In this document: in pieces, positions 1 through 46,426 of the stretch
How positions within the stretch are numbered: the first letter of the stretch is position 1
How the letters are laid out: every line of letters begins with the position of its first letter
Source of the DNA: Perkinsus chesapeaki ATCC PRA-425
Lineage: Eukaryota; Protista; Perkinsozoa
NCBI GenBank assembly: GCA_013115145.1
Contig: JAAPAO010000254.1
Location: 1 to 46,426, forward strand
Reading direction: 5' to 3'
Length of the DNA stretch: 46,426 nt
Position numbers and translations under genes: made by a program
Notes under the pieces: generated by a model
What the model was told of the DNA's origin: nothing
What the model saw: the letters and a program-made list of their open reading frames with translations, nothing else
Database searches by the model: none

Positions 1-702
1 GAAGTGTGAAGATGAATTAAATATCACGTTTCTATAAACAAGAAATGTAGAGTTCGTCACATGTGACAGTTATCGAAGTTATACAGTTTCGGACACCATG
101 ACGGTTAATTAACGCCAGTCGCCACTTGACCATATGGATCGAGTGTGCTACCGTGAGTAGTTCGTGACATAATCATTTGACTGTCATATGATTATGTCCT
201 TTCATGTGAATTTCATATTATAAAACGTTATCAATCATGCAAGATGACCCTTCCAGTCGTTACTGGAAGAGGGGACCCAGGATATTTAATTAGTTTAGAT
301 TATTGTCACCGCCATTGAATAACATATTTCATCAGACGTAAGGAATAGCGTTACTCATCAGATCAGCTTCGTATTTTCGAAAGTGACGTATTGAACTCTT
401 CCTTGACACCAGCATGAACGTGATCGCTCGAGTGGGTTCCACTTCACAGGCGAGCGCTCGGCTGAATCTTCGAGCGTTATAGATTTCCACTCGAGTCATC
501 ACCGATTACTAATTCTTGCTGTTCGATACGCGAGATTGTTAACAGTGGTCCCTTCACAGGGTCACCGTTACAGCATCGTTAAGGGAAGGAGTAATGAAAA
601 ATCTGGGAAATTCCTAGTAGGAATGATTGAGCCAGTGGTGGACTAAAATTCCATTTGGTCGTGTAAGCTCCATCCAATGCCGAAGTCTACCCGTAGGATT
701 AT

Positions 703-1113
703 TTGGTAATTGTAATGTACTCTATGACCCCGAGCATCCGCTGCATTATGTTATACTCGCTTGCTTATTATACAGCAAACGGAGCAGCTCCTCGAGAACC
801 GAAAGGCTTATACAAACCCTTCTACAGTGAACCTATTGAAATGATCACTTTTGACCCTGATGCGCTGACCGTCCATATTAGGGATAAAAATGGTTTATCA
901 TTTACTGCGGGCTACACTCAGAATGGAAAGTCTATCAAAATTACCGTCACGGGTTCTAATTTGGGAAGCCTTAGAGAGAAGTACCCCGGAAAGATCACAG
1001 ATAATACTCTCGAAAGATGGAATTTCAGCGGCGTTTCGAATGACATTATGGTCCCATACGAGGATGCAGATGTTTTATACTACCACACTAGACCTCACCT
1101 ATTCATGAAATAG
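703..1113 (+). CDS. Small intronless, probably secreted protein; paralog of 3266-3625
   Basis: 136-aa ORF with a hydrophobic N-terminus (IMLYSLAYYTA). Colinear similarity to ORF 3266-3625: PKGLYKPFYSEPI vs PDGMYRSVYKEPI; YTQNGKSIKITV vs YTPKGKSINVTV; YPGKITDNTLER vs FPNKIVGDTFER; IMVPYEDADVLYYH vs ITVPYNGGDAFYGH. The true start may be a downstream ATG. Confidence 0.7.
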   Translation: MVIVMYSMTPSIRCIMLYSLAYYTANGAAPREPKGLYKPFYSEPIEMITFDPDALTVHIRDKNGLSFTAGYTQNGKSIKITVTGSNLGSLREKYPGKITDNTLERWNFSGVSNDIMVPYEDADVLYYHTRPHLFMK

Positions 1114-2876
1114 ATGAGAATGGGTGGAAGGTTCTATACCAGCTTCTACGAGATACATTTTCAGTAACTTCAGTAACCGACAGTGTATTACGGGCACCTC
1201 TATCAGTTCTTCTACTTCCCATTTATGTATTTCGCATACGGACTTCATATTTATCGGGCTGGTGAGCTATATATGTGCATCGATTAGATGTTGGTTAACC
1301 GACTGTCGCGTTAGTAATACTCATACAGGAATGCTGAGGTCGTGCTACAAACTGTAGCTTACTGTAGCGGCAGCGAAATCATTTAATTAGAGAAGCCGGA
1401 AATATGCAATCAAGTATAATTATTGGTAGCTTCAATGAAAAAGAGTGTCACCAATTTGCCAGTCTGTTCTACTTGTTTCTATCCCATATATTCTGAAATT
1501 CGGAATCCGGATGATCAGTTTATTACACTGTATAGATTACTAATATATATCTTTATGAAAGAAGCGTATCCATTTCAACTATTGTGGTCAATTCGAGCTC
1601 GATTTGCCGGAGGGAGTTCGAAGTTGATCGTTATCAGGCAATACATGCCCGTGTGAGTTTGATTCTCCATCTCGGCGATGAGGGTGATAATTATTGGTAG
1701 AATTGCAGTACTATCATGATGAATTGTGATTAATTAGTATCAAGTTTCACAGTTCGTCATAATTATCAAGCAACTTGACCTACACTTGTTTACGATACTG
1801 GTTTCGAACATAGTCACCGTTACGGTCGAGGGATATGACCCGTATCCATATCATATGGATGAAACTAATGAACATGGATTGAAGGGAAAGTGATTGAGCG
1901 CTGAAAGTCCGGAAATTTGACCGCCTTTTTGGAGTGGTGCCGTTTTCCACAATTAACCGATGGATCGTTAGGCTCTTTAATGGTTGAGGCTAGTGCCTCT
2001 TTGTTCAATCCAGAGATTGTGGACCACACTCATCAAGATTCTTCGATTTGAGTTCAAGTAATCAGGCTATAGAGCTTTCTTCGAGGATGTATATGTCTGG
2101 CAGCCCCTATGAGGCCCTTATGAACTTTGCGTGTGCCCTTACTCCATCCAGAATCATACACTTTACGGCGTACAAATACTATTCTAGACCGTTCAACACT
2201 CGGGACCATTCAGTAGTCCTGACTAGCCCTGAGTGCTAAACTGCAGTGATAGAGGCCCTCTATCATAGGGTGACCCCGCGCCACAAACCGAGCTTGAGAC
2301 GCACAACTGATCTGCTTTTTAACCCTGTACGTGTCCTTGTGATGCGTAAGTTCCACAGTTTTGACTGATTGATATACTTTTCTTGGCTCTGGTATGTAGG
2401 TGCTTTCCTTTACACTGGCTGGTGCTGGAAAGCGGTTACCAACAGCTTCGCTCCGGCAGGAACACGCGCCATGGATCGAGGAACCCCCACAGGATGATTT
2501 TCTGCTCAAGTAGTAGTACTACTTGAGTTGAGTCGAGTAGGTGTGACTGTCTCGTGTCCGGTGTTATCCTCTTATAGTACCAAGGTGACATCTTCTGATG
2601 GTTAATTCTTTCAGAAGTCTGACACCCTGGCTGTTGGGTTAGCACCAGAAAACGAGTGGCTTGATCCCGCCATGGCTCCAAAACCGTGACAACCAGGAAC
2701 ACGCACCCTCCATTCTAGCCTCGGGTTTTCCGCGTCCAGCTCGTCAATAACTTCGAGTTTATCAAGCATAAGTGGTTATCTGATGGTGAGGATGATCAAT
2801 CAGAGCATCAACCTCTGTTCCCTGCTGGAGAATCCCCGGGTAGGAGTTGCCTCCTTTGAGACAACTAGTTGTCTCC

Positions 2877-2922
2877 ACGAATCATACCGTATGATAGTTA
2901 ACTATCATACGGTATGATTCGT
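2877..2922. repeat. Perfect 46-bp palindrome with nested internal hairpins
   Basis: ACGAATCATACCGTATGATAGTT|AACTATCATACGGTATGATTCGT is its own reverse complement. Each arm contains ATCATAC-N-GTATGAT. Confidence 0.95.
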
Positions 2923-3265
2923 ACCCACCATCGTGTGCTCCTATATCCACCAGACTGTTGACATCCTTGTCGACACAATCCTTATCGACCATAGCGGTCA
3001 TTCCCTTTCCCCGTTACTGCTAAGATACCCTTCTTCTTTGATCTAACCCTAACGCCTGCGCACGCAGGTGCTTTCACGCATGGCCATTTGCACGCATGTA
3101 CAAATATGACGCCCCGTGGTGGTTAGGGCACACAGTAATACTATGATAGTAATAACAGAGCGATACCGACAAGTACACCGCGCTCAGAATACAAGAGCTT
3201 AGTCTTTGCCTTAGTGTTATCAAGGGGGTGATAGTGTCCTCCTTCAGGCTAGTTTAATCTCCTCT

Positions 3266-3625
3266 ATGTCGCTGGTCATGTACTTTGTTGTTATGTACGC
3301 CATGGCTTGTTATGGGCTAGCTCGTCATTCACCAGACGGTATGTACCGTTCAGTTTACAAGGAACCCATTATGTCTATTGATTTTACACCAGCCAGTGAG
3401 GAGGTCACTATGGTAGGTGTGGATTATGAACTCTACACTGGTACATACACTCCCAAAGGGAAAAGTATTAACGTAACCGTCGAAGCTAAGGACCTAAAGA
3501 GCTTGATGAAGCAGTTTCCCAACAAGATCGTTGGTGATACTTTTGAGAGAATCACTTTCGATGATGGTTCCGATACGATAACTGTCCCGTATAATGGGGG
3601 AGACGCTTTTTATGGTCACAAATGA
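3266..3625 (+). CDS. Small intronless secreted protein; paralog of 703-1113
   Basis: 119-aa ATG-started ORF with a signal-peptide-like start (MSLVMYFVVMYAMACYG). Aligns by eye across its length with ORF 703-1113. Confidence 0.75.
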   Translation: MSLVMYFVVMYAMACYGLARHSPDGMYRSVYKEPIMSIDFTPASEEVTMVGVDYELYTGTYTPKGKSINVTVEAKDLKSLMKQFPNKIVGDTFERITFDDGSDTITVPYNGGDAFYGHK

Positions 3626-4497
3626 GCAAGATTCGCCACTTGGGAGAATCGGGTTGGAGTGAATACCAAACAGCTGGTATAGTCTGTTACCCATGGACCC
3701 CTATTAGACGGCTCACTATTCATTTATGTATTGATCAATATTAACCTAATGTCATCAGCTCAGTGGGCCGAAGGTTATCACAATTTATACCGTTTCGCGT
3801 TTAGTCCTGTCAATACACAAGTCAGTCGGGTCCACCAGACTGGTGGCACCAGTGGCGGAGTTTAGAGGGCTCCTGTTCAATGACATTCCTGTCTATTTTT
3901 ACAACTCCGAAGCATCCTTGTAGTTTTGACTTCAACAGAGTGAATGTTCACCAACTGTTGACATGCGCGGTGCCGTACCACATAAAATTGGATTTCCTCC
4001 TCCATAACAAAGAAGGTTCTGAGCCATGAAGGTATGTTTGGAATACACTTTATGATATGAGTGTTGAACAAGAGATATATAACTCCGCTTCAATAATAGC
4101 CTCCCACACAATATATGAGATATGTTAACAACATCGGTAGTATTAATTTAACTTAAAGAGAATGTCCAGTACCCGAGAACATCCCTTTCGATTATGTCAA
4201 AGCTTGAGGCTCAAGCTAATCCTCGAATAATTTTACATCATCTCGTGTCTGGTCTTGTTTATTGCACGACGACGGCGGCGTAGTACCAGTCCTGCCGTTG
4301 GTCACTGTTGAGGTTTCACTCTTTACCCCGATGATCCTTGACTTGTGCTGAAATATCTCTTCTCCAGCAGACAGTGAGTGTGACTTCACCAGCAGACAGC
4401 AGGAAGCTGAGAGCCGTACAGGAGGGCATAGCGATATTGACTAACATAACAATAACATTTTGATTGAAATGAAAACGTTTTGGAGAAAGTTATATTA

Positions 4498-6073
4498 TCA
4501 ATCTTCGCAGAACAGTGTGTGCATTAGAGTCCTCAGCGCCAAATTTGGGACCAATCTTCGCATCATTTGCGTACCTACAAGTAGAACTGGAGCCCGTTGG
4601 TTATAAGAGTATTACCAGTAATGGGCGACTTAGCATTCCTGGCCAACCACCTTTCTATAGCTGATCTATCGTATGTATGCCCGTCGCACGCCACTGCTGG
4701 AGATCTCATTGGTGCGCGTGTTATAGGACAGATAAAGGTCTCCGGGTCCAACCTGAGCCATAAACAAGAACCTATAATATGCTTCATCAAAGACCATCGA
4801 AGGAAGTATCAAGTAGCTGAACTACACTAGCAGTTCGGTGATGAGAGGATGTTGTAATAGAATGGGGCAGTATGGTTACACTTCAAGGAAGGACAGAGTC
4901 CTCGCATGGTAACTTACCTTCGTTCTTTGCATAGCATCTTCAACACATCCTCATCAATCTCCGGTAGAACTGGTGGCCAATCCGATATTGCTGCTGCTGC
5001 TGCTGTTGACGATGATGATGCATCATTCCAAGGGGATACCCCGCCCGACAAACGAGCAGCAGCTCTTCTATATCTGCTCAGCTGCACTGATGAGTCTTCT
5101 GACATGCCCTCTTCGTAACTACTATCATCATCGGATAACTAACATTAATAACAACTACACAAAGAAACATCACAATACTCACATCATGCACATCAGCACC
5201 TGCTCGCCAATAGCGTCTATGTGTTATCGCTATCGTTGGTCTACTGACATAGTCCGACTGCATCGTGGTCGGTCTCCTCCTGAATATTCAACATTGACTG
5301 GATTAAGAGCAGCAGATTTACATCGGTGAAGGAGGTAGCGGCACTGGTGGAGGAGATCGATTCCTCGTATGCTGGTTCCAACTACTATGTGACCCTACAA
5401 AAGGACTCGGCAAAACCACACGGTATCTCATGGTTACGTCGCCATGGAGGAGGGGCATATGACTCGTAACCCTCGTGTGCCGCACGTGCTGCTGCCATTT
5501 GCCAAAGCGCTGGGCTCACATCTGCTCGGCTGTCAACTTGAGGGCTCGACGGGGAGTACTACGGCAGAAAGGAACTCGAGCTGCTGTCGGCAGTTAAGAG
5601 ATTATGAAAGAATGGATGATAGATCGTTGAAGGTGGTGATAGGTAATGTGGAACTCATTTATAAATATAACAATGATAACGAGCAGCAGCAGCAGCAGCC
5701 TCGGCGATCTGTCTCAGACCTGTTGACGAGGTCCACCCCAAAAGTTTAAAAGTAAATAGTGCATATTGAAGATTATAGTGTCCAGGGCGGATTATGCTAG
5801 GCACTGTTATCTCATATAGGGCTATTAATATATAGTTTACCAATGACCAGATATACTTACCATCCTTCTGCGTTGTCTCGGTGGCGATGGGCTCCTATCA
5901 TCGTCATCCTCATCATCAATCGACAGCTCCTCCTCCTCATCATCATCATCTTCGGTCGTCTGAGCATCATAGTACTCAGGTGATGGAGGACGATTGCATC
6001 GCCAAGATGGACCGCGACGACGCCATGGTGGTGATGATGGGGGCCGTGGCGGTGGTGGTGGGACTGATGACAT
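4498..6073 (-). CDS. U-box domain E3 ubiquitin ligase-like protein, multi-exon, acidic/proline-rich N-terminus
   Basis: PETFICPITRAPMRSPAVACDGHTYDRSAIERWLARNAKSPITG, then after a GT-AG intron TQMMRRLVPNLALRTLMHTLFCED-stop, which is a canonical U-box. First exon MSSVPPPPP... starts at 6073. Middle exons were not fully resolved. Confidence 0.8.
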
Positions 6074-6516
6074 AAAGATGACACTACTTTCGTGGCCAAC
6101 TGTCCAAAACCCCCAGAGTGTATTGAGAGTTGTGGCTAATTGAGCTAATGTTTAACTGCAGGATCATAATTAGATTCCCACAGCATCGGTCAATCCTGAT
6201 ATGGCGTAAACAACGGTGCTAGGAGAAAACGAAGACCAACAGCAGCGCCGACCAGCAGTAGCAGCAGGAATTAGCAAAACTACATAGAATCACTACAACG
6301 GTGCGGGGGGTGACATGGATTCACTCCATTCTGCAGGGTAGGTTGCTGAGCACCCTTCCTTAATGATGGCCAATGACAGATGGGTGTGATAAGCGACATA
6401 TGCTCTCACAATAGAATATATAGGAAATGCTTCTAGTTTAAAAGAGAATGCAGGGAGCCAATAATCAATACATTCAGTCGTTTATGAGGACGTCACACAT
6501 TAGTTGCTTAATTGGT

Positions 6517-8690
6517 TTAGTATCTTCGAACCACAGTTAGTTCACATTTACAAGAATCATATAAGCCCACCTTACCAGCCTGCGGCGGCGGTGGACACCT
6601 CCACGACTCTTCATCGCTAGGGCTCTCATCTTCGGAGGATACACCAACACCATCAGCGACTGGGCCCCAGTAGTGCCGTTCAACTGCGAAAATAAGCGTC
6701 ACTGCGCCACGAAATGACCCAGCATATAGGAATCATCACATGAGGATACTAGGATTGGCAAGAAGCGTCGACACGGACCATAATCGCTATCATCATCGTC
6801 TACGCTTGATTCTGATTCTGGCTGCTGAGAAGGCTGCATGTTACTCGAACTCCAGTTCTCTCGGCGACGCCATAGCCCAACTGGGGGCGGGACCGTTACC
6901 TATTCCATTTTGAAAACCGAAAGGTCCCTGGTTCGATCCCCACCTGTGACCAAGCGGACACTTCCTCCTCCCATGATTCATCATCGTCATCCGAGCTTGT
7001 GAATTCACTGTCATCTTCAGATTCCTCTGTATTATTGAAATGTTGTCTTACAAGTATACACACTCCGCGTCGATTCATTAATCGATCGAGGGTAAATCAG
7101 CTATCACAGCCGAGGCTAATTAAAAACAACATCCAACAAAAAGCACATAGCAAATGTCGGAAACTTTTAATTCTGAAACAATCCATTGTTATAATGATTC
7201 ATGTCGAGCTACGAGGTGGGGGCTGAAATGAAAGAAGGCTCTAACAATTAAATCATTATGAGGCTGATCGATGTTGTTGGATTTGAGGATAAGGCGGTAA
7301 GTGAAGCTCATCATACAGCTGCCATGTTTCGAGCTTAAGAACACCAACTTGTGTAGGTCAGAAGATGACCATGAAGTTCAAGTAATTTAAAATAGCCATT
7401 GGAAAATGTTATTTACGATTCGATATGCCCAAGGTGAGTGTCGAAGTGATCGTCACGCGCACCAAAATTACTCACATTTTCGTCATCATCTTGATGATAA
7501 TCTTCCATAAGATTTGCTGTCAACTCGGACAACACCGCTGCCGAGGGCCGTGGATCACCCTCAACCATCAACGGCGATAACCTGAATCTTGCAGTCTTGC
7601 TACATCTAGCATTTTCTCAACGCACTTATGAACACCCTCCGCATTCCTAATCAGTGGTGCTCGAGCAAGCATCTCCTCGTCACAACAATCAGAATCGGAT
7701 GACCACCAATCGTCTTCGGGAATGGCAGCTTGAACCTCCGCTGAAAACAGGCGAATCTTGCTAATCTTACCTGAACTTGAGTTTCCTCAACGCACCACTA
7801 TTGAAGGCAATCTTTGGTGTGCTCCCTGCTGCGGCTTCCCGATGCATCAATTCCTCTTTTTCCTTTATCTTCCTGTAGACTTTTCGTCCTAGGCTGTAGA
7901 GGTAAAGAAGCTTATCATCCAATGACTTCAATTCTCGCCACTCATAATACGGTATAGCCATTACCACATACCTAACATATGTCGTATCTTACCACCATCA
8001 ACCTAAGATGCTCACCCTTGCAGCTCCAATAGCCGCTGGTGTAACTTTGACACTGATGTTCTCCTAGTGCTATCAGCGTAAAACCTGTCACAACAAAAAT
8101 CTTGCAACCTTACCAGATCTTACATTTCCTCAACGCTGTATTACGCATAGGGCCCTAGACATTCAACCACAACTTCTTGTTTGTGCTGTTTCTCTTTCTT
8201 GTTGCTCTTTTTCTTATTCATCATGCCATCATCATCATCTGGCCGGCTCATCTCCGCCGGTTCGACTCCTCGAGGATCAGCATGCATGAGGATATCCATA
8301 CATTCATTATCGACCAGAGAACGACTCTTCACCCCAACTTTCATATGGTCTTTCAATAACCAGTAACTGATTCGTCACACGCCACGAAATTCAGCAAGCG
8401 ACATCGTCGCAGAGATCAGCAAGCCCGTCAGAACACTTTTGAGGCTATGAATCTCATTGTCACCAACAACTCATTAAAATGCTCGTCCACCGGAGTTGAT
8501 CAAATATTTTAATCATAGATAACAAATACAGATACAGCTTCCCGAGCACGAAGAGAACTCGATCGATAACTCTTTGAATGGCGGCGGCATCGAGAATGTG
8601 CAAGTAAGGAGAAGCATAGATAATAATAACCGATACATACAATCTACTGTGAAACAAGAAATAGCGGCCAAAGCCCACCAAATTTACCAC
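6517..8690 (-). CDS. Multi-exon hypothetical protein with acidic stretches; probably extends beyond these limits (exon-like pieces at about 6230-10400)
   Basis: Exons join in frame across GT-AG introns, e.g. EEEVSAWSQ|VTVPPPVGLWRRREN (intron 6900-6943) and DDSYML|VERHYWGP (intron 6684-6718). No domain recognised. Confidence 0.5.
6900..6943 (-). other. 44-nt intron that is the antisense of a tRNA-like 3' half
   Basis: Plus strand reads TTGAAAACCGAAAGGTCCCTGGTTCGATCCCCAC. On the minus strand it is GTGGGG...GAATAG, and removing it restores the frame (SQ|VT). Confidence 0.75.
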
Positions 8691-11247
8691 AAGTACAACA
8701 ACTTACATTTCGTTCGCCCACCTAGGACGTATCCTTCTCGTTGGAGATTTTGAATTGGCCATAACAGCTCCAAAGAATGCTCGAATATCATTCCCGAATG
8801 TATCATCATTGTACCTTACTGGGAGTAGTAGAAAATCTTACCACCACTTGCTATCTTACATTTCCTCAACGACACCAGGCTTGGAATATTTCAGAATTTG
8901 ACATGCATTTTTGAAAACTCGTAATTGAGCAAGCTGCCCTGCTGGCACTTGGTTACTATTAACTGAAAATGGAGAATGCTTAATTAAGGCGATTGGGTAC
9001 TTCAAAAACTGATTAATAGACATGAAACATATGAGTTTAATAAGAGCAGGAGGAGGAGGTTATATTATTCCACTGGGGGCATCGATAACCCTCGAGATAC
9101 TTGAAGCATTAAATCATTTACACTTAACAATATCAACCATCGACATTATATTAATATATATGTATTCATCTGTTATGTACTTTACTTCAATTGCTATATA
9201 CAAAAAAACCAATAAGTATTCTGATGCAGTGAATTTGATGCCAAGTATCTTTCTACAACAAACTCGAGATTCGAGGCAACTCGCAGTTTAGGATCCCGGA
9301 CGTGCCACTTTTCGAAACTAGGCTTCTTTGCTGCCCACTGCGAGCATAGAAATGCCAATTGGAATCCCTAAACCCAAAACCCAATTATAAAAGTTGTCTA
9401 AACACACGAGCATCCGTTCACCCAGACGACCTCTACTCGAATGTCTCACCTTCTTTGTTATGCAATTTCCGTGCCATGATTCCCATTGAAGATTTACTGG
9501 CGAGTGAGAATAGGTCTTTCAATACAGCAGATGTTGATGGTAACTCATCCGCGAGGGAGATCATACTGTCACAACTGCTCAATTAGTATCCAACATTCCA
9601 ACATTACCTTTGAGCCAGCAAAGAGAGTGACTGCATATCAAATGTGTCATTCTCTCTTCCCTTCGTTCGAGCATTAACTGAGAGCGGCGGCGGCGGCGGC
9701 GATTAAACAAAAGTGTGGTATGAAGCTCATGTAACTAATGCTTACCGTCCTCTAATTCCAGCGATCGCCTCAATCGAGTTGCTACCGCTTCCTCAGCATA
9801 CATTCGCATTTTCCTAGATCGCCAATCCAATCGAGCTAACGAGTTTAACCCGACGGCAAGGGTCTAAATGAATGGGATATAGAGGAATACATCGAAGAAC
9901 TATTCGGCAGGAAATTAATACCTATCACACTAAACAACGGAGACTTCGAGAACCAAACCTCATGAGGCTGGAGGAGTGCCTCGTCATCCTTGAGGATGAA
10001 TACTGTAAACTAATGATAATTTTATTAACATATTATTATGTATTATCTTCACTATTAATAAGATTAAGGTAATGTCGATAAGTTTCCTACTCCTACTAGC
10101 CAATGTTAGTCCTACAGTGTATGTCTCACCTCCTGCCGTTGGACGTCAGCGTATCTTCTGCAATGTCGAGTGAACGCACGCGAAAGAATCTTTAAAGATC
10201 CACTATGTCGTAAATCAACCTAAATGATTCTGTTGAGGATATAAGATAGGCTACATAGCATGATTCCGTTGGCCATGCGATAGACTTACCTTTGCCATTC
10301 CATGAAGAACTAAACCGACCAGAAAGGGCTCTGAGCCCCAGCGAAGTTGAGGGTTCTAAAATGAGACCAGAGTCCTACGTAGTATACCAAATAGAACAGT
10401 CTGCAAATTACAGATAGATATATACACCCCTCCACACAATTTCAGCAAAATCGTTTTTCCCAGATATCCGTGCTGTATAAAGGAGTTTGAGTCTCCAATT
10501 CACATAGGGTTATAACAATACTGAGTCTATTATAACCCCAAACTGTTTCAGGTCTAAACTCGTCTTGCTTGCTGCGAACTAGAAAGTCGCACCAAAATTG
10601 TGCCGCAAATTCTTAGCATACACAACTTGAATTCGACCTAAAAAATGTCTTATTTCAATGGGGAGGTACCTTTGCATATGATAAAACGGCTGGGTTCAAC
10701 AAAAAAGGGATTGTGTAGGTGAATAATACGACAAGCTGATAGTATCTCCAACTACTAATAGTTTGTAAAGTCTAATCTCTCCTCCTCTATTACTATTGCT
10801 TTCTCAATTTCCCTTCCAACTGCATTCCAAAATGGTGCATGATATATCCCAAAGACTCCAGCTGCATTACATGATAATGCTATTATTAAAGATGTCCATG
10901 TTGGTATTCGATCAGGCAGACATAACTAAACAAACATCACAAACATCAAACTGTCAGAAGGATCATCATATTCTCGTCTAGGAAAGTGAATCTACCATTT
11001 AGACCTTAGACCTTAGAGAGTTATTTCATCAGTCTCTTGTATAGTATGCGTAGTAGAGTCGGGTGGTGTTGAAGAGGAGTGTTATAGCATAGATAATATG
11101 GCTCATAGGGGCATCGATCAACTAACTGCTTTAGACTGCATTATTCAAGATTATGATATGTTCTCATATCTCGCCGTGAAAGCATACTCACTAAACCCTG
11201 ATTTGTATTTTATTTAGTATTGCAGTTGTATGGGAAAGTTCAAGGGT

Positions 11248-12070
11248 TCACTTGAGAATGCTGCGAGTAGATATTCCGATGTTCAGTAGGTACAACTGAA
11301 TCTGGTTACACAGACCGAAGTCCATTCGAGCCAGTATACGAATAATTTCATCGCCGCCGCCCAATGAATACAGTCCGGCGTAACAAAATTGGCGATAGGC
11401 CAACAAATTCGCAATCGAATGGTACCTAACACATCTCAATTTATGCGTGGTAACTCGGAAATGAAATCTTTCGTAGACAATTTTTTGACCGGACTGTGAT
11501 ATTACCTCGTTCATTAATAACTCAATTTGATCTATTCTACGATATTCCAGTCGACGATAAGCTCCAAGCAAGAGAGCCAACTCAAGGGTATCAAACTCTG
11601 ATATATTCCTTAATATTGCTGGACTAATAGATTGGAGTAACTGAGCAATCGTCCGCACTGCGCAACGAAATGTGAAGCTCGTTCTTACTTTAGGGTCTCG
11701 ATAACGTATCTTTGCGAACCCCAGCAAACATGTTGTAAGCTCTCTATGCCCCATATGAACCGACATCAATACTGTACGTTTACCTATTGGAAACCCAATA
11801 TAAAAACAAATACAAGCTTCTTATTAAGTATTCTATATTCATTACTAATAAAGTAACAGAACTCCCAGCAATCAACGACAACGATTTTCGAGAGGTTGAA
11901 CCTTGCAACAGAGCCATGAAAGATACGTTGCTGGAAAGAGCAACCTTCAATGAGATAAGATGAAATACATTATAACTTGACGAGGTAATTAACATATTTT
12001 CTTTACTACAATATACAAAAACGTCAACAATTATTCCCCAACTCACTGAGTTTAGCCCAAAGACGTTCAT
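11248..12070 (-). CDS. Hypothetical protein, possibly helical-repeat (HPR/RAP-type) family
   Basis: Two adjacent long ORFs (96 and 173 aa) on the same strand. The segment SEFDTLELALLLGAYRRLEYR resembles helical repeat units; the family assignment is weak. Confidence 0.45.
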
Positions 12071-13109
12071 CCCTAACCCCTCTCATTGAGGTACGCCATA
12101 CTAGTTTAGTAAGTGCTATAGGGCTTTCCATCCATGACTTGGATGAATGCAGTTCCCAACGCTCATTTTCATTTAGTATCTAACATTATTAATAAGTGGA
12201 GTTATCTATTACGAATGAACGATGTTATAATGTTGCTTGCTCTCATGTTTCCCACAATACAACACGAGGATCAATGTCTCAGCGAGACTACTATATATAG
12301 ACCACACAGATAGTAAATTACCTCATCAGAGGCCACAACTGATACGGTATTCCGTATACAAGTTGACGTAAGATTGAAAACACGGTTATTAGAGCATCTC
12401 AGAGTTGAGAGCATTTAAAGAACAAACTTGGATGAAGATGATGGCGTAATTCAAGTCACATGACGAGTCGAAAATTCCAACTTGGAATCTTGCGCACTTC
12501 GAATAACTTTACGCAGCCTGTGGGATATACAGTACCCGCCAACTGTATTTACTTTGCCGGGCGTCAAGCATTCAATTTTCGAAGGTTGGCTTTAAAGTTC
12601 TATCATACATGGAGGGTTTGACACTGTAAGTCATAGTTTATGACTAAAACATTTCGCACGCGAACGCAACCAATTCGCGAAAGAACGGGCGAGCGAAATT
12701 CACGAGGCATATACACAACTGTGACTGTATGTGTGGGCGGAGTCATGATCGATACCGATTCGGTATTGATACTATCGGTTTTACCGATAGTATGATCAAT
12801 CGACGTTGTCCGACTCTGGTAACACAATCCCAAAGGCTTTATACGAAGTGGTGTTTAGCAAGAAAGCAATACAGCTCTGAGGCACAATAGCTTGAGACCT
12901 CGGAGACAAGTAATGAAGCGTAGGTGAAGATAACTTCTACCAGCAACAAAGACGCAAGATTTTAGCGAATCTTCTCTTATACCTAACTTGCCGTACGTGT
13001 GCGCACTCACCTCTTCCGCACAAGAAGCGCCGCGCCCGTGACCAACTACAACAGCAGGAGACATAAAGACTCGTAGCTACATGTGGCTGAGCGGAATCGA
13101 TTTACATAC

Positions 13110-13235
13110 CATATAGCAGGCATACAGCTACACATAGCAGGCATACAGCTACATATAGCAGGCATACAGCTACACATAGCAGGCATACAGCTACACATAG
13201 CAGGCATACAGCTACACATAGCAGGCATACAGCTA
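13110..13235. repeat. Minisatellite, 6 x 21 nt (CA[T/C]ATAGCAGGCATACAGCTA)
   Basis: Six head-to-tail copies differing at only one position. Confidence 0.95.
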
Positions 13236-13728
13236 GCTCTTAGGCCGGGCTGTGCGGCCACACTACTGTTGTGGTAACGCTGATACTCTTTTATCACTTC
13301 ATACCCCGACGGGGTCACCCCGTTCTCTCAGCTTCCGGCTGCTTATGCCACCACCAGTCAGAGGTTTCAGAGACGAGACGCCACTTCGACGACTCGGGCT
13401 CTATGGCATAAAGCCTATGCATCGTGCATGTCTCGTTTTTACATTTTTCATTCATTGCCCGATGGGCAATGCCCACTTAAAGCGGTCATCTCGAGTATAT
13501 CATTCAGGAGCCAATAACATACACGGGGACACACGAGTGATACTTTGCTGAATACGGTTTACGCATAATACTACCGGTTCGTTGGGACTGGTTTCTCTAT
13601 CAACAGTATTGTAGCTCAGTTCAAGTCTCGCAATGTTAACATTAGCTAGGGGTCTTCACGGGGGGCGATCTATCCTGCTACTAAGTCTTGCAAGCTTGCA
13701 GTGCATTGCTACACTTTTAAAGAGGTGA

Positions 13729-16560
13729 ACATGGTTATAGTCGAACAAAAAGCTTGCTATCATATTGCTCCCCTCAGTCATATCCCATCTGAGAGGTCCA
13801 TGAAGTCACCATTGAGTAGCTGGAAATGGTTTCATTTCTCACAAGTTATCGATCATTCTAAGGGTAGGTCCACGCGGGATATTACCTACACTCGTTGGTA
13901 CCAATAGCCAGCTCGTTGTAAAAATGGCATTCTTCAGAGGAACATCTTCTACGGTCCTCTGCACAATATGGTTCTTCGTATCACTGTTGTTGTAAGCGAT
14001 GCCTCTAGACAGGCCGACTGACTGCAATAAGTGACTGTGCTACAATAATTCGGATACATTCCCTTTATTTTACACAACTCCTTCCTGCAAGACGTAGTTC
14101 CAGAAACTCCCTCAGTTGCTCCTGTCAGGTCCGGAGCGTGGGGTTTTCAAGCAAGAATATCTCATGTCCGACGAGTTTTTCAACCATGCTAGACCGGTAG
14201 GGCTAAAAGCTATCTATTAATGTATATTAGTCTGATATCAGTTGATTTTTGTGGGCATCAGTGGTGTGGATCTGACTAAAGCACCTTTCTTTGAAGTAAA
14301 GCACGCCGCACGCCTAGCTATGGCGTCAGTATTCTCACTCGAACTGAGGTACATGCACGACATAGATACCACCAGACTTCAGGGATCAGGTATTCTGGTT
14401 CAACCTTCCCCATAAAAGATTTCTCTACTGCTACATTGAAAAGGTTGTTCACAAACCAACAAATGGTTGACGATGTCGCATTCTTCGGTGCCAAATTGAA
14501 GGCAAAGTACAACGGTGCGAAAATAGTTGTCTTTGGATGCAGCAGAGCTGGGGTATTATGTTTCTCCCACTGAACTAGCAAGACTCGCTCAATTCAGACC
14601 ATCGCTGCCTTGGCACGTCAGAGGTATCCTGATATCTTTCTCGGGGCTGTTGTATCTTCTGGTGCATTCAAGTTCAAACTGGTAGACGAGATGTAAGGTG
14701 GAAGGATGGGTTGTCTTCGCACAGCTCCAACTCAGAAGAGTTCAGCAGCTGAACTTCAGCTCCTTTCCGTTCACTGACTGATGTATTAAGTGAAACTACA
14801 GTGTAGTCACTACACTAATGTAGATAGCTTGTAGAACTTTTGCGGGGATAGCAATACTTGGAAAGTAGGCAAAAGTTAGTGTAGTTAGAAGTACGGCCCG
14901 ATATTGGTTTACGTATCCTACCCCTACCTCGAAATTGATGTCCCTATCCTACCCTTACCTCGAAATTGATGTCCCTATTCGCGAAAATGGTTCCCTTATT
15001 TGTGAAATTGGTGGCCTTTAACGCGAAACAGATTTCTGAAAAATGTAGTACTGCAAACCAAATGTACTTCTACGATGGGTTGATGATCGCCTAGAAGTCA
15101 GAGTAGATTGATCTCATCAAGTTGATGAGATCAATGATGGCTTCATCAAGTTGAATTTGCCTCAGTGATGTAAGACAACCATATACCTCTCATCTAGATA
15201 ACAACAATCTCCAATTGGCTGTGAAAAGCCAGTATCTTGTAGTTGTTTGCACACAATTTACAGCACTTGTGTGTGATATACAGTAGATCACTTGTAATAA
15301 GGTACAACCAAATCGTATCCCAAGACTTATCCAAACCAAGTCTGGGCGGTAGTTTAGAGTGCCTGGATGTGGTAAGCCGGTAGACAACAAGATTAATCAT
15401 AGGCTAAAAGTAGGTTGTTCAAGCCCACGCTGATCTCGCCCGTGCAATGATGGATCCTCAAGATCGTCGGGGCGTCGAGCAGAAATTAGGATTCTGTGAG
15501 GGAGTCCTAGAAGACGTAACAAATCAAGTGTATGCGTAAGCATGCAGTATTGCGTTTCAAACATCGAGGCACCGCTTCAGCACAAGCGATGGAAGCCTCC
15601 TTGGAATGTTGGTGCAGGAAAATGATCCCTTTTGTAAGCACGATTACTGCAATATAGACAGGGTCTGTGGCAGGCTTACAAGGAGCGGGTAAGTACAGGA
15701 TTCAGGAGCCTGCATATATTACTATATATTCAGTAATGAATCACCACTTGATAAGCTTGCTGATGTTTACAATACGAATGTCCCGCTACGACCCCGCACG
15801 TGTCGACAGAAGAGGGCAGATAAGTTGATCAATTTGTAGGTCGGATCTGAGACGAAATGTGCATATCGCTGGTTTATGTCACATTTGGAATAATACAATG
15901 TATTCAATGTATTCTCAGGCTCAAGAATGAGACCAGCTCGAACGTCAGTAGAATGAGTATCTTTTACATATGCCACAGTCGCGGCCTTTTTGCTGAGTGT
16001 AAGGAAGGATCATGTCCTTTTTATACTGGGTTTAACAACTGGGTTGATTTTTGGTTAATGGTATGCCATAAGGGCTTTGGCTTGCCGAGAGAGCAGGTAA
16101 ATATAGCCGGGTGAGAGAATAATCTTATGAACCCCAAGGTACTCAAGAACGTTCAAGTAACCCGAAAATACGTTGAAGAAAATCTTCACGGAGCTACTAA
16201 TATTCTATTGATTAACGGTGACACTGATCCTTGGTATCCACAGTCGATTACTCGTGGCAGACCAGGCCTGGAAGTGATGAATGTAGAACAACTGGCATAA
16301 CATAATTACATCAAGCAAGTTGTTGATACGTGTTTAGGTACCTAACGAGGCACACTGTGCTTGGTGCCACATGCCCAATCAGTAAGTGTCGAAGCGATCC
16401 CATTTCTTAATGATTACCAGCCGAGGGATCTCCCAGAGCCTGTCGCACATTTCTCTAAAGATATCCCAGTTCTGCCTACTCTCAATTCGTATCTACTTTT
16501 CTGATCAGACGTGTCGTAGAAGGTATCCATAATGCGGTGGGGAAGTGGACAATCGCGTGA
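13729..16560 (+). CDS. Serine carboxypeptidase family S28 (PRCP/thymus-specific serine protease-like), multi-exon
   Basis: Spliced motifs in the expected order: WFHFSQVIDH; SLELRYSGSTFP; QQMVDDVAFF; IVVFGCSRAGTIAALARQRYPDIFLGAVVSSG; ATNILLINGDTDPW; EAHCAW. The start is approximate. Confidence 0.85.
14914..14975. repeat. 2 x 31-nt direct repeat inside the S28 gene (intron), followed by degenerate 21-nt-like units
   Basis: TATCCTACCC(C/T)TACCTCGAAATTGATGTCCC occurs twice with one mismatch. Confidence 0.85.
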
Positions 16561-16880
16561 GATGCACGCGGACTCAAGGCTGATGACTAATAGCCCGATC
16601 TCGCATTTGTACTTGTCATAAAGTAGTCGTCTGATGTCTGTCGGTGTGCAAGCTTAGCGGTAACATCGCATATGTTGATTTGTGTAGCATGAGCATCGAT
16701 CGCAGTCGAGACTCATTTATCACTCAGTCGGCGTTGTGTGTTGGAAAGTTGGAAACCACTCAAGGCATGAACAAACCGAGATAATACTTATGCCCACCTA
16801 TTGCTGCGGCACGTCGGGGGGAGGAGGACTCCGAAGCGAAGACACTAATCATTTCCTATTGGCGTAACGCATTTGCACCG

Positions 16881-17510
16881 TTAGCTGCTGCATTGGCTCA
16901 ATCCTTTTATCAGACTGAATTCGCCAATAACATTGAATAATTGATGGACTAACTTCAGTACAAACTCACGTTGTGACACAATCAAATATCTAAATTAAAA
17001 ATCACTCTGCTGGGAATCGAACTCGCGTCCACCTGGGCTTGTGCCGATGGCGCATAAACCGCCACCGTGTTCAGATGTAGATTGTAGGTGAACCGCCGGT
17101 CTATTATGGATGTGATATTATCATTGATCTATTGTTGATAGTTGTTTTATTTTCATAATGCCACATTCATTCGACCCTTTTAATCAAATGCCCACTGGAG
17201 ATTATTCCAATTCGGTTCATATAACCATGATGGATTCAACAACTCCACCAAAGACATCAGGAGGAGGGAAGTCGTTGGACGAGGCACAAAGCGATATCGT
17301 CGGAAATCTTGATCTTAAAAAGTTCAAGATAATGGGAACACCATCAACTGTAATAGTATCTTTATCATCTCTGAAATGTACACTTCAATCTCTCTTAGCT
17401 CTCCGTGTTTTCTGACACCTCTAGCGCTGTTATCTCTACACCAGAGCCAGAACCACAATGCCTGCTTGCATGTGGAGTACTGGGCAAGGGTCGTGTGGTT
17501 ACTATCGGTC
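16881..17510 (-). CDS. Small multi-exon hypothetical protein
   Basis: Joinable exons ...YNLHLNTVAVYAPSAQAQ|IFDCVT|TLIKGLSQCSS-stop across GT-AG introns. The 5' part is unresolved. Confidence 0.35.
16990..17032 (-). other. 43-nt intron made of a tRNA-like T-arm/3' end plus T-run
   Basis: GTGGACGCGAGTTCGATTCCCAGCAGAGTGATTTTTAATTTAG on the minus strand. Confidence 0.6.
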
Positions 17511-17695
17511 ATGAAGGGTAATAGGGTTGAGGTTATTAATGTTGTATCTTAACAGATCTTCCATATAGACTAACCCATCAACTATTTGAACTTTGACATT
17601 ATATAAATTATAATTGTTGATTAAACTTTGACAGATATTAACATATTTAATGATCTATTTTCTAGTACGGTATCTCTGGTAGGCTGTCTTTAGAA

Positions 17696-19993
17696 ATGCC
17701 TTTATTTATGATAATTCCGCTATTATCCAGGTACATATCATTAGCCTTGGATGATGCCCCTCGAGATGAGGAATCTAAGGTTGCAGTTGAAGTCATGCAT
17801 CGAGCTAGGATATGGGCTTCCAGATCTGATAGGGCTGTTGTCGCTCGCTTGCATGAGGATCATAACACTATCATGACAAGAAGTGACTTTGACGTCATTG
17901 CGGTTCGAACCAACGACCTTCCGCTGAGAAGCCCGACGACTCCCCAAGTGGTGAATCGAGTCCTTTCTCTCGTACGAGATGAGGGTGTTGGGCTGTTGAT
18001 TGGCATTAACGGTTGGGGATGGGAATGCCTCAATAAAGGGCATACTATAGTGGAGCATCCAATGCAATCGATCGCGCTTCAAGCTGGGATATGCTTTGAA
18101 GCTGAGTATCTTCCTGGTTGTCGACCATTGAGTGGTGATAGAAAGGTTACCCAATTGAGTGAAGTTAGTAAGGCATCGTTCCACACTTTGGTTCCTCTAA
18201 TGAAGGTTTGTGTGGTGCCTGGCAAGTCCACCCCAATCGGTGATATGGTACTAGGAGCAGTTGATCAACGATTACATCTTACAGATGATGACAAGAGGAT
18301 GATACGACAGCTGCTGGTAGATGGAGCTTCAGGGAGATGGAGAGCCGGCAATGGAGTTACCAAGACAAATCTTATGCAGCTCCTTGGAACATTTTTGGAA
18401 TTCGCACCACAGAAGATTCCTGGTGATGTCCGCTTGCAGGACGCTATCCATTATGCTGGCAAAGACTTCCCGGGTGTCTGTCCTGCTCCCGGTCAGGACG
18501 CATTGAGCCTGTCTGAAGGCACTGGGCAGGGAGAGGAGGTTGAAGTTCATTTCGAAGCTGTGTTGAAAGATACGCCCCATTCCTCGGTGACAGGGCGTAG
18601 CTTCGACCCTTGGATCAGTACAGGGGTGTATGCAAGGCCGGGGGAGACCATTCGAGTTAGTTTGGAATCTTTAATAAGATGCTCGAATGCTGAGGAGGCC
18701 GCTAAAGGGCAAGGCAGCCCAGTGCAGATGGCTGAGGTTCTGGCGGAGGATAGCGGGTTCAGGGTCAGAATCGGGTGCCATAAAGATGACAATTCAAAGT
18801 TGGACAGCTGGAGAAGGTGGCCTAGAATCTCTGCGGCGAGTAAAGATATCCTTTCTGGGAAGAATCTTGAGGTTGAGCTCACATCTGTGTTTGGTGGTCT
18901 AGTCTATATTGAGAGGATCCGTGAAAATGGAGTCGAGCCGAGTAAAGCAGGCAATGTGAATCTTAATGTTGATTCCATCCTGATGGCTTGCGCACGCGTG
19001 CAAGGCGGTGTTCCGGCCCTTTGGTGGTGCAGTGGTGTTTGGATGCTCGGTGGTCGTCCTGCGGAGAATCTCAAAAACCTTCCGCGTGCGGAGAATGCGT
19101 ATCCTCCTTGGGGTGAGGTCCAAGCTAAGCATCTTATCTTGACCCTTCCCACCCGGCTCCTCCTTGACCATGCTCTCGCCCTTAATGATGGTTGGGCTGA
19201 AACTGTCGCCGATTTTTGGGACAGAGTTGTGCGCAGTCATTGTGACATCGCCTGTCGACCAGTCTGTGGCGAGGAGCGTTTCCGCTTCGTATTTGATGTG
19301 CAGATATCTGCTGGCTGGATGCATAGTGGTTATCCTGTAATGGCACACGAGAAGCCGACAGCCGAAGATTCCTGCGCGGTTTGGGGGCCGGCGAATCTTC
19401 GTGGCGCGCACAGCCCTGGTAAGCTTCTCACGGACGGCGATTGGGGCCTCTTCCATGAGCTGGGGCATCATTTCCAGCGAAGGAGATGGACCTATAAATC
19501 CTGTGGAGAAGTTACGGTGAATCTGTTCAGTATGTACAGCATGATGACAATTATTGGTAAAAAGATTCCTACCAAAGATATGTCCAATGTTAAGGAAGGT
19601 CACCAGAAGGCTGAGGATTTCATAACTCAGAGGATCGCCTGTGAGGGAGGGGGACAGAATATCATTTCGGCTGCGCAGTGTCGGAAGCCTATAACTGATG
19701 CGTTGGATCAATGGAGCCCTTGGGTTGGTCTCACCATGTACGTCGATGTCATCGAGACCTTCGGCTGGGAGCTGCTGAGGAATGTTTTGAGGAGTTTCGA
19801 GCAGGATGGCACCTACGACCAGCAACCAGATCCCACTGAGTGGTGGGCGAGAGTGAGCAAAGCCTGTGGGGAGGGATTGTCACTTTACTGTCGGGTTTGG
19901 GGTGTACCAGTCGATCTGGATAGGATGGATAGGGAAGGTGGTGATTCGAGGGAACAATGGCTGCCAAGGTGGATTCAAGAAAAACTTATGTGA
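17696..19993 (+). CDS. Peptidase M60 / enhancin / TCAF(FAM115)-like zinc metallopeptidase, intronless
   Basis: 765-aa ORF with WISTGVYARPGE, VRIGCHKDD, FGGLVYI, PWGE, DVQISAGWMHSGYPVM and GDWGLFHELGH (HEXXH), followed by GEVTVNLFS (gluzincin third ligand). Confidence 0.92.
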   Translation: MPLFMIIPLLSRYISLALDDAPRDEESKVAVEVMHRARIWASRSDRAVVARLHEDHNTIMTRSDFDVIAVRTNDLPLRSPTTPQVVNRVLSLVRDEGVGLLIGINGWGWECLNKGHTIVEHPMQSIALQAGICFEAEYLPGCRPLSGDRKVTQLSEVSKASFHTLVPLMKVCVVPGKSTPIGDMVLGAVDQRLHLTDDDKRMIRQLLVDGASGRWRAGNGVTKTNLMQLLGTFLEFAPQKIPGDVRLQDAIHYAGKDFPGVCPAPGQDALSLSEGTGQGEEVEVHFEAVLKDTPHSSVTGRSFDPWISTGVYARPGETIRVSLESLIRCSNAEEAAKGQGSPVQMAEVLAEDSGFRVRIGCHKDDNSKLDSWRRWPRISAASKDILSGKNLEVELTSVFGGLVYIERIRENGVEPSKAGNVNLNVDSILMACARVQGGVPALWWCSGVWMLGGRPAENLKNLPRAENAYPPWGEVQAKHLILTLPTRLLLDHALALNDGWAETVADFWDRVVRSHCDIACRPVCGEERFRFVFDVQISAGWMHSGYPVMAHEKPTAEDSCAVWGPANLRGAHSPGKLLTDGDWGLFHELGHHFQRRRWTYKSCGEVTVNLFSMYSMMTIIGKKIPTKDMSNVKEGHQKAEDFITQRIACEGGGQNIISAAQCRKPITDALDQWSPWVGLTMYVDVIETFGWELLRNVLRSFEQDGTYDQQPDPTEWWARVSKACGEGLSLYCRVWGVPVDLDRMDREGGDSREQWLPRWIQEKLM

Positions 19994-20102
19994 GCCTTTA
20001 AAGGTTAATATTGACAGTTTATCGATAAATATAGGGGTTGCGTTGAGTTTAATTTGACATACTTTGTATCTTGCACGGTTTTAGCTTGGATTCTTCCGGA
20101 AC

Positions 20103-21056
20103 ATGGCTGCAAAGCCAGCTGCGAAGACCAAGGGTGAGAGACGCGGGTTCTATCCTCGGTGAGGGTGTTTTGTGATTTACTTAGGAAAGGAGATCAAAAC
20201 GAAAGGAATTCAAAAGAATGGGAAGAAGAATGCACACATTCATAAAGAAGGTAGTTTTCGAGAGGCATGCAATCTGACCTATTGTGTATCTTACCGGTTT
20301 CGGGCTTAGATACCAGAAAGAGCGAGTCTTCGACCGAGTCGATCGATGACATTTTCGGAGCTTTGAAGAAGGCACCAGTAAAGTTGAACCATGCATCTGA
20401 CGCAGAAAAAGATACTTCCAACAAAGCGATATCAGCTTCGTCATTATCGTCATCATCATCAATTCGGCCAAAGGGGCCCCTTGACGACCCGCTTGGACTC
20501 GCAAACCAATCAGAAGGGTCTCGTAAAAGGACGGAGGAAGGTTATAAAATATACACCGAAGAGGAACTTCGTATAGGAAAGGGAGGAAGTAATAATAGGA
20601 GGGGCAGGGGGGAAAGGTATAATGGTGTTATTAATAAGAATGAGATGTTAGATTGAATAATACTAAGGTATTGAATCAGTTCATCTTTCAAGTTGGTAGA
20701 GGCATGCTTATTAAACATATTAGTATAATAATAATATATAGCTCTGATCGGTCGTCCAAATAATCGTCCCTTCGTCACCGACTCACAGTATTAGTTATTT
20801 AATATAAAGGCTGCTTTCATACAGTTACTCGGCTAACTGTATGATCTCTTTTTCGACCCTCCTGTATACCCCCTCACTCAGAGTAACTCGAAGACTTTCC
20901 AAAATGTATTAGCAATTCGATTTGGTTTATAATGTCGAGCTTTAATACAAGTAGTTCAGCAAATAGGGCTCTTTAGTGGGGGGGCTCCATCTTAACCTAT
21001 TTAGTATCTTTTCAGATACTCCCGATTGTCCGTTCGATTGTTGGTGTTGTTTCTAG
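20103..21056 (+). CDS. DUF1764-family eukaryotic protein of unknown function
   Basis: Starts MAAKPAAKTK. Contains DDIFGAL, SRKRTEEGYKIYTEEELRIGKGG and, after an intron, TPDCPFDCWCCF-stop (21054-21056), the DUF1764 C-terminal signature. Confidence 0.85.
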
Positions 21057-21174
21057 TATTAACGTAAATTACTCAAGAGTTACTTGTTACTATTCCCCAG
21101 AGATTCTCGTCGAGTTCGGTTGTAGGCATTTTGAGCTGTGTTGTATCTTGCATGCTTCAAGGTTGGATTCTCTT

Positions 21175-23653
21175 ATGTCATCTGATTCTCTTCCTTCGGG
21201 TTGGACCCGATACACTACCGATGATGGTGAGGAATATTTCTTTAACGAAATTACCGAAGTAACTCAATGGGATCGGCCCACTCAACCGGCAACACGAGCC
21301 AGCGGCGGAGTAGGGAAGAAGAAGAATAAGAAGGATAAAGGAGAGTAATAATAACAGCGATGGACTACTGGAAATGCCCGACTAATAATAACGACTATGT
21401 GCTGTAGACGATTTGGATGGTAATTTGTAATAATAAAATATTATATATTGGTTAATTGATCACATTCCGGCAAACGGTTCGAGGGGGATTAGGTTGAACA
21501 AAGTAATTGGGTATAGAGTGGCTTTGCATCAGGTATGTCCCGATCGATGCTGGAGCTTTGATGGACGAAGGTTTCGAGGCTGCAGATGATAATGACACAA
21601 GAGGGAGTATGCCTCCGTCTCAAGGTAATTACGTGGCGCGTGACTGGAGCGGATAACTCGATGAAATGTTCGTGTGAATTGTGGGAAATTGGATGAGATT
21701 AAGATAAGGCAAAAACAATAGAAGAAAATTCAGAACAGAAATTTAACTCGGGTTTTTGGGGTTTTCGGGTTTCTTGGGAAGAAATTTCTTCATCAGGTCC
21801 GATCAAATACGACGTTCCGATGGTAAACTTCGGAAATGATTCAAACACAACAACAGAGGGGGAGGAGACGAATCCAAATCGATCAGCCGATCGATCCAAA
21901 GTCCTCAACCTCGACGGGCAACTAGATTCAGCTCCGAAGCGTTCAACTGGGGCAGAAGATGCCCCACAGTCCTCATCATCATCAACTGGAAGTTGGCTTT
22001 GGTCTAAATTGACTTGTGGACTGACATTAAGTTATATACAGGATAACTTCTTTGATGTAATAGGTCCCGGGTTCGATCCCTGACTGAAGTGTTTTCATCA
22101 TTTTTAGGTTACATCTCGCGATGTTCAGGGTCGTCTTTTCCTTGCAATGTGGCCATACAGGTGACTAAAATTTCCCGGAATCTCTGCAGATTTTTTTATT
22201 TTTTTTCTGTCAGGCTCTCTCTACTATCGCCAAGCTCATCCCTTCATTTGCCGTCTCCCGGTGGTTCTTCTCAAACCGGCGGTCGAATCGCTCAGTTTTT
22301 CGGTTCACATTTTGCGGATTCTATCCAGTTGTTATCTTCATATAGGAGCAATCCTGACCTCTGGGGTAATCGAAAGGTCCCGAGTTCGAATCCCGCACCT
22401 GTCATCAATTTTCAGGCCCGTTTTGGATCTGTACAACTGCTGTTATTTTTCTCACCGCGACCGCTAATTTCTCTCGTCAATTATTGGGCGGGAATGAAGA
22501 GAAAGGTCATATCACAGATTACACTTTAGCGGGTAGGTCGTGGGTTCGATTCCCGACTCGTGCATTTTTCCTCTAAAAATATTCCATACAGCCTTTATGA
22601 TAAAGGTAAAAAATGTACGACTAATGATTTGGTAATTTACGATGCTTTTTACATTCCTTGTGTATACCGCGATACAGACAAACTGCCGGCGAAGGATTTC
22701 CTGAATAAATAATTGAATGCGGAGGAATGAGTGTGTTGTATTTGTGGTTGGTGTCAGGCACCGCGTGGTTTGTCCTATTTGGTGTCATGATACTCGGTCC
22801 TTTAATCACATTAGGGCTTCTTGTATGGGCTACGAATCAGTCGGGGAACTCTGAATCGGAAGAGTCTGGCTGGTGGACAAATCTTCCAGCATGGCTTCAA
22901 CCGGGGACAGGACGACACAATACCTATGTTATTGATGATAGCACTACTAATACAATTGATAACTATGCTGTCCCTCCAGCTCATGGTCAGACAGGTGGTG
23001 GGAAGACATCTCTTTGGCTGTTATTAACTAGTGCTTATGGTTACAGTATGTCGGTGATGCTGCCAATGTCAATATTATGGATAGTACCTATTGGATGGGT
23101 TAAGACATTGACCTGTGCTTTAGGGTAAGAGGAGGAATAAGTGAGAGATCGAAGCATAGGAACTAGGAAGAAAGTTGCGAAGCTTTCAGAAAATAACAAA
23201 CTAGAAGAGTAGTTTGTAAAAATATAAAATATGACTCTATGAATGCTGTAATTTATGTGGGTAATTATTGGTATTAAACCATCTGTAAAGTGAGCAGCTG
23301 TAGTGGCTTTATCAACTCTGTTTCGGATGCATCCACCGAATTTCGGTGTTTTAACATAGTAGATTTAATAAGCAGCTGGTTGATGTTATTTCAGGTTCCT
23401 AACTGCGATGGTTTTCCTTTATATAACCTTATTACGTACAGGAGGAGTTGATGGTACTGCGTCTGGTGATTCACCAATACTTCAGAGATTGGGTGTCACC
23501 ACTTCAAATGCGAAGACTAGGGTACAAGTTGCTTTAATAACTGCTTTGGTAGCTGTTGTGATGGAGGGAGGTATCTGGGCTTCATGCAGGTAAGATACAA
23601 AACAGGTCAAGAATGTTACTAGTGATTTCTTTAGGTTATATTTTCTCGCTTGA
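21175..23653 (+). CDS. WW domain + Yip1 domain (YIPF1/2-like) membrane protein, multi-exon
   Basis: N-terminal WW domain LPSGWTRYTTDDGEEYFFNEITEVTQWDRP. Spliced Yip1 motifs FFD|VTSRDVQGRLFLAMWP, NPDLW|GPFWICTTAVIF and SAYGYSMSVMLPMSILWIVP. Ends CR|LYFLA-stop. Confidence 0.85.
22057..22107 (+). other. 51-nt Yip1 intron with tRNA-like T-arm and T-run
   Basis: GTAATAGGTCCCGGGTTCGATCCCTGACTGAAGTGTTTT...TAG. Removal gives FFD|VTSRDV. Confidence 0.85.
22366..22415 (+). other. 50-nt Yip1 intron resembling a tRNA 3' half
   Basis: GTAATCGAAAGGTCCCGAGTTCGAATCCCGCACCTGTCATCAATTTTCAG. Removal restores the conserved PDLWGPFWI. Confidence 0.9.
22533..22757 (+). other. Yip1 intron starting with a tRNA-like T-arm/3' end plus TTTTT (acceptor 22757 preferred, 22591 possible)
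   Basis: GTAGGTCGTGGGTTCGATTCCCGACTCGTGCATTTTT lies directly after the donor. Acceptor 22757 gives DYTLA|GTAWFVLFG. Confidence 0.75.
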
Positions 23654-23699
23654 ATGCGGATAGTATTAAAGCTGGCAGCAGACTAACTGTACTTTTCTG

Positions 23700-24275
23700 A
23701 GCTCTAATATGACTTGATTTTTTAAAACTTGTGAAGTATTTCTGGAAAATTATGATTCCATGAATCGTATGAAAAGTTGATAAACCTTCTTGTTGAGTGT
23801 GACGGCATGAGATATGTTCGTACCTCATCATCATCCCTAGTTAGGATTCCCTGAAGCTCTGCTCGGATGGGTACCTCTCACCAAAATCTTGGACGTTCCG
23901 GAAATATCCGATTTGACTTCCTCTAAGAGAAGTTGGTCAAGTTGCTAACTTTCAGTGTCAATTAACTCCACCACTCGACTCACTCTATATCATCACGTAA
24001 CTGACGGGCAATAAGATTCCAAATAGTCCAAACTCTCGGCGGCCAATAACTCGTCATCGTCGGAGTGTTGCTGTTTGTTTCTGATAGTTCTTCTATCTCG
24101 CCATTGGCCTTTGTACCTGTTCCTTTATAAAAATCACCACAAAGAGTTATCTTAAATTGAATGGAATCAATTCGATATAAGCGAAGTCGTCCAGGAGATT
24201 GCTGTCATCATCATTATCAACTTCAACAACTCCTTCAAGGCTCACTTCCACCCGCTGGAGATAAACTACAGTCAT
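23700..24275 (-). CDS. Small multi-exon hypothetical protein, head-to-head with the CCDC97-like gene
   Basis: Exon-like frames MTVVYLQRVEVSLEGVVEVDNDDSNLLDDFAYIELIPF and RYKGQWRDRRTIRNKQQHSDDDELLAAESLDYLESYC. Structure unresolved. Confidence 0.35.
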
Positions 24276-24295
24276 CTAGTGTCGTAGAGGCCGTC

Positions 24296-26017
24296 ATGAA
24301 AAGCCCACTGTAATTTCGTGGCGCGTGACGTTTATGTAACGGTGGTGTTAGGTTCTCTGAGATACCATTGCCTGGAGGGATTTATTATGATAAAGAGAAA
24401 GGAGAATATCGGAACAAGTTCACCAACGAGAAGGTAAATTTTCGAACTCGAGAAATTAGCTAAATTGCGGCAGCTGTTGGCAACAGCCTGTTGTCATTGT
24501 AAACAGCGCCACAATTTGTCTAATTTTCAGGCTGTTTTCGATTCCCTTTTGTCTCTTTTAACGAAGTCGCCACATAACTTCTTCGAAAGATATCAAAGGT
24601 TGATCACAACTCAACCCAAACTGTTGGCGTACTTCGCAGATTTGGCGGCAAATGGCGATCCCGAGGTGACTTTGAGAAAATAATCTCGATTACGTCCCCA
24701 ATAGGTACAAGCGTTCGTTCAAGGAGCGTCACGCGCCACGAAATGCTATAAGATTGACGGTCAGCCGGCTGACGTCACCAAGAACTGTAAAGTTGTTGGG
24801 CATCGGAGAGTTTTATGGATTCAACGAGAGGAAGGGAAATCCAATGGATACTTTTCCGAAGCACAAATGCGACGGCGTGACGCGGGCTTGTGGCACTCTT
24901 TAGTGGGAAAATATGAAAAGGGAGGCGGAGCGAAGCAGCAGCAGTTGATCGATGCTGTTAATGATGATGAATATGATAAAGCTGATGAGAATGGAAAAAG
25001 GGAGATTAGGAAAGCTTATATTGTTGGTAGGTGGGAATGGCCATCGTGACACATGGCATCCACTGTCCACTTTAATGATTATTGTTAATTGTTTCATTTT
25101 GGGCATATGTCCTTGGTGAGAGTTATCTCACCAAACGCCACAGTGCCGTGGTTGAATGACCATACGATCCGATGATGATGATCCAACTTTTGAGCAACAC
25201 AACCAGGACGGCAGATCCTCGCGGGAATAAAACGATTATCTCGTGCGGACAGTAGTTACCGAATATAATGATCATGCCTTCCGGTAACCACCACCACGAC
25301 CACGGTGATGATATCTGCTAACCATTGGCCGTATTGTCGTCGGACTTCACTATTGTTGTTGTTCGATTCACATTGCTTTACAACTCATCTCGCTGAGCTA
25401 AGGACGGGGGGCTAGCTGAAATGTAATGACTTTCTTTCGAAGTGTCGTTCACGATTTGGAGTATCTCGAGGTTGAGCGTGCGAGATACACTTAATGTCAG
25501 ATCAAATGGAAGCACATCTTCATGATGGAAGTGCACCACACTATAATCCTAGACTCGAGCCTCTCAGTGATGAGTTCATTACCGAGGCGATCGACTTGGC
25601 CGATTTCGACGCTGAGGCTGCAGACTGTCGAGAGGAGCGAGTCCAAGCGCTCAGAAAGACTATGGAGGTGAGAATGAAGTTTGTTGGATAACTCTACGGT
25701 CTTATACGGGATGAAATAAATTTACAAAAAATGATACTTCCCATATCTCATTGGTCCGATAGAAAGTATAGAGGTATACGTCAAAACTGGGGGCAAGAGT
25801 TGATCTCTTCTTTCGATATATTTTATTAATTTTCAGGCGCGCTTCCTCGATGGTCGAGATGGCCGATTTATCGATTACACCGAAATTGATGATGATGAGG
25901 AACTGGAAGCTTTCATCAGTCGAGAAGCGGAATTGGTAACCTTGGTCAATTTCGTGGCGAGTGAATGTTTATCTATTACAGGATATCCAAGAGAAGTATT
26001 TTGACGAATCTGAATAA
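24296..26017 (+). CDS. CCDC97: CCDC97 (DUF2052)-like protein, multi-exon
   Basis: Spliced motifs FFERYQRLI, GYFSEAQMRRRDAGLWHSLVGKY, EERVQALRKTME|ARFLDGRDGRFIDYTEIDDD and DIQEKYFDESE-stop. Confidence 0.8.
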
Positions 26018-26160
26018 ACGTCACGCGCCACGAAAATCGTGTTAACATTTGCGAAGTTGATATACTTGTTACTCTACGTACTGTCTCAACCGCATAATGC
26101 CGAGTTGACCTAAAGATTTTTAATTTTGTGGCGCAGTGACTTTTTACCATCATTGCTGCC

Positions 26161-27054
26161 ATGACTTCTTCACCATTGAGCAATACCTCCCCCAGAATTC
26201 GTACATCCTTCAGTCGGTTAGATTTTGAGGTGTTTGGTAAAGTTCAAGGAGTATTCTTCCGACGGGATGCAGCAAGAGAGGCTGAAAGGCTTGGTCTGCA
26301 TGGATGGTAGGTTACGTACAATGCTTCTAATCGTTTCCTATATCGTCGATTCATCACTCGAACAACAGGGGAAGAGGATGGGTGAGCACCGTCAGTTTTT
26401 ACACTGGCGACGGTGCTCATAAACGATCGGGGGAAATAGCTGTTCTATTGCCTCCTTCGTTTTTTGCTTTAATTTCAATGGAGGTACGAAATGAGCTCGC
26501 GCATGGACGTACAATGGGGAGGCGGTAAACCGCGTTGACCGCCTATAAATATTGCTCAATTTTGGTGAAGTTGATATTCATGTAATTGTTCTTCATATCA
26601 TTTTAATACTTGTTATTTCATTAGGTGTATGAACACACCGAGAGGGACAGTGGAAGGATGCATTGAAGGACCGGCAAAAATAGTCGATGAAATGGTCTAC
26701 TGGCTCGGCAATGTTGGGAGCAAAAGAGTGAGGCATCCATTCGCTATATAACTCACCACGTAGACTGTTATTTGGGAATCCCGAGTGCTGTTTAATTTGC
26801 TTTACAGAAGCAGGAAAGGGAATTTTTTCTTCATTTGTTGAATGAAACTTCGTGCTCGTTTTCTCCCTTTCGATTGGTTCCTTCATAAATATAATTATCG
26901 CAAGCTACGTACGTTGTTTGTTTCAGGCCCGAATAGATAGATTGGAAGTGAAGGACAGAAATGAGATATCCGTTGACGATCGTCAGTTCACTTCATTTGT
27001 GGTAAGGCCTCCTATCATTTAATTATAATTCCCTTCATTTAGGTGCGCCAATAA
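26161..27054 (+). CDS. ACYP: Acylphosphatase
   Basis: [29 protein letters not shown]|[16 protein letters not shown]...WLGNVGSKR|ARIDRLEV...FTSFV|VRQ-stop, including the VQGVxFR signature and the catalytic-site Asn. Confidence 0.92.
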
Positions 27055-27199
27055 TTGCACCGCCGATTGAAATCAACAATTATAATATGATTTTCTCACA
27101 TTTGTTTATTGCGTTTGAAGTCACCAACAAACAGAATTATTGGGGCAAGCGGTAGAGGATGAAACGATCGCAAACCAAAAGTCGATTAAGATTTCACAG

Positions 27200-29370
27200 G
27201 AACACGGCCGCCATCACCCCAACCGTCGTCTCCCTCTTTCCACAATAAATAAGTGTTATCTGCAGTCCTTTGAAGGAAAGTGTACGCTGACAGATGGCTG
27301 ATGGCCTATCACTATAATACCGATATCCTTTGCTAACTTATCATCAAGTAAAGTGCGACGAATTCAACAGTCTGAGCTCGCGCCTGCTAATAAACTACTA
27401 GTATTGTCTTACGTAAAACTCGGTATTGTTATGAGTAGTAATACTATACAACAAAATACAAAATAATTGATATGAATGAAAGCATAATCATGCAAACGAC
27501 CTGCCAACGCATGGATTCGTGAACCCTTTCAGTTCCGGATCGTTCAAGACTTTCTTTACCCCAACAACAGCTGCGAATATAGCGCTTGTTACCACGACCA
27601 CCAAAAGGAGAAGAATCAGCCCAGATTGGCGACCTTAATGAGATACTGGCAAATCTGTAGAGATGCGCGGCTTACCATGTCTTTCGACAGCCTTTGTGAT
27701 ATAAAGTGTTCCAAAAAGTGCTCCAAGAAAGGCTAGGATTCCATAAAGCAGAGTTTGGTTACCAACGAGGTGACCTGAATTGGAGAAGACTCCCCTGAAT
27801 TGCTCGATGTCATTCAATTCCGAACTGCACCGCCGTTGGGATGAACAACATAATGGATGCGAATCTACGACGAGCTCTTCAGACTATCAATACTTGAGAC
27901 TCAATTTCGCTAATTTGTCGAGAAATAAGAGCCCACTGTATCACACCAATAACGAGCTTGCACAAAACAATATTCTCACCCTCCATTGCCAGTTGCCCCG
28001 CAGCTATACTGCTGGTCATAAGCACTGCTATGGCTGATGTCGCTGTTGCCACCGTTGGCTTCTTACCAAGGCTCAACAACAAAGGACCGAATATCATACC
28101 ACCACCGATGCCGATAACAGCACTAGCCATGCCACCAAATAGACTTAATAAAGAATAGGCCATTATAGAAGGTCGATGATGAGGACGATGAGGGTGCTCA
28201 GGAGTTGACACTTCACTTGGAGCAGAGGAGACACGAGTGCCTTGTCTGAAGAAGTTTCGGACTAATGTATAAAAAAAACTTTAAGATTTCGTAATAGCTT
28301 AAATCGATTCATAATAATTAAAAGTGAATATTGAGTACTCCAGTGAGCTATATTATGTCAAGTTACCGTTTACTTTTCTTCTTACATGAATGATATTATC
28401 ATTAATATTCCAACTGCTGCGGCCATCACCATCCAATAGGTCGAAGAGCAGATCTCGAGACCTGCCGTCGCTACCAATTCGATATTTTTAGGTCTTACCG
28501 ATGACTGAGGGAGTCCTATGGCCTCCGAGAATGAGCGTGATTAGCCACACCATCGCCCAGGAAGCCACCAACTCTCCTCCAGTGGCAAAGGAGCTTCGCT
28601 CCGCCTGCACGACTAATTTATTCAATGAATTGTTCTCTGTTAGTAGCGGTCTGTTCATCGAGTTACGATATTCTTTTCTCCTGCCAAAGGTTGTGGGTTC
28701 GAATCCATGGCGGGCATTTTACCTTGCTTTTTGGAACCTCCCAAAAGCTGAATAGGCAACCCATAGAAGAACGAAGACTGTTAATAAAAGAATGAACCAA
28801 TCTGGGCAGGACTTGCTGATCATCACACCTGACATGGGTTGAGGTGAAGAGTAATACTACTCGGTGGAGTGGAGTACTTTATAATAAAGATGGGGATAGC
28901 TGGAAGAGGAGAGGCTTTGTTAATACTGGGTTGTCAATTAAGAGGGAGTTCGAGGAGAAGAATAGTTAAGTCCAGAAATTAAAACCAAATCTATTTAATT
29001 AATTCAATATCGGTTTTATGATTGAAATGTGATGAATCCCAGCAAAGACACTTCTCGAATTTGGCAATGGAATCTTTTATCATTCTCTCACCGATTATCG
29101 TTCCAGCATTAGCCGCCGGCACCATGACAAGGCACGCTCCATAATCAACCAACCCAGACCTGACAAAAGGACCGCCGCTGCGCCACAAAACTAATACGAT
29201 CATTGCAACCTGATATTAACCATAGCTGCCGCCACTGCAGCGAAGGTTACGAGAGTGACCGAAAGTGCCGCACTTTGATGAGCACCGAGTGGAGCCGTAA
29301 GACCGAAAATGCCACTGTTAATAAGGGGAACGAATACCCCTCCACCGCCGATACCTAAAAGAGAGTATGA
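27200..29370 (-). CDS. Sulfite exporter TauE/SafE family membrane protein, multi-exon (ends approximate)
   Basis: Two GIGGG motifs (GIGGGGVFVPLI; SAVIGIGGGMIFGPLLLSLGKKPTVATATSA), plus LVDYGACLVMVPAANAGTIIG, CPDWFILLL and many transmembrane segments. Confidence 0.85.
28681..28722 (-). other. 42-nt intron that is entirely the antisense of a tRNA-like 3' end plus TTTT
   Basis: Plus strand CTGCCAAAGGTTGTGGGTTCGAATCCATGGCGGGCATTTTAC; minus strand GTAAAATG...TTTGGCAG. Unspliced it gives an in-frame TAA; spliced it gives FQKA|RRKEY. Confidence 0.9.
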
Positions 29371-30666
29371 CCAGGCAGCAGCTTTTACTAAAAGTTAGAT
29401 GACTCTCCCGAAGAAGCGTCGTAATCCACCCGGCAGCGGCCTACTGAGGTACCCGCTCTGCCCGAAAAAGTCGGGACGGCCCGTGAGAGCGCCTGGCGCT
29501 GCCCGGGCGATGCCTGCCGCCTCCTCTAGTCAATTGTGTTGTTACTAATCCTTCAGCCTCACCGTATTACCGAGTAACTGTTACTCTAGTAAGCTATAGT
29601 AGTCTAGAAGCTGCCCGAGCAGGGCACTGTTAGTACTGTGGCAAAAGTTTGGCCTCGTACCGCGACAATTATATACATTTAATAGCGTGTGTCATTCCCG
29701 CTATAATGTTCCCATCGTAGAGACTCTGCGGCAGAAACTTTCTCGCCAGGATTTTTTGTAGGCTGAGGGCGGGAAGGCCCAGCCAGCGGCATGCCGGGCA
29801 GCCATGTGCGCTCGAAAGGAATACGACGCTTTCTAAAAGCCTTTTAGAAGCCTTGAAGCCTTCCTTAATCGATAGACGCCATGATAGTGTTGTATGATAA
29901 AATGGAGCATTATATGAATCGCTTTGAAGAGGAGATGTTGTGATTAGCTACGCTGAATGGTTCATTCCGCGGCGCCACGGAGGCCTAGTTTCCGCAACGG
30001 AACACATCCCCTCTGACCTCGACCTTACCTGCCGATATGCACAAAGCGCTGATGGAGGCGAAGATGAGTCCAATGATAGCTTCTTTCAAGGGGGAATCCT
30101 TGGCAACTACAAAACAGTCTTTAACCTATTTGAGAATGTTTAAATAGCTCCGTTGAAGTATTATCAATAAATTAAAGACTTAGTCTACAACTAGTCTTAA
30201 ACTTGTCGGACTGTTTAATCATCTGCGTAAGTTCATCACCACTCTTTATATCAACATTATCAATTGGAGGCAGTGGAGGTTGCTATATCAGCATACTTTT
30301 TGCAATTGGCCATTTGTACACGTAGTTGTATTAAACAGGAGTTGGTCGGCGGCGGCGGTGTTGGGAGTATATTGTCCTACTTTCTATTTCTTCTGTATCA
30401 TCGTTGATGACAGCAGCTGCCGCTGCTAAGCTGATGGTTAGGACAATAAGAATACGATACTTCATATTAGGATACCACTACGAATGGTGACATCTAATTT
30501 CGCGGCGCTGCGGTCAGTTAATAACCATAGCGCATATGTAACGTAGCAGTATACAATTTTAGTGGACTTCCTCAAACCTTCACCGCGCCACAAAAGTAAC
30601 CAACTCGAATCTTACCAACATGTGAAACTGTAATTTTACGTCAGCACTGAATTCTAGACGTTTTAT

Positions 30667-33200
30667 TTATCCAAGGCCAATCTTACGGAACTTCGCTCCG
30701 CCGTTGCCATTGCTCATTTTTCCTGGATGTTTCCCAACCACCCTTCGGGAACATATCTTTTCCTCAATCCACTCGACCAATCGTTTCTTCCGTTTTTCTA
30801 TCAAACTCTCCCAATCGCCTTCAAGAGGCAGCAAACAGGAATACTTCTCCACCATCCACCGCGATACTTTTCGGACTTCCTCATCGAAATGTTTCGAAGG
30901 CCAAGACACGAGTCTTCGATCCTTGCAAATATGCGCCACGAAATTCACTACCGCAGAATCGATCGATACATCTGCCCGACTCGACGACGACGATGTGGAT
31001 TGCTCGGGAGGCCGCTTCTCCTGGTAATTTTGTGGCGCGTGACGTTGCTTATCCCTAGGTGGCGCTCCCAAATAGCTGAGTCCCTTGAGGGGCTGCCTAA
31101 TATTTTTCTGATAAACTGTTTGTGCTCCTAATAACTTAGATAACGAAAATCTCCCGGGTGCGCTCGCCACATTGGTATCCTTTTTCGGCATATCTTCACG
31201 CTTCAACCTCAGCTCGAAGTCTGCAGCCTGCCTAAGCGTATCCTTCAAGCCTTCATTTTCAGAATCGCTCGAAGACTTCATCGGTCTCCACTGCACACTT
31301 TGCTTCACCCTCTTCATTCGCCGACCCCGTCTGCCCACCGTACGTGCCTTTCGCTTAGAGACTGCCCCGATCAACAAGTCTGGCTCTGCCTCCTCCGTCC
31401 GGCCGATTTCAACATCAACTCCTGCAGTTTTCAACTTGGCAGCTGCCGGCATTTTCCCTCCACTCGATAGCCTTGTCATCCTCAATGCTCGAAAACTCAA
31501 CGGCACCGAATGGACCGAGGGCCACAATGAAGGGCCCAATTTCATCAGTAATGAGGAAACCTCCCCAACTTCCATAGGGTTCAAATTTGTCCCCGAAATA
31601 TCAAGTTCGCTCAAAAACCAAGCCAATTTGGGCTGCTTCGCTCCGCTGATCTTTTCAATTTTTTTACCATAACTGATTTGAGCCGCCTTCAAAGACCTCA
31701 TTATTTTACACACGCTTTTTGCAGTCACAATCGTATTGTCTACAAAACTCACCTTGAGCAGGCCTCGTCCGTTTTCTAATACCACACTTTTCTCAACTTG
31801 CATATCTTTCCAGGATAACATTGCCGTCACAACGCCCTTTTTAACCTCCCTCACCAACCCACTTTCATCTCCATTGTGCCCCTCGACCACGCTGTCGGTG
31901 ATAGCTATCTTGATGGTGACCTCTGAAGGGTTTCCTGGCGCAGTGACGCTGATATAAGTCGGCAACACAGTCTTGGGCTTCGGCTTTTCCACAAGAGCGA
32001 CTTCTTTCTCATCCTCATCGCTGCTACTCGTACCAAGTTCAATGATATCTTTGGGTTGACCCGCGCAAGATTCATCCAAGGTCTCTTCAGGTACACTACA
32101 AGAGCTCGGTGAAGTCTCCGGTGAAATGATATCCTCTTCATTTGATGAAGTCGGCGAAGGAAGCAGATGACTGTGTCGCGGACAGAATACCTGCCATCAC
32201 CAAGAATCGAACCCGCGACCTCTTCGGTTCCCCTTTCACATTGCTAAAACGTTTGCCGCAGCCGACTGCCCAGTCTACTTCACTACGATTCAACCATTCA
32301 ATCGTTTCGTTGGGCCACTCGATGGAAGCCATCAGATAAAACATCAACGAACAATCTAAAGGCTGTTCACTTCACGGCGAATGTACGTTCTTAACTAAGG
32401 CGCGATTGTCATGTCAACACTACGACAAGAAACATACCACCTCGCCGCCGACCCCTCAGAATCTTTCAGCGACGACGAAACTATCGGATGTTCAATCTCG
32501 GTGGAGCGCGGAAATAAATCATTTTCAGTGTCATCAGGAAATTCCTACTATCGACTTACCTCCCCATCAGGCACGCAGTCGTATCCGGCGCAGAAGGGAT
32601 GGAATGGCGCGTCACAGGTCTTCACATTCGATCCACTTTTCCCCTTCCTCTTTTTTGCAGGTAACTCCGGTGCGTCACACAACAGCATTGTCCCTCTCTG
32701 GTCTGCTGGTGCTGCTTGTATTATCGTATTACCACATATTGCACAACGGTAAGTATCCAAAGACTCTTCAGATGAAGAAGAAGAAGACATGCTGAAAAAA
32801 TCGAAACGTAGAACACTCAAACGAACTGAGCTGGGTAGATCTATGGTAAAAATCTCATTTCTTTGAGGGAGCTCGAGAGTGAGTCGGGCTTGGAAACTAC
32901 CGGAGCGATTAAACGGAGAGTAAAGTAGTAGCATAGACTAGAATTGCTAGTGCGACTGATATCCCTCATTCCCATACTACTTATCATCATCATAAAGTGT
33001 ATCAGCCTGTTTAGCTTCCTGCACTTGTATAACTTGTTCTATTATTAATTGCCATTTGCCTATTGATCCATCTCCTCCTCCTCCTCCTTTATTCAGACTA
33101 TATTCAGCAACGTAGTGTATTGTGGCACGACAACTCGGACAGGAATTCTCCCTTTGAATACTCCAGTGCTGACCATCAATAATAAAACCATCGACCAACC
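30667..33200 (-). CDS. RING + PHD finger protein (PHRF1-like architecture), multi-exon; 5' end unresolved
   Basis: RING end WSIQRENSCPSCR; PHD CAICG...LLCD...CDAPFHPFCAGYDCVPDGE|VFCPRH; long 470-aa terminal exon ending in a helical region reminiscent of an SRI domain (inference). Confidence 0.72.
32191..32232 (-). other. tRNA-like 3' half forming the 3' end of the PHD intron (intron 32191-32559)
   Basis: Minus strand GAACCGAAGAGGTCGCGGGTTCGATTCTTGGTGATGGCAG|GTATTCTGT. The terminal A plus the next G form the acceptor AG. Confidence 0.7.
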
Positions 33201-34309
33201 AGATAAACCATTTTTGCTGTTTCTATTCATTACTTATACAATTTATGTAAGACTACTTCAACGAAGATTTGTGTCAAATGCATTTCGCGGCGAGTGACTT
33301 TCGACAAAGGCATGCGTGGTCGGAAAACACAGGGGACAAAAAGGTGCCAACAATGCAATGTAGTTTTACCGTAGAAGTTTTGCGTGTGACATAAAAGATA
33401 CGTTTTGATGCGCTTTGGAGATCGTTACTGCTGCTGACACGGATAGATCCGAAAGACTATCATAAAGTTGATAAATCCACTTATATATCTCATAACCCGA
33501 GACAGCTTGATTCCCAGATCAATGTCCAATACAAGTTGATTAAAATATTATAAAGTTAGTATTGCTACTCATTAGCAACTACCTTATAAGAAGGAAACCC
33601 CGAAAGATGAGGAAACTGAGCTACACTTGTAACAGTTCCACAGAGATTACGGTGACAAATTCTTAAGTATAAGATATTCCCTCCACTATTACCTCCAAAC
33701 ATCCAACATGAAAGGCATGCTCACAGCAATCCATTTTAGCATAACGAGGAGGCCCGTCTATAGATGCCATACCACACTGGTCTTCATTAGAAAATATCTC
33801 GCGGCAAATGGGACACTCGAGCGGGGTGCCATTAGCCGAGGCGAATCCAGCTTCAACGAAGGAAAGCTGAAATGGAAAAATAATGAAAGGTGCTGAATTG
33901 AGCTAGTCAGCTGAGCAGATATAGGCGAGAGAAGAGGAGGGATATGCAATTATATATAGAAATGATTACACAATGGTCGAGATGGGTATTAAGATACCTT
34001 AATTCCTCAAGGTAGGCCTCGAGAGAGAGTGAGAATGCTGAATCAGTAGCCTATATTGAAGCCTGTATTGTGAGGGTCCATAGAATTAGTGTCCAAAGCA
34101 GCCCCTTATGTGGTATTAGCACTCAAATGCTTGAATTGGCAGCTTGCCAAAATACTCACCTTAAAGATATCAAATGAAAAATATCTGATGGAGCTGATAA
34201 CGGCTGTGCATGCATTTCAAATAGTACTTATAATGTTAGTAGAGAGATGAATGATAACCACGTAAAGGTGAGCCCCATGCCAGTACCTCTTGTTTGAAAT
34301 GCCCTTTAC

Positions 34310-35408
34310 TTAATAATCTTGATGAAATCCTCTTTGGTGGCATAGAAGTTTAATGATAATGGCCATTAGACGATGCAATAGACTATGACTTGAATCTCTC
34401 AGACCTCTAGCACCTCTGGCCGTGATATTTAATAACACCTTTTCTACATGGAATCGAATGTATAGCACTACTTCCATAGAACCATCTCTAGTGGCCTTTA
34501 CTAAAATTATTCGGGCAACCTGCTTCACACACTAAAGCGGCCATTGCTTGAATAATAACTTCTCCTTTATAACAATACGAATATGAAATATAAGTTAAAA
34601 TCCCTTAACAAGTATAATTTATTTTCCTTTGATTGTCATGACAACAATCGATAATATGCATCGGAAAATATCGAATAAATCGACCCGATTATATGGGCTT
34701 TGTCAGATAATATCTTTACCTTTATTTCCTGTACCACAAATACAGCCGAGTTAATTGGAAAATATAAACACAACGAACTTGAGATTTCAAGCAAAATGGT
34801 ATTAATCATGTTACATCATAGATGGACTGGAAAGATGGGGATTAGGTTGCCTGCGAAAAGATATGCGAAGCTAACAGATGTTTCTATCTTACTGCCAAAA
34901 ATCCATCTAACCTCGTTATGAGGTCCTCGGAATATGCACATAACTTGACCTGTTTTGTATCTTGCAAGGCTCGACCATGAGATACTTCTTCAATAATCGC
35001 TCCGATCATGTCATCCAAACACTTTTGCAATTCTTGTCCTGCTTCATACAAGGTCATCGGGTCTAGATTTCGACCTTCTGCGCATCTTGTCAAGTTAACC
35101 TCGGGAGAATCTTGTAATTTCACCAAGCTTAAGCAGGATTTCACACTCTTCGTAAAGATTCGTTTGTGTCTGCCATGGGCTAGCTCGAGATGGAAGACTG
35201 CCCAACACCGAACTGTGCGATTCTCGACTGCATTTGCGACGGATGTTCTAACGACCCTGATACTAAATGGTTGGGCGTATCTTCGAGGTTGACCTTGCAA
35301 GATGCAAAATAGGTCAGCTGGTGCGTCATCAGTCATAACCTCATCTGGGGCTATCTTGAATTGTTTTACTGTGGATTGCCTTTGAGAGAATGCAGCACCC
35401 ATTACCAT
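34310..35408 (-). CDS. Multi-exon hypothetical protein; possible N-myristoylation start (MGAAFS)
   Basis: 174-aa ORF followed by a further exon-like ORF (34310-34528) on the same strand. No domain recognised. Confidence 0.5.
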
Positions 35409-36510
35409 AGAGATTTGTTGTTCTTAATTGATCGTTAAGAGTTGAGGAAGAGAGAGAGCACTCAAGAGTTCAAGATCCCCATACGACGAAATTGACAAAT
35501 TGAATTGAGCAAAGTGTTAATGAGCCATAAATAATGGAGTAGAGGTTACTGGATGGTTCCATCCCGAACCTGGATTCCAGATCAAGACCCAGATCGAGCG
35601 GTCGCCGCTCTAAGAGCGAATCTCCTGTAACGGTGCATTGGCGTCTTAGCCGCCTGGGCGCCAAAATGGCAGCTGCTGCCTGGTAAACCCAGTTTCAGAG
35701 ATGCTCAGATCCTCAGATTCTCAGATTCCTATATACTATTATCCGACTACTATATGGAAATTTCTCTGTTACGGGGGCTCAGCATGAGCTACGGCAAATT
35801 TGTTGATTTCATGATGATGAAGTGGCTGTGTTTATGACTACTTAACGTTGTCGTCGACAACCTGTCGATTATTATTCAAGATGATTCACTTTACTGTGTG
35901 GCTTTCTATTGTACCAGTGCTACAGTACCCGTGGCAGGGCGCCTTGTCGTATTTGTTGTGGACGTCTTCGACGTAGTAGTACTAGGAAGCACAGCACCAG
36001 TATTTACTAGAAATGCGAGTCGAATTAGTCGAAACACCGGTAAACTGTTACGGTATACCTGTAGCCGGAGTACTCGTAACCAAACACTTGTAGATTAACT
36101 GTAGGGATACTAGGAGACAGCCGTAGTGTCGCAGATACAGTCAATTCAAGAAAGACTGGAAAAGTATGCTAACAAGATGTTTTCAGTCTCATATCGCACG
36201 CGAATATACGGCTAGCTCATACTAATAGTTCTAGATCATGTAGCATGCAGTTACTTATAGGAATCTTACTGTTTCATTGTCATACAAAATAATTAGCGCA
36301 CGCCCGTGGTGAGGTTCCCACTACAAAACCTAGGCGGCGGAGTGACATAGGATGATATCGCTAATCAATCGACGGTTCAATGAATACATATGATTGTAGT
36401 CAAATCATCAGGCTCGTCTCACACATGAAACTGTCGAAAGATACAAAGTAGTTATAATCTTCTTGCACGTTGCAAAAATGATGGAGCGTGCTAGGTATGT
36501 TTTTGTCCAC

Positions 36511-36547
36511 ACTTGTAACTTACAACTTGTAAGTTACAAGTTGTAAG
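36511..36547. repeat. Overlapping nested palindromes (15-bp and 14-bp arms, 1-nt loops)
   Basis: ACTTGTAACTTACAA-C-TTGTAAGTTACAAGT (36511-36541) and CTTACAACTTGTAA-G-TTACAAGTTGTAAG (36519-36547). Confidence 0.9.
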
Positions 36548-37699
36548 AAGCAGTATTGGCTACCGGGAAGCCGCTATCCTCTGCAACGTTTCGTCATCAA
36601 CCAACCTCTCCTGGATGAGGTTACACAGAAAACACTGGCCGACTGTAAACCCACTTCTACTTCCTCACAAACCCAGTGGTGTTACGCCACTGGGTCGCCA
36701 CCCCTTAGTCTGGATGCTTGGAAATGCGAAATTTCAAGTGCCCCTCGTAAGTGATAACCTGAGATTGGACTTATTCGACACTGTTCAACAAGATCGCCGT
36801 AGCCCACCAAAACTCTCTGAAGTCCCGCTACCATTCCGTTATCTCCTCCGAATTGGAGGCTTGAATCCGCTCGGAACCTCGCCATATTATGGTGAGTCAC
36901 CATTGGTGACCATAATGATATAACGCTACGGTCGGATGTGCAGTCGGTGATTTCCACTGTGCAGCATATGGTGTCGAATGTGCCACTGTCAGTGCGCTAG
37001 ATGTTGGCTGCGCTCCGATGGATGGAGGGGTCATACCGTTCGCATCGAACGGTTCGACATAACGTTACCCGCAACATGTTGTACCTCTTCTTGTCGGCGA
37101 TGTTGCCAAGGTAGATGGTGTTCCACCTTCGAGTCTTAGTTGGAACACCTTTAGTGGACCACAAAGCAGTTCATGATTAAATATATATGGTATACTCTGA
37201 GTGTTTGGTGTACCATGAAAGATGACATTTGTGATCTCTCTGTGCCCGGGTGTCGAAGTCGGTGTCGGTGTGAACCGTCACGGTTCAACCGTGTGGCGTA
37301 CGGCACAGTCTTGTTACCCGCAGGCAGTCGGAACTGATGAGCTGGCCATGGATTGACATGGCCAGTGCGAGTCGGTAGACTGGTTTCGTAACCTAAGGTT
37401 ACGGTGATCTAAGGTGAGCAAGCTTGCCTTGCTGCGGTTGCCGTGTTCTAACCTTTTGCTTCACTCGTCAATGACGACTCGTCATTCAATGAGGGTCGTT
37501 GACTGTGAAGCTTGAAACTTGGAAGTTTGAATTTCGACATATATGAAAGACGGTGAAAACGCAGCGAGAATCGTCTTACGAAGCAGCTCGCACAGAAACC
37601 TCAGAACCTGCGAGGCACGAGGGAGCGGGTTCCACTTAGCGGAATAGCGTTTGTGTTGTGCTTCCTCCCAGCGGCCGCACCAAGAAGGGAATGCAGTAG

Positions 37700-40528
37700 G
37701 CGGTTTACCACTTACTTCGTAAGTTCAACCGGATGCACTATGTGTACTCTTAGCTCCATTCTTGTCAATTTTGACCACGAAGTCCGGAGGGTTCTTACTC
37801 CTTCAGATCCGATACCCCATTCATCATGGAACCAAAAGCTCAATAAAGCTATTTAAACTGGAATACTTCGGCATGCTACAGTTGTGGTGAGGTACGATTC
37901 CGCTGCTGCATTGACGAATGATGTCGACTCGCTTGGAATTGGCCGCTGAAACTGAAGCTCGATTTTAGCCTGGAATGTCTCATTTGCAGCTGATTCAATC
38001 GACTTCCACCCCTCCGAGGAGACTCGTTTCCTTGCAAGAGAATGGAACAGCTTCCTAGATCATTTCACGACTAACCTTCGCACCCAGCGAGAGCCTCATC
38101 CAGTTGATCCTTAAGAAGTTCAACTTGCGTCACCAGCGACCGCTCAATGTTGCATCTGTCCATATAATATTCAACTTGTCCCTCCGAATGGTCCTCCGAA
38201 CTTACTGGCCTTCCCTGAGCTTCCGTAATTCCTCTTCTTTTTCCATCAAACCTTCCCTCAATTCTGCCACCAATTCATCGCTTCTGTCTTGTCCAGATGC
38301 AGCACGCAGAATTTGATACCCTCTTTCCACTTCAGTTTTCAGCCGTCGTGCCGCGGCATCTCTCCTCTTCATTTCGTTCGCACCAGCAGCCACGTCCCTC
38401 CTCAGCGAATCAATTTGAGATTCCAACAAGCCGAGCTGTTCCCGCGCTAAATTAGCCGACATCTCATTCGTATCGGCGCGTTCAAAGGCCTCTTGAAAGT
38501 CGGCAGCGAGGCGGGTGCTGACATTTCCACCTTCGACATGTTCGTGTTCCTCATTGAACTTACTTTTCTAATCTCGCCTTGTCGAGATCCTCTCTCAACT
38601 GTCGCCTCTCATCGCCTATCTCCGTTAGCATTTGCTCGTACTTGTCAACTTTGGAACTTAACAAGGCTCGTTCGTGGAACCACTCGGATGCCGCAGCACT
38701 CTGAGCCGTTGTGACACCTGTCATGATGTCGTAGATTCCTGCATCGAACTACTCCAGTCAATCGGCTCTTATGGATATAACACGCTATTCAAAAAACGGT
38801 TTCGTAGCGGCAAGCGCGATGGTCCATGGCCGATGGATGTATTCTGTCACTTACCACTCAGTTCTCCTGTTTTCTTCGATATTTCCTCCTCGAGCTTGCG
38901 TATCTTCTCTCGTGCCTCCTCTAGCTGTCCTGGTAAATGTCCAGCTGAATCCATCGCGCTTTTTAGTTCAAGCGCCGCAAGATGTGCCTGCAATACCGAT
39001 CCCAACGAGGACTCCAATTCGCGTACGTCTTGTTTGGCATGATCTCTCTCTTTTTCGATGTCTCGACATGCTTTCTCCGATTTGCTCAAAGAGGTCGAGA
39101 GGTGGTTCACTTCGGTTTTTAGCCGATCAATCTCTGCTCTGTACATTTCACAATCTCCCCGCAGGTACTCTACTTCGTCTTTGGCGCTGACCAAGCTCAT
39201 CATGTCGATGCTAGTTCTTTTACCCCTACCTGGAGGCTTCATCGCGAAGCTGCTGAGTTTCGACTTTCTGTCTTGCAGTGGCCTGTATGTCATTCATAGA
39301 AACATGCAGCTCATGGCTCCTAAGGACCTAGACGCAGGTTCGAATACCGTCAACGGCATCTTCGGACCAAAGCTCTCTTCAAAACTGTCAATTCCATTTC
39401 CATTCGGGTGAGGTCCTCTTTTAGCCGAACGTTTTCAGCTTCCATTAAAGCCGTGGAAGCAGCGCGTCTTCTGCCGGCTTCAGTCGATCGGACCGACTTC
39501 GGGGAATCATCTCCCTAAAACTAAGAAATCATCAAGTTGCACATAACATTCCCTAACGAGCAATTCTGATCAGGCAGAAGAGGCGTCCAACTGACCCTTC
39601 CACTTTTGAACCCACTTTTTCAGACCATCACGAAACCCGCCGATACTCGGGAGAAAATATCCCCCCGTGAACTCTTACACTTACAGAGTGGTCGCTGTAC
39701 CGTTTTGAGCAGCCAGCTGATTTGAACCTCGTCAACTCCTCTTGCGCAGCTTCGAGTCGACCTTCAAGTTTCCGAATGGTGGACTTGTTTTTCGTCAGTT
39801 GTTGCTCGAAGGTTGTTCGCTCGTCCAGCTAAATCATTGAAACTGTCCATGCCACACAACCTTGACCAGTGATAACGGATCGTAAAATACCAACATATCA
39901 GAGCTCCGCGGGGAATTGGCTAATCAAAGAACGGAGACGAATGGATCGAACTTAAAGTCTTTTAAGTTCATAATTTCATCGGTAGTCAATGATATAAGTT
40001 TTGTTGTACTGTATTTATGGCAAAGCTTGTTTGTGCAGCTGATTCGTGTTAAAATGACTTACCAATCGATCGAGGCTGAGGGATGCACTCTGTAATTCGC
40101 CATGCGTCCTTGCAAGCCTTGCTCGTGTTGCCTTCAATTCTCCAATGAGGAAAGCTATCTTCTTTTCTTGCTTCTCGAGGATATTTCTCAGTTGCATCGA
40201 CTCGCCGACAGCCCCTCGAACTTCTCGAGCATGGCGTGCCGACTGAGACATCAACTCCGAGGTCAGTGCAGCCGTCGAGGCTGTGTGAGACAAAGATGAC
40301 AAGGACCTGACGAACGATATGGATAACAAACAAGCCCCCAACTGACCTCCGCGCTGACATCGGCTCTCCCAGAGGGATTATGTCGCTTGTGGTGTTCAAC
40401 GCTGGACTCCTAGACCGTCTTAAAGGTGAAGAGTGAACTGGGGAGCCAGAGCCCCACGTCGGGGAGTAGGAGCCTGTGTAGGGCGAGTCTGGCCTAATAG
40501 TTGACATGGTCGGCTGAGGGCCGGTCAT
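37700..40528 (-). CDS. Large coiled-coil protein, multi-exon (3' end approximate)
   Basis: Ser/Pro-rich first exon (MTGPQPTMS...) followed by several same-strand E/K/R/L-rich heptad exons (40015-40341, 38847-39293, 38202-38462). Checked join VFEPAS|RPLQD. Confidence 0.7.
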
Positions 40529-41045
40529 CAGGAACTCACAAGTTTGGAGACATTCCTGACAATTTATAAGGGACCTCGTATACTATAAAACCGCGATAAT
40601 CGATCCGCTTGTAACCCAAGCTCTCATTGAATTATTATTCCTTCATTCCTATTAACGAGACGATACTAAAGACTCGCAAATGGCAGGAGTGTGTCCATGA
40701 GGAGACAGACGTGAAGAGTGTTCCAAAATGTTGCTTCCCACCTAACGACAACGCTGATCTCGTAGTCTGTTGGTAAATGAGATGAGCTATATAACGTTCC
40801 AAGAATGAATATTTTCATCATGGTTGATGAACCGTTAACTCTGGTAAACCAAGCTGAAGATCTTTTACATTAAATGGAGGCCCGGAGAGCGTTTAGTTGG
40901 GTTGGGCATGTGGCATTATTTCACATCGAACGCGACAGACTCCAAATACTTTTGAAAATGACTCGTCACAAGTGTCGTAGTATCTCATAGGCTGCTGTCT
41001 CTACTTCAACCAATATGAGCTGGGAGACTGTGGAAAACAGCTGCA

Positions 41046-42150
41046 TCACTTCTCACTGAAGACAACCAGAAACACAAACATCAATAAAGAGATGACGTCA
41101 TTCGTGTGACTTAGGAACGCAACATGAAGAAGGTTCGTTCGAGGAGAGTTTGAGGAAGCTGCTGTAAAGCTCAAGTACAATATAAAATGAAAAACGATCT
41201 GATGAAAGGACTGGTGCGGCAGGCCCGATGGTCCATTCCCGAAGATGAGCGGAGAAGTCTGAGAAGCCTGCCTATAACTGCCTACCGAGTGCGGCTCGGC
41301 AGGCACCACCACAAGTCACCAACTTACCAAACTAAGTAGAAAGCTTGTTCAAGTACTATAAATCTTAAAGGGCTCTACTGCCCATCCCTTTTCTTGAATA
41401 TTCCGTGAGCGCGGAGGAGCTTTATGAGAGAACTTTCATGCGTGTGTTCAAGTTTATTAACAACTCGACATCGTATATCCATTTATTATATTTACACTTT
41501 TAATAGGTTTGTTTGATACAGTTTTCAATGATAAGAGTGACTGACTACATCGTCTGTGCAGGTCAGTGAAAACAGCAGTATAGTCACATGTAGCCGATGA
41601 TCGGTACAACTTCTACAAAAATATACAATCAATCGAACGCTTCATTCTTCAATCTAGACAATTATTTCGTTGTTATCAACATCCGCAAACTCCGCGCTTC
41701 CTTCGACTTGGGATGCCTCCCGAAGCTCATCCTTGCCGCGTTGATTCGGCGTGGTGGGTGCAAGATCCGCCGAGCTCAACAAACGAATTCTACCCACCAA
41801 GGAGGCATGGTCGGAAGTTCGGTTACTAAAATGGAGGTCATGAGGATCGAACCCGCGACCGTCTGATTGAAGGACTCACGTATTGTGACTGTTGATTTGC
41901 TTCCTTAACCCTTTTTCTTCTTGTTTATCACCGCTAAGCATCGCTCTAGCACAAGCATTTCTGAGAGGAAGGTCGGCTCGCCACATCTGGGCTGGAGCAA
42001 CTGTCACCATCATAACCTACATCACAAAGCAGCACTACAGAAATATGTCTGTAAATCACATTGAGCCATTTAAAAGTCATTCCATCATTCTCAACGATGG
42101 GGATATTCCAAAACGACTTGGTGTTTCTCAGCAACTCCTTTGAATATCAT
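41046..42150 (-). CDS. Hypothetical multi-exon coding region (separate gene or 3' extension of the EEP gene)
   Basis: In-frame join MLSGDKQEEKGLRKQINSHN|TNRTSDHASLVGRIRLL across intron 41826-41879. Confidence 0.45.
41826..41879 (-). other. 54-nt intron made of a tRNA-like 3' half plus TTTT
   Basis: GTGAGTCCTTCAATCAGACGGTCGCGGGTTCGATCCTCATGACCTCCATTTTAG. Unspliced it gives an in-frame TGA. Confidence 0.8.
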
Positions 42151-42689
42151 ACCGTAGGGAAGCCACTCACAAGAGCTCTCGAGGGTTGTATTCGTTACCA
42201 AAATATTGAAGGAAAGAAGTAATGGATATTATTGCCTGCTATCAATCCACTATTGGTGCCCTACTACTTCTAGCCAGTCTAAATAAGTACAATTACGCCC
42301 AATAAAAACAGGACGGGTGAATTGATCGGTCCGGGCAACATCAAACCACTATTGCTAATACCCCTCCTAGTAGTACTTTACGAAAGATGTCATGCAAATA
42401 AATTCACGAAATAAAGATGCCTATAAGCAGCAGTTGTACCATTCCTCTAATCTCATTTATCTTACCTCATGTGAGCTGCTAGAGCTGCTGCTTGCACTCG
42501 TAGAGCTAAGGTTGCTATCAGCAGCTGGCCTATTACCAGTGACACCTGACGACACATACACAATAATTCAAAGTTCCAAGATGTCTGAAGTAACTAGTCC
42601 TCCTCCTCACCCACCCCCAAACAGTCCATAATCCCCAACGACGACGACGGAAGCGCTTCATAGGGATTCCAATTGGGGCGAACATTTGT

Positions 42690-45235
42690 TAAATTATAAA
42701 CAAAACCAAATAGGTAATACATTTCCAGTGAGAATAACGTAGCTCGACCTTCATGTCTTGCCAGCAGTTGCCGTTTAGTCCCGAAAATTGGCATTCTGTT
42801 CCGAGCTCACCTTGACTGCCTCCACATGACACCGGACTAACCGCACCGCTTTTAACCCACAAGTAATCCAATCGTTTCGGACAAGACGGGACATCCTGAA
42901 CACCTTATACCTTTCACGCGCCACGAAATTCCCTACCTGGTCGCTTGTTACACCATATTTCGCCAGAGTTTCATCGCTCATCTCTCCCCAATTCCCCTGA
43001 TAACTCGGCGGGTGCGGCAACCTCTCCTTATCGGCGTGCAATTGCCAAACATCCTGGAAGCCCGCATTGCCGAGGAAGTCCTTGACCCTTTCATAAACGC
43101 TCGTTGGTTTATTCGTTATTAGACTTTCTGTTTCTTCAGATGACAGAGAGGTGCTACGGCCTGTTCGAGTTGGGGAGGGAGGGCACCGAATGGAAGACTG
43201 AAAAGGGTCGAAATTCATCTGTGGCACTCGAAACACACTGCGCTGTCGGTAAAGTCTTCGGTTTGTCTATGTGCAAATAATGCGATAGATAGGTAGTCTA
43301 ATATAGAATCAACGATACACCGCGTAATAACATTATTGACCTATTATTTTGTTAATATATAACTTGATATTATTTATTTTACTACCAAACTTTATTACTA
43401 CTGCCACGTCGTCTATCGGCCCAAGTATAATCACTATTAAATAGAGACTTGAGTATGAATTCCGATGCGGACTACTTAAAGTATAGTAAAACCCGACATA
43501 TGAATTGGATGTCGAATACTATACAGACGATACCCGATTCACTCCATAAGCAGTCGAGTAAGCCATATCGACCCAACAGCTCTCCCCTTCCTCTATCACC
43601 TTATTCCTCTTCCCCTCCTCCATCATCTTGTCTCGTCCAGTTCCATCAATATTCCAATCACCAGTCATAACAGCTGCCGCAACACGCAAGCCTTTATTAG
43701 CACATTCCTTCTCCAGATACGCTACAACGTCCAATACGACTTTCTAAAATTTACAAATCAATTATAAAAATGCCTCCATGAAATGCTACCAGTTGTGCGA
43801 GCTTGACATCGGAGTCGTGGCCTGCATCGAGATGGGTCGTAGCGACTATCACCACCTGAACAGCGTAGATCATCGACCGGGAAGTGCAATGATGATTGAC
43901 AAAACCGTATTTAGGAATCCTAAGCATTATTATCGTATTTAGGAATTCAGCCCAAGCAAAAGACAGGCTTTTAGGATAATTAAGCCATTTATCATACTTA
44001 GTACGTTCGAGGTACCGTTGGATAAGGAACTCATAGATTATCGAATCACATTGAATACCACAGAACTTCTAGAGCGGAAAAATGGAAGCGGTTACTGTTG
44101 GAAGCTGCTACAAGCTGATCACATTTATCGATCCCTGGCATTATTAATATTACATTAATATTATGCCATATTTCCTACTGCTAATACTGTATTACTTTAA
44201 TTAAGCAGCATCAACTTCCCACAAGTAAAGCATTTAATGATCACTTCAGCTGTACGAATCTATCTTATACAAGAATTTCTGTCGCTCGAGTAACACTTCT
44301 TGGGCTCGCAAGTACAGGAAAGCCGGCGAGGGTGGATAGATACCGCATTGAGCCTCAGTGATAGAAATCGAATAACCACCATCCATAAGGTATTACATCA
44401 CTCCCTCTATCCAAAACAACCCCAAGGGCTCCTTTAGACGCCATGGCATCCTCGCCAGTGGCAACAGTAAACCTATTAAATCTGACAAAAAAAAAGAATC
44501 ACCGAGGATCGAGCCAGAGACCACTTACTTTTCCATGAGTATCGGCCACCTCGACATTATAATCAACCCCGAGTCCAAGAACTTAGTGGGTGCCGAACAC
44601 TCACAAACATGTGTGCCAAAAGCTTTAGTAGAGTATTTCAATTGGGTATCTATCAACCATTATATCATTTATTATAATCGATTTCTCCTTTTCGTCGCAC
44701 AGCAGCCACTTAGATAACGAAACGCACCCAAAAGACCGTCTGGTGATACGGACACTCCCACGGAGTTATATACCTCTAAGCCCTTAATAAGCATGAAGGT
44801 GACACATACTGTTGAAAAGGCTACACATATCCTAATATTACTAAGATTCATGTGCAAAACGAAGTAGAGGAGCGCAGCAGCAGCCTCCACCATAAGACGG
44901 CTCAAACCCCAACGGGCCCCATGACCTTAATTTTGACAAATTCCCTTTGAATTTCAAATCCATAGAATTTACCGTATGACAAATAGTATTTTTATGCCTA
45001 ATGATTAGCAAGACCATTATTACGGTTCTGAACATATCGGACGACTTCTCCTCTCGCAAAGAACCTCCCACAAAATAAAGCATTTATCATGCTTGCAACA
45101 GCCGACTGCTGATCCGTCCACGCCTCTTGAAGTGTTATTACCTGAACACGAGGAGTTCTCATCTACAACACCACCAAATTTCGTGATGATAACTTGACGG
45201 TTTCGATAATGAGCGCATAGACTTCTCGTGTACAT
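42690..45235 (-). CDS. Endonuclease/exonuclease/phosphatase superfamily, sphingomyelin phosphodiesterase (neutral SMase)-like, multi-exon; ends approximate
   Basis: Spliced motifs KFLDSGLIIMSRWPILME|KFNRFTVATGEDAMASKGALGV, AAVMTGDWNID, GFQDVW and PKRLDYLWV. The terminal SDH motif was not located. Confidence 0.8.
44482..44528 (-). other. 47-nt intron with a degenerate tRNA-like T-arm and a T9 run
   Basis: GTAAGTGGTCTCTGGCTCGATCCTCGGTGATTCTTTTTTTTTGTCAG. Removal restores SRWPILMEKFNRF. Confidence 0.75.
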
Positions 45236-46426
45236 TTTTGAAGGTTCTCAGCAAAAGGAAACATAAGATAATGCTTTTCCAGGTTTACCCAACTCCATTC
45301 CTCGAAAAGACCCTAATGCACCTCCCCGGACCTAGGCCCTCTTGGAGGGCGATATAATCCCAACAAATCGTTACAGACCCGCCTGTGTGTTACATCCAGA
45401 TTGTAAGTGTTGGCCTGTTGTTCGATATGACGGCATACTCTTTGTGCTCTCTCGGGTATACGAGGATCTAGGCAACCTGGGAACCTCGCTCGGACCTGAG
45501 AGAAATAGCTACGCATGCTGGGGGAGGTAACAGACTTTGGTTTATAATCATCTCATTGTGACTATGATTTACCCACATTTCAAATCATAGCCACTATTTC
45601 TGAATCGAGGGAAATTAGACACCGTAAACAGTACAGTAATGGATCTATTAAGTCATGGAAATAGTTATATTCTAATACATAAAGTTAAACAATTTGGTTG
45701 TACTTTAACTTCACTTGTACATGCATCAGGTCTCTCTTCTATATACCCCCCCTTTATTAACATTATATTCCTATTTTGTATTATCCTATATAATCCCCTA
45801 TTACCGGTATAAGCCAGGTATTAAAGGTCATTATATTAATAACATCATCTTGCTTCCTGGTATCACCAAGATTAGCAAGGGTAGGGGGCACTCCACCGCC
45901 CGATGGTTGCTGGCTTGTAGTAGACATAATAGTAACCAATAAAAAATCTACAAATGAAGAGGATGACGTTCCTTACTGACAAATACTCAATCTCAGAACC
46001 TCACGGAAAGGGGTTTCTAATGAGGAAAGAAAGGAAATATCGATTTCAGAGGATTAAAGCGGGAAAATGTTTGCACGCTAGCACGGAAAAATGTCTTGGC
46101 AACTGACATTTTGTGTATCTTGCACGGGTCAACCCAAGATTCTCGTCACCAAAAAAATCGCGGAGCGAAGAATTTAGTGTGTCGATTACCCCCTAGGGGA
46201 CATCGAAGGGCGCTCGCTAATTGCACTGTGATGTTTGTGCTTGTGCAAAGCCAACTTCAATAATAACTCAAGTAGATCTGGTTTGGGAGAACGGTTTCCG
46301 CTACGATTAACAGTGATGCCCGAATCAACGGTAAATCACAATAACAACAACTATAACTTATAGCTACAGCACCCACAGAAATATAGCTAATCGCTTTCCT
46401 GCAATGTGCACGAACCCTAATGAGGA

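Follow-up and report, generated by a model that had tools for sequence, protein, structure and literature searches.

In the 46,426-nt stretch of Perkinsus chesapeaki DNA analysed here (the window), a 37-nt module corresponding to tRNA positions 44-80 occurs in ten strong copies, nine of which lie within GT-AG introns, the remaining one (16990-17032) being intergenic. The modules are very probably real, ancient and tRNA-derived, with a core held under selection.

The module consists of a variable loop (AGGTC) and a T-arm/B-box (GGGTTCGAWYC), followed by 8 unconserved bases and then by a T-run. A sequence-only covariance model (R1) was built from 26 modules, the overall sample comprising ~30 modules in ~140 kb. 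The consensus spans tRNA positions 44-62, and the T-run begins at position 74 ± 1 in 21 of the 26 copies. The residues G53, T55, C56, A58 and C61 are invariant in all 26, and conservation of G57 reaches at least 90%; this set corresponds to the invariants of the B-box and the T-loop. In the module alignment, what the copies have in common is confined to positions 44-62 and the T-run (~19 core bases); the acceptor-like bases are unrelated and nothing is shared beyond the T-run. Scanning the window with the R1 model gave exactly ten strong matches (E 6e-7 to 1.5e-3), the next-best match (E 0.008) being exonic. The T-arm motif singled out in the initial annotation stands well above its shuffled control: GGTTCGAWYCC, with at most one mismatch, occurs 17 times in the window (2.09 expected), a count reached in 0 of 100 shuffles. 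This enrichment, together with the R1 E-values, rejects a chance origin. A second candidate, the palindromic intron motif TTTCCCGGAAA, showed no enrichment. The ten sites are as follows.

6900-6943, minus strand: module intron of 44 nt, GT-AG, in a RAP/U-box gene; module core 6922-6940 read on the plus strand, antisense to the gene (R1 E 7.6e-5).
16995-17031 (site 16990-17032), minus strand: module copy, not a demonstrated intron; intergenic, flanked by S28 peptidase and M60 genes (R1 E 2.3e-6).
20134-20184, plus strand: module intron of 51 nt, GT-AG, in a DUF1764-like gene; sense module (R1 E 7.6e-6) with the loop variant TTCTATC.
22057-22107, plus strand: module intron of 51 nt in the WW-Yip1 gene, sense.
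22366-22415, plus strand: module intron of 50 nt in the WW-Yip1 gene, sense; the module resembles the 3' half of tRNA-Val(CAC).
22533-22757, plus strand: module intron of 225 nt in the WW-Yip1 gene; 2 nt of intron precede the module (22535-22571), whose variable loop shares bases with the 5' splice site GTAGGT.
28681-28722, minus strand: module intron of 42 nt in an unannotated TauE-family gene; antisense module, the 5' splice site GTAAAA being the complement of the module T-run.
32191-32559, minus strand: module intron of 369 nt in a RING/PHD-like gene; sense module at the 3' end of the intron, from which its core (32203-32221) is 12 nt away.
41826-41879, minus strand: module intron of 54 nt in an Exo_endo_phos gene; sense module, accompanied by a remnant of the anticodon arm.
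44482-44528, minus strand: module intron of 47 nt in the same Exo_endo_phos gene, sense.

By their borders, reading frame, the RNA of a relative and protein junctions, nine of these sites are spliceosomal GT-AG introns. Removal restores the frame at nine of the ten (at 22533-22757 splicing leaves a continuous frame). In RNA contigs of a related organism, precisely the stretches 22057-22107 and 22366-22415 (GT..AG) are missing, and the match to the window stops at 22535 and resumes at the exon starting at 22758. The protein-level junctions at 6900, 20134, 28681 and 32191 are conserved with other Perkinsus lineages: with P. olseni in the case of 28681, of 20134 (MAAKPAAKTK/GKEIKTKG, the slash marking the junction) and, in the P. 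olseni sequence L004, of 32191 (...VPDGE/VFCP.HS). At 16990-17032 no open frame runs across the site, both flanking genes are on the plus strand, and the R1 model finds no counterpart of 16995-17031 in L001 or L003. The initial annotation had listed nine GT-AG introns in six genes, in most cases with restoration of the frame. The module is present at all nine of its sites, eight of which are introns that restore the frame when removed (22533 as 22533-22757), and 16990-17032 drops out on both counts; 41826 and 44482 belong to one gene, not two. The list had missed 20134-20184, a tenth entry, and the modules at 6900 and 28681 are antisense to their host genes. Pfam scans returned no matches for the short peptides encoded by the exons on either side of 41826 and 44482. 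A word-based search for homologs with a 153-aa exon ORF found nothing, and orthologs were found by exhaustive search.

The edges of module and intron nearly coincide in both orientations, the modules lying hard against a splice site, and the 42-54-nt introns are 70-90% module. Across orthologous groups, sense modules outnumber antisense ones by ~14 to 3. Three of the six introns in the RNA-supported portion of the Yip1 gene contain a module; the heuristic of ORFs and splice sites used for listing all short introns was too noisy to give the module share of introns.

The modules are supported as tRNA-derived elements that go beyond B-box look-alikes, judging from sequence. One has its match in the 3' half of a genuine tRNA-Val of P. 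olseni, and together they stem from several tRNA types. Intact tRNA-Gly and tRNA-Val genes are found in the syntenic P. olseni locus, the former inside an annotated gene span. The orthologous intron of 44482-44528 in L006 is 94 nt long and contains an entire tRNA gene in decayed form, flanked on either side by ~10 nt. Within it, an exact A-box (the sole one of that locus, 0.24 expected) precedes G52 of the module by exactly 44 nt, the canonical spacing, and the P. chesapeaki intron lacks 51 nt that the L006 intron has. In the orthologs of 22366-22415 (160-190 nt in L001 and L003) the module is 3'-terminal, with traces of a D-arm upstream. The whole decayed gene in L006 implies that the half-tRNA introns are deletion remnants of intronic tRNA genes; loss of the 5' half by deletion is apparent from this comparison for one intron (44482) and is suggested for a second. 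The tRNA derivation proposed in the initial annotation thus holds, resting on positions 44-62 with the T-run at 74, the tRNA-Val match and the L006 A-box. Its remark that matching 5' halves are missing is right for the window and fails for the L006 ortholog.

Within the window, ARAGORN reports 0 functional tRNA genes and Rfam gives no match at gathering thresholds. A complementary 5' acceptor strand is absent at the modules (real tRNAs score 7/7), no 5' halves are hidden in the exons upstream, and A-box matches are at chance level (14 versus 13.2 expected). In E-value mode, an Rfam search of the introns gave no partial tRNA match, only a weak mascRNA match (E 1.8) in the longer L003 counterpart of intron 22366. 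A functional tRNA gene is ruled out by the lack of a cloverleaf, T-stem pairing at the shuffled level and the missing acceptor strand; a tRNA-derived SINE, by the chance-level A-boxes, the lack of shared sequence past the T-run and the lack of a SINE body. In two real tRNA genes seen here no T-run directly follows the discriminator, so the module T-run may be a splicing feature and not a terminator.

Nine module introns have orthologous sequence (6900, 20134, 22057, 22366, 22533, 28681, 32191, 41826 and 44482), and each of them has a counterpart at the identical site in P. olseni or another Perkinsus lineage, which carries the module or a decayed trace of it. Between the lineages compared, four-fold sites are 27-44% identical, i.e. 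saturated. L001 and L003 both retain the modules of 22057-22107 (at 15398 and 14067, respectively) and of 22533-22757 (at 16008 and 14687); that of 41826-41879 persists in two other Perkinsus loci (L006 9427-9460, L007 6937-6969), and the antisense module of 6900-6943 in L003 (3130-3164). Within intron 32191-32559, good conservation is confined to the module. Decay is seen in some lineages: the module of 20134-20184 is intact in L001 (13207-13242) and decayed in L003, that of 28681-28722 is partly decayed in P. olseni (L001), and introns near 8960-9100 and 10375 of the window are likewise affected. Any single copy is therefore dispensable.

These shared positions bear on the origin of the introns. 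Recent or ongoing insertion of tRNA fragments, of a SINE or of an introner into exons, with new introns as the product, would fit the near-coincidence of module and intron edges, the L006 intron made up wholly of a tRNA relic with short margins, the several source tRNAs and the unusually high number of tRNA gene copies in P. marinus (PMC3706591). Every intron tested, however, is common to lineages of saturated neutral divergence, the copies are alike in the core only, with no TSDs, TIRs, common body or tail, and the half form arose by deletion, not insertion, when L006 and P. chesapeaki are compared; surveys of introners mention neither tRNA nor Perkinsus. For the introns tested, recent insertion is refuted on these comparisons, and in general we regard it as most improbable. 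The capture of tRNA fragments or a SINE as new introns in this lineage, the central proposal of the initial annotation, is not supported; the introns tested are present in two to three Perkinsus lineages.

In respect to selection, 128 of 150 core positions (85%) are identical between lineages, versus 69 of 200 (34.5%) at positions 66-85 (Fisher p=2e-22), which indicates purifying selection on the core, with some lineage-specific decay. Both antisense modules are retained too (13/15 and 10/15). The constrained region of the relic comprises, on this evidence, tRNA positions 44-48 and 51-62 (AGGTC..GGGTTCGAWYC), and the adjoining acceptor-like bases drift neutrally. The modules could also be neutral relics whose core persists through low local mutation, through recent and independent pseudogenisation of long-lived intronic tRNA genes, or through gene conversion, for which a tRNA-rich genome offers donors; that some modules are decayed or deleted in one lineage agrees with this. 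Such an account is quite unlikely: a low mutation rate sits poorly with a neutral level in the bases directly adjacent to the core, a recently dead gene would retain all its parts, and a converted copy would show a paired T-stem and a real acceptor, neither of which is seen. Homology tracts of 11-19 nt are, moreover, too short for efficient gene conversion.

Selection on the core could act on DNA or on RNA. The T-stem is paired at 69%, versus 73% in shuffles, double changes are found in one pair only, and no covariation of the T-stem is observed among the modules. The outer T-stem has eroded to chance level, with the inner pairs 53-61 and 52-62 mostly intact, and the fold z-scores of module introns (-1.1 to +0.9) reveal no excess folding. 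The lack of both covariation and excess folding points to a B-box acting at the DNA level, a putative TFIIIC site of the ETC type. As at ETC sites, the B-box consensus, GGTTCGANNCC, occurs without a functional Pol III gene (26 copies) and is conserved between species at the core and flank levels given above. Two observations count against the TFIIIC reading: AGGTC (44-48) and the T-run at 74 are conserved though they lie outside the classical B-box, and neither the sense bias nor the near-exclusive location in introns (9/10) is directly predicted for a strand-blind chromatin site.

Both of these features would be accommodated by a function at the RNA level, in which AGGUC..GGGUUCGAWYC and the U-run act in the pre-mRNA or in the excised intron, for example as a splicing enhancer of short introns (G-triplets, U-run), as a T-loop mimic for a tRNA-binding protein or as the precursor of tRNA-fragment-like small RNAs. 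The position hard against the splice site and the preserved inner pairs agree with it, as does the T-run of 22533-22757, which keeps its fixed spacing although the 3' splice site is 200 nt away. We nevertheless consider an RNA-level role unlikely, given the absence of covariation and of a complementary 5' acceptor strand, the outer T-stem at chance, the ordinary folding energy, the conservation of antisense copies as well and the poor fit of the T-loop to the branch-point consensus. The T-loop as a branch point is itself rejected, since by inspection of its sequence it does not fit yUnAy or pairing with U2.

Taken together, the modules may be relics of whole tRNA genes that resided inside spliceosomal introns of a Perkinsus ancestor. 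Deletion pressure would have shrunk each intron until the splice signals and the constrained module remained, giving rise to the 42-54-nt introns made mostly of module; in longer introns the module would be left hard against one splice site. The constraint would lie on DNA, the module serving as a putative B-box-only, ETC-like TFIIIC site, which is the least certain step, and the T-run might still work as a Pol III terminator. The sense bias could come from compatibility with splicing (the T-run doubling as pyrimidine tract) or from the avoidance of head-on polymerase conflicts. For the whole chain, from tRNA-gene relics through to the TFIIIC site, whose role we purely infer, the chances seem evenly balanced. 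A broader proposal, which we advance tentatively and hold to be possible but doubtful, is that Perkinsus Pol II introns contain of the order of ten thousand selected half-tDNA elements (B-box and T-run), a figure extrapolated from one module per 3-5 kb and not measured, which would recruit TFIIIC/Pol III to shape transcription, splicing or chromatin; insertion of tRNA genes may also have supplied perkinsid introns on a major scale, whole-tRNA forms of ~95 nt decaying into half-tRNA introns of 42-54 nt.

Yeast ETC sites are conserved between species. ETC sites in yeast and human consist of the B-box only, and those of C. elegans coincide with CeRep3 tRNA-pseudogene repeats, over-represented in introns (PMC6950938). 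The Perkinsus modules resemble ETC sites in having a B-box without a functional tRNA, in deriving from tRNA genes, in being intronic and in being conserved between species. They differ in that each amounts to one half of a tRNA gene, closed by a T-run where the tRNA would end, and in forming most of a 42-54-nt intron, abutting a splice site, with a strong sense bias and a density of about one per 3-5 kb. Introners and introner-like elements, described in Micromonas, fungi, dinoflagellates and Amoebophrya (PMC9860276, PMC12130899, PMC7789003), likewise form a recognisable family filling introns of unrelated genes, here in a dinoflagellate relative. Introners, however, are recent insertions whose copies are near-identical and specific to a lineage or strain, and they bear TSDs, TIRs or inverted repeats, whereas the modules share only ~19 bases, occupy orthologous positions across saturated divergence and are what deletion has left of whole tRNA genes. 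Identity with introners is ruled out by the lack of whole-element near-identity and of presence/absence differences between relatives. The ancestry, Pol III B-box and T-run are shared with tRNA-derived SINEs and intronic tRNA pseudogenes, but the half form has no A-box, SINE body or LINE-like tail, stems from several tRNAs and appears to be retained by selection.

Trypanosomatid U-snRNA and 7SL genes have upstream tRNA-like promoter relics that keep the A and B boxes. There too, the internal promoter boxes are the sole reason why a tRNA gene remnant persists; its place, however, is upstream of Pol III genes, whereas the Perkinsus relics are inside Pol II introns and consist of a B box and a T-run. 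Mirtrons and intron-hosted snoRNAs are similar in that the body of a short intron is one functional non-coding element, but an RNA structure or processing signal is unsupported for the modules.

Full-text searches of PMC and bioRxiv found no published description of such introns. If the pattern is genome-wide, no denser set of tRNA-derived elements retained by selection within protein-coding genes would be known, and the modules would be a natural example of the minimal-intron limit, i.e. splice signals plus one constrained element. They would also tie TFIIIC, a Pol III factor, to Pol II genes in a way open to testing, the protist being amenable to transfection and editing (CRISPR method, PMC8062965). 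The findings bear on the co-evolution of introns and tRNA genes in the lineage leading to dinoflagellates, and they expose annotation errors around module introns. At the RING/PHD-like gene, the NCBI model has a 49-nt intron (~32191-32239) in place of the 369-nt one.

The T-arm motif recorded in the initial annotation at nine sites (GGTTCGAWYCC, at most one mismatch) occurs 17 times in the window against 2.09 expected, a number reached in no shuffle, and at all nine sites it belongs to a longer, 37-nt module. Twenty-six copies, drawn from the window and from four related loci, were aligned in register and without gaps. Their consensus, AGGTC-NNGGG-TTCGAWY-CYNNN-(7 N)-N-TTTT, corresponds to tRNA positions 44 to about 78. 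All copies share G53, T55, C56, A58 and C61, conservation reaches at least 90% at G45, C48 and G57, and the T-run starts at position 74 ± 1 in 21 of the 26. With a sequence-only covariance model built from this alignment, the window yields exactly ten strong hits, with E from 6e-7 to 1.5e-3, namely the nine sites and 20138-20174. No tRNA gene was found in the window by ARAGORN or Rfam. The next-best match (E 0.008) lies within the M60 coding exon (17892-17919, minus strand), where the antisense B-box-like sequence AGGTCGTTGGTTCGAACCG, present also in P. olseni, probably reflects coding conservation plus chance.

For comparison, syntenic loci were retrieved via orthologous proteins and their synteny was checked: two P. 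olseni loci (L001 and L004), a Logan contig from a third lineage (L003), in which the M60 protein shares 83% identity with one from P. olseni, and L006 and L007. Modules occur once every 3-5 kb in the window and in L001 and L003, and more sparsely in L004, L006 and L007; with about 30 modules from about 140 kb, genome-wide figures are extrapolation. A loop variant, TTCTATY (G57 to T), is present in at least three independent modules (window 20146, L006 9427-9460 and 7386, L007 6937-6969). We know of no real tRNA with this loop, which the reader of the module, whatever its nature, seems to tolerate.

Removal of the module-bearing segment leaves one open frame at 6900, 22057, 22366, 28681, 32191, 41826 and 44482 (introns are named by their start in the window). 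From RNA contigs of a related organism (85-92% identity), 22057-22107 and 22366-22415 are missing precisely, with GT..AG borders. The same contigs leave the window at 22535 and resume at the exon starting at 22758, which gives intron 22533 a length of 225 nt and places the module at its 5' end; the reading frame runs on without a break after splicing. Protein-level conservation of the exon junction extends to P. olseni for 28681 and 32191, and to the third lineage for 6900. Thus, eight of the nine sites stand as introns by frame restoration and RNA skipping, while 16990-17032 is intergenic and the frame restoration reported for most sites does not extend to it; two of the introns share one host gene. 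The features concerned are:

20134-20184: new module intron, joining MAAKPAAKTK to GKEIKTKG, same as in P. olseni
16990-17032 (module 16995-17031): intergenic relic between two plus-strand genes, with no surrounding open frame
41826 and 44482: introns, both in one Exo_endo_phos gene

The RNA contigs, found via a related protein and covering window 21500-25100, are closer than P. olseni, and the public runs therefore include a transcriptome from an unsampled organism closely related to P. chesapeaki.

Perkinsus introns are mostly shorter than 100 bp (PMC3101222). In seven of the nine module introns, which are 42-54 nt long, the module makes up 69-88% of the length; the two long ones have the core (the conserved B-box region) near one end, at a distance of 2 nt (5') or 12 nt (3'). 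Relative to the host gene, seven window modules are sense and two antisense (6900, 28681); over all loci, by orthologous group, we count about 14 in sense and 3 in antisense orientation.

Wherever orthologous sequence was retrieved for a window module intron, the other lineages carry the module at the corresponding position:

22057, 22366 and 22533: module kept in both L001 and L003
32191: kept in L004, as the sole well-aligned part (intron of 211 nt vs 369 nt in the window)
6900: kept in L003
20134: kept in L001, decayed in L003
41826: kept in L006 and L007
44482: kept in L006
28681: partly decayed in L001

At four-fold degenerate positions in the M60 exon, the lineages share only 27-44% identity, so these sites are saturated. 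In ungapped orthologous comparisons with P. chesapeaki as reference, positions 44-48, 51-59 and 61 are identical in 128/150 cases (85%), against 69/200 (34.5%) for positions 66-85 of the same modules (Fisher p 2e-22), and these acceptor-like bases adjoining the core thus serve as an internal neutral control. The modules are therefore old and constrained, which argues against the earlier proposal of new introns arising in this lineage. Retention is not absolute: near 8960-9100 a window intron has its module missing or scrambled (present in L001 and L003), and near 10375 a module found in L003 is deleted. The L003 ortholog of intron 6900-6943 (3059-3160, plus strand), about 113 nt long, carries two tandem antisense T-arm-like motifs.

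The origin of the modules is best seen in the 47-nt intron 44482-44528, which corresponds to a 94-nt intron in L006. The latter contains TGGCCTAGTGG, the only exact A-box match (TRGCNNAGTGG) in the 15.6-kb locus (0.24 expected), placed at the canonical tRNA spacing, exactly 44 nt ahead of the module's G52; P. chesapeaki lacks precisely those 51 nt. ARAGORN makes no tRNA call on this relic. Intron 22366 is suggestive as a second case: its orthologs in L001 and L003 are 160-190 nt long with D-arm-like remnants upstream of the module, and about 24 of 26 bases of its 3' half match a real P. olseni tRNA-Val(CAC) gene. Copies of tRNA genes are unusually numerous in P. marinus (PMC3706591), and two intact genes lie in the syntenic P. 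olseni locus:

L004 2397-2468, plus strand: tRNA-Gly(TCC), antisense inside the annotated AFG1/MCU gene span
L004 157-231, minus strand: tRNA-Val(CAC)

In contrast to the relic modules, both genes lack a T-run immediately following the discriminator. A search upstream of every module for a complementary 5' acceptor strand found none, whereas the two real tRNAs score 7/7. The absence of 5' halves first reported is thus borne out within the window but not in the L006 ortholog. Because of the A-box intron, the 22366 remnants and the intact P. olseni genes, the relics appear to be what remains of complete tRNA genes within introns after deletion of the 5' half, rather than halves that were inserted.

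Across the five T-stem pairs, 69% of cells are paired, and 73% when the 3' strand is shuffled among copies. Among the 26 copies a double change is seen in only one pair, the outer three pairs fail to form in 10-14 copies, and module introns show no excess folding over shuffles (z -1.1 to +0.9). Antisense copies are also conserved (13/15 and 10/15 core positions, our count). What is conserved is sequence, i.e. the universal B-box/T-loop bases, the upstream AGGTC and the downstream T-run. An RNA-level role of the module is improbable in our estimate, yet the bias towards sense orientation, the location almost only in introns, the conservation of AGGTC and a T-run kept far from any 3' splice site fit it at least as well as a TFIIIC reading, and the same four features fit residual Pol III transcription equally or better.

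Most likely, the module is a DNA element, a B-box-only putative TFIIIC site of the extra-TFIIIC (ETC) type, for which we infer the TFIIIC step. A dead intronic tRNA gene would leave such a site behind, and continuing deletion would strip the intron down to the splice signals and the constrained module. This would account for minimal introns being mostly module; it would also explain why the 5' splice site meets the relic at a variable point (tRNA position 26 to 43), why GTAGGT overlaps the variable loop in 22533, and why modules are pressed against one end of longer introns.

Perkinsus, an alveolate parasite of bivalves, is sister to the dinoflagellates. The nearest described systems are introners, among them those of the related Amoebophrya (PMC7789003), and ETC sites, above all the ones in C. 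elegans that fall on CeRep3 tRNA pseudogenes and show an enrichment in introns (PMC6950938). The modules share the sequence features of ETC sites, which makes them candidates for TFIIIC occupancy. The near-identical copies and recent gain that define introners are both lacking, as are the A-box, body and tail that define SINEs. Full-text searches (tRNA-like or tRNA-derived introns; Perkinsus introns or tRNA genes) found no published description of such modules.

As for the host genes, the 765-aa open frame spanning 17696-19993 matches the P. chesapeaki protein FOL47_004477 (NCBI) at 100% identity, and the window takes in all 46,426 bp of contig JAAPAO010000254.1. No counterpart of the S28 peptidase gene (13633-16385, plus strand), which lies just upstream of the intergenic module 16995-17031, is present in the corresponding regions of P. 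olseni and L003, which are syntenic in other respects; this is a local rearrangement or insertion. The NCBI annotation of the contig looks incomplete at 27100-28950 and 32240-34700 (both minus strand). The TauE-family gene around intron 28681-28722 is uncalled here and annotated in P. olseni. The start ATG of FOL47_004479 falls inside the 369-nt intron, and its NCBI model has a module intron of 49 nt; in the P. olseni ortholog, conserved RING/PHD exons lie further upstream.

Follow-up and report, generated by a model that had tools for sequence, protein, structure and literature searches.

An asymmetric 18-21-nt word in tiny introns, intergenic DNA and coding exons of Perkinsus chesapeaki: a predicted protein-docking site

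The word that recurs in tiny introns of the stretch analysed here (contig JAAPAO010000254.1 of Perkinsus chesapeaki ATCC PRA-425, 46,426 nucleotides, in the following called the window) is a real, discrete and asymmetric cis-element with sharp edges. That it represents an old, maintained, bipartite docking site for a protein on DNA, predicted to consist of two YGTGRC half-sites after AATTT, has in our judgement about an even chance of being correct. Such a predicted site is preferred over an intron-making mobile element because the copies are found in introns (in either orientation), in intergenic DNA and in coding exons. The original prediction had left two options, a family of introner-like elements or a site bound by a splicing or DNA-binding factor, and it is the binding site, as a predicted one, that fits the data.

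Definition, copy number and clustering of the motif

The window was scanned on both strands for the word (B)AATTTYGTGGCGCGTGAC(G/T)nT as an 18-mer with up to 3 mismatches, which gave 10 matches compared to 0.01 expected; the 12-mer core, allowing up to 1 mismatch, was found 7 times (0.04 expected), in agreement with the earlier suspicion that the word is too frequent for chance. Genome-wide, the exact 12-mer core is present 342 times in P. chesapeaki (4 for the reversed-word control), and at up to 2 mismatches the motif has about 865 copies (1 for the control). Among 59 copies, the information content is restricted to motif positions -1 to +20, drops to zero at -2 and past +20, and the flanks are random; the motif is 18-21 nt long. 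After an AATTT tract come two 6-bp direct repeats that match each other imperfectly, YGTGGC at motif positions 5-10 and CGTGAC at 12-17, with their starts 7 bp apart, and G13, G15 and C10 are invariant among 20 copies with an imperfect core. The asymmetry is specific: among the words that fit the palindromic template GTSRCGCGYSAC, the motif word alone has 342 sites and the other 15 together only 100; a palindromic dimer site was rejected, the symmetric variants showing no enrichment. A metagenome scan for the motif in other organisms returned 51 single matches, approximately the estimated chance level, and in the literature the word was found only within primers.

The window is a local cluster of motif copies, with 9 copies at up to 2 mismatches versus 0.96 expected (P about 8e-7). 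Pairs of exact copies within 10 kb numbered 7 (2.3 expected), and neighbouring copies tend toward the same orientation. An abundance of introns was rejected as the cause of the cluster, since the density of high-scoring tiny introns (per kb) is lower in the window than at the other loci.

Copies in the window, host introns and exonic sites

Table 1. Copies of the motif and partial matches in the window, with strand and local context
Position	Strand	Match	Context
6698..6716	-	one-inserted-A variant CATTTCGTGGCGC[A]GTGAC	sense, inside 35-nt intron 6684-6718(-)
7452..7469	-	2 mismatches	GTGAGT (7470-7475) just before it; no tiny intron
8374..8391	-	1 mismatch	either in weak 36-nt intron 8367-8402(-) or in 5' flank, 30 nt ahead of ATG at 8344
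21627..21644	+	1 mismatch	directly after GT 21625-21626, WW/Yip1-like gene
24312..24329	+	exact	sense, directly after GT of 42-nt intron 24310-24351(+), score 13.9
24728..24745	-	1 mismatch	antisense to plus-strand gene 24296-25049; overlooked by the original prediction
25948..25965	+	2 mismatches	sense, in 46-nt last intron 25936-25981(+), gene 25506-26017
26020..26037	-	1 mismatch	intergenic; overlooked by the original prediction
29180..29190	-	partial motif TTTTGTGGCGC	in 50-nt intron 29160-29209(-), TauE-like gene
31026..31043	+	exact	antisense in coding exon of minus-strand FOL47_004479; overlooked by the original prediction
33281..33298	+	weak, 3 mismatches	found in the window scan; overlooked by the original prediction
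42913..42930	-	1 mismatch	sense, in 41-nt intron 42896-42936(-), score 16.3

The tiny motif-bearing introns that had been proposed at 6684, 24310, 25936 and 42896 were recovered, each keeping the frame upon removal (Table 1). The first has GT..AG boundaries, and once it is removed, one open frame of about 240 nt spans the junction; the third, also predicted by the gene model, is joined as ..REAEL|DIQEKYFDESE, with the stop codon 11 codons later. The junctions quoted previously for the second and the last (MKSPL|FSEIP and SDQ|DVPSCPKRLDYLW) were reproduced as open reading through ..MKSP|LFSEIP.. and ..VTSDQ|DVPSCPKRLDYLW.., respectively. Several motif host introns in the window come after short first exons.

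Other introns of the original prediction were not upheld or only in part. The GTGAGT at the donor proposed for 7475(-) is present, but no AG was found within 120 nt, and the copy probably encodes part of the C-terminus (..NFGARD..) in the minus-strand gene model 7413-8125, which terminates at a stop at 7413. The GT at 21625 exists as well, but a tiny-intron acceptor does not, and the copy is at best the possible start of a 172-nt intron (21625-21796) in a weak gene model (score 13). For 8367-8402(-), the frame does stay open as proposed, but the donor is poor and the intron score (5.3) is below threshold; a single-exon gene model (8141-8344) lies next to this copy. The boundaries given for a 32-nt intron at 29178-29209 were wrong, the junction MVNI|RSGLVDYG of the NCBI protein (P0014) setting the acceptor at 29160, and with only about 11 nt of the motif this site is no family member at up to 3 mismatches. 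Among the overlooked copies, 24728..24745(-) may be either intronic or exonic (its antisense intron score of 6.8 is below threshold, and the gene model reads ..SRATK.. as coding), and 26020..26037(-) lies antisense to the genes on either side, 3 nt past the stop of one (26015-26017) and 124 nt short of the ATG of the next (26161), and forms an inverted pair with 25948..25965(+).

The genomic contexts were studied in a sample of 285 kb with 67 non-tandem copies (the self-trained gene finder, which under-predicts genes, and the coding-potential strand calls, which are weak, were used only with controls, and homology searches were run with single ORFs or exons as queries). About 40% of these copies are located in ordinary 36-55-nt GT-AG introns, and the remaining ones are intergenic or, in at least two cases, situated in coding exons. 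With 19 copies in sense and 8 in antisense tiny introns among the 67, the motif is neither confined to introns nor always co-oriented with the host gene. Four motif introns were confirmed by conserved protein junctions, in a PP2A-like gene (C287:1465-1503), a DDX41-like gene (L042:4994-5040), a trehalose-phosphate synthase gene (L002:1485-1529) and a Sec13-like gene (in L049, directly following the minus-strand exon 9318-9581, which ends in ..AQEGGQ), and the DDX41-like one carries an antisense copy (..DVVQE|VEYVK..). The median length of the motif introns (45 nt) equals the genome norm of 45 nt, their rank is spread along the genes, and the motif offsets to both splice sites vary widely; a branch-point role of the GTGAC end was rejected, its distance to the acceptor ranging from 4 to 38 nt. 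In most of the sense intron copies a GT precedes the motif by 2-12 nt, so the statement that the motif sits just inside donors holds for these and fails for the antisense, intergenic and exonic copies; donor proximity in a 45-nt intron is largely a matter of geometry.

The intron calls (19 sense to 8 antisense, P=0.05) and an independent coding-track test, in which the motif strand was the coding strand in 37 cases and the opposite strand in 20 (Wilcoxon P=0.016), both indicate a sense bias. Sequences downstream of the motif were more coding than those upstream, with a P of only 0.05, and two tests for proximity of the copies to ATG or ORF starts were both null; with this borderline trend and the two null results, a promoter-proximal element was rejected.

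Two exonic copies could be compared with P. olseni. The exact copy at 31026..31043 encodes RHAPQNY in FOL47_004479 (the ORF is 100% identical to the annotated protein), and the P. olseni orthologue, which is 60% identical, has RHAPQTY at this place with more variable residues on both sides. The second (L001:1495, sense) belongs to a gene whose P. olseni orthologue is FOZ61_005959; the peptides compared are IFVARD and NFVARD, of which NFVARD is what the canonical word translates to, and here the residues flanking the site are conserved too. In neither case is there an alignment gap at the motif-encoded residues. Because the motif-encoded peptides are kept in P. olseni, the exonic sites are probably older than the split of the two species, a conservation seen at two coding sites only and confounded by protein constraint.

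A predicted docking site and its alternatives

In the mechanism that we propose, one sequence-specific protein would dock on the double-stranded motif DNA, probably via at least two DNA-reading modules, and the motif would be maintained at roughly 865 places in the P. chesapeaki genome. Tiny introns would be permissive hosts only, in which an 18-bp word fits without disturbing a protein in a gene-dense genome; because they tolerate such a word, many copies would come to lie in the variable interior of 40-50-nt introns, next to the donor. Both the binding of a protein and its binding to DNA rather than RNA are what we infer, and the effect of docking might be on transcription or on chromatin organisation. 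The sense bias of roughly 2:1 suggests that the putative bound complex is preferentially oriented with respect to transcription. Tandem AP2 domains are encoded at two loci (C1080:52990-53373 and C73:3427-3813), and by analogy the tandem-AP2 proteins are candidate binders and a lead. Some observations speak against a docking site: the copies preferentially have the motif on the coding strand, a bias that an RNA-level signal predicts more naturally; a clear preference for gene starts, as in a promoter element, is missing; and about 865 copies of so specific a word without a copying mechanism are unexplained.

The word might instead act at the RNA level, recognised in the pre-mRNA by an RNA-binding protein such as one that regulates whether a subset of tiny introns is spliced or retained, the antisense and intergenic copies being inactive or acting on other transcripts. 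We regard this as unlikely, although it would accommodate the sense bias (about 2-2.4:1 over the intron calls and the coding-track test), the GT shortly ahead of most sense intron copies, the co-orientation of adjacent copies and a part of the motif (AAUUUYGUGG) which we take to be loosely similar to an Sm-site word. About one third of the intron copies are antisense, however, including the homology-confirmed DDX41-like intron, the peptide of the antisense exonic copy is kept in P. olseni amid a more variable stretch, and the splice-site offsets vary at both ends. Well under 1% of all introns are estimated to carry the motif, and therefore it is not a general splicing signal. Acceptor-only contexts (19% versus 15% background) are not enriched, and a trans-splicing outron signal was rejected. 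Complementarity to U6 is absent as well, the species' own U6 matching at most 10 of 18 positions, so that a U6-derived or U6-complementary word was rejected; an origin from 5S rRNA was also discarded (best match 10 of 18 positions), and no Rfam families were found at the motif loci.

It is improbable, in our view, that the copies are remnants of an ancient insertion, mobile or templated (an introner-like element or the end of a MITE), which once spread, sometimes made introns and is now neutral or partly exapted. Point mutation is a difficult route to about 865 copies of so specific a word, the motif introns are of normal size and not 20 nt longer, as would fit introns born with the motif, and in four of five opposite-orientation pairs the two copies face each other, AATTT ends outward. 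The introner-like family of the original prediction is nevertheless not supported, because the similarity ends at the motif edges (18-21 nt) and terminal inverted repeats, target-site duplications and a common intron body are missing: a check of the flanks found no such repeats or duplications, and the intron remainders outside the motif differ in length and sequence. The inverted pairs share nothing inside, and with no duplications a MITE with the motif as its terminal repeat was rejected. Variable offsets, both orientations, normal-length host introns and the intergenic and exonic copies also disagree with it, and the coding-exon copies show no gap relative to P. olseni. Furthermore, 99 copies are exact 18-mers amid fully randomised flanks, which neutral remnants would not retain. 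Known introner elements (Micromonas, Aureococcus, Amoebophrya) are similar to each other along the entire intron and have terminal repeats, both direct and inverted (PMC7789003). The Perkinsus motif resembles them as a repeated sequence in many introns of unrelated genes, often beside the donor and mostly co-oriented with the gene, but differs in that 18-21 nt are common, terminal repeats are absent, offsets vary, both orientations occur and copies exist outside introns.

Two further readings, both very improbable, are an E2F site based on the GGCGCG in the core and a degenerate A box (TFIIIC) formed by TGGCGCG-TGAC. The E2F-type resemblance noted earlier does not hold, since the word TTTSSCGC is absent from the motif, which reads TTTYGTGGCGCG and thus has three extra bases between TTT and GGCGC; a six-frame scan gave no match to E2F_TDP (PF02319), a scan whose control gave no signal, exons being split by tiny introns, and no CAMTA (CG-1) domain was found when the genome, with its exons so split, was scanned. 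The A-box consensus is TRGCNNAGTGG with an invariant A14, and it is usually paired with a B box. Two variants in the window, GTGGCGCAGTGAC at 6698-6716 and GTGGCGCAGCGG at 29180-29190 plus the following bases, are presumably A-box-like and are the only ones to restore the A, whereas the main form, TGGCGCGTGAC, lacks it. B-box-like words are about as frequent near the motif as in the background, 6 of 76 copies having one within 300 nt, and a scan for tRNA genes that covered the window and 43 sample loci found none; an origin from a tRNA gene or A box with B-box pairing was rejected for the lack of both tRNA genes and short-range co-occurrence.

Related systems and significance

The closest known system is SPE2 of Plasmodium falciparum, where the tandem-AP2 protein PfSIP2 recognises a bipartite motif, composed of two imperfect 6-bp repeats, only with both of its domains; 777 sites were predicted, and SPE2 lies in subtelomeric arrays (PMC2829057). 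Like SPE2, the Perkinsus motif is bipartite and highly specific, with two imperfect 6-bp direct repeats and a GTG core, it has hundreds of sites (about 865 here) with local clustering, and Perkinsus is an alveolate relative of Plasmodium that encodes tandem AP2 domains. The two differ in the half-site ((T/G)GTGC(A/G) in SPE2, YGTGRC here), in the gap between half-sites (4 bp versus 1 bp) and in location, SPE2 being subtelomeric and not in introns or exons. With the extra-TFIIIC (B-box only) sites the motif has in common that it is a short putative protein-docking word in non-coding DNA, tiny introns among it, but the word is a different one and there is no short-range co-occurrence with B boxes. 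The motifs of intron-mediated enhancement in plants are short, degenerate and dependent on promoter proximity. They are likewise a sense-biased signal in transcribed DNA near donors; the Perkinsus word, unlike them, is long and exact and its introns are spread in rank along the genes.

Perkinsus chesapeaki is a parasite of clams. How perkinsids and the related dinoflagellates control genes in a sequence-specific manner is, to our knowledge, almost entirely unexplored. With its roughly 865 near-exact copies, the 18-21-bp word offers an unusually clean bait with which the putative binding protein might be fished out, and this binder could then serve to map a regulon or a chromatin feature in a shellfish pathogen. 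The analysis also corrects a misreading, in that repeated words in tiny introns are here no evidence of intron-creating mobile elements. A broader scenario, which we consider quite doubtful, is that tiny introns carry several long, exact cis-words as a genome-wide system of docking or RNA marking, with some introns kept for the word that they host and the sense bias due to co-transcriptional reading; if true, this would be a new reason for the retention of introns in a compact protist genome.

Abundance, clustering and shape of the motif

The motif was searched for in the whole assembly (41.7 Mb, 3,544 contigs), and its predicted frequency beyond chance was upheld by shuffle and reversed-word controls in both the window and the genome. 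Window matches to the 18-mer AATTTYGTGGCGCGTGAC number 10 at ≤3 mismatches (0.01 expected from shuffles), and those to its 12-mer core 7 at ≤1 mismatch (0.04 expected). The assembly as a whole contains 342 exact copies of the core, compared with 4 of the reversed word, along with 99 exact 18-mers (0 in the control) and 865 copies at ≤2 mismatches (1 in the control), or one copy of this last class every 48 kb. Nine copies at ≤2 mismatches fall in the window, where 0.96 are expected (Poisson P ~8e-7, or ~7e-4 once ~900 windows are allowed for), and 7 pairs of exact copies lie less than 10 kb apart across the genome (2.3 expected). The composition of the window is not distinct (GC 44.2% vs 46.0%), nor is its share of canonical tiny introns unusually high. 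Two minisatellites, with units of 55 nt and 69 nt, carry one copy per unit.

The 285-kb sample analyzed further combined the window with loci surrounding listed cores, taken in list order: 3 kb each for the first 30, and up to 10 kb each for the twenty that came next. Among 59 non-tandem copies, information content was high at positions 0 to 17. Beyond these, a weak signal was confined to -1, where A is avoided, +18, with G or T, and +20, with T, so the unit is 18-21 nt long with sharp edges. It is built of AATTT followed by the imperfect direct repeats YGTGGC and CGTGAC; across 20 copies with imperfect cores TTT, C10, G13 and G15 are invariant, and positions 1, 7, 12 and 17 tolerate change. 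A palindromic site was rejected: 16 words fit GTSRCGCGYSAC, yet the motif word alone accounts for 342 of the 442 sites.

Motif copies in tiny introns

The feature census is based on a small, home-made gene and intron model, trained on the 285-kb sample, which under-predicts genes. The introns it settled on measure 40-48 nt (median 45), with the donor AG/GTRRG and a T-rich acceptor YAG/G. For each copy, the best GT..AG pair on each strand was scored by its splice signals, its length and whether the coding flanks stayed open, and introns were called above the 97th percentile of reversed-sequence controls, a threshold that 9.5% of random positions pass per strand. Tiny introns were called around 19 of 67 non-tandem copies in the sense orientation (motif on the strand of the host gene) and around 8 of 67 in antisense. 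The placement in very short introns noticed earlier is thus an enrichment over background (40% vs ~19%, P=4e-5), although the share of copies in introns may be close to the introns' share of non-coding DNA, since a word of this kind can seldom be accommodated by coding exons. Four of the introns are backed by protein knowledge, their excision restoring textbook junctions.

Motif-bearing introns measure 36-75 nt, with the same median (45) as all introns. The position of the motif is not fixed relative to donor or acceptor: in sense introns the motif begins 2-31 nt (median 8) past the first base of the GT and its end is 4-38 nt short of the intron end, and the corresponding distances for antisense copies are 5-18 and 4-23 nt.

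The sense bias is real but partial, about 2:1, as both intron calls and open frames favor the motif strand. The calls alone gave 19 vs 8 (P=0.052) and, with manual calls in the window, 23:9 (P=0.02); an independent comparison of the two strands, based on coding-like open frames up to 800 nt away, favored the motif strand at 37 copies and the other strand at 20 (P=0.016 by Wilcoxon test, 0.03 by sign test). A preference for gene starts was not established. Coding signal on the sense strand was 0.29 downstream vs 0.22 upstream (P=0.05), and several copies in the window, judged by reading the sequence, follow short first exons; predicted ranks of motif introns run from 1 of 6 up to 9 of 20, and no enrichment near long-ORF starts was found in the sample.

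Copies outside introns

Members of the family can also occupy exons, and at least two exonic sites are probably older than the split of P. chesapeaki and P. olseni. Protein searches used single ORFs or exons as queries. The ORF holding copy 31026 matches the annotated protein at 100% identity and has a P. olseni orthologue at 60%; the copy encodes RHAPQNY, which reads RHAPQTY in P. olseni (RPAPQTY in one isolate) among more variable residues. If the codons are shared, the N-to-T change would reflect the AG variant often seen at motif position 1. The copy at L001:1495 encodes IFVARD, in place of which P. olseni has the canonical word's own translation, NFVARD; this retention is weak evidence of motif conservation, the flanks being conserved too, and a degenerate neighbor (L001:1363) is not kept in the P. 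olseni orthologue.

The NCBI model FOL47_004479 fuses the product of a 539-aa ORF with TauE-like membrane exons. This fusion is probably an annotation artefact, as ..GAKFRKIGLG is the end of both the P. olseni orthologue and the gene model built here. Elsewhere in the window, an ORF is 100% identical to FOL47_004477, the annotated form of which has ~95 extra N-terminal residues from upstream exons; its P. olseni orthologues are 68-76% identical.

Locations and hosts of the features (bare coordinates, window; L, sampled loci; G000:C, contigs of the P. chesapeaki genome)
Feature	Location	Strand or motif orientation	Details
Motif intron, PP2A-type phosphatase			junction ..WKMLTD/LFDYFPLTALVE..
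Motif intron, DDX41-like helicase		antisense	junction ..DVVQE/VEYVK..
Motif intron, trehalose-phosphate synthase			junction restored
Motif intron, Sec13-like WD protein			junction restored
Motif copy	26020	antisense to both flanking genes	3 nt past stop codon, 124 nt ahead of next ATG
Two facing motif copies	25948-26037		54 nt apart, straddling stop codon 26015-26017
Acylphosphatase-like gene	starts at 26161		124 nt downstream of facing pair
Motif copy	31026	antisense	within coding exon of FOL47_004479
FOL47_004479	28900-32332	-	NCBI model, 685 aa
Motif copy	L001:1495	sense	in 504-codon ORF; P. olseni orthologue 58% identical
FOL47_004477	17696-19993	+	765-aa ORF; M60 (enhancin-like) peptidase
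Motif minisatellite	L006:1501-1750 (G000:C17)
Motif minisatellite	L018:1495-2095 (G000:C191)		broken by N gap
Second U6 match	L032:314-412 (G000:C2248)
5S rRNA spacer	L105:1-500 (G000:C2141)
tRNA-like T-arm, decayed	L038:3430-3540	-	24 nt after motif copy
Tandem AP2 domains	G000:C1080:52990-53373	-
Tandem AP2 domains	G000:C73:3427-3813	+

A putative docking site

The motif is most economically read as a putative site on DNA at which a sequence-specific protein with several modules docks, because it is long, exact, asymmetric and sharp-edged, and because it clusters, occurs in both orientations in confirmed introns and has some exonic copies. The sense bias counts against this reading; action at the RNA level is the alternative, and a rather unlikely one.

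An introner-like family, one of the options first proposed, did not hold: introners are similar across the whole intron and have terminal repeats (PMC7789003), whereas the motif copies show neither. E2F, whose sites the core had been thought to resemble, and CAMTA are not supported as binders, and inverted motif pairs are not MITEs. No Rfam family covers the motif loci, and an origin from U6 or 5S was rejected, as the species' own RNAs contain neither the word nor its complement. The second U6 match agrees with the full U6 gene (L031) over only its first ~64 nt, and is a truncated or chimeric copy; the 5S rRNA spacer is packed with short tandem repeats of the GACAACATTG and TGTGCAATTTTGC types. 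Scans of the window and of 43 sample loci found no tRNA genes, and B-box-like words lie no closer to the motif than expected, with no short-range link. The decayed T-arm at L038 includes GGTTCGAAT, a B-box word, as well as a run of T, and ARAGORN called no tRNA there. A metagenome scan gave single matches only, at about the estimated chance level, and in the papers searched the word was found only as a primer.

Two P. chesapeaki loci encode tandem AP2 domains, the two domains ~250 nt apart at each. Binding of the Plasmodium tandem-AP2 protein PfSIP2 to the bipartite SPE2 element, with 777 predicted sites, depends on both of its domains and on each 6-bp half of the element (PMC2829057), and SIP2 also binds TGCA-N4-6-GTGCA (PMC11927625). 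The P. chesapeaki motif differs from SPE2 in spacing and half-site, so the likeness is one of analogy, not membership. The products of both P. chesapeaki loci are candidates for binding bipartite words in DNA.

Follow-up and report, generated by a model that had tools for sequence, protein, structure and literature searches.

tRNA 3′-end modules followed by a T-run, mostly in minimal introns, in Perkinsus chesapeaki and related lineages

Lone B boxes that lack an A box and are kept between species are known from the ETC sites of budding yeast and the COC sites of fission yeast, which are intergenic and carry no recognisable tRNA tails. The relics that we describe here from the shellfish parasite Perkinsus chesapeaki likewise have a B box with no A box, conserved between species at some sites and lost or decayed in one lineage at others, but they are intronic and come with the tRNA variable loop, a 13-nt geometry and oligo-T, and their TFIIIC site is putative. 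Introners (PMC9860276, PMC12130899; Amoebophrya elements PMC7789003), which are intron-generating transposons, share with the relics a repeated unit that makes up nearly the whole of a short intron and supplies part of its splice signals. Introner copies are, however, young, near-identical and marked by transposon hallmarks, whereas the Perkinsus relics are old, differ in their tails and share only a tRNA-derived core; neither near-identical recent copies nor presence/absence of the intron was seen among them, and an intron without its relic persists. tRNA-derived SINEs likewise scatter a tRNA-derived Pol III promoter element through genes, often in introns, yet they consist of A and B boxes, a body and a LINE-type or A-rich tail, in contrast to tRNA positions about 44 to 73 plus oligo-T with no A box. 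Compared with intron-nested tRNA genes and tRNA pseudogenes, the relics show collinearity with the intact tRNA genes of Perkinsus, but they fail every tRNA test and lack the 5′ half while carrying an adjacent T-run. Our literature search found no published description of such tRNA-relic introns.

The window analysed is the whole P. chesapeaki contig JAAPAO010000254.1 (46,426 nt). A profile search found 11 tRNA 3′-end modules in it at E ≤ 0.01, the next match coming only at E = 0.5; the layout runs from AGGTC through a T arm with the B box to a stretch of 13 nt, collinear with tRNA positions 44–73. The shared block is 19–21 nt long and agrees with positions 44–62 of an intact tRNA-Val from Perkinsus, being identical over 15 nt, and the motif GGTTCGAWNCC, with at most one mismatch, occurs 19 times in the window against 4.2 expected. 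When a tail-blind 21-nt profile was run on 158 kb of DNA from three Perkinsus lineages (P. chesapeaki, P. olseni and the L002 lineage), 29 modules were recovered, including two intact tRNA genes and thus leaving 27 relic modules, whereas bacterial control loci (38 kb) yielded none. These negative controls included the loci of two M60-like proteins, rejected as candidate Perkinsus paralogues when they proved bacterial. Most relics fill minimal spliceosomal introns (42–59 nt) of ordinary Perkinsus genes, mostly in sense orientation; the introns are supported by annotated proteins and open reading frames, splicing being predicted from these gene models and frames. The eight strings quoted in an initial annotation of this DNA are all present, their coordinates marking the low end of the relic or intron. 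Four lie on the minus strand. The list of that annotation had missed one 13-nt case, 20148(+), and had made no use of the T-run-less modules 6932(+) and 17909(−). The modules, named below by intron or by the first T-loop position, are:

22057–22107, plus strand: intron A of the Yip1 gene, 51 nt, relic in sense; AGGTC 22062–22066, T loop 22072–22078, tail 22079–22091, T4 22092–22095.
22366–22415, plus strand: intron C of the Yip1 gene, 50 nt, relic in sense; T loop 22385–22391, tail 22392–22404 ending in CA.
22533–22591, plus strand: intron D of the Yip1 gene, 59 nt, relic in sense; T loop 22545–22551, tail 22552–22564, T5 22565–22569.
20134–20184, plus strand: intron of an unannotated DUF1764 gene, 51 nt, relic in sense; mutated T loop TTCTATC 20148–20154, tail 20155–20167, T4 20168–20171.
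41826–41879, minus strand: last intron of the Exo_endo_phos gene, 54 nt, relic in sense, from the sequence and the frame join; T loop 41851–41845, tail 41844–41832 ending in CCA, T4 41831–41828, AG 41827–41826.
44482–44528, minus strand: putative intron of the Exo_endo_phos gene, 47 nt, relic in sense, frame open across the junction; T loop CTCGATC 44513–44507, 11-nt tail, T9 44495–44487, then GTCAG.
32191–32239, minus strand: annotated intron 1 of FOL47_004479, 49 nt, relic in sense, from exact spliced mapping of protein P0014; T loop 32211–32205, tail 32204–32192.
28681–28722, relic on the plus strand: entire intron of an unannotated TauE gene (minus strand), 42 nt, relic antisense, frame open across the junction; T loop 28698–28704, 12-nt tail, T4 28717–28720.
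6900–6951, plus strand: relic antisense to a RAP/U-box gene; AGGTC at 6922, T loop 6932–6938, tail 6939–6951, no T-run.
16997–17031, minus strand: relic outside annotated genes, flanked by the genes for an S28 peptidase and an M60 peptidase, profile E = 9e-5; T loop 17021–17015, tail 17014–17002, T5 17001–16997.
17889–17920, minus strand: tRNA-like module antisense within coding exon 3 of the M60 gene; AGGTC, GTTGG, TTCGAAC (T loop 17909) and 13 nt ending in CA, no T-run.

ARAGORN found no functional tRNA gene in the window and there was no Rfam tRNA match even at E ≤ 10, while three intact tRNA genes at other loci (L004 and L007), taken as positive controls, scored 65–71 bits against the Rfam tRNA model. 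Rfam matches of other kinds at E ≤ 10 (e.g. rspL, snoRNA-like) were noise in low-complexity DNA, and the dozens of calls that ARAGORN made with lowered thresholds were spurious and discarded. About 30–60 nt before the B box, where a Pol III type-2 unit has its A box, the mean best score of the relics was 6.0 versus a null of 5.7, the intact tRNA genes scoring 8 of 8, and neither a 5′ acceptor strand nor an A box was found beyond chance upstream of the relics, upstream exon included. The 3′ part alone is present, with 5′ ends varying from 0 to 20 nt before AGGTC, and of the elements of a type-2 unit the relics hold a B box and frequently an oligo-T, with no A box. At the related loci L004 and L007 intact tRNA genes lie within or beside host genes; an exhaustive search with an L004 ORF gave one weak match, which led to a second P. 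chesapeaki contig.

In regards to the spacing, the sequence bears out the 13-nt geometry claimed in the initial annotation, with a sharp peak. In 5 of the 11 window modules (22072(+), 22545(+), 41851(−), 17021(−) and 20148(+)) a TTTT first appears exactly 13 nt past the T loop, the remaining offsets being 12 at 28698(+) and 11 at 44513(−), both as previously given, and 17 at 22385(+), with no T-run at 32211(−), 6932(+) and 17909(−). For intron C, also listed at 13 nt, the tail does have that length, but it is followed by TCAA, T4 at 22409–22412 and CAG; it is in both orthologues, from P. olseni and the L002 lineage, that a T5 stands at +13, flush against CAG. Over all 32 B-box matches of the window a TTTT at +13 occurs in five (per-position null 0.0041, P = 2e-7), and an alternative null built on the T4-start rate of 16 annotated non-relic introns (0.010–0.012 per nt) gives about 1e-7 for 5 of 11 modules. 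Nor is the distribution of distances flat in the 158 kb from three lineages, where the 29 modules have offsets of 13 (12 modules), 14 (4), 12 (2), 17 (2), 10 (1), 15 (1), 55 (1) or no T-run (6); the offset-55 module and one of those without a T-run are the intact tRNA genes, so that 12 of the 27 relic modules stand at 13 and 18 of 27 at 12–14. Where a sense intron has a clear 3′ splice site (13 introns), T loop and T-run are 13–14 nt apart in 11 cases, and 15 and 17 nt apart in the other two.

The letters of the tail retain little of an acceptor stem. Of 17 independent relic groups, 14 have a pyrimidine at tail position 12 (P = 0.006), matching the expectation for tRNA position 72, and 11, as read, have a purine at tail position 13, which alone is not significant. 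After position 73 comes a pure T4–T6 run, and CCA follows that position in none of 37 copies, thereby excluding mature CCA-tailed tRNA as the source, as had been proposed. T stems do pair poorly (2–5 of 5 pairs versus 5 of 5 in the intact tRNA genes), and pairing does not appear specifically maintained for an RNA-level function, at 53% versus 57% between unrelated relics, which is indistinguishable. The 3′ tails differ among relics, pointing to several parents in agreement with the earlier suggestion.

Relics lie at orthologous positions in three lineages whose silent sites are saturated, and identity between species is 0.85 in AGGTC, 0.83 in the B box, 0.6–0.8 in the first four T-run positions, 0.51 in the acceptor-like part and 0.23 at position 73. 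The B box is strongly conserved in the three introns of the Yip1 gene (removal of introns A–D from this gene leaves a single open frame with the Yip1 DLWGP motif), at 32211 and at 6932. By alignment, the 20148 B box is intact in P. olseni, where the orthologous intron is annotated intron 6 of protein P0004, and lost through a 6-nt deletion in the L002 lineage, and the one at 28698 has decayed in two P. olseni isolates, with a tail of 13 nt and then TTTC. The intron at L001 2012 contains a relic in the other two lineages, and P. chesapeaki keeps this intron without the relic. No orthologues of the 41826 and 44482 introns were found in a word-based protein search with an Exo_endo_phos exon, and alignment revealed no recognisable orthologue of the 16997 relic.

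The T-run stands anywhere from 6 to 50 nt before AG, and even orthologues differ in this distance. The run lies 6–9 nt from the intron end in the 41826 intron, where it is the sole pyrimidine stretch before AG, in the 22366 orthologues and at L001 13217, and 16–50 nt from it in the 22057, 22533 and 20134 introns and their orthologues, most of which have a second short T/C stretch beside AG. Intron A, for example, retains its B box and +13 T-run in three lineages, the run starting 16 nt before the intron end in P. chesapeaki and a second T5 adjoining AG; in intron D, whose 5′ splice site GT lies 2 nt upstream of AGGTC and whose T5 starts 27 nt before the intron end, the +13 T-run is found in all three lineages despite an intron end 27 or 50 nt off. 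Within orthologous groups this distance is 16/34/28 and 27/50. T-runs are also present where a polypyrimidine role is impossible, that is in the 17021 relic, which had been taken as intronic and lies between two genes of the gene table, in an L001 relic at 20244 between convergent genes, and in the antisense relic 28698, where the complement of the run forms the host 5′ splice site GTAAAA. The T-run therefore goes with the module, whichever way this is oriented and wherever the 3′ splice site lies, and its proposed reuse as a polypyrimidine tract holds only where it adjoins AG (41826, 44482 and the 22366 orthologues). T4 is close to the intron end in just two of eight short non-relic introns, so that it is no general intron requirement.

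We propose, with a probability of roughly 60%, that the relics are old copies of the 3′ ends of tRNA genes or unprocessed pre-tRNAs together with an inherited T-run, later kept by selection. The copied part would have extended from tRNA position about 39/44 to 73 and then into oligo-T, the 13 nt being the T stem (5), acceptor strand (7) and discriminator (1). This count would have been retained by descent, small insertions and deletions being rarer than substitutions, while substitutions would have scrambled the acceptor-like letters. The T-run would have arrived together with the module, presumably as a terminator of Pol III or as the U tail of one of its transcripts. Selection would retain AGGTC and the B box, most probably for TFIIIC docking as at the B-box-only 'extra TFIIIC' sites of yeast, and the T-run as a U-rich intron signal that is an actual polypyrimidine tract only beside AG. 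If so, a protist filled many of its smallest introns with promoter-bearing tRNA-gene tails whose geometry outlasted silent sites, and ready-made sequence (the T-run as well as a GT or AG close to tRNA positions 44 and 73) was co-opted as splice signals, a testable case of Pol III promoter and terminator parts persisting inside Pol II genes. A further reading from sequence, rather doubtful as it stands, is that the unit may be a living two-part element of minimal introns, with a putative TFIIIC/tauB landing site and a measured downstream T tract, and/or may have entered as U-tailed 3′ pieces of pre-tRNA. As a living element it would connect factors of Pol III with Pol II genes, e.g. as a boundary or as a splicing or elongation checkpoint, and the U-tailed entry would add a hitherto undescribed source of intron sequence.

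The origin of the T-run is where the other explanations diverge. That the initial annotation could start from tRNA genes ending in a T-run is not borne out by the three intact Perkinsus genes, in which the first TTTT comes at 42, 360 and >400 nt, so that the 40 nt after the discriminator hold none, and the two orthologous tRNA-Val genes have trailers with no relation to each other. No living gene covered here (n = 3) thus shows the discriminator followed directly by a T-run as a parent would, and descent of the T-run from a Pol III terminator is only likely. By what means Pol III terminates in Perkinsus is a further question that these genes raise. The same genes would suit a T-run that was not inherited but was created and maintained by selection favouring U-rich sequence near the 3′ splice site, with the pile-up at +13 coming from deletions in minimal introns, and so would the run adjoining AG in five introns and the sense orientation of most relics in introns near the minimal size of 46–59 nt. 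This seems quite unlikely, since a scrambled tail offers deletions no boundary and yet 12 copies stand exactly at 13, the run stays there while the intron end shifts and is often 16–50 nt from AG, it occurs in intergenic, antisense and between-gene relics, and T4 is uncommon in other short introns. Retro-insertion of 5′-truncated copies or 3′ halves of pre-tRNAs ending at the discriminator plus a U tail, left by Pol III termination or added after RNase Z cleavage and akin to the poly(A) of retrocopies, would explain the zero-length trailer of most copies even though intact genes have no adjacent T-run, as well as the variable 5′ ends, the missing CCA and the many different parents. We consider it unlikely, as there was no sign of young copies, of target-site duplications or of a reverse-transcriptase partner, every informative copy is old and common to lineages, and deletion in shrinking introns accounts equally well for the lost 5′ half.

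Current activity is another matter. B-box-bound TFIIIC might recruit Pol III and the +13 T-run terminate it, giving a short transcript or a read-through block, and the pure, terminator-like T4–T6 runs, like the co-conservation of B box and T-run start in three lineages far from the splice site, are what one would expect; however, the promoter is incomplete for want of an A box and the intact tRNA genes seen here apparently do without a T-run close by, making such an element very unlikely. Chance resemblance, or a splicing motif such as a branch site that mimics the T loop, is least probable of all, even though TCGAT fits the loose YYRAY and the T-loop A is 16–32 nt from AG in several short introns: the block is 19–21 nt long with 15 nt identical to tRNA-Val, neither the enrichment nor the spacing comes anywhere near chance levels, and the T-loop A is 42–65 nt from AG in other relic introns, with relics also antisense and outside introns. 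The T loop may nevertheless serve as branch site in some short introns.

Some modules without a T-run deserve mention. The 3′ splice site AG of the 32191 intron sits on tRNA positions 73/74, and its P. olseni orthologue (L004 12027) has a tail shorter by 5 nt. For the RAP/U-box gene, a search of splice-site pairs gave 6943–6900 (minus strand, 44 nt) as the best host intron, with a donor shared by the window and L002; as this intron begins with the complement of T-stem positions 61–65, the acceptor-like tail at 6932 is coding. Finally, the module at 17889, which may be an exonised relic or a coincidence, is common to all three lineages.

All eight strings quoted in the initial annotation were found in the window sequence. 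The B-box pattern GGTTCGAWNCC, with at most one mismatch, has 19 matches there against 4.2 expected, and a profile derived from the modules recovers 11 copies at E ≤ 0.01, the next match coming only at E = 0.5. Every one of these decayed tRNA 3′ ends (modules or relics, named here by the start of the T loop) is collinear with tRNA positions 44-73, with AGGTC, a 5-nt T-stem strand, a 7-nt T loop and 13 nt. The relics have no A box, ARAGORN called no tRNA in the window and Rfam gave no tRNA match there even at E ≤ 10; as positive controls, the intact tRNA genes of related loci, three in number, reach 65-71 bits. Since position 72 lies opposite G1, a pyrimidine is expected at tail position 12, and 14 of the 17 independent groups have one (P = 0.006); tail position 13 is mostly a purine (11/17 groups as read). 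CCA never follows the tail, so the source, as proposed, was not mature CCA-tailed tRNA. Relic density is patchy, with 11 in the 46-kb window versus almost none on a second P. chesapeaki contig (L007, JAAPAO010000193.1, 25 kb, with one intact tRNA gene). Full-text literature searches found no paper describing tRNA-tail relics that fill Perkinsus introns and keep a conserved B box.

The offset, from the end of the T loop to the first TTTT, is exactly 13 nt in five window modules (20148, 22072, 22545, 41851 and 17021), and 11, 12 and 17 nt in three further ones. For these five, P = 2e-7 with a per-position null of 0.0041, and it is still about 1e-7 under the T4-start rate of 0.010-0.012 per nt measured in 16 annotated non-relic introns. 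The offset was also measured with a tail-blind profile (21 nt, ending two bases past the T loop, built against tail bias). The 158 kb searched with it came from P. chesapeaki, from two isolates of P. olseni and from a third lineage nearer to P. olseni, represented by a Logan contig (run SRR12548988). Among the 29 modules obtained, the offset was 13 in 12, 14 in four, 12 and 17 in two each, and 10, 15 and 55 in one each, with none in six; the offset-55 case and one of those with none are intact tRNA genes. The same profile gave zero modules on 38 kb of bacterial control loci. The spacing is confirmed, far beyond chance, and the view that tRNA geometry is preserved is supported.

Annotated features of the window
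765-aa open reading frame: hypothetical protein FOL47_004477 (100% identity)
13633-16385, forward strand: S28 peptidase gene
17158-19993, forward strand: M60 peptidase gene
21175-27054, forward strand: WW-Yip1-CCD97 gene
28991-32332, reverse strand: FOL47_004479
38071-40528, reverse strand: 552-aa gene
41654 upward, reverse strand: Exo_endo_phos gene

The P. chesapeaki annotation has gaps at 20050-20656 (forward), 27400-28990 (reverse) and 32556-33870 (reverse), the DUF1764 and TauE genes of the window are both without an annotated model, and the FOL47_004479 model probably lacks the 5′ RING-finger exons present in the P. olseni orthologue P0015. Gene models, reading frames and conservation are the basis for splicing throughout. 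Of the sites originally quoted, 16997-17031 is not intronic and lies between two annotated genes, and 28681-28722 is antisense, forming the entire 42-nt intron of the unannotated TauE gene. The 49-nt intron 32239-32191 is confirmed by exact spliced mapping of annotated proteins, as are the P. olseni introns orthologous to those of 20148 and 32211. Excision of 22057-22107 (intron A), 22161-22213, 22366-22415 (intron C) and 22533-22591 (intron D) leaves one continuous reading frame that includes the Yip1 DLWGP motif; the four introns are consecutive, and relics sit in three of them. The 54-nt intron 41879-41826 connects two open frames through to the annotated stop, and one open frame continues over the junction of the 47-nt intron 44528-44482. 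A further relic, at 6921-6951, lies antisense to the RAP/U-box gene and overlaps a 44-nt intron there. At 17889-17920 (reverse), a tRNA-like module (AGGTC, a B box and 13 nt ending in CA) lies antisense in coding exon 3 of the M60 peptidase gene in all three lineages; it may represent a relic that was exonised, or else a coincidental match retained through coding constraint. In one P. olseni isolate (L006:18470-18510, reverse) intron C is about 200 nt long, versus 50 nt in P. chesapeaki, and holds a second B-box module some 108 nt upstream of its relic.

The T-run had also been seen as reused for the polypyrimidine tract. Among the 13 sense introns whose 3′ splice site is clear, it begins 13 nt (nine introns), 14 nt (two), 15 nt (one) or 17 nt (one) after the T loop, and from 6 to 50 nt before the intron end. 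The latter distance differs between orthologues of one intron (16, 34 and 28 nt in A; 27 and 50 nt in D), so the T-run keeps its place relative to the module rather than to the splice site. In the introns at 41826, 44482 and P. olseni L001 13217, and in those orthologous to 22366, the T-run abuts AG; there it is the sole pyrimidine stretch and must be what the spliceosome sees; the remaining sense introns mostly have a second short T/C stretch adjoining AG. T4 occurs within the last 20 nt of only 2/8 short non-relic introns and is thus no general requirement of Perkinsus introns. Service to a host 3′ splice site is impossible for the intergenic relic (T5 at 13), the antisense relic 28698 (T4 at 12) and one in P. 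olseni that lies between convergent genes (T4 at 13). Reuse holds only for the subset abutting AG, but not elsewhere, the run lying 16-50 nt from the intron end in introns A and D.

The three intact Perkinsus tRNA genes examined do not fit the premise of a T-run at the end of tRNA genes.

Intact tRNA genes and distance to the first TTTT
L004:158-231, reverse strand: P. olseni tRNA-Val(CAC), 42 nt
L004:2397-2468, forward strand: P. olseni tRNA-Gly(UCC), >400 nt
L007:18578-18651, forward strand: P. chesapeaki tRNA-Val(CAC), 360 nt

The two tRNA-Val genes are orthologous, with unrelated trailers. With n = 3 only, the intact genes do not overturn descent from a terminator; a U-tailed RNA intermediate, or selection on the distance from B box to T-tract, could also be at work, and a constraint extending past the B box is conceivable. 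All three lie within or adjoining protein-coding genes, with oligo-T absent near the 3′ end.

Among the three lineages, identity in coding DNA is about 70-78% and ordinary intron sequence is unalignable; the three Yip1 relic introns are orthologous in all three and retain both the B box and a T-run starting at +13. In 13 interspecies pairs, AGGTC has an identity of 0.85 and the B box one of 0.83, the outer T-stem positions reach 0.63 and the seven acceptor-like bases 0.51; position 73, with A/G changes, is at 0.23, and the first four T's of the run are at 0.6-0.8. T-stem pairing is 53% vs 57% between unrelated relics, so selection on an RNA hairpin is not apparent. Conservation is not universal: the 20148 intron has lost its B box to a 6-nt deletion in the third lineage, the B box of 28698 is decayed in P. 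olseni, and one intron holds a relic in the third lineage and in P. olseni that is absent from P. chesapeaki, though the intron itself is there.

Letters derived from the tRNA recur as splice sites. The donor GT at 6943 (reverse, RAP/U-box intron) is the complement of the T-stem 3′ strand, positions 61-65, the donor at 28722 (reverse) is made by the T-run read on the opposite strand (T4 at 12, giving GTAAAA), the donor GT at 22533 (forward) stands immediately ahead of AGGTC, and the acceptor AG at 32191 (reverse) corresponds to tRNA positions 73/74.
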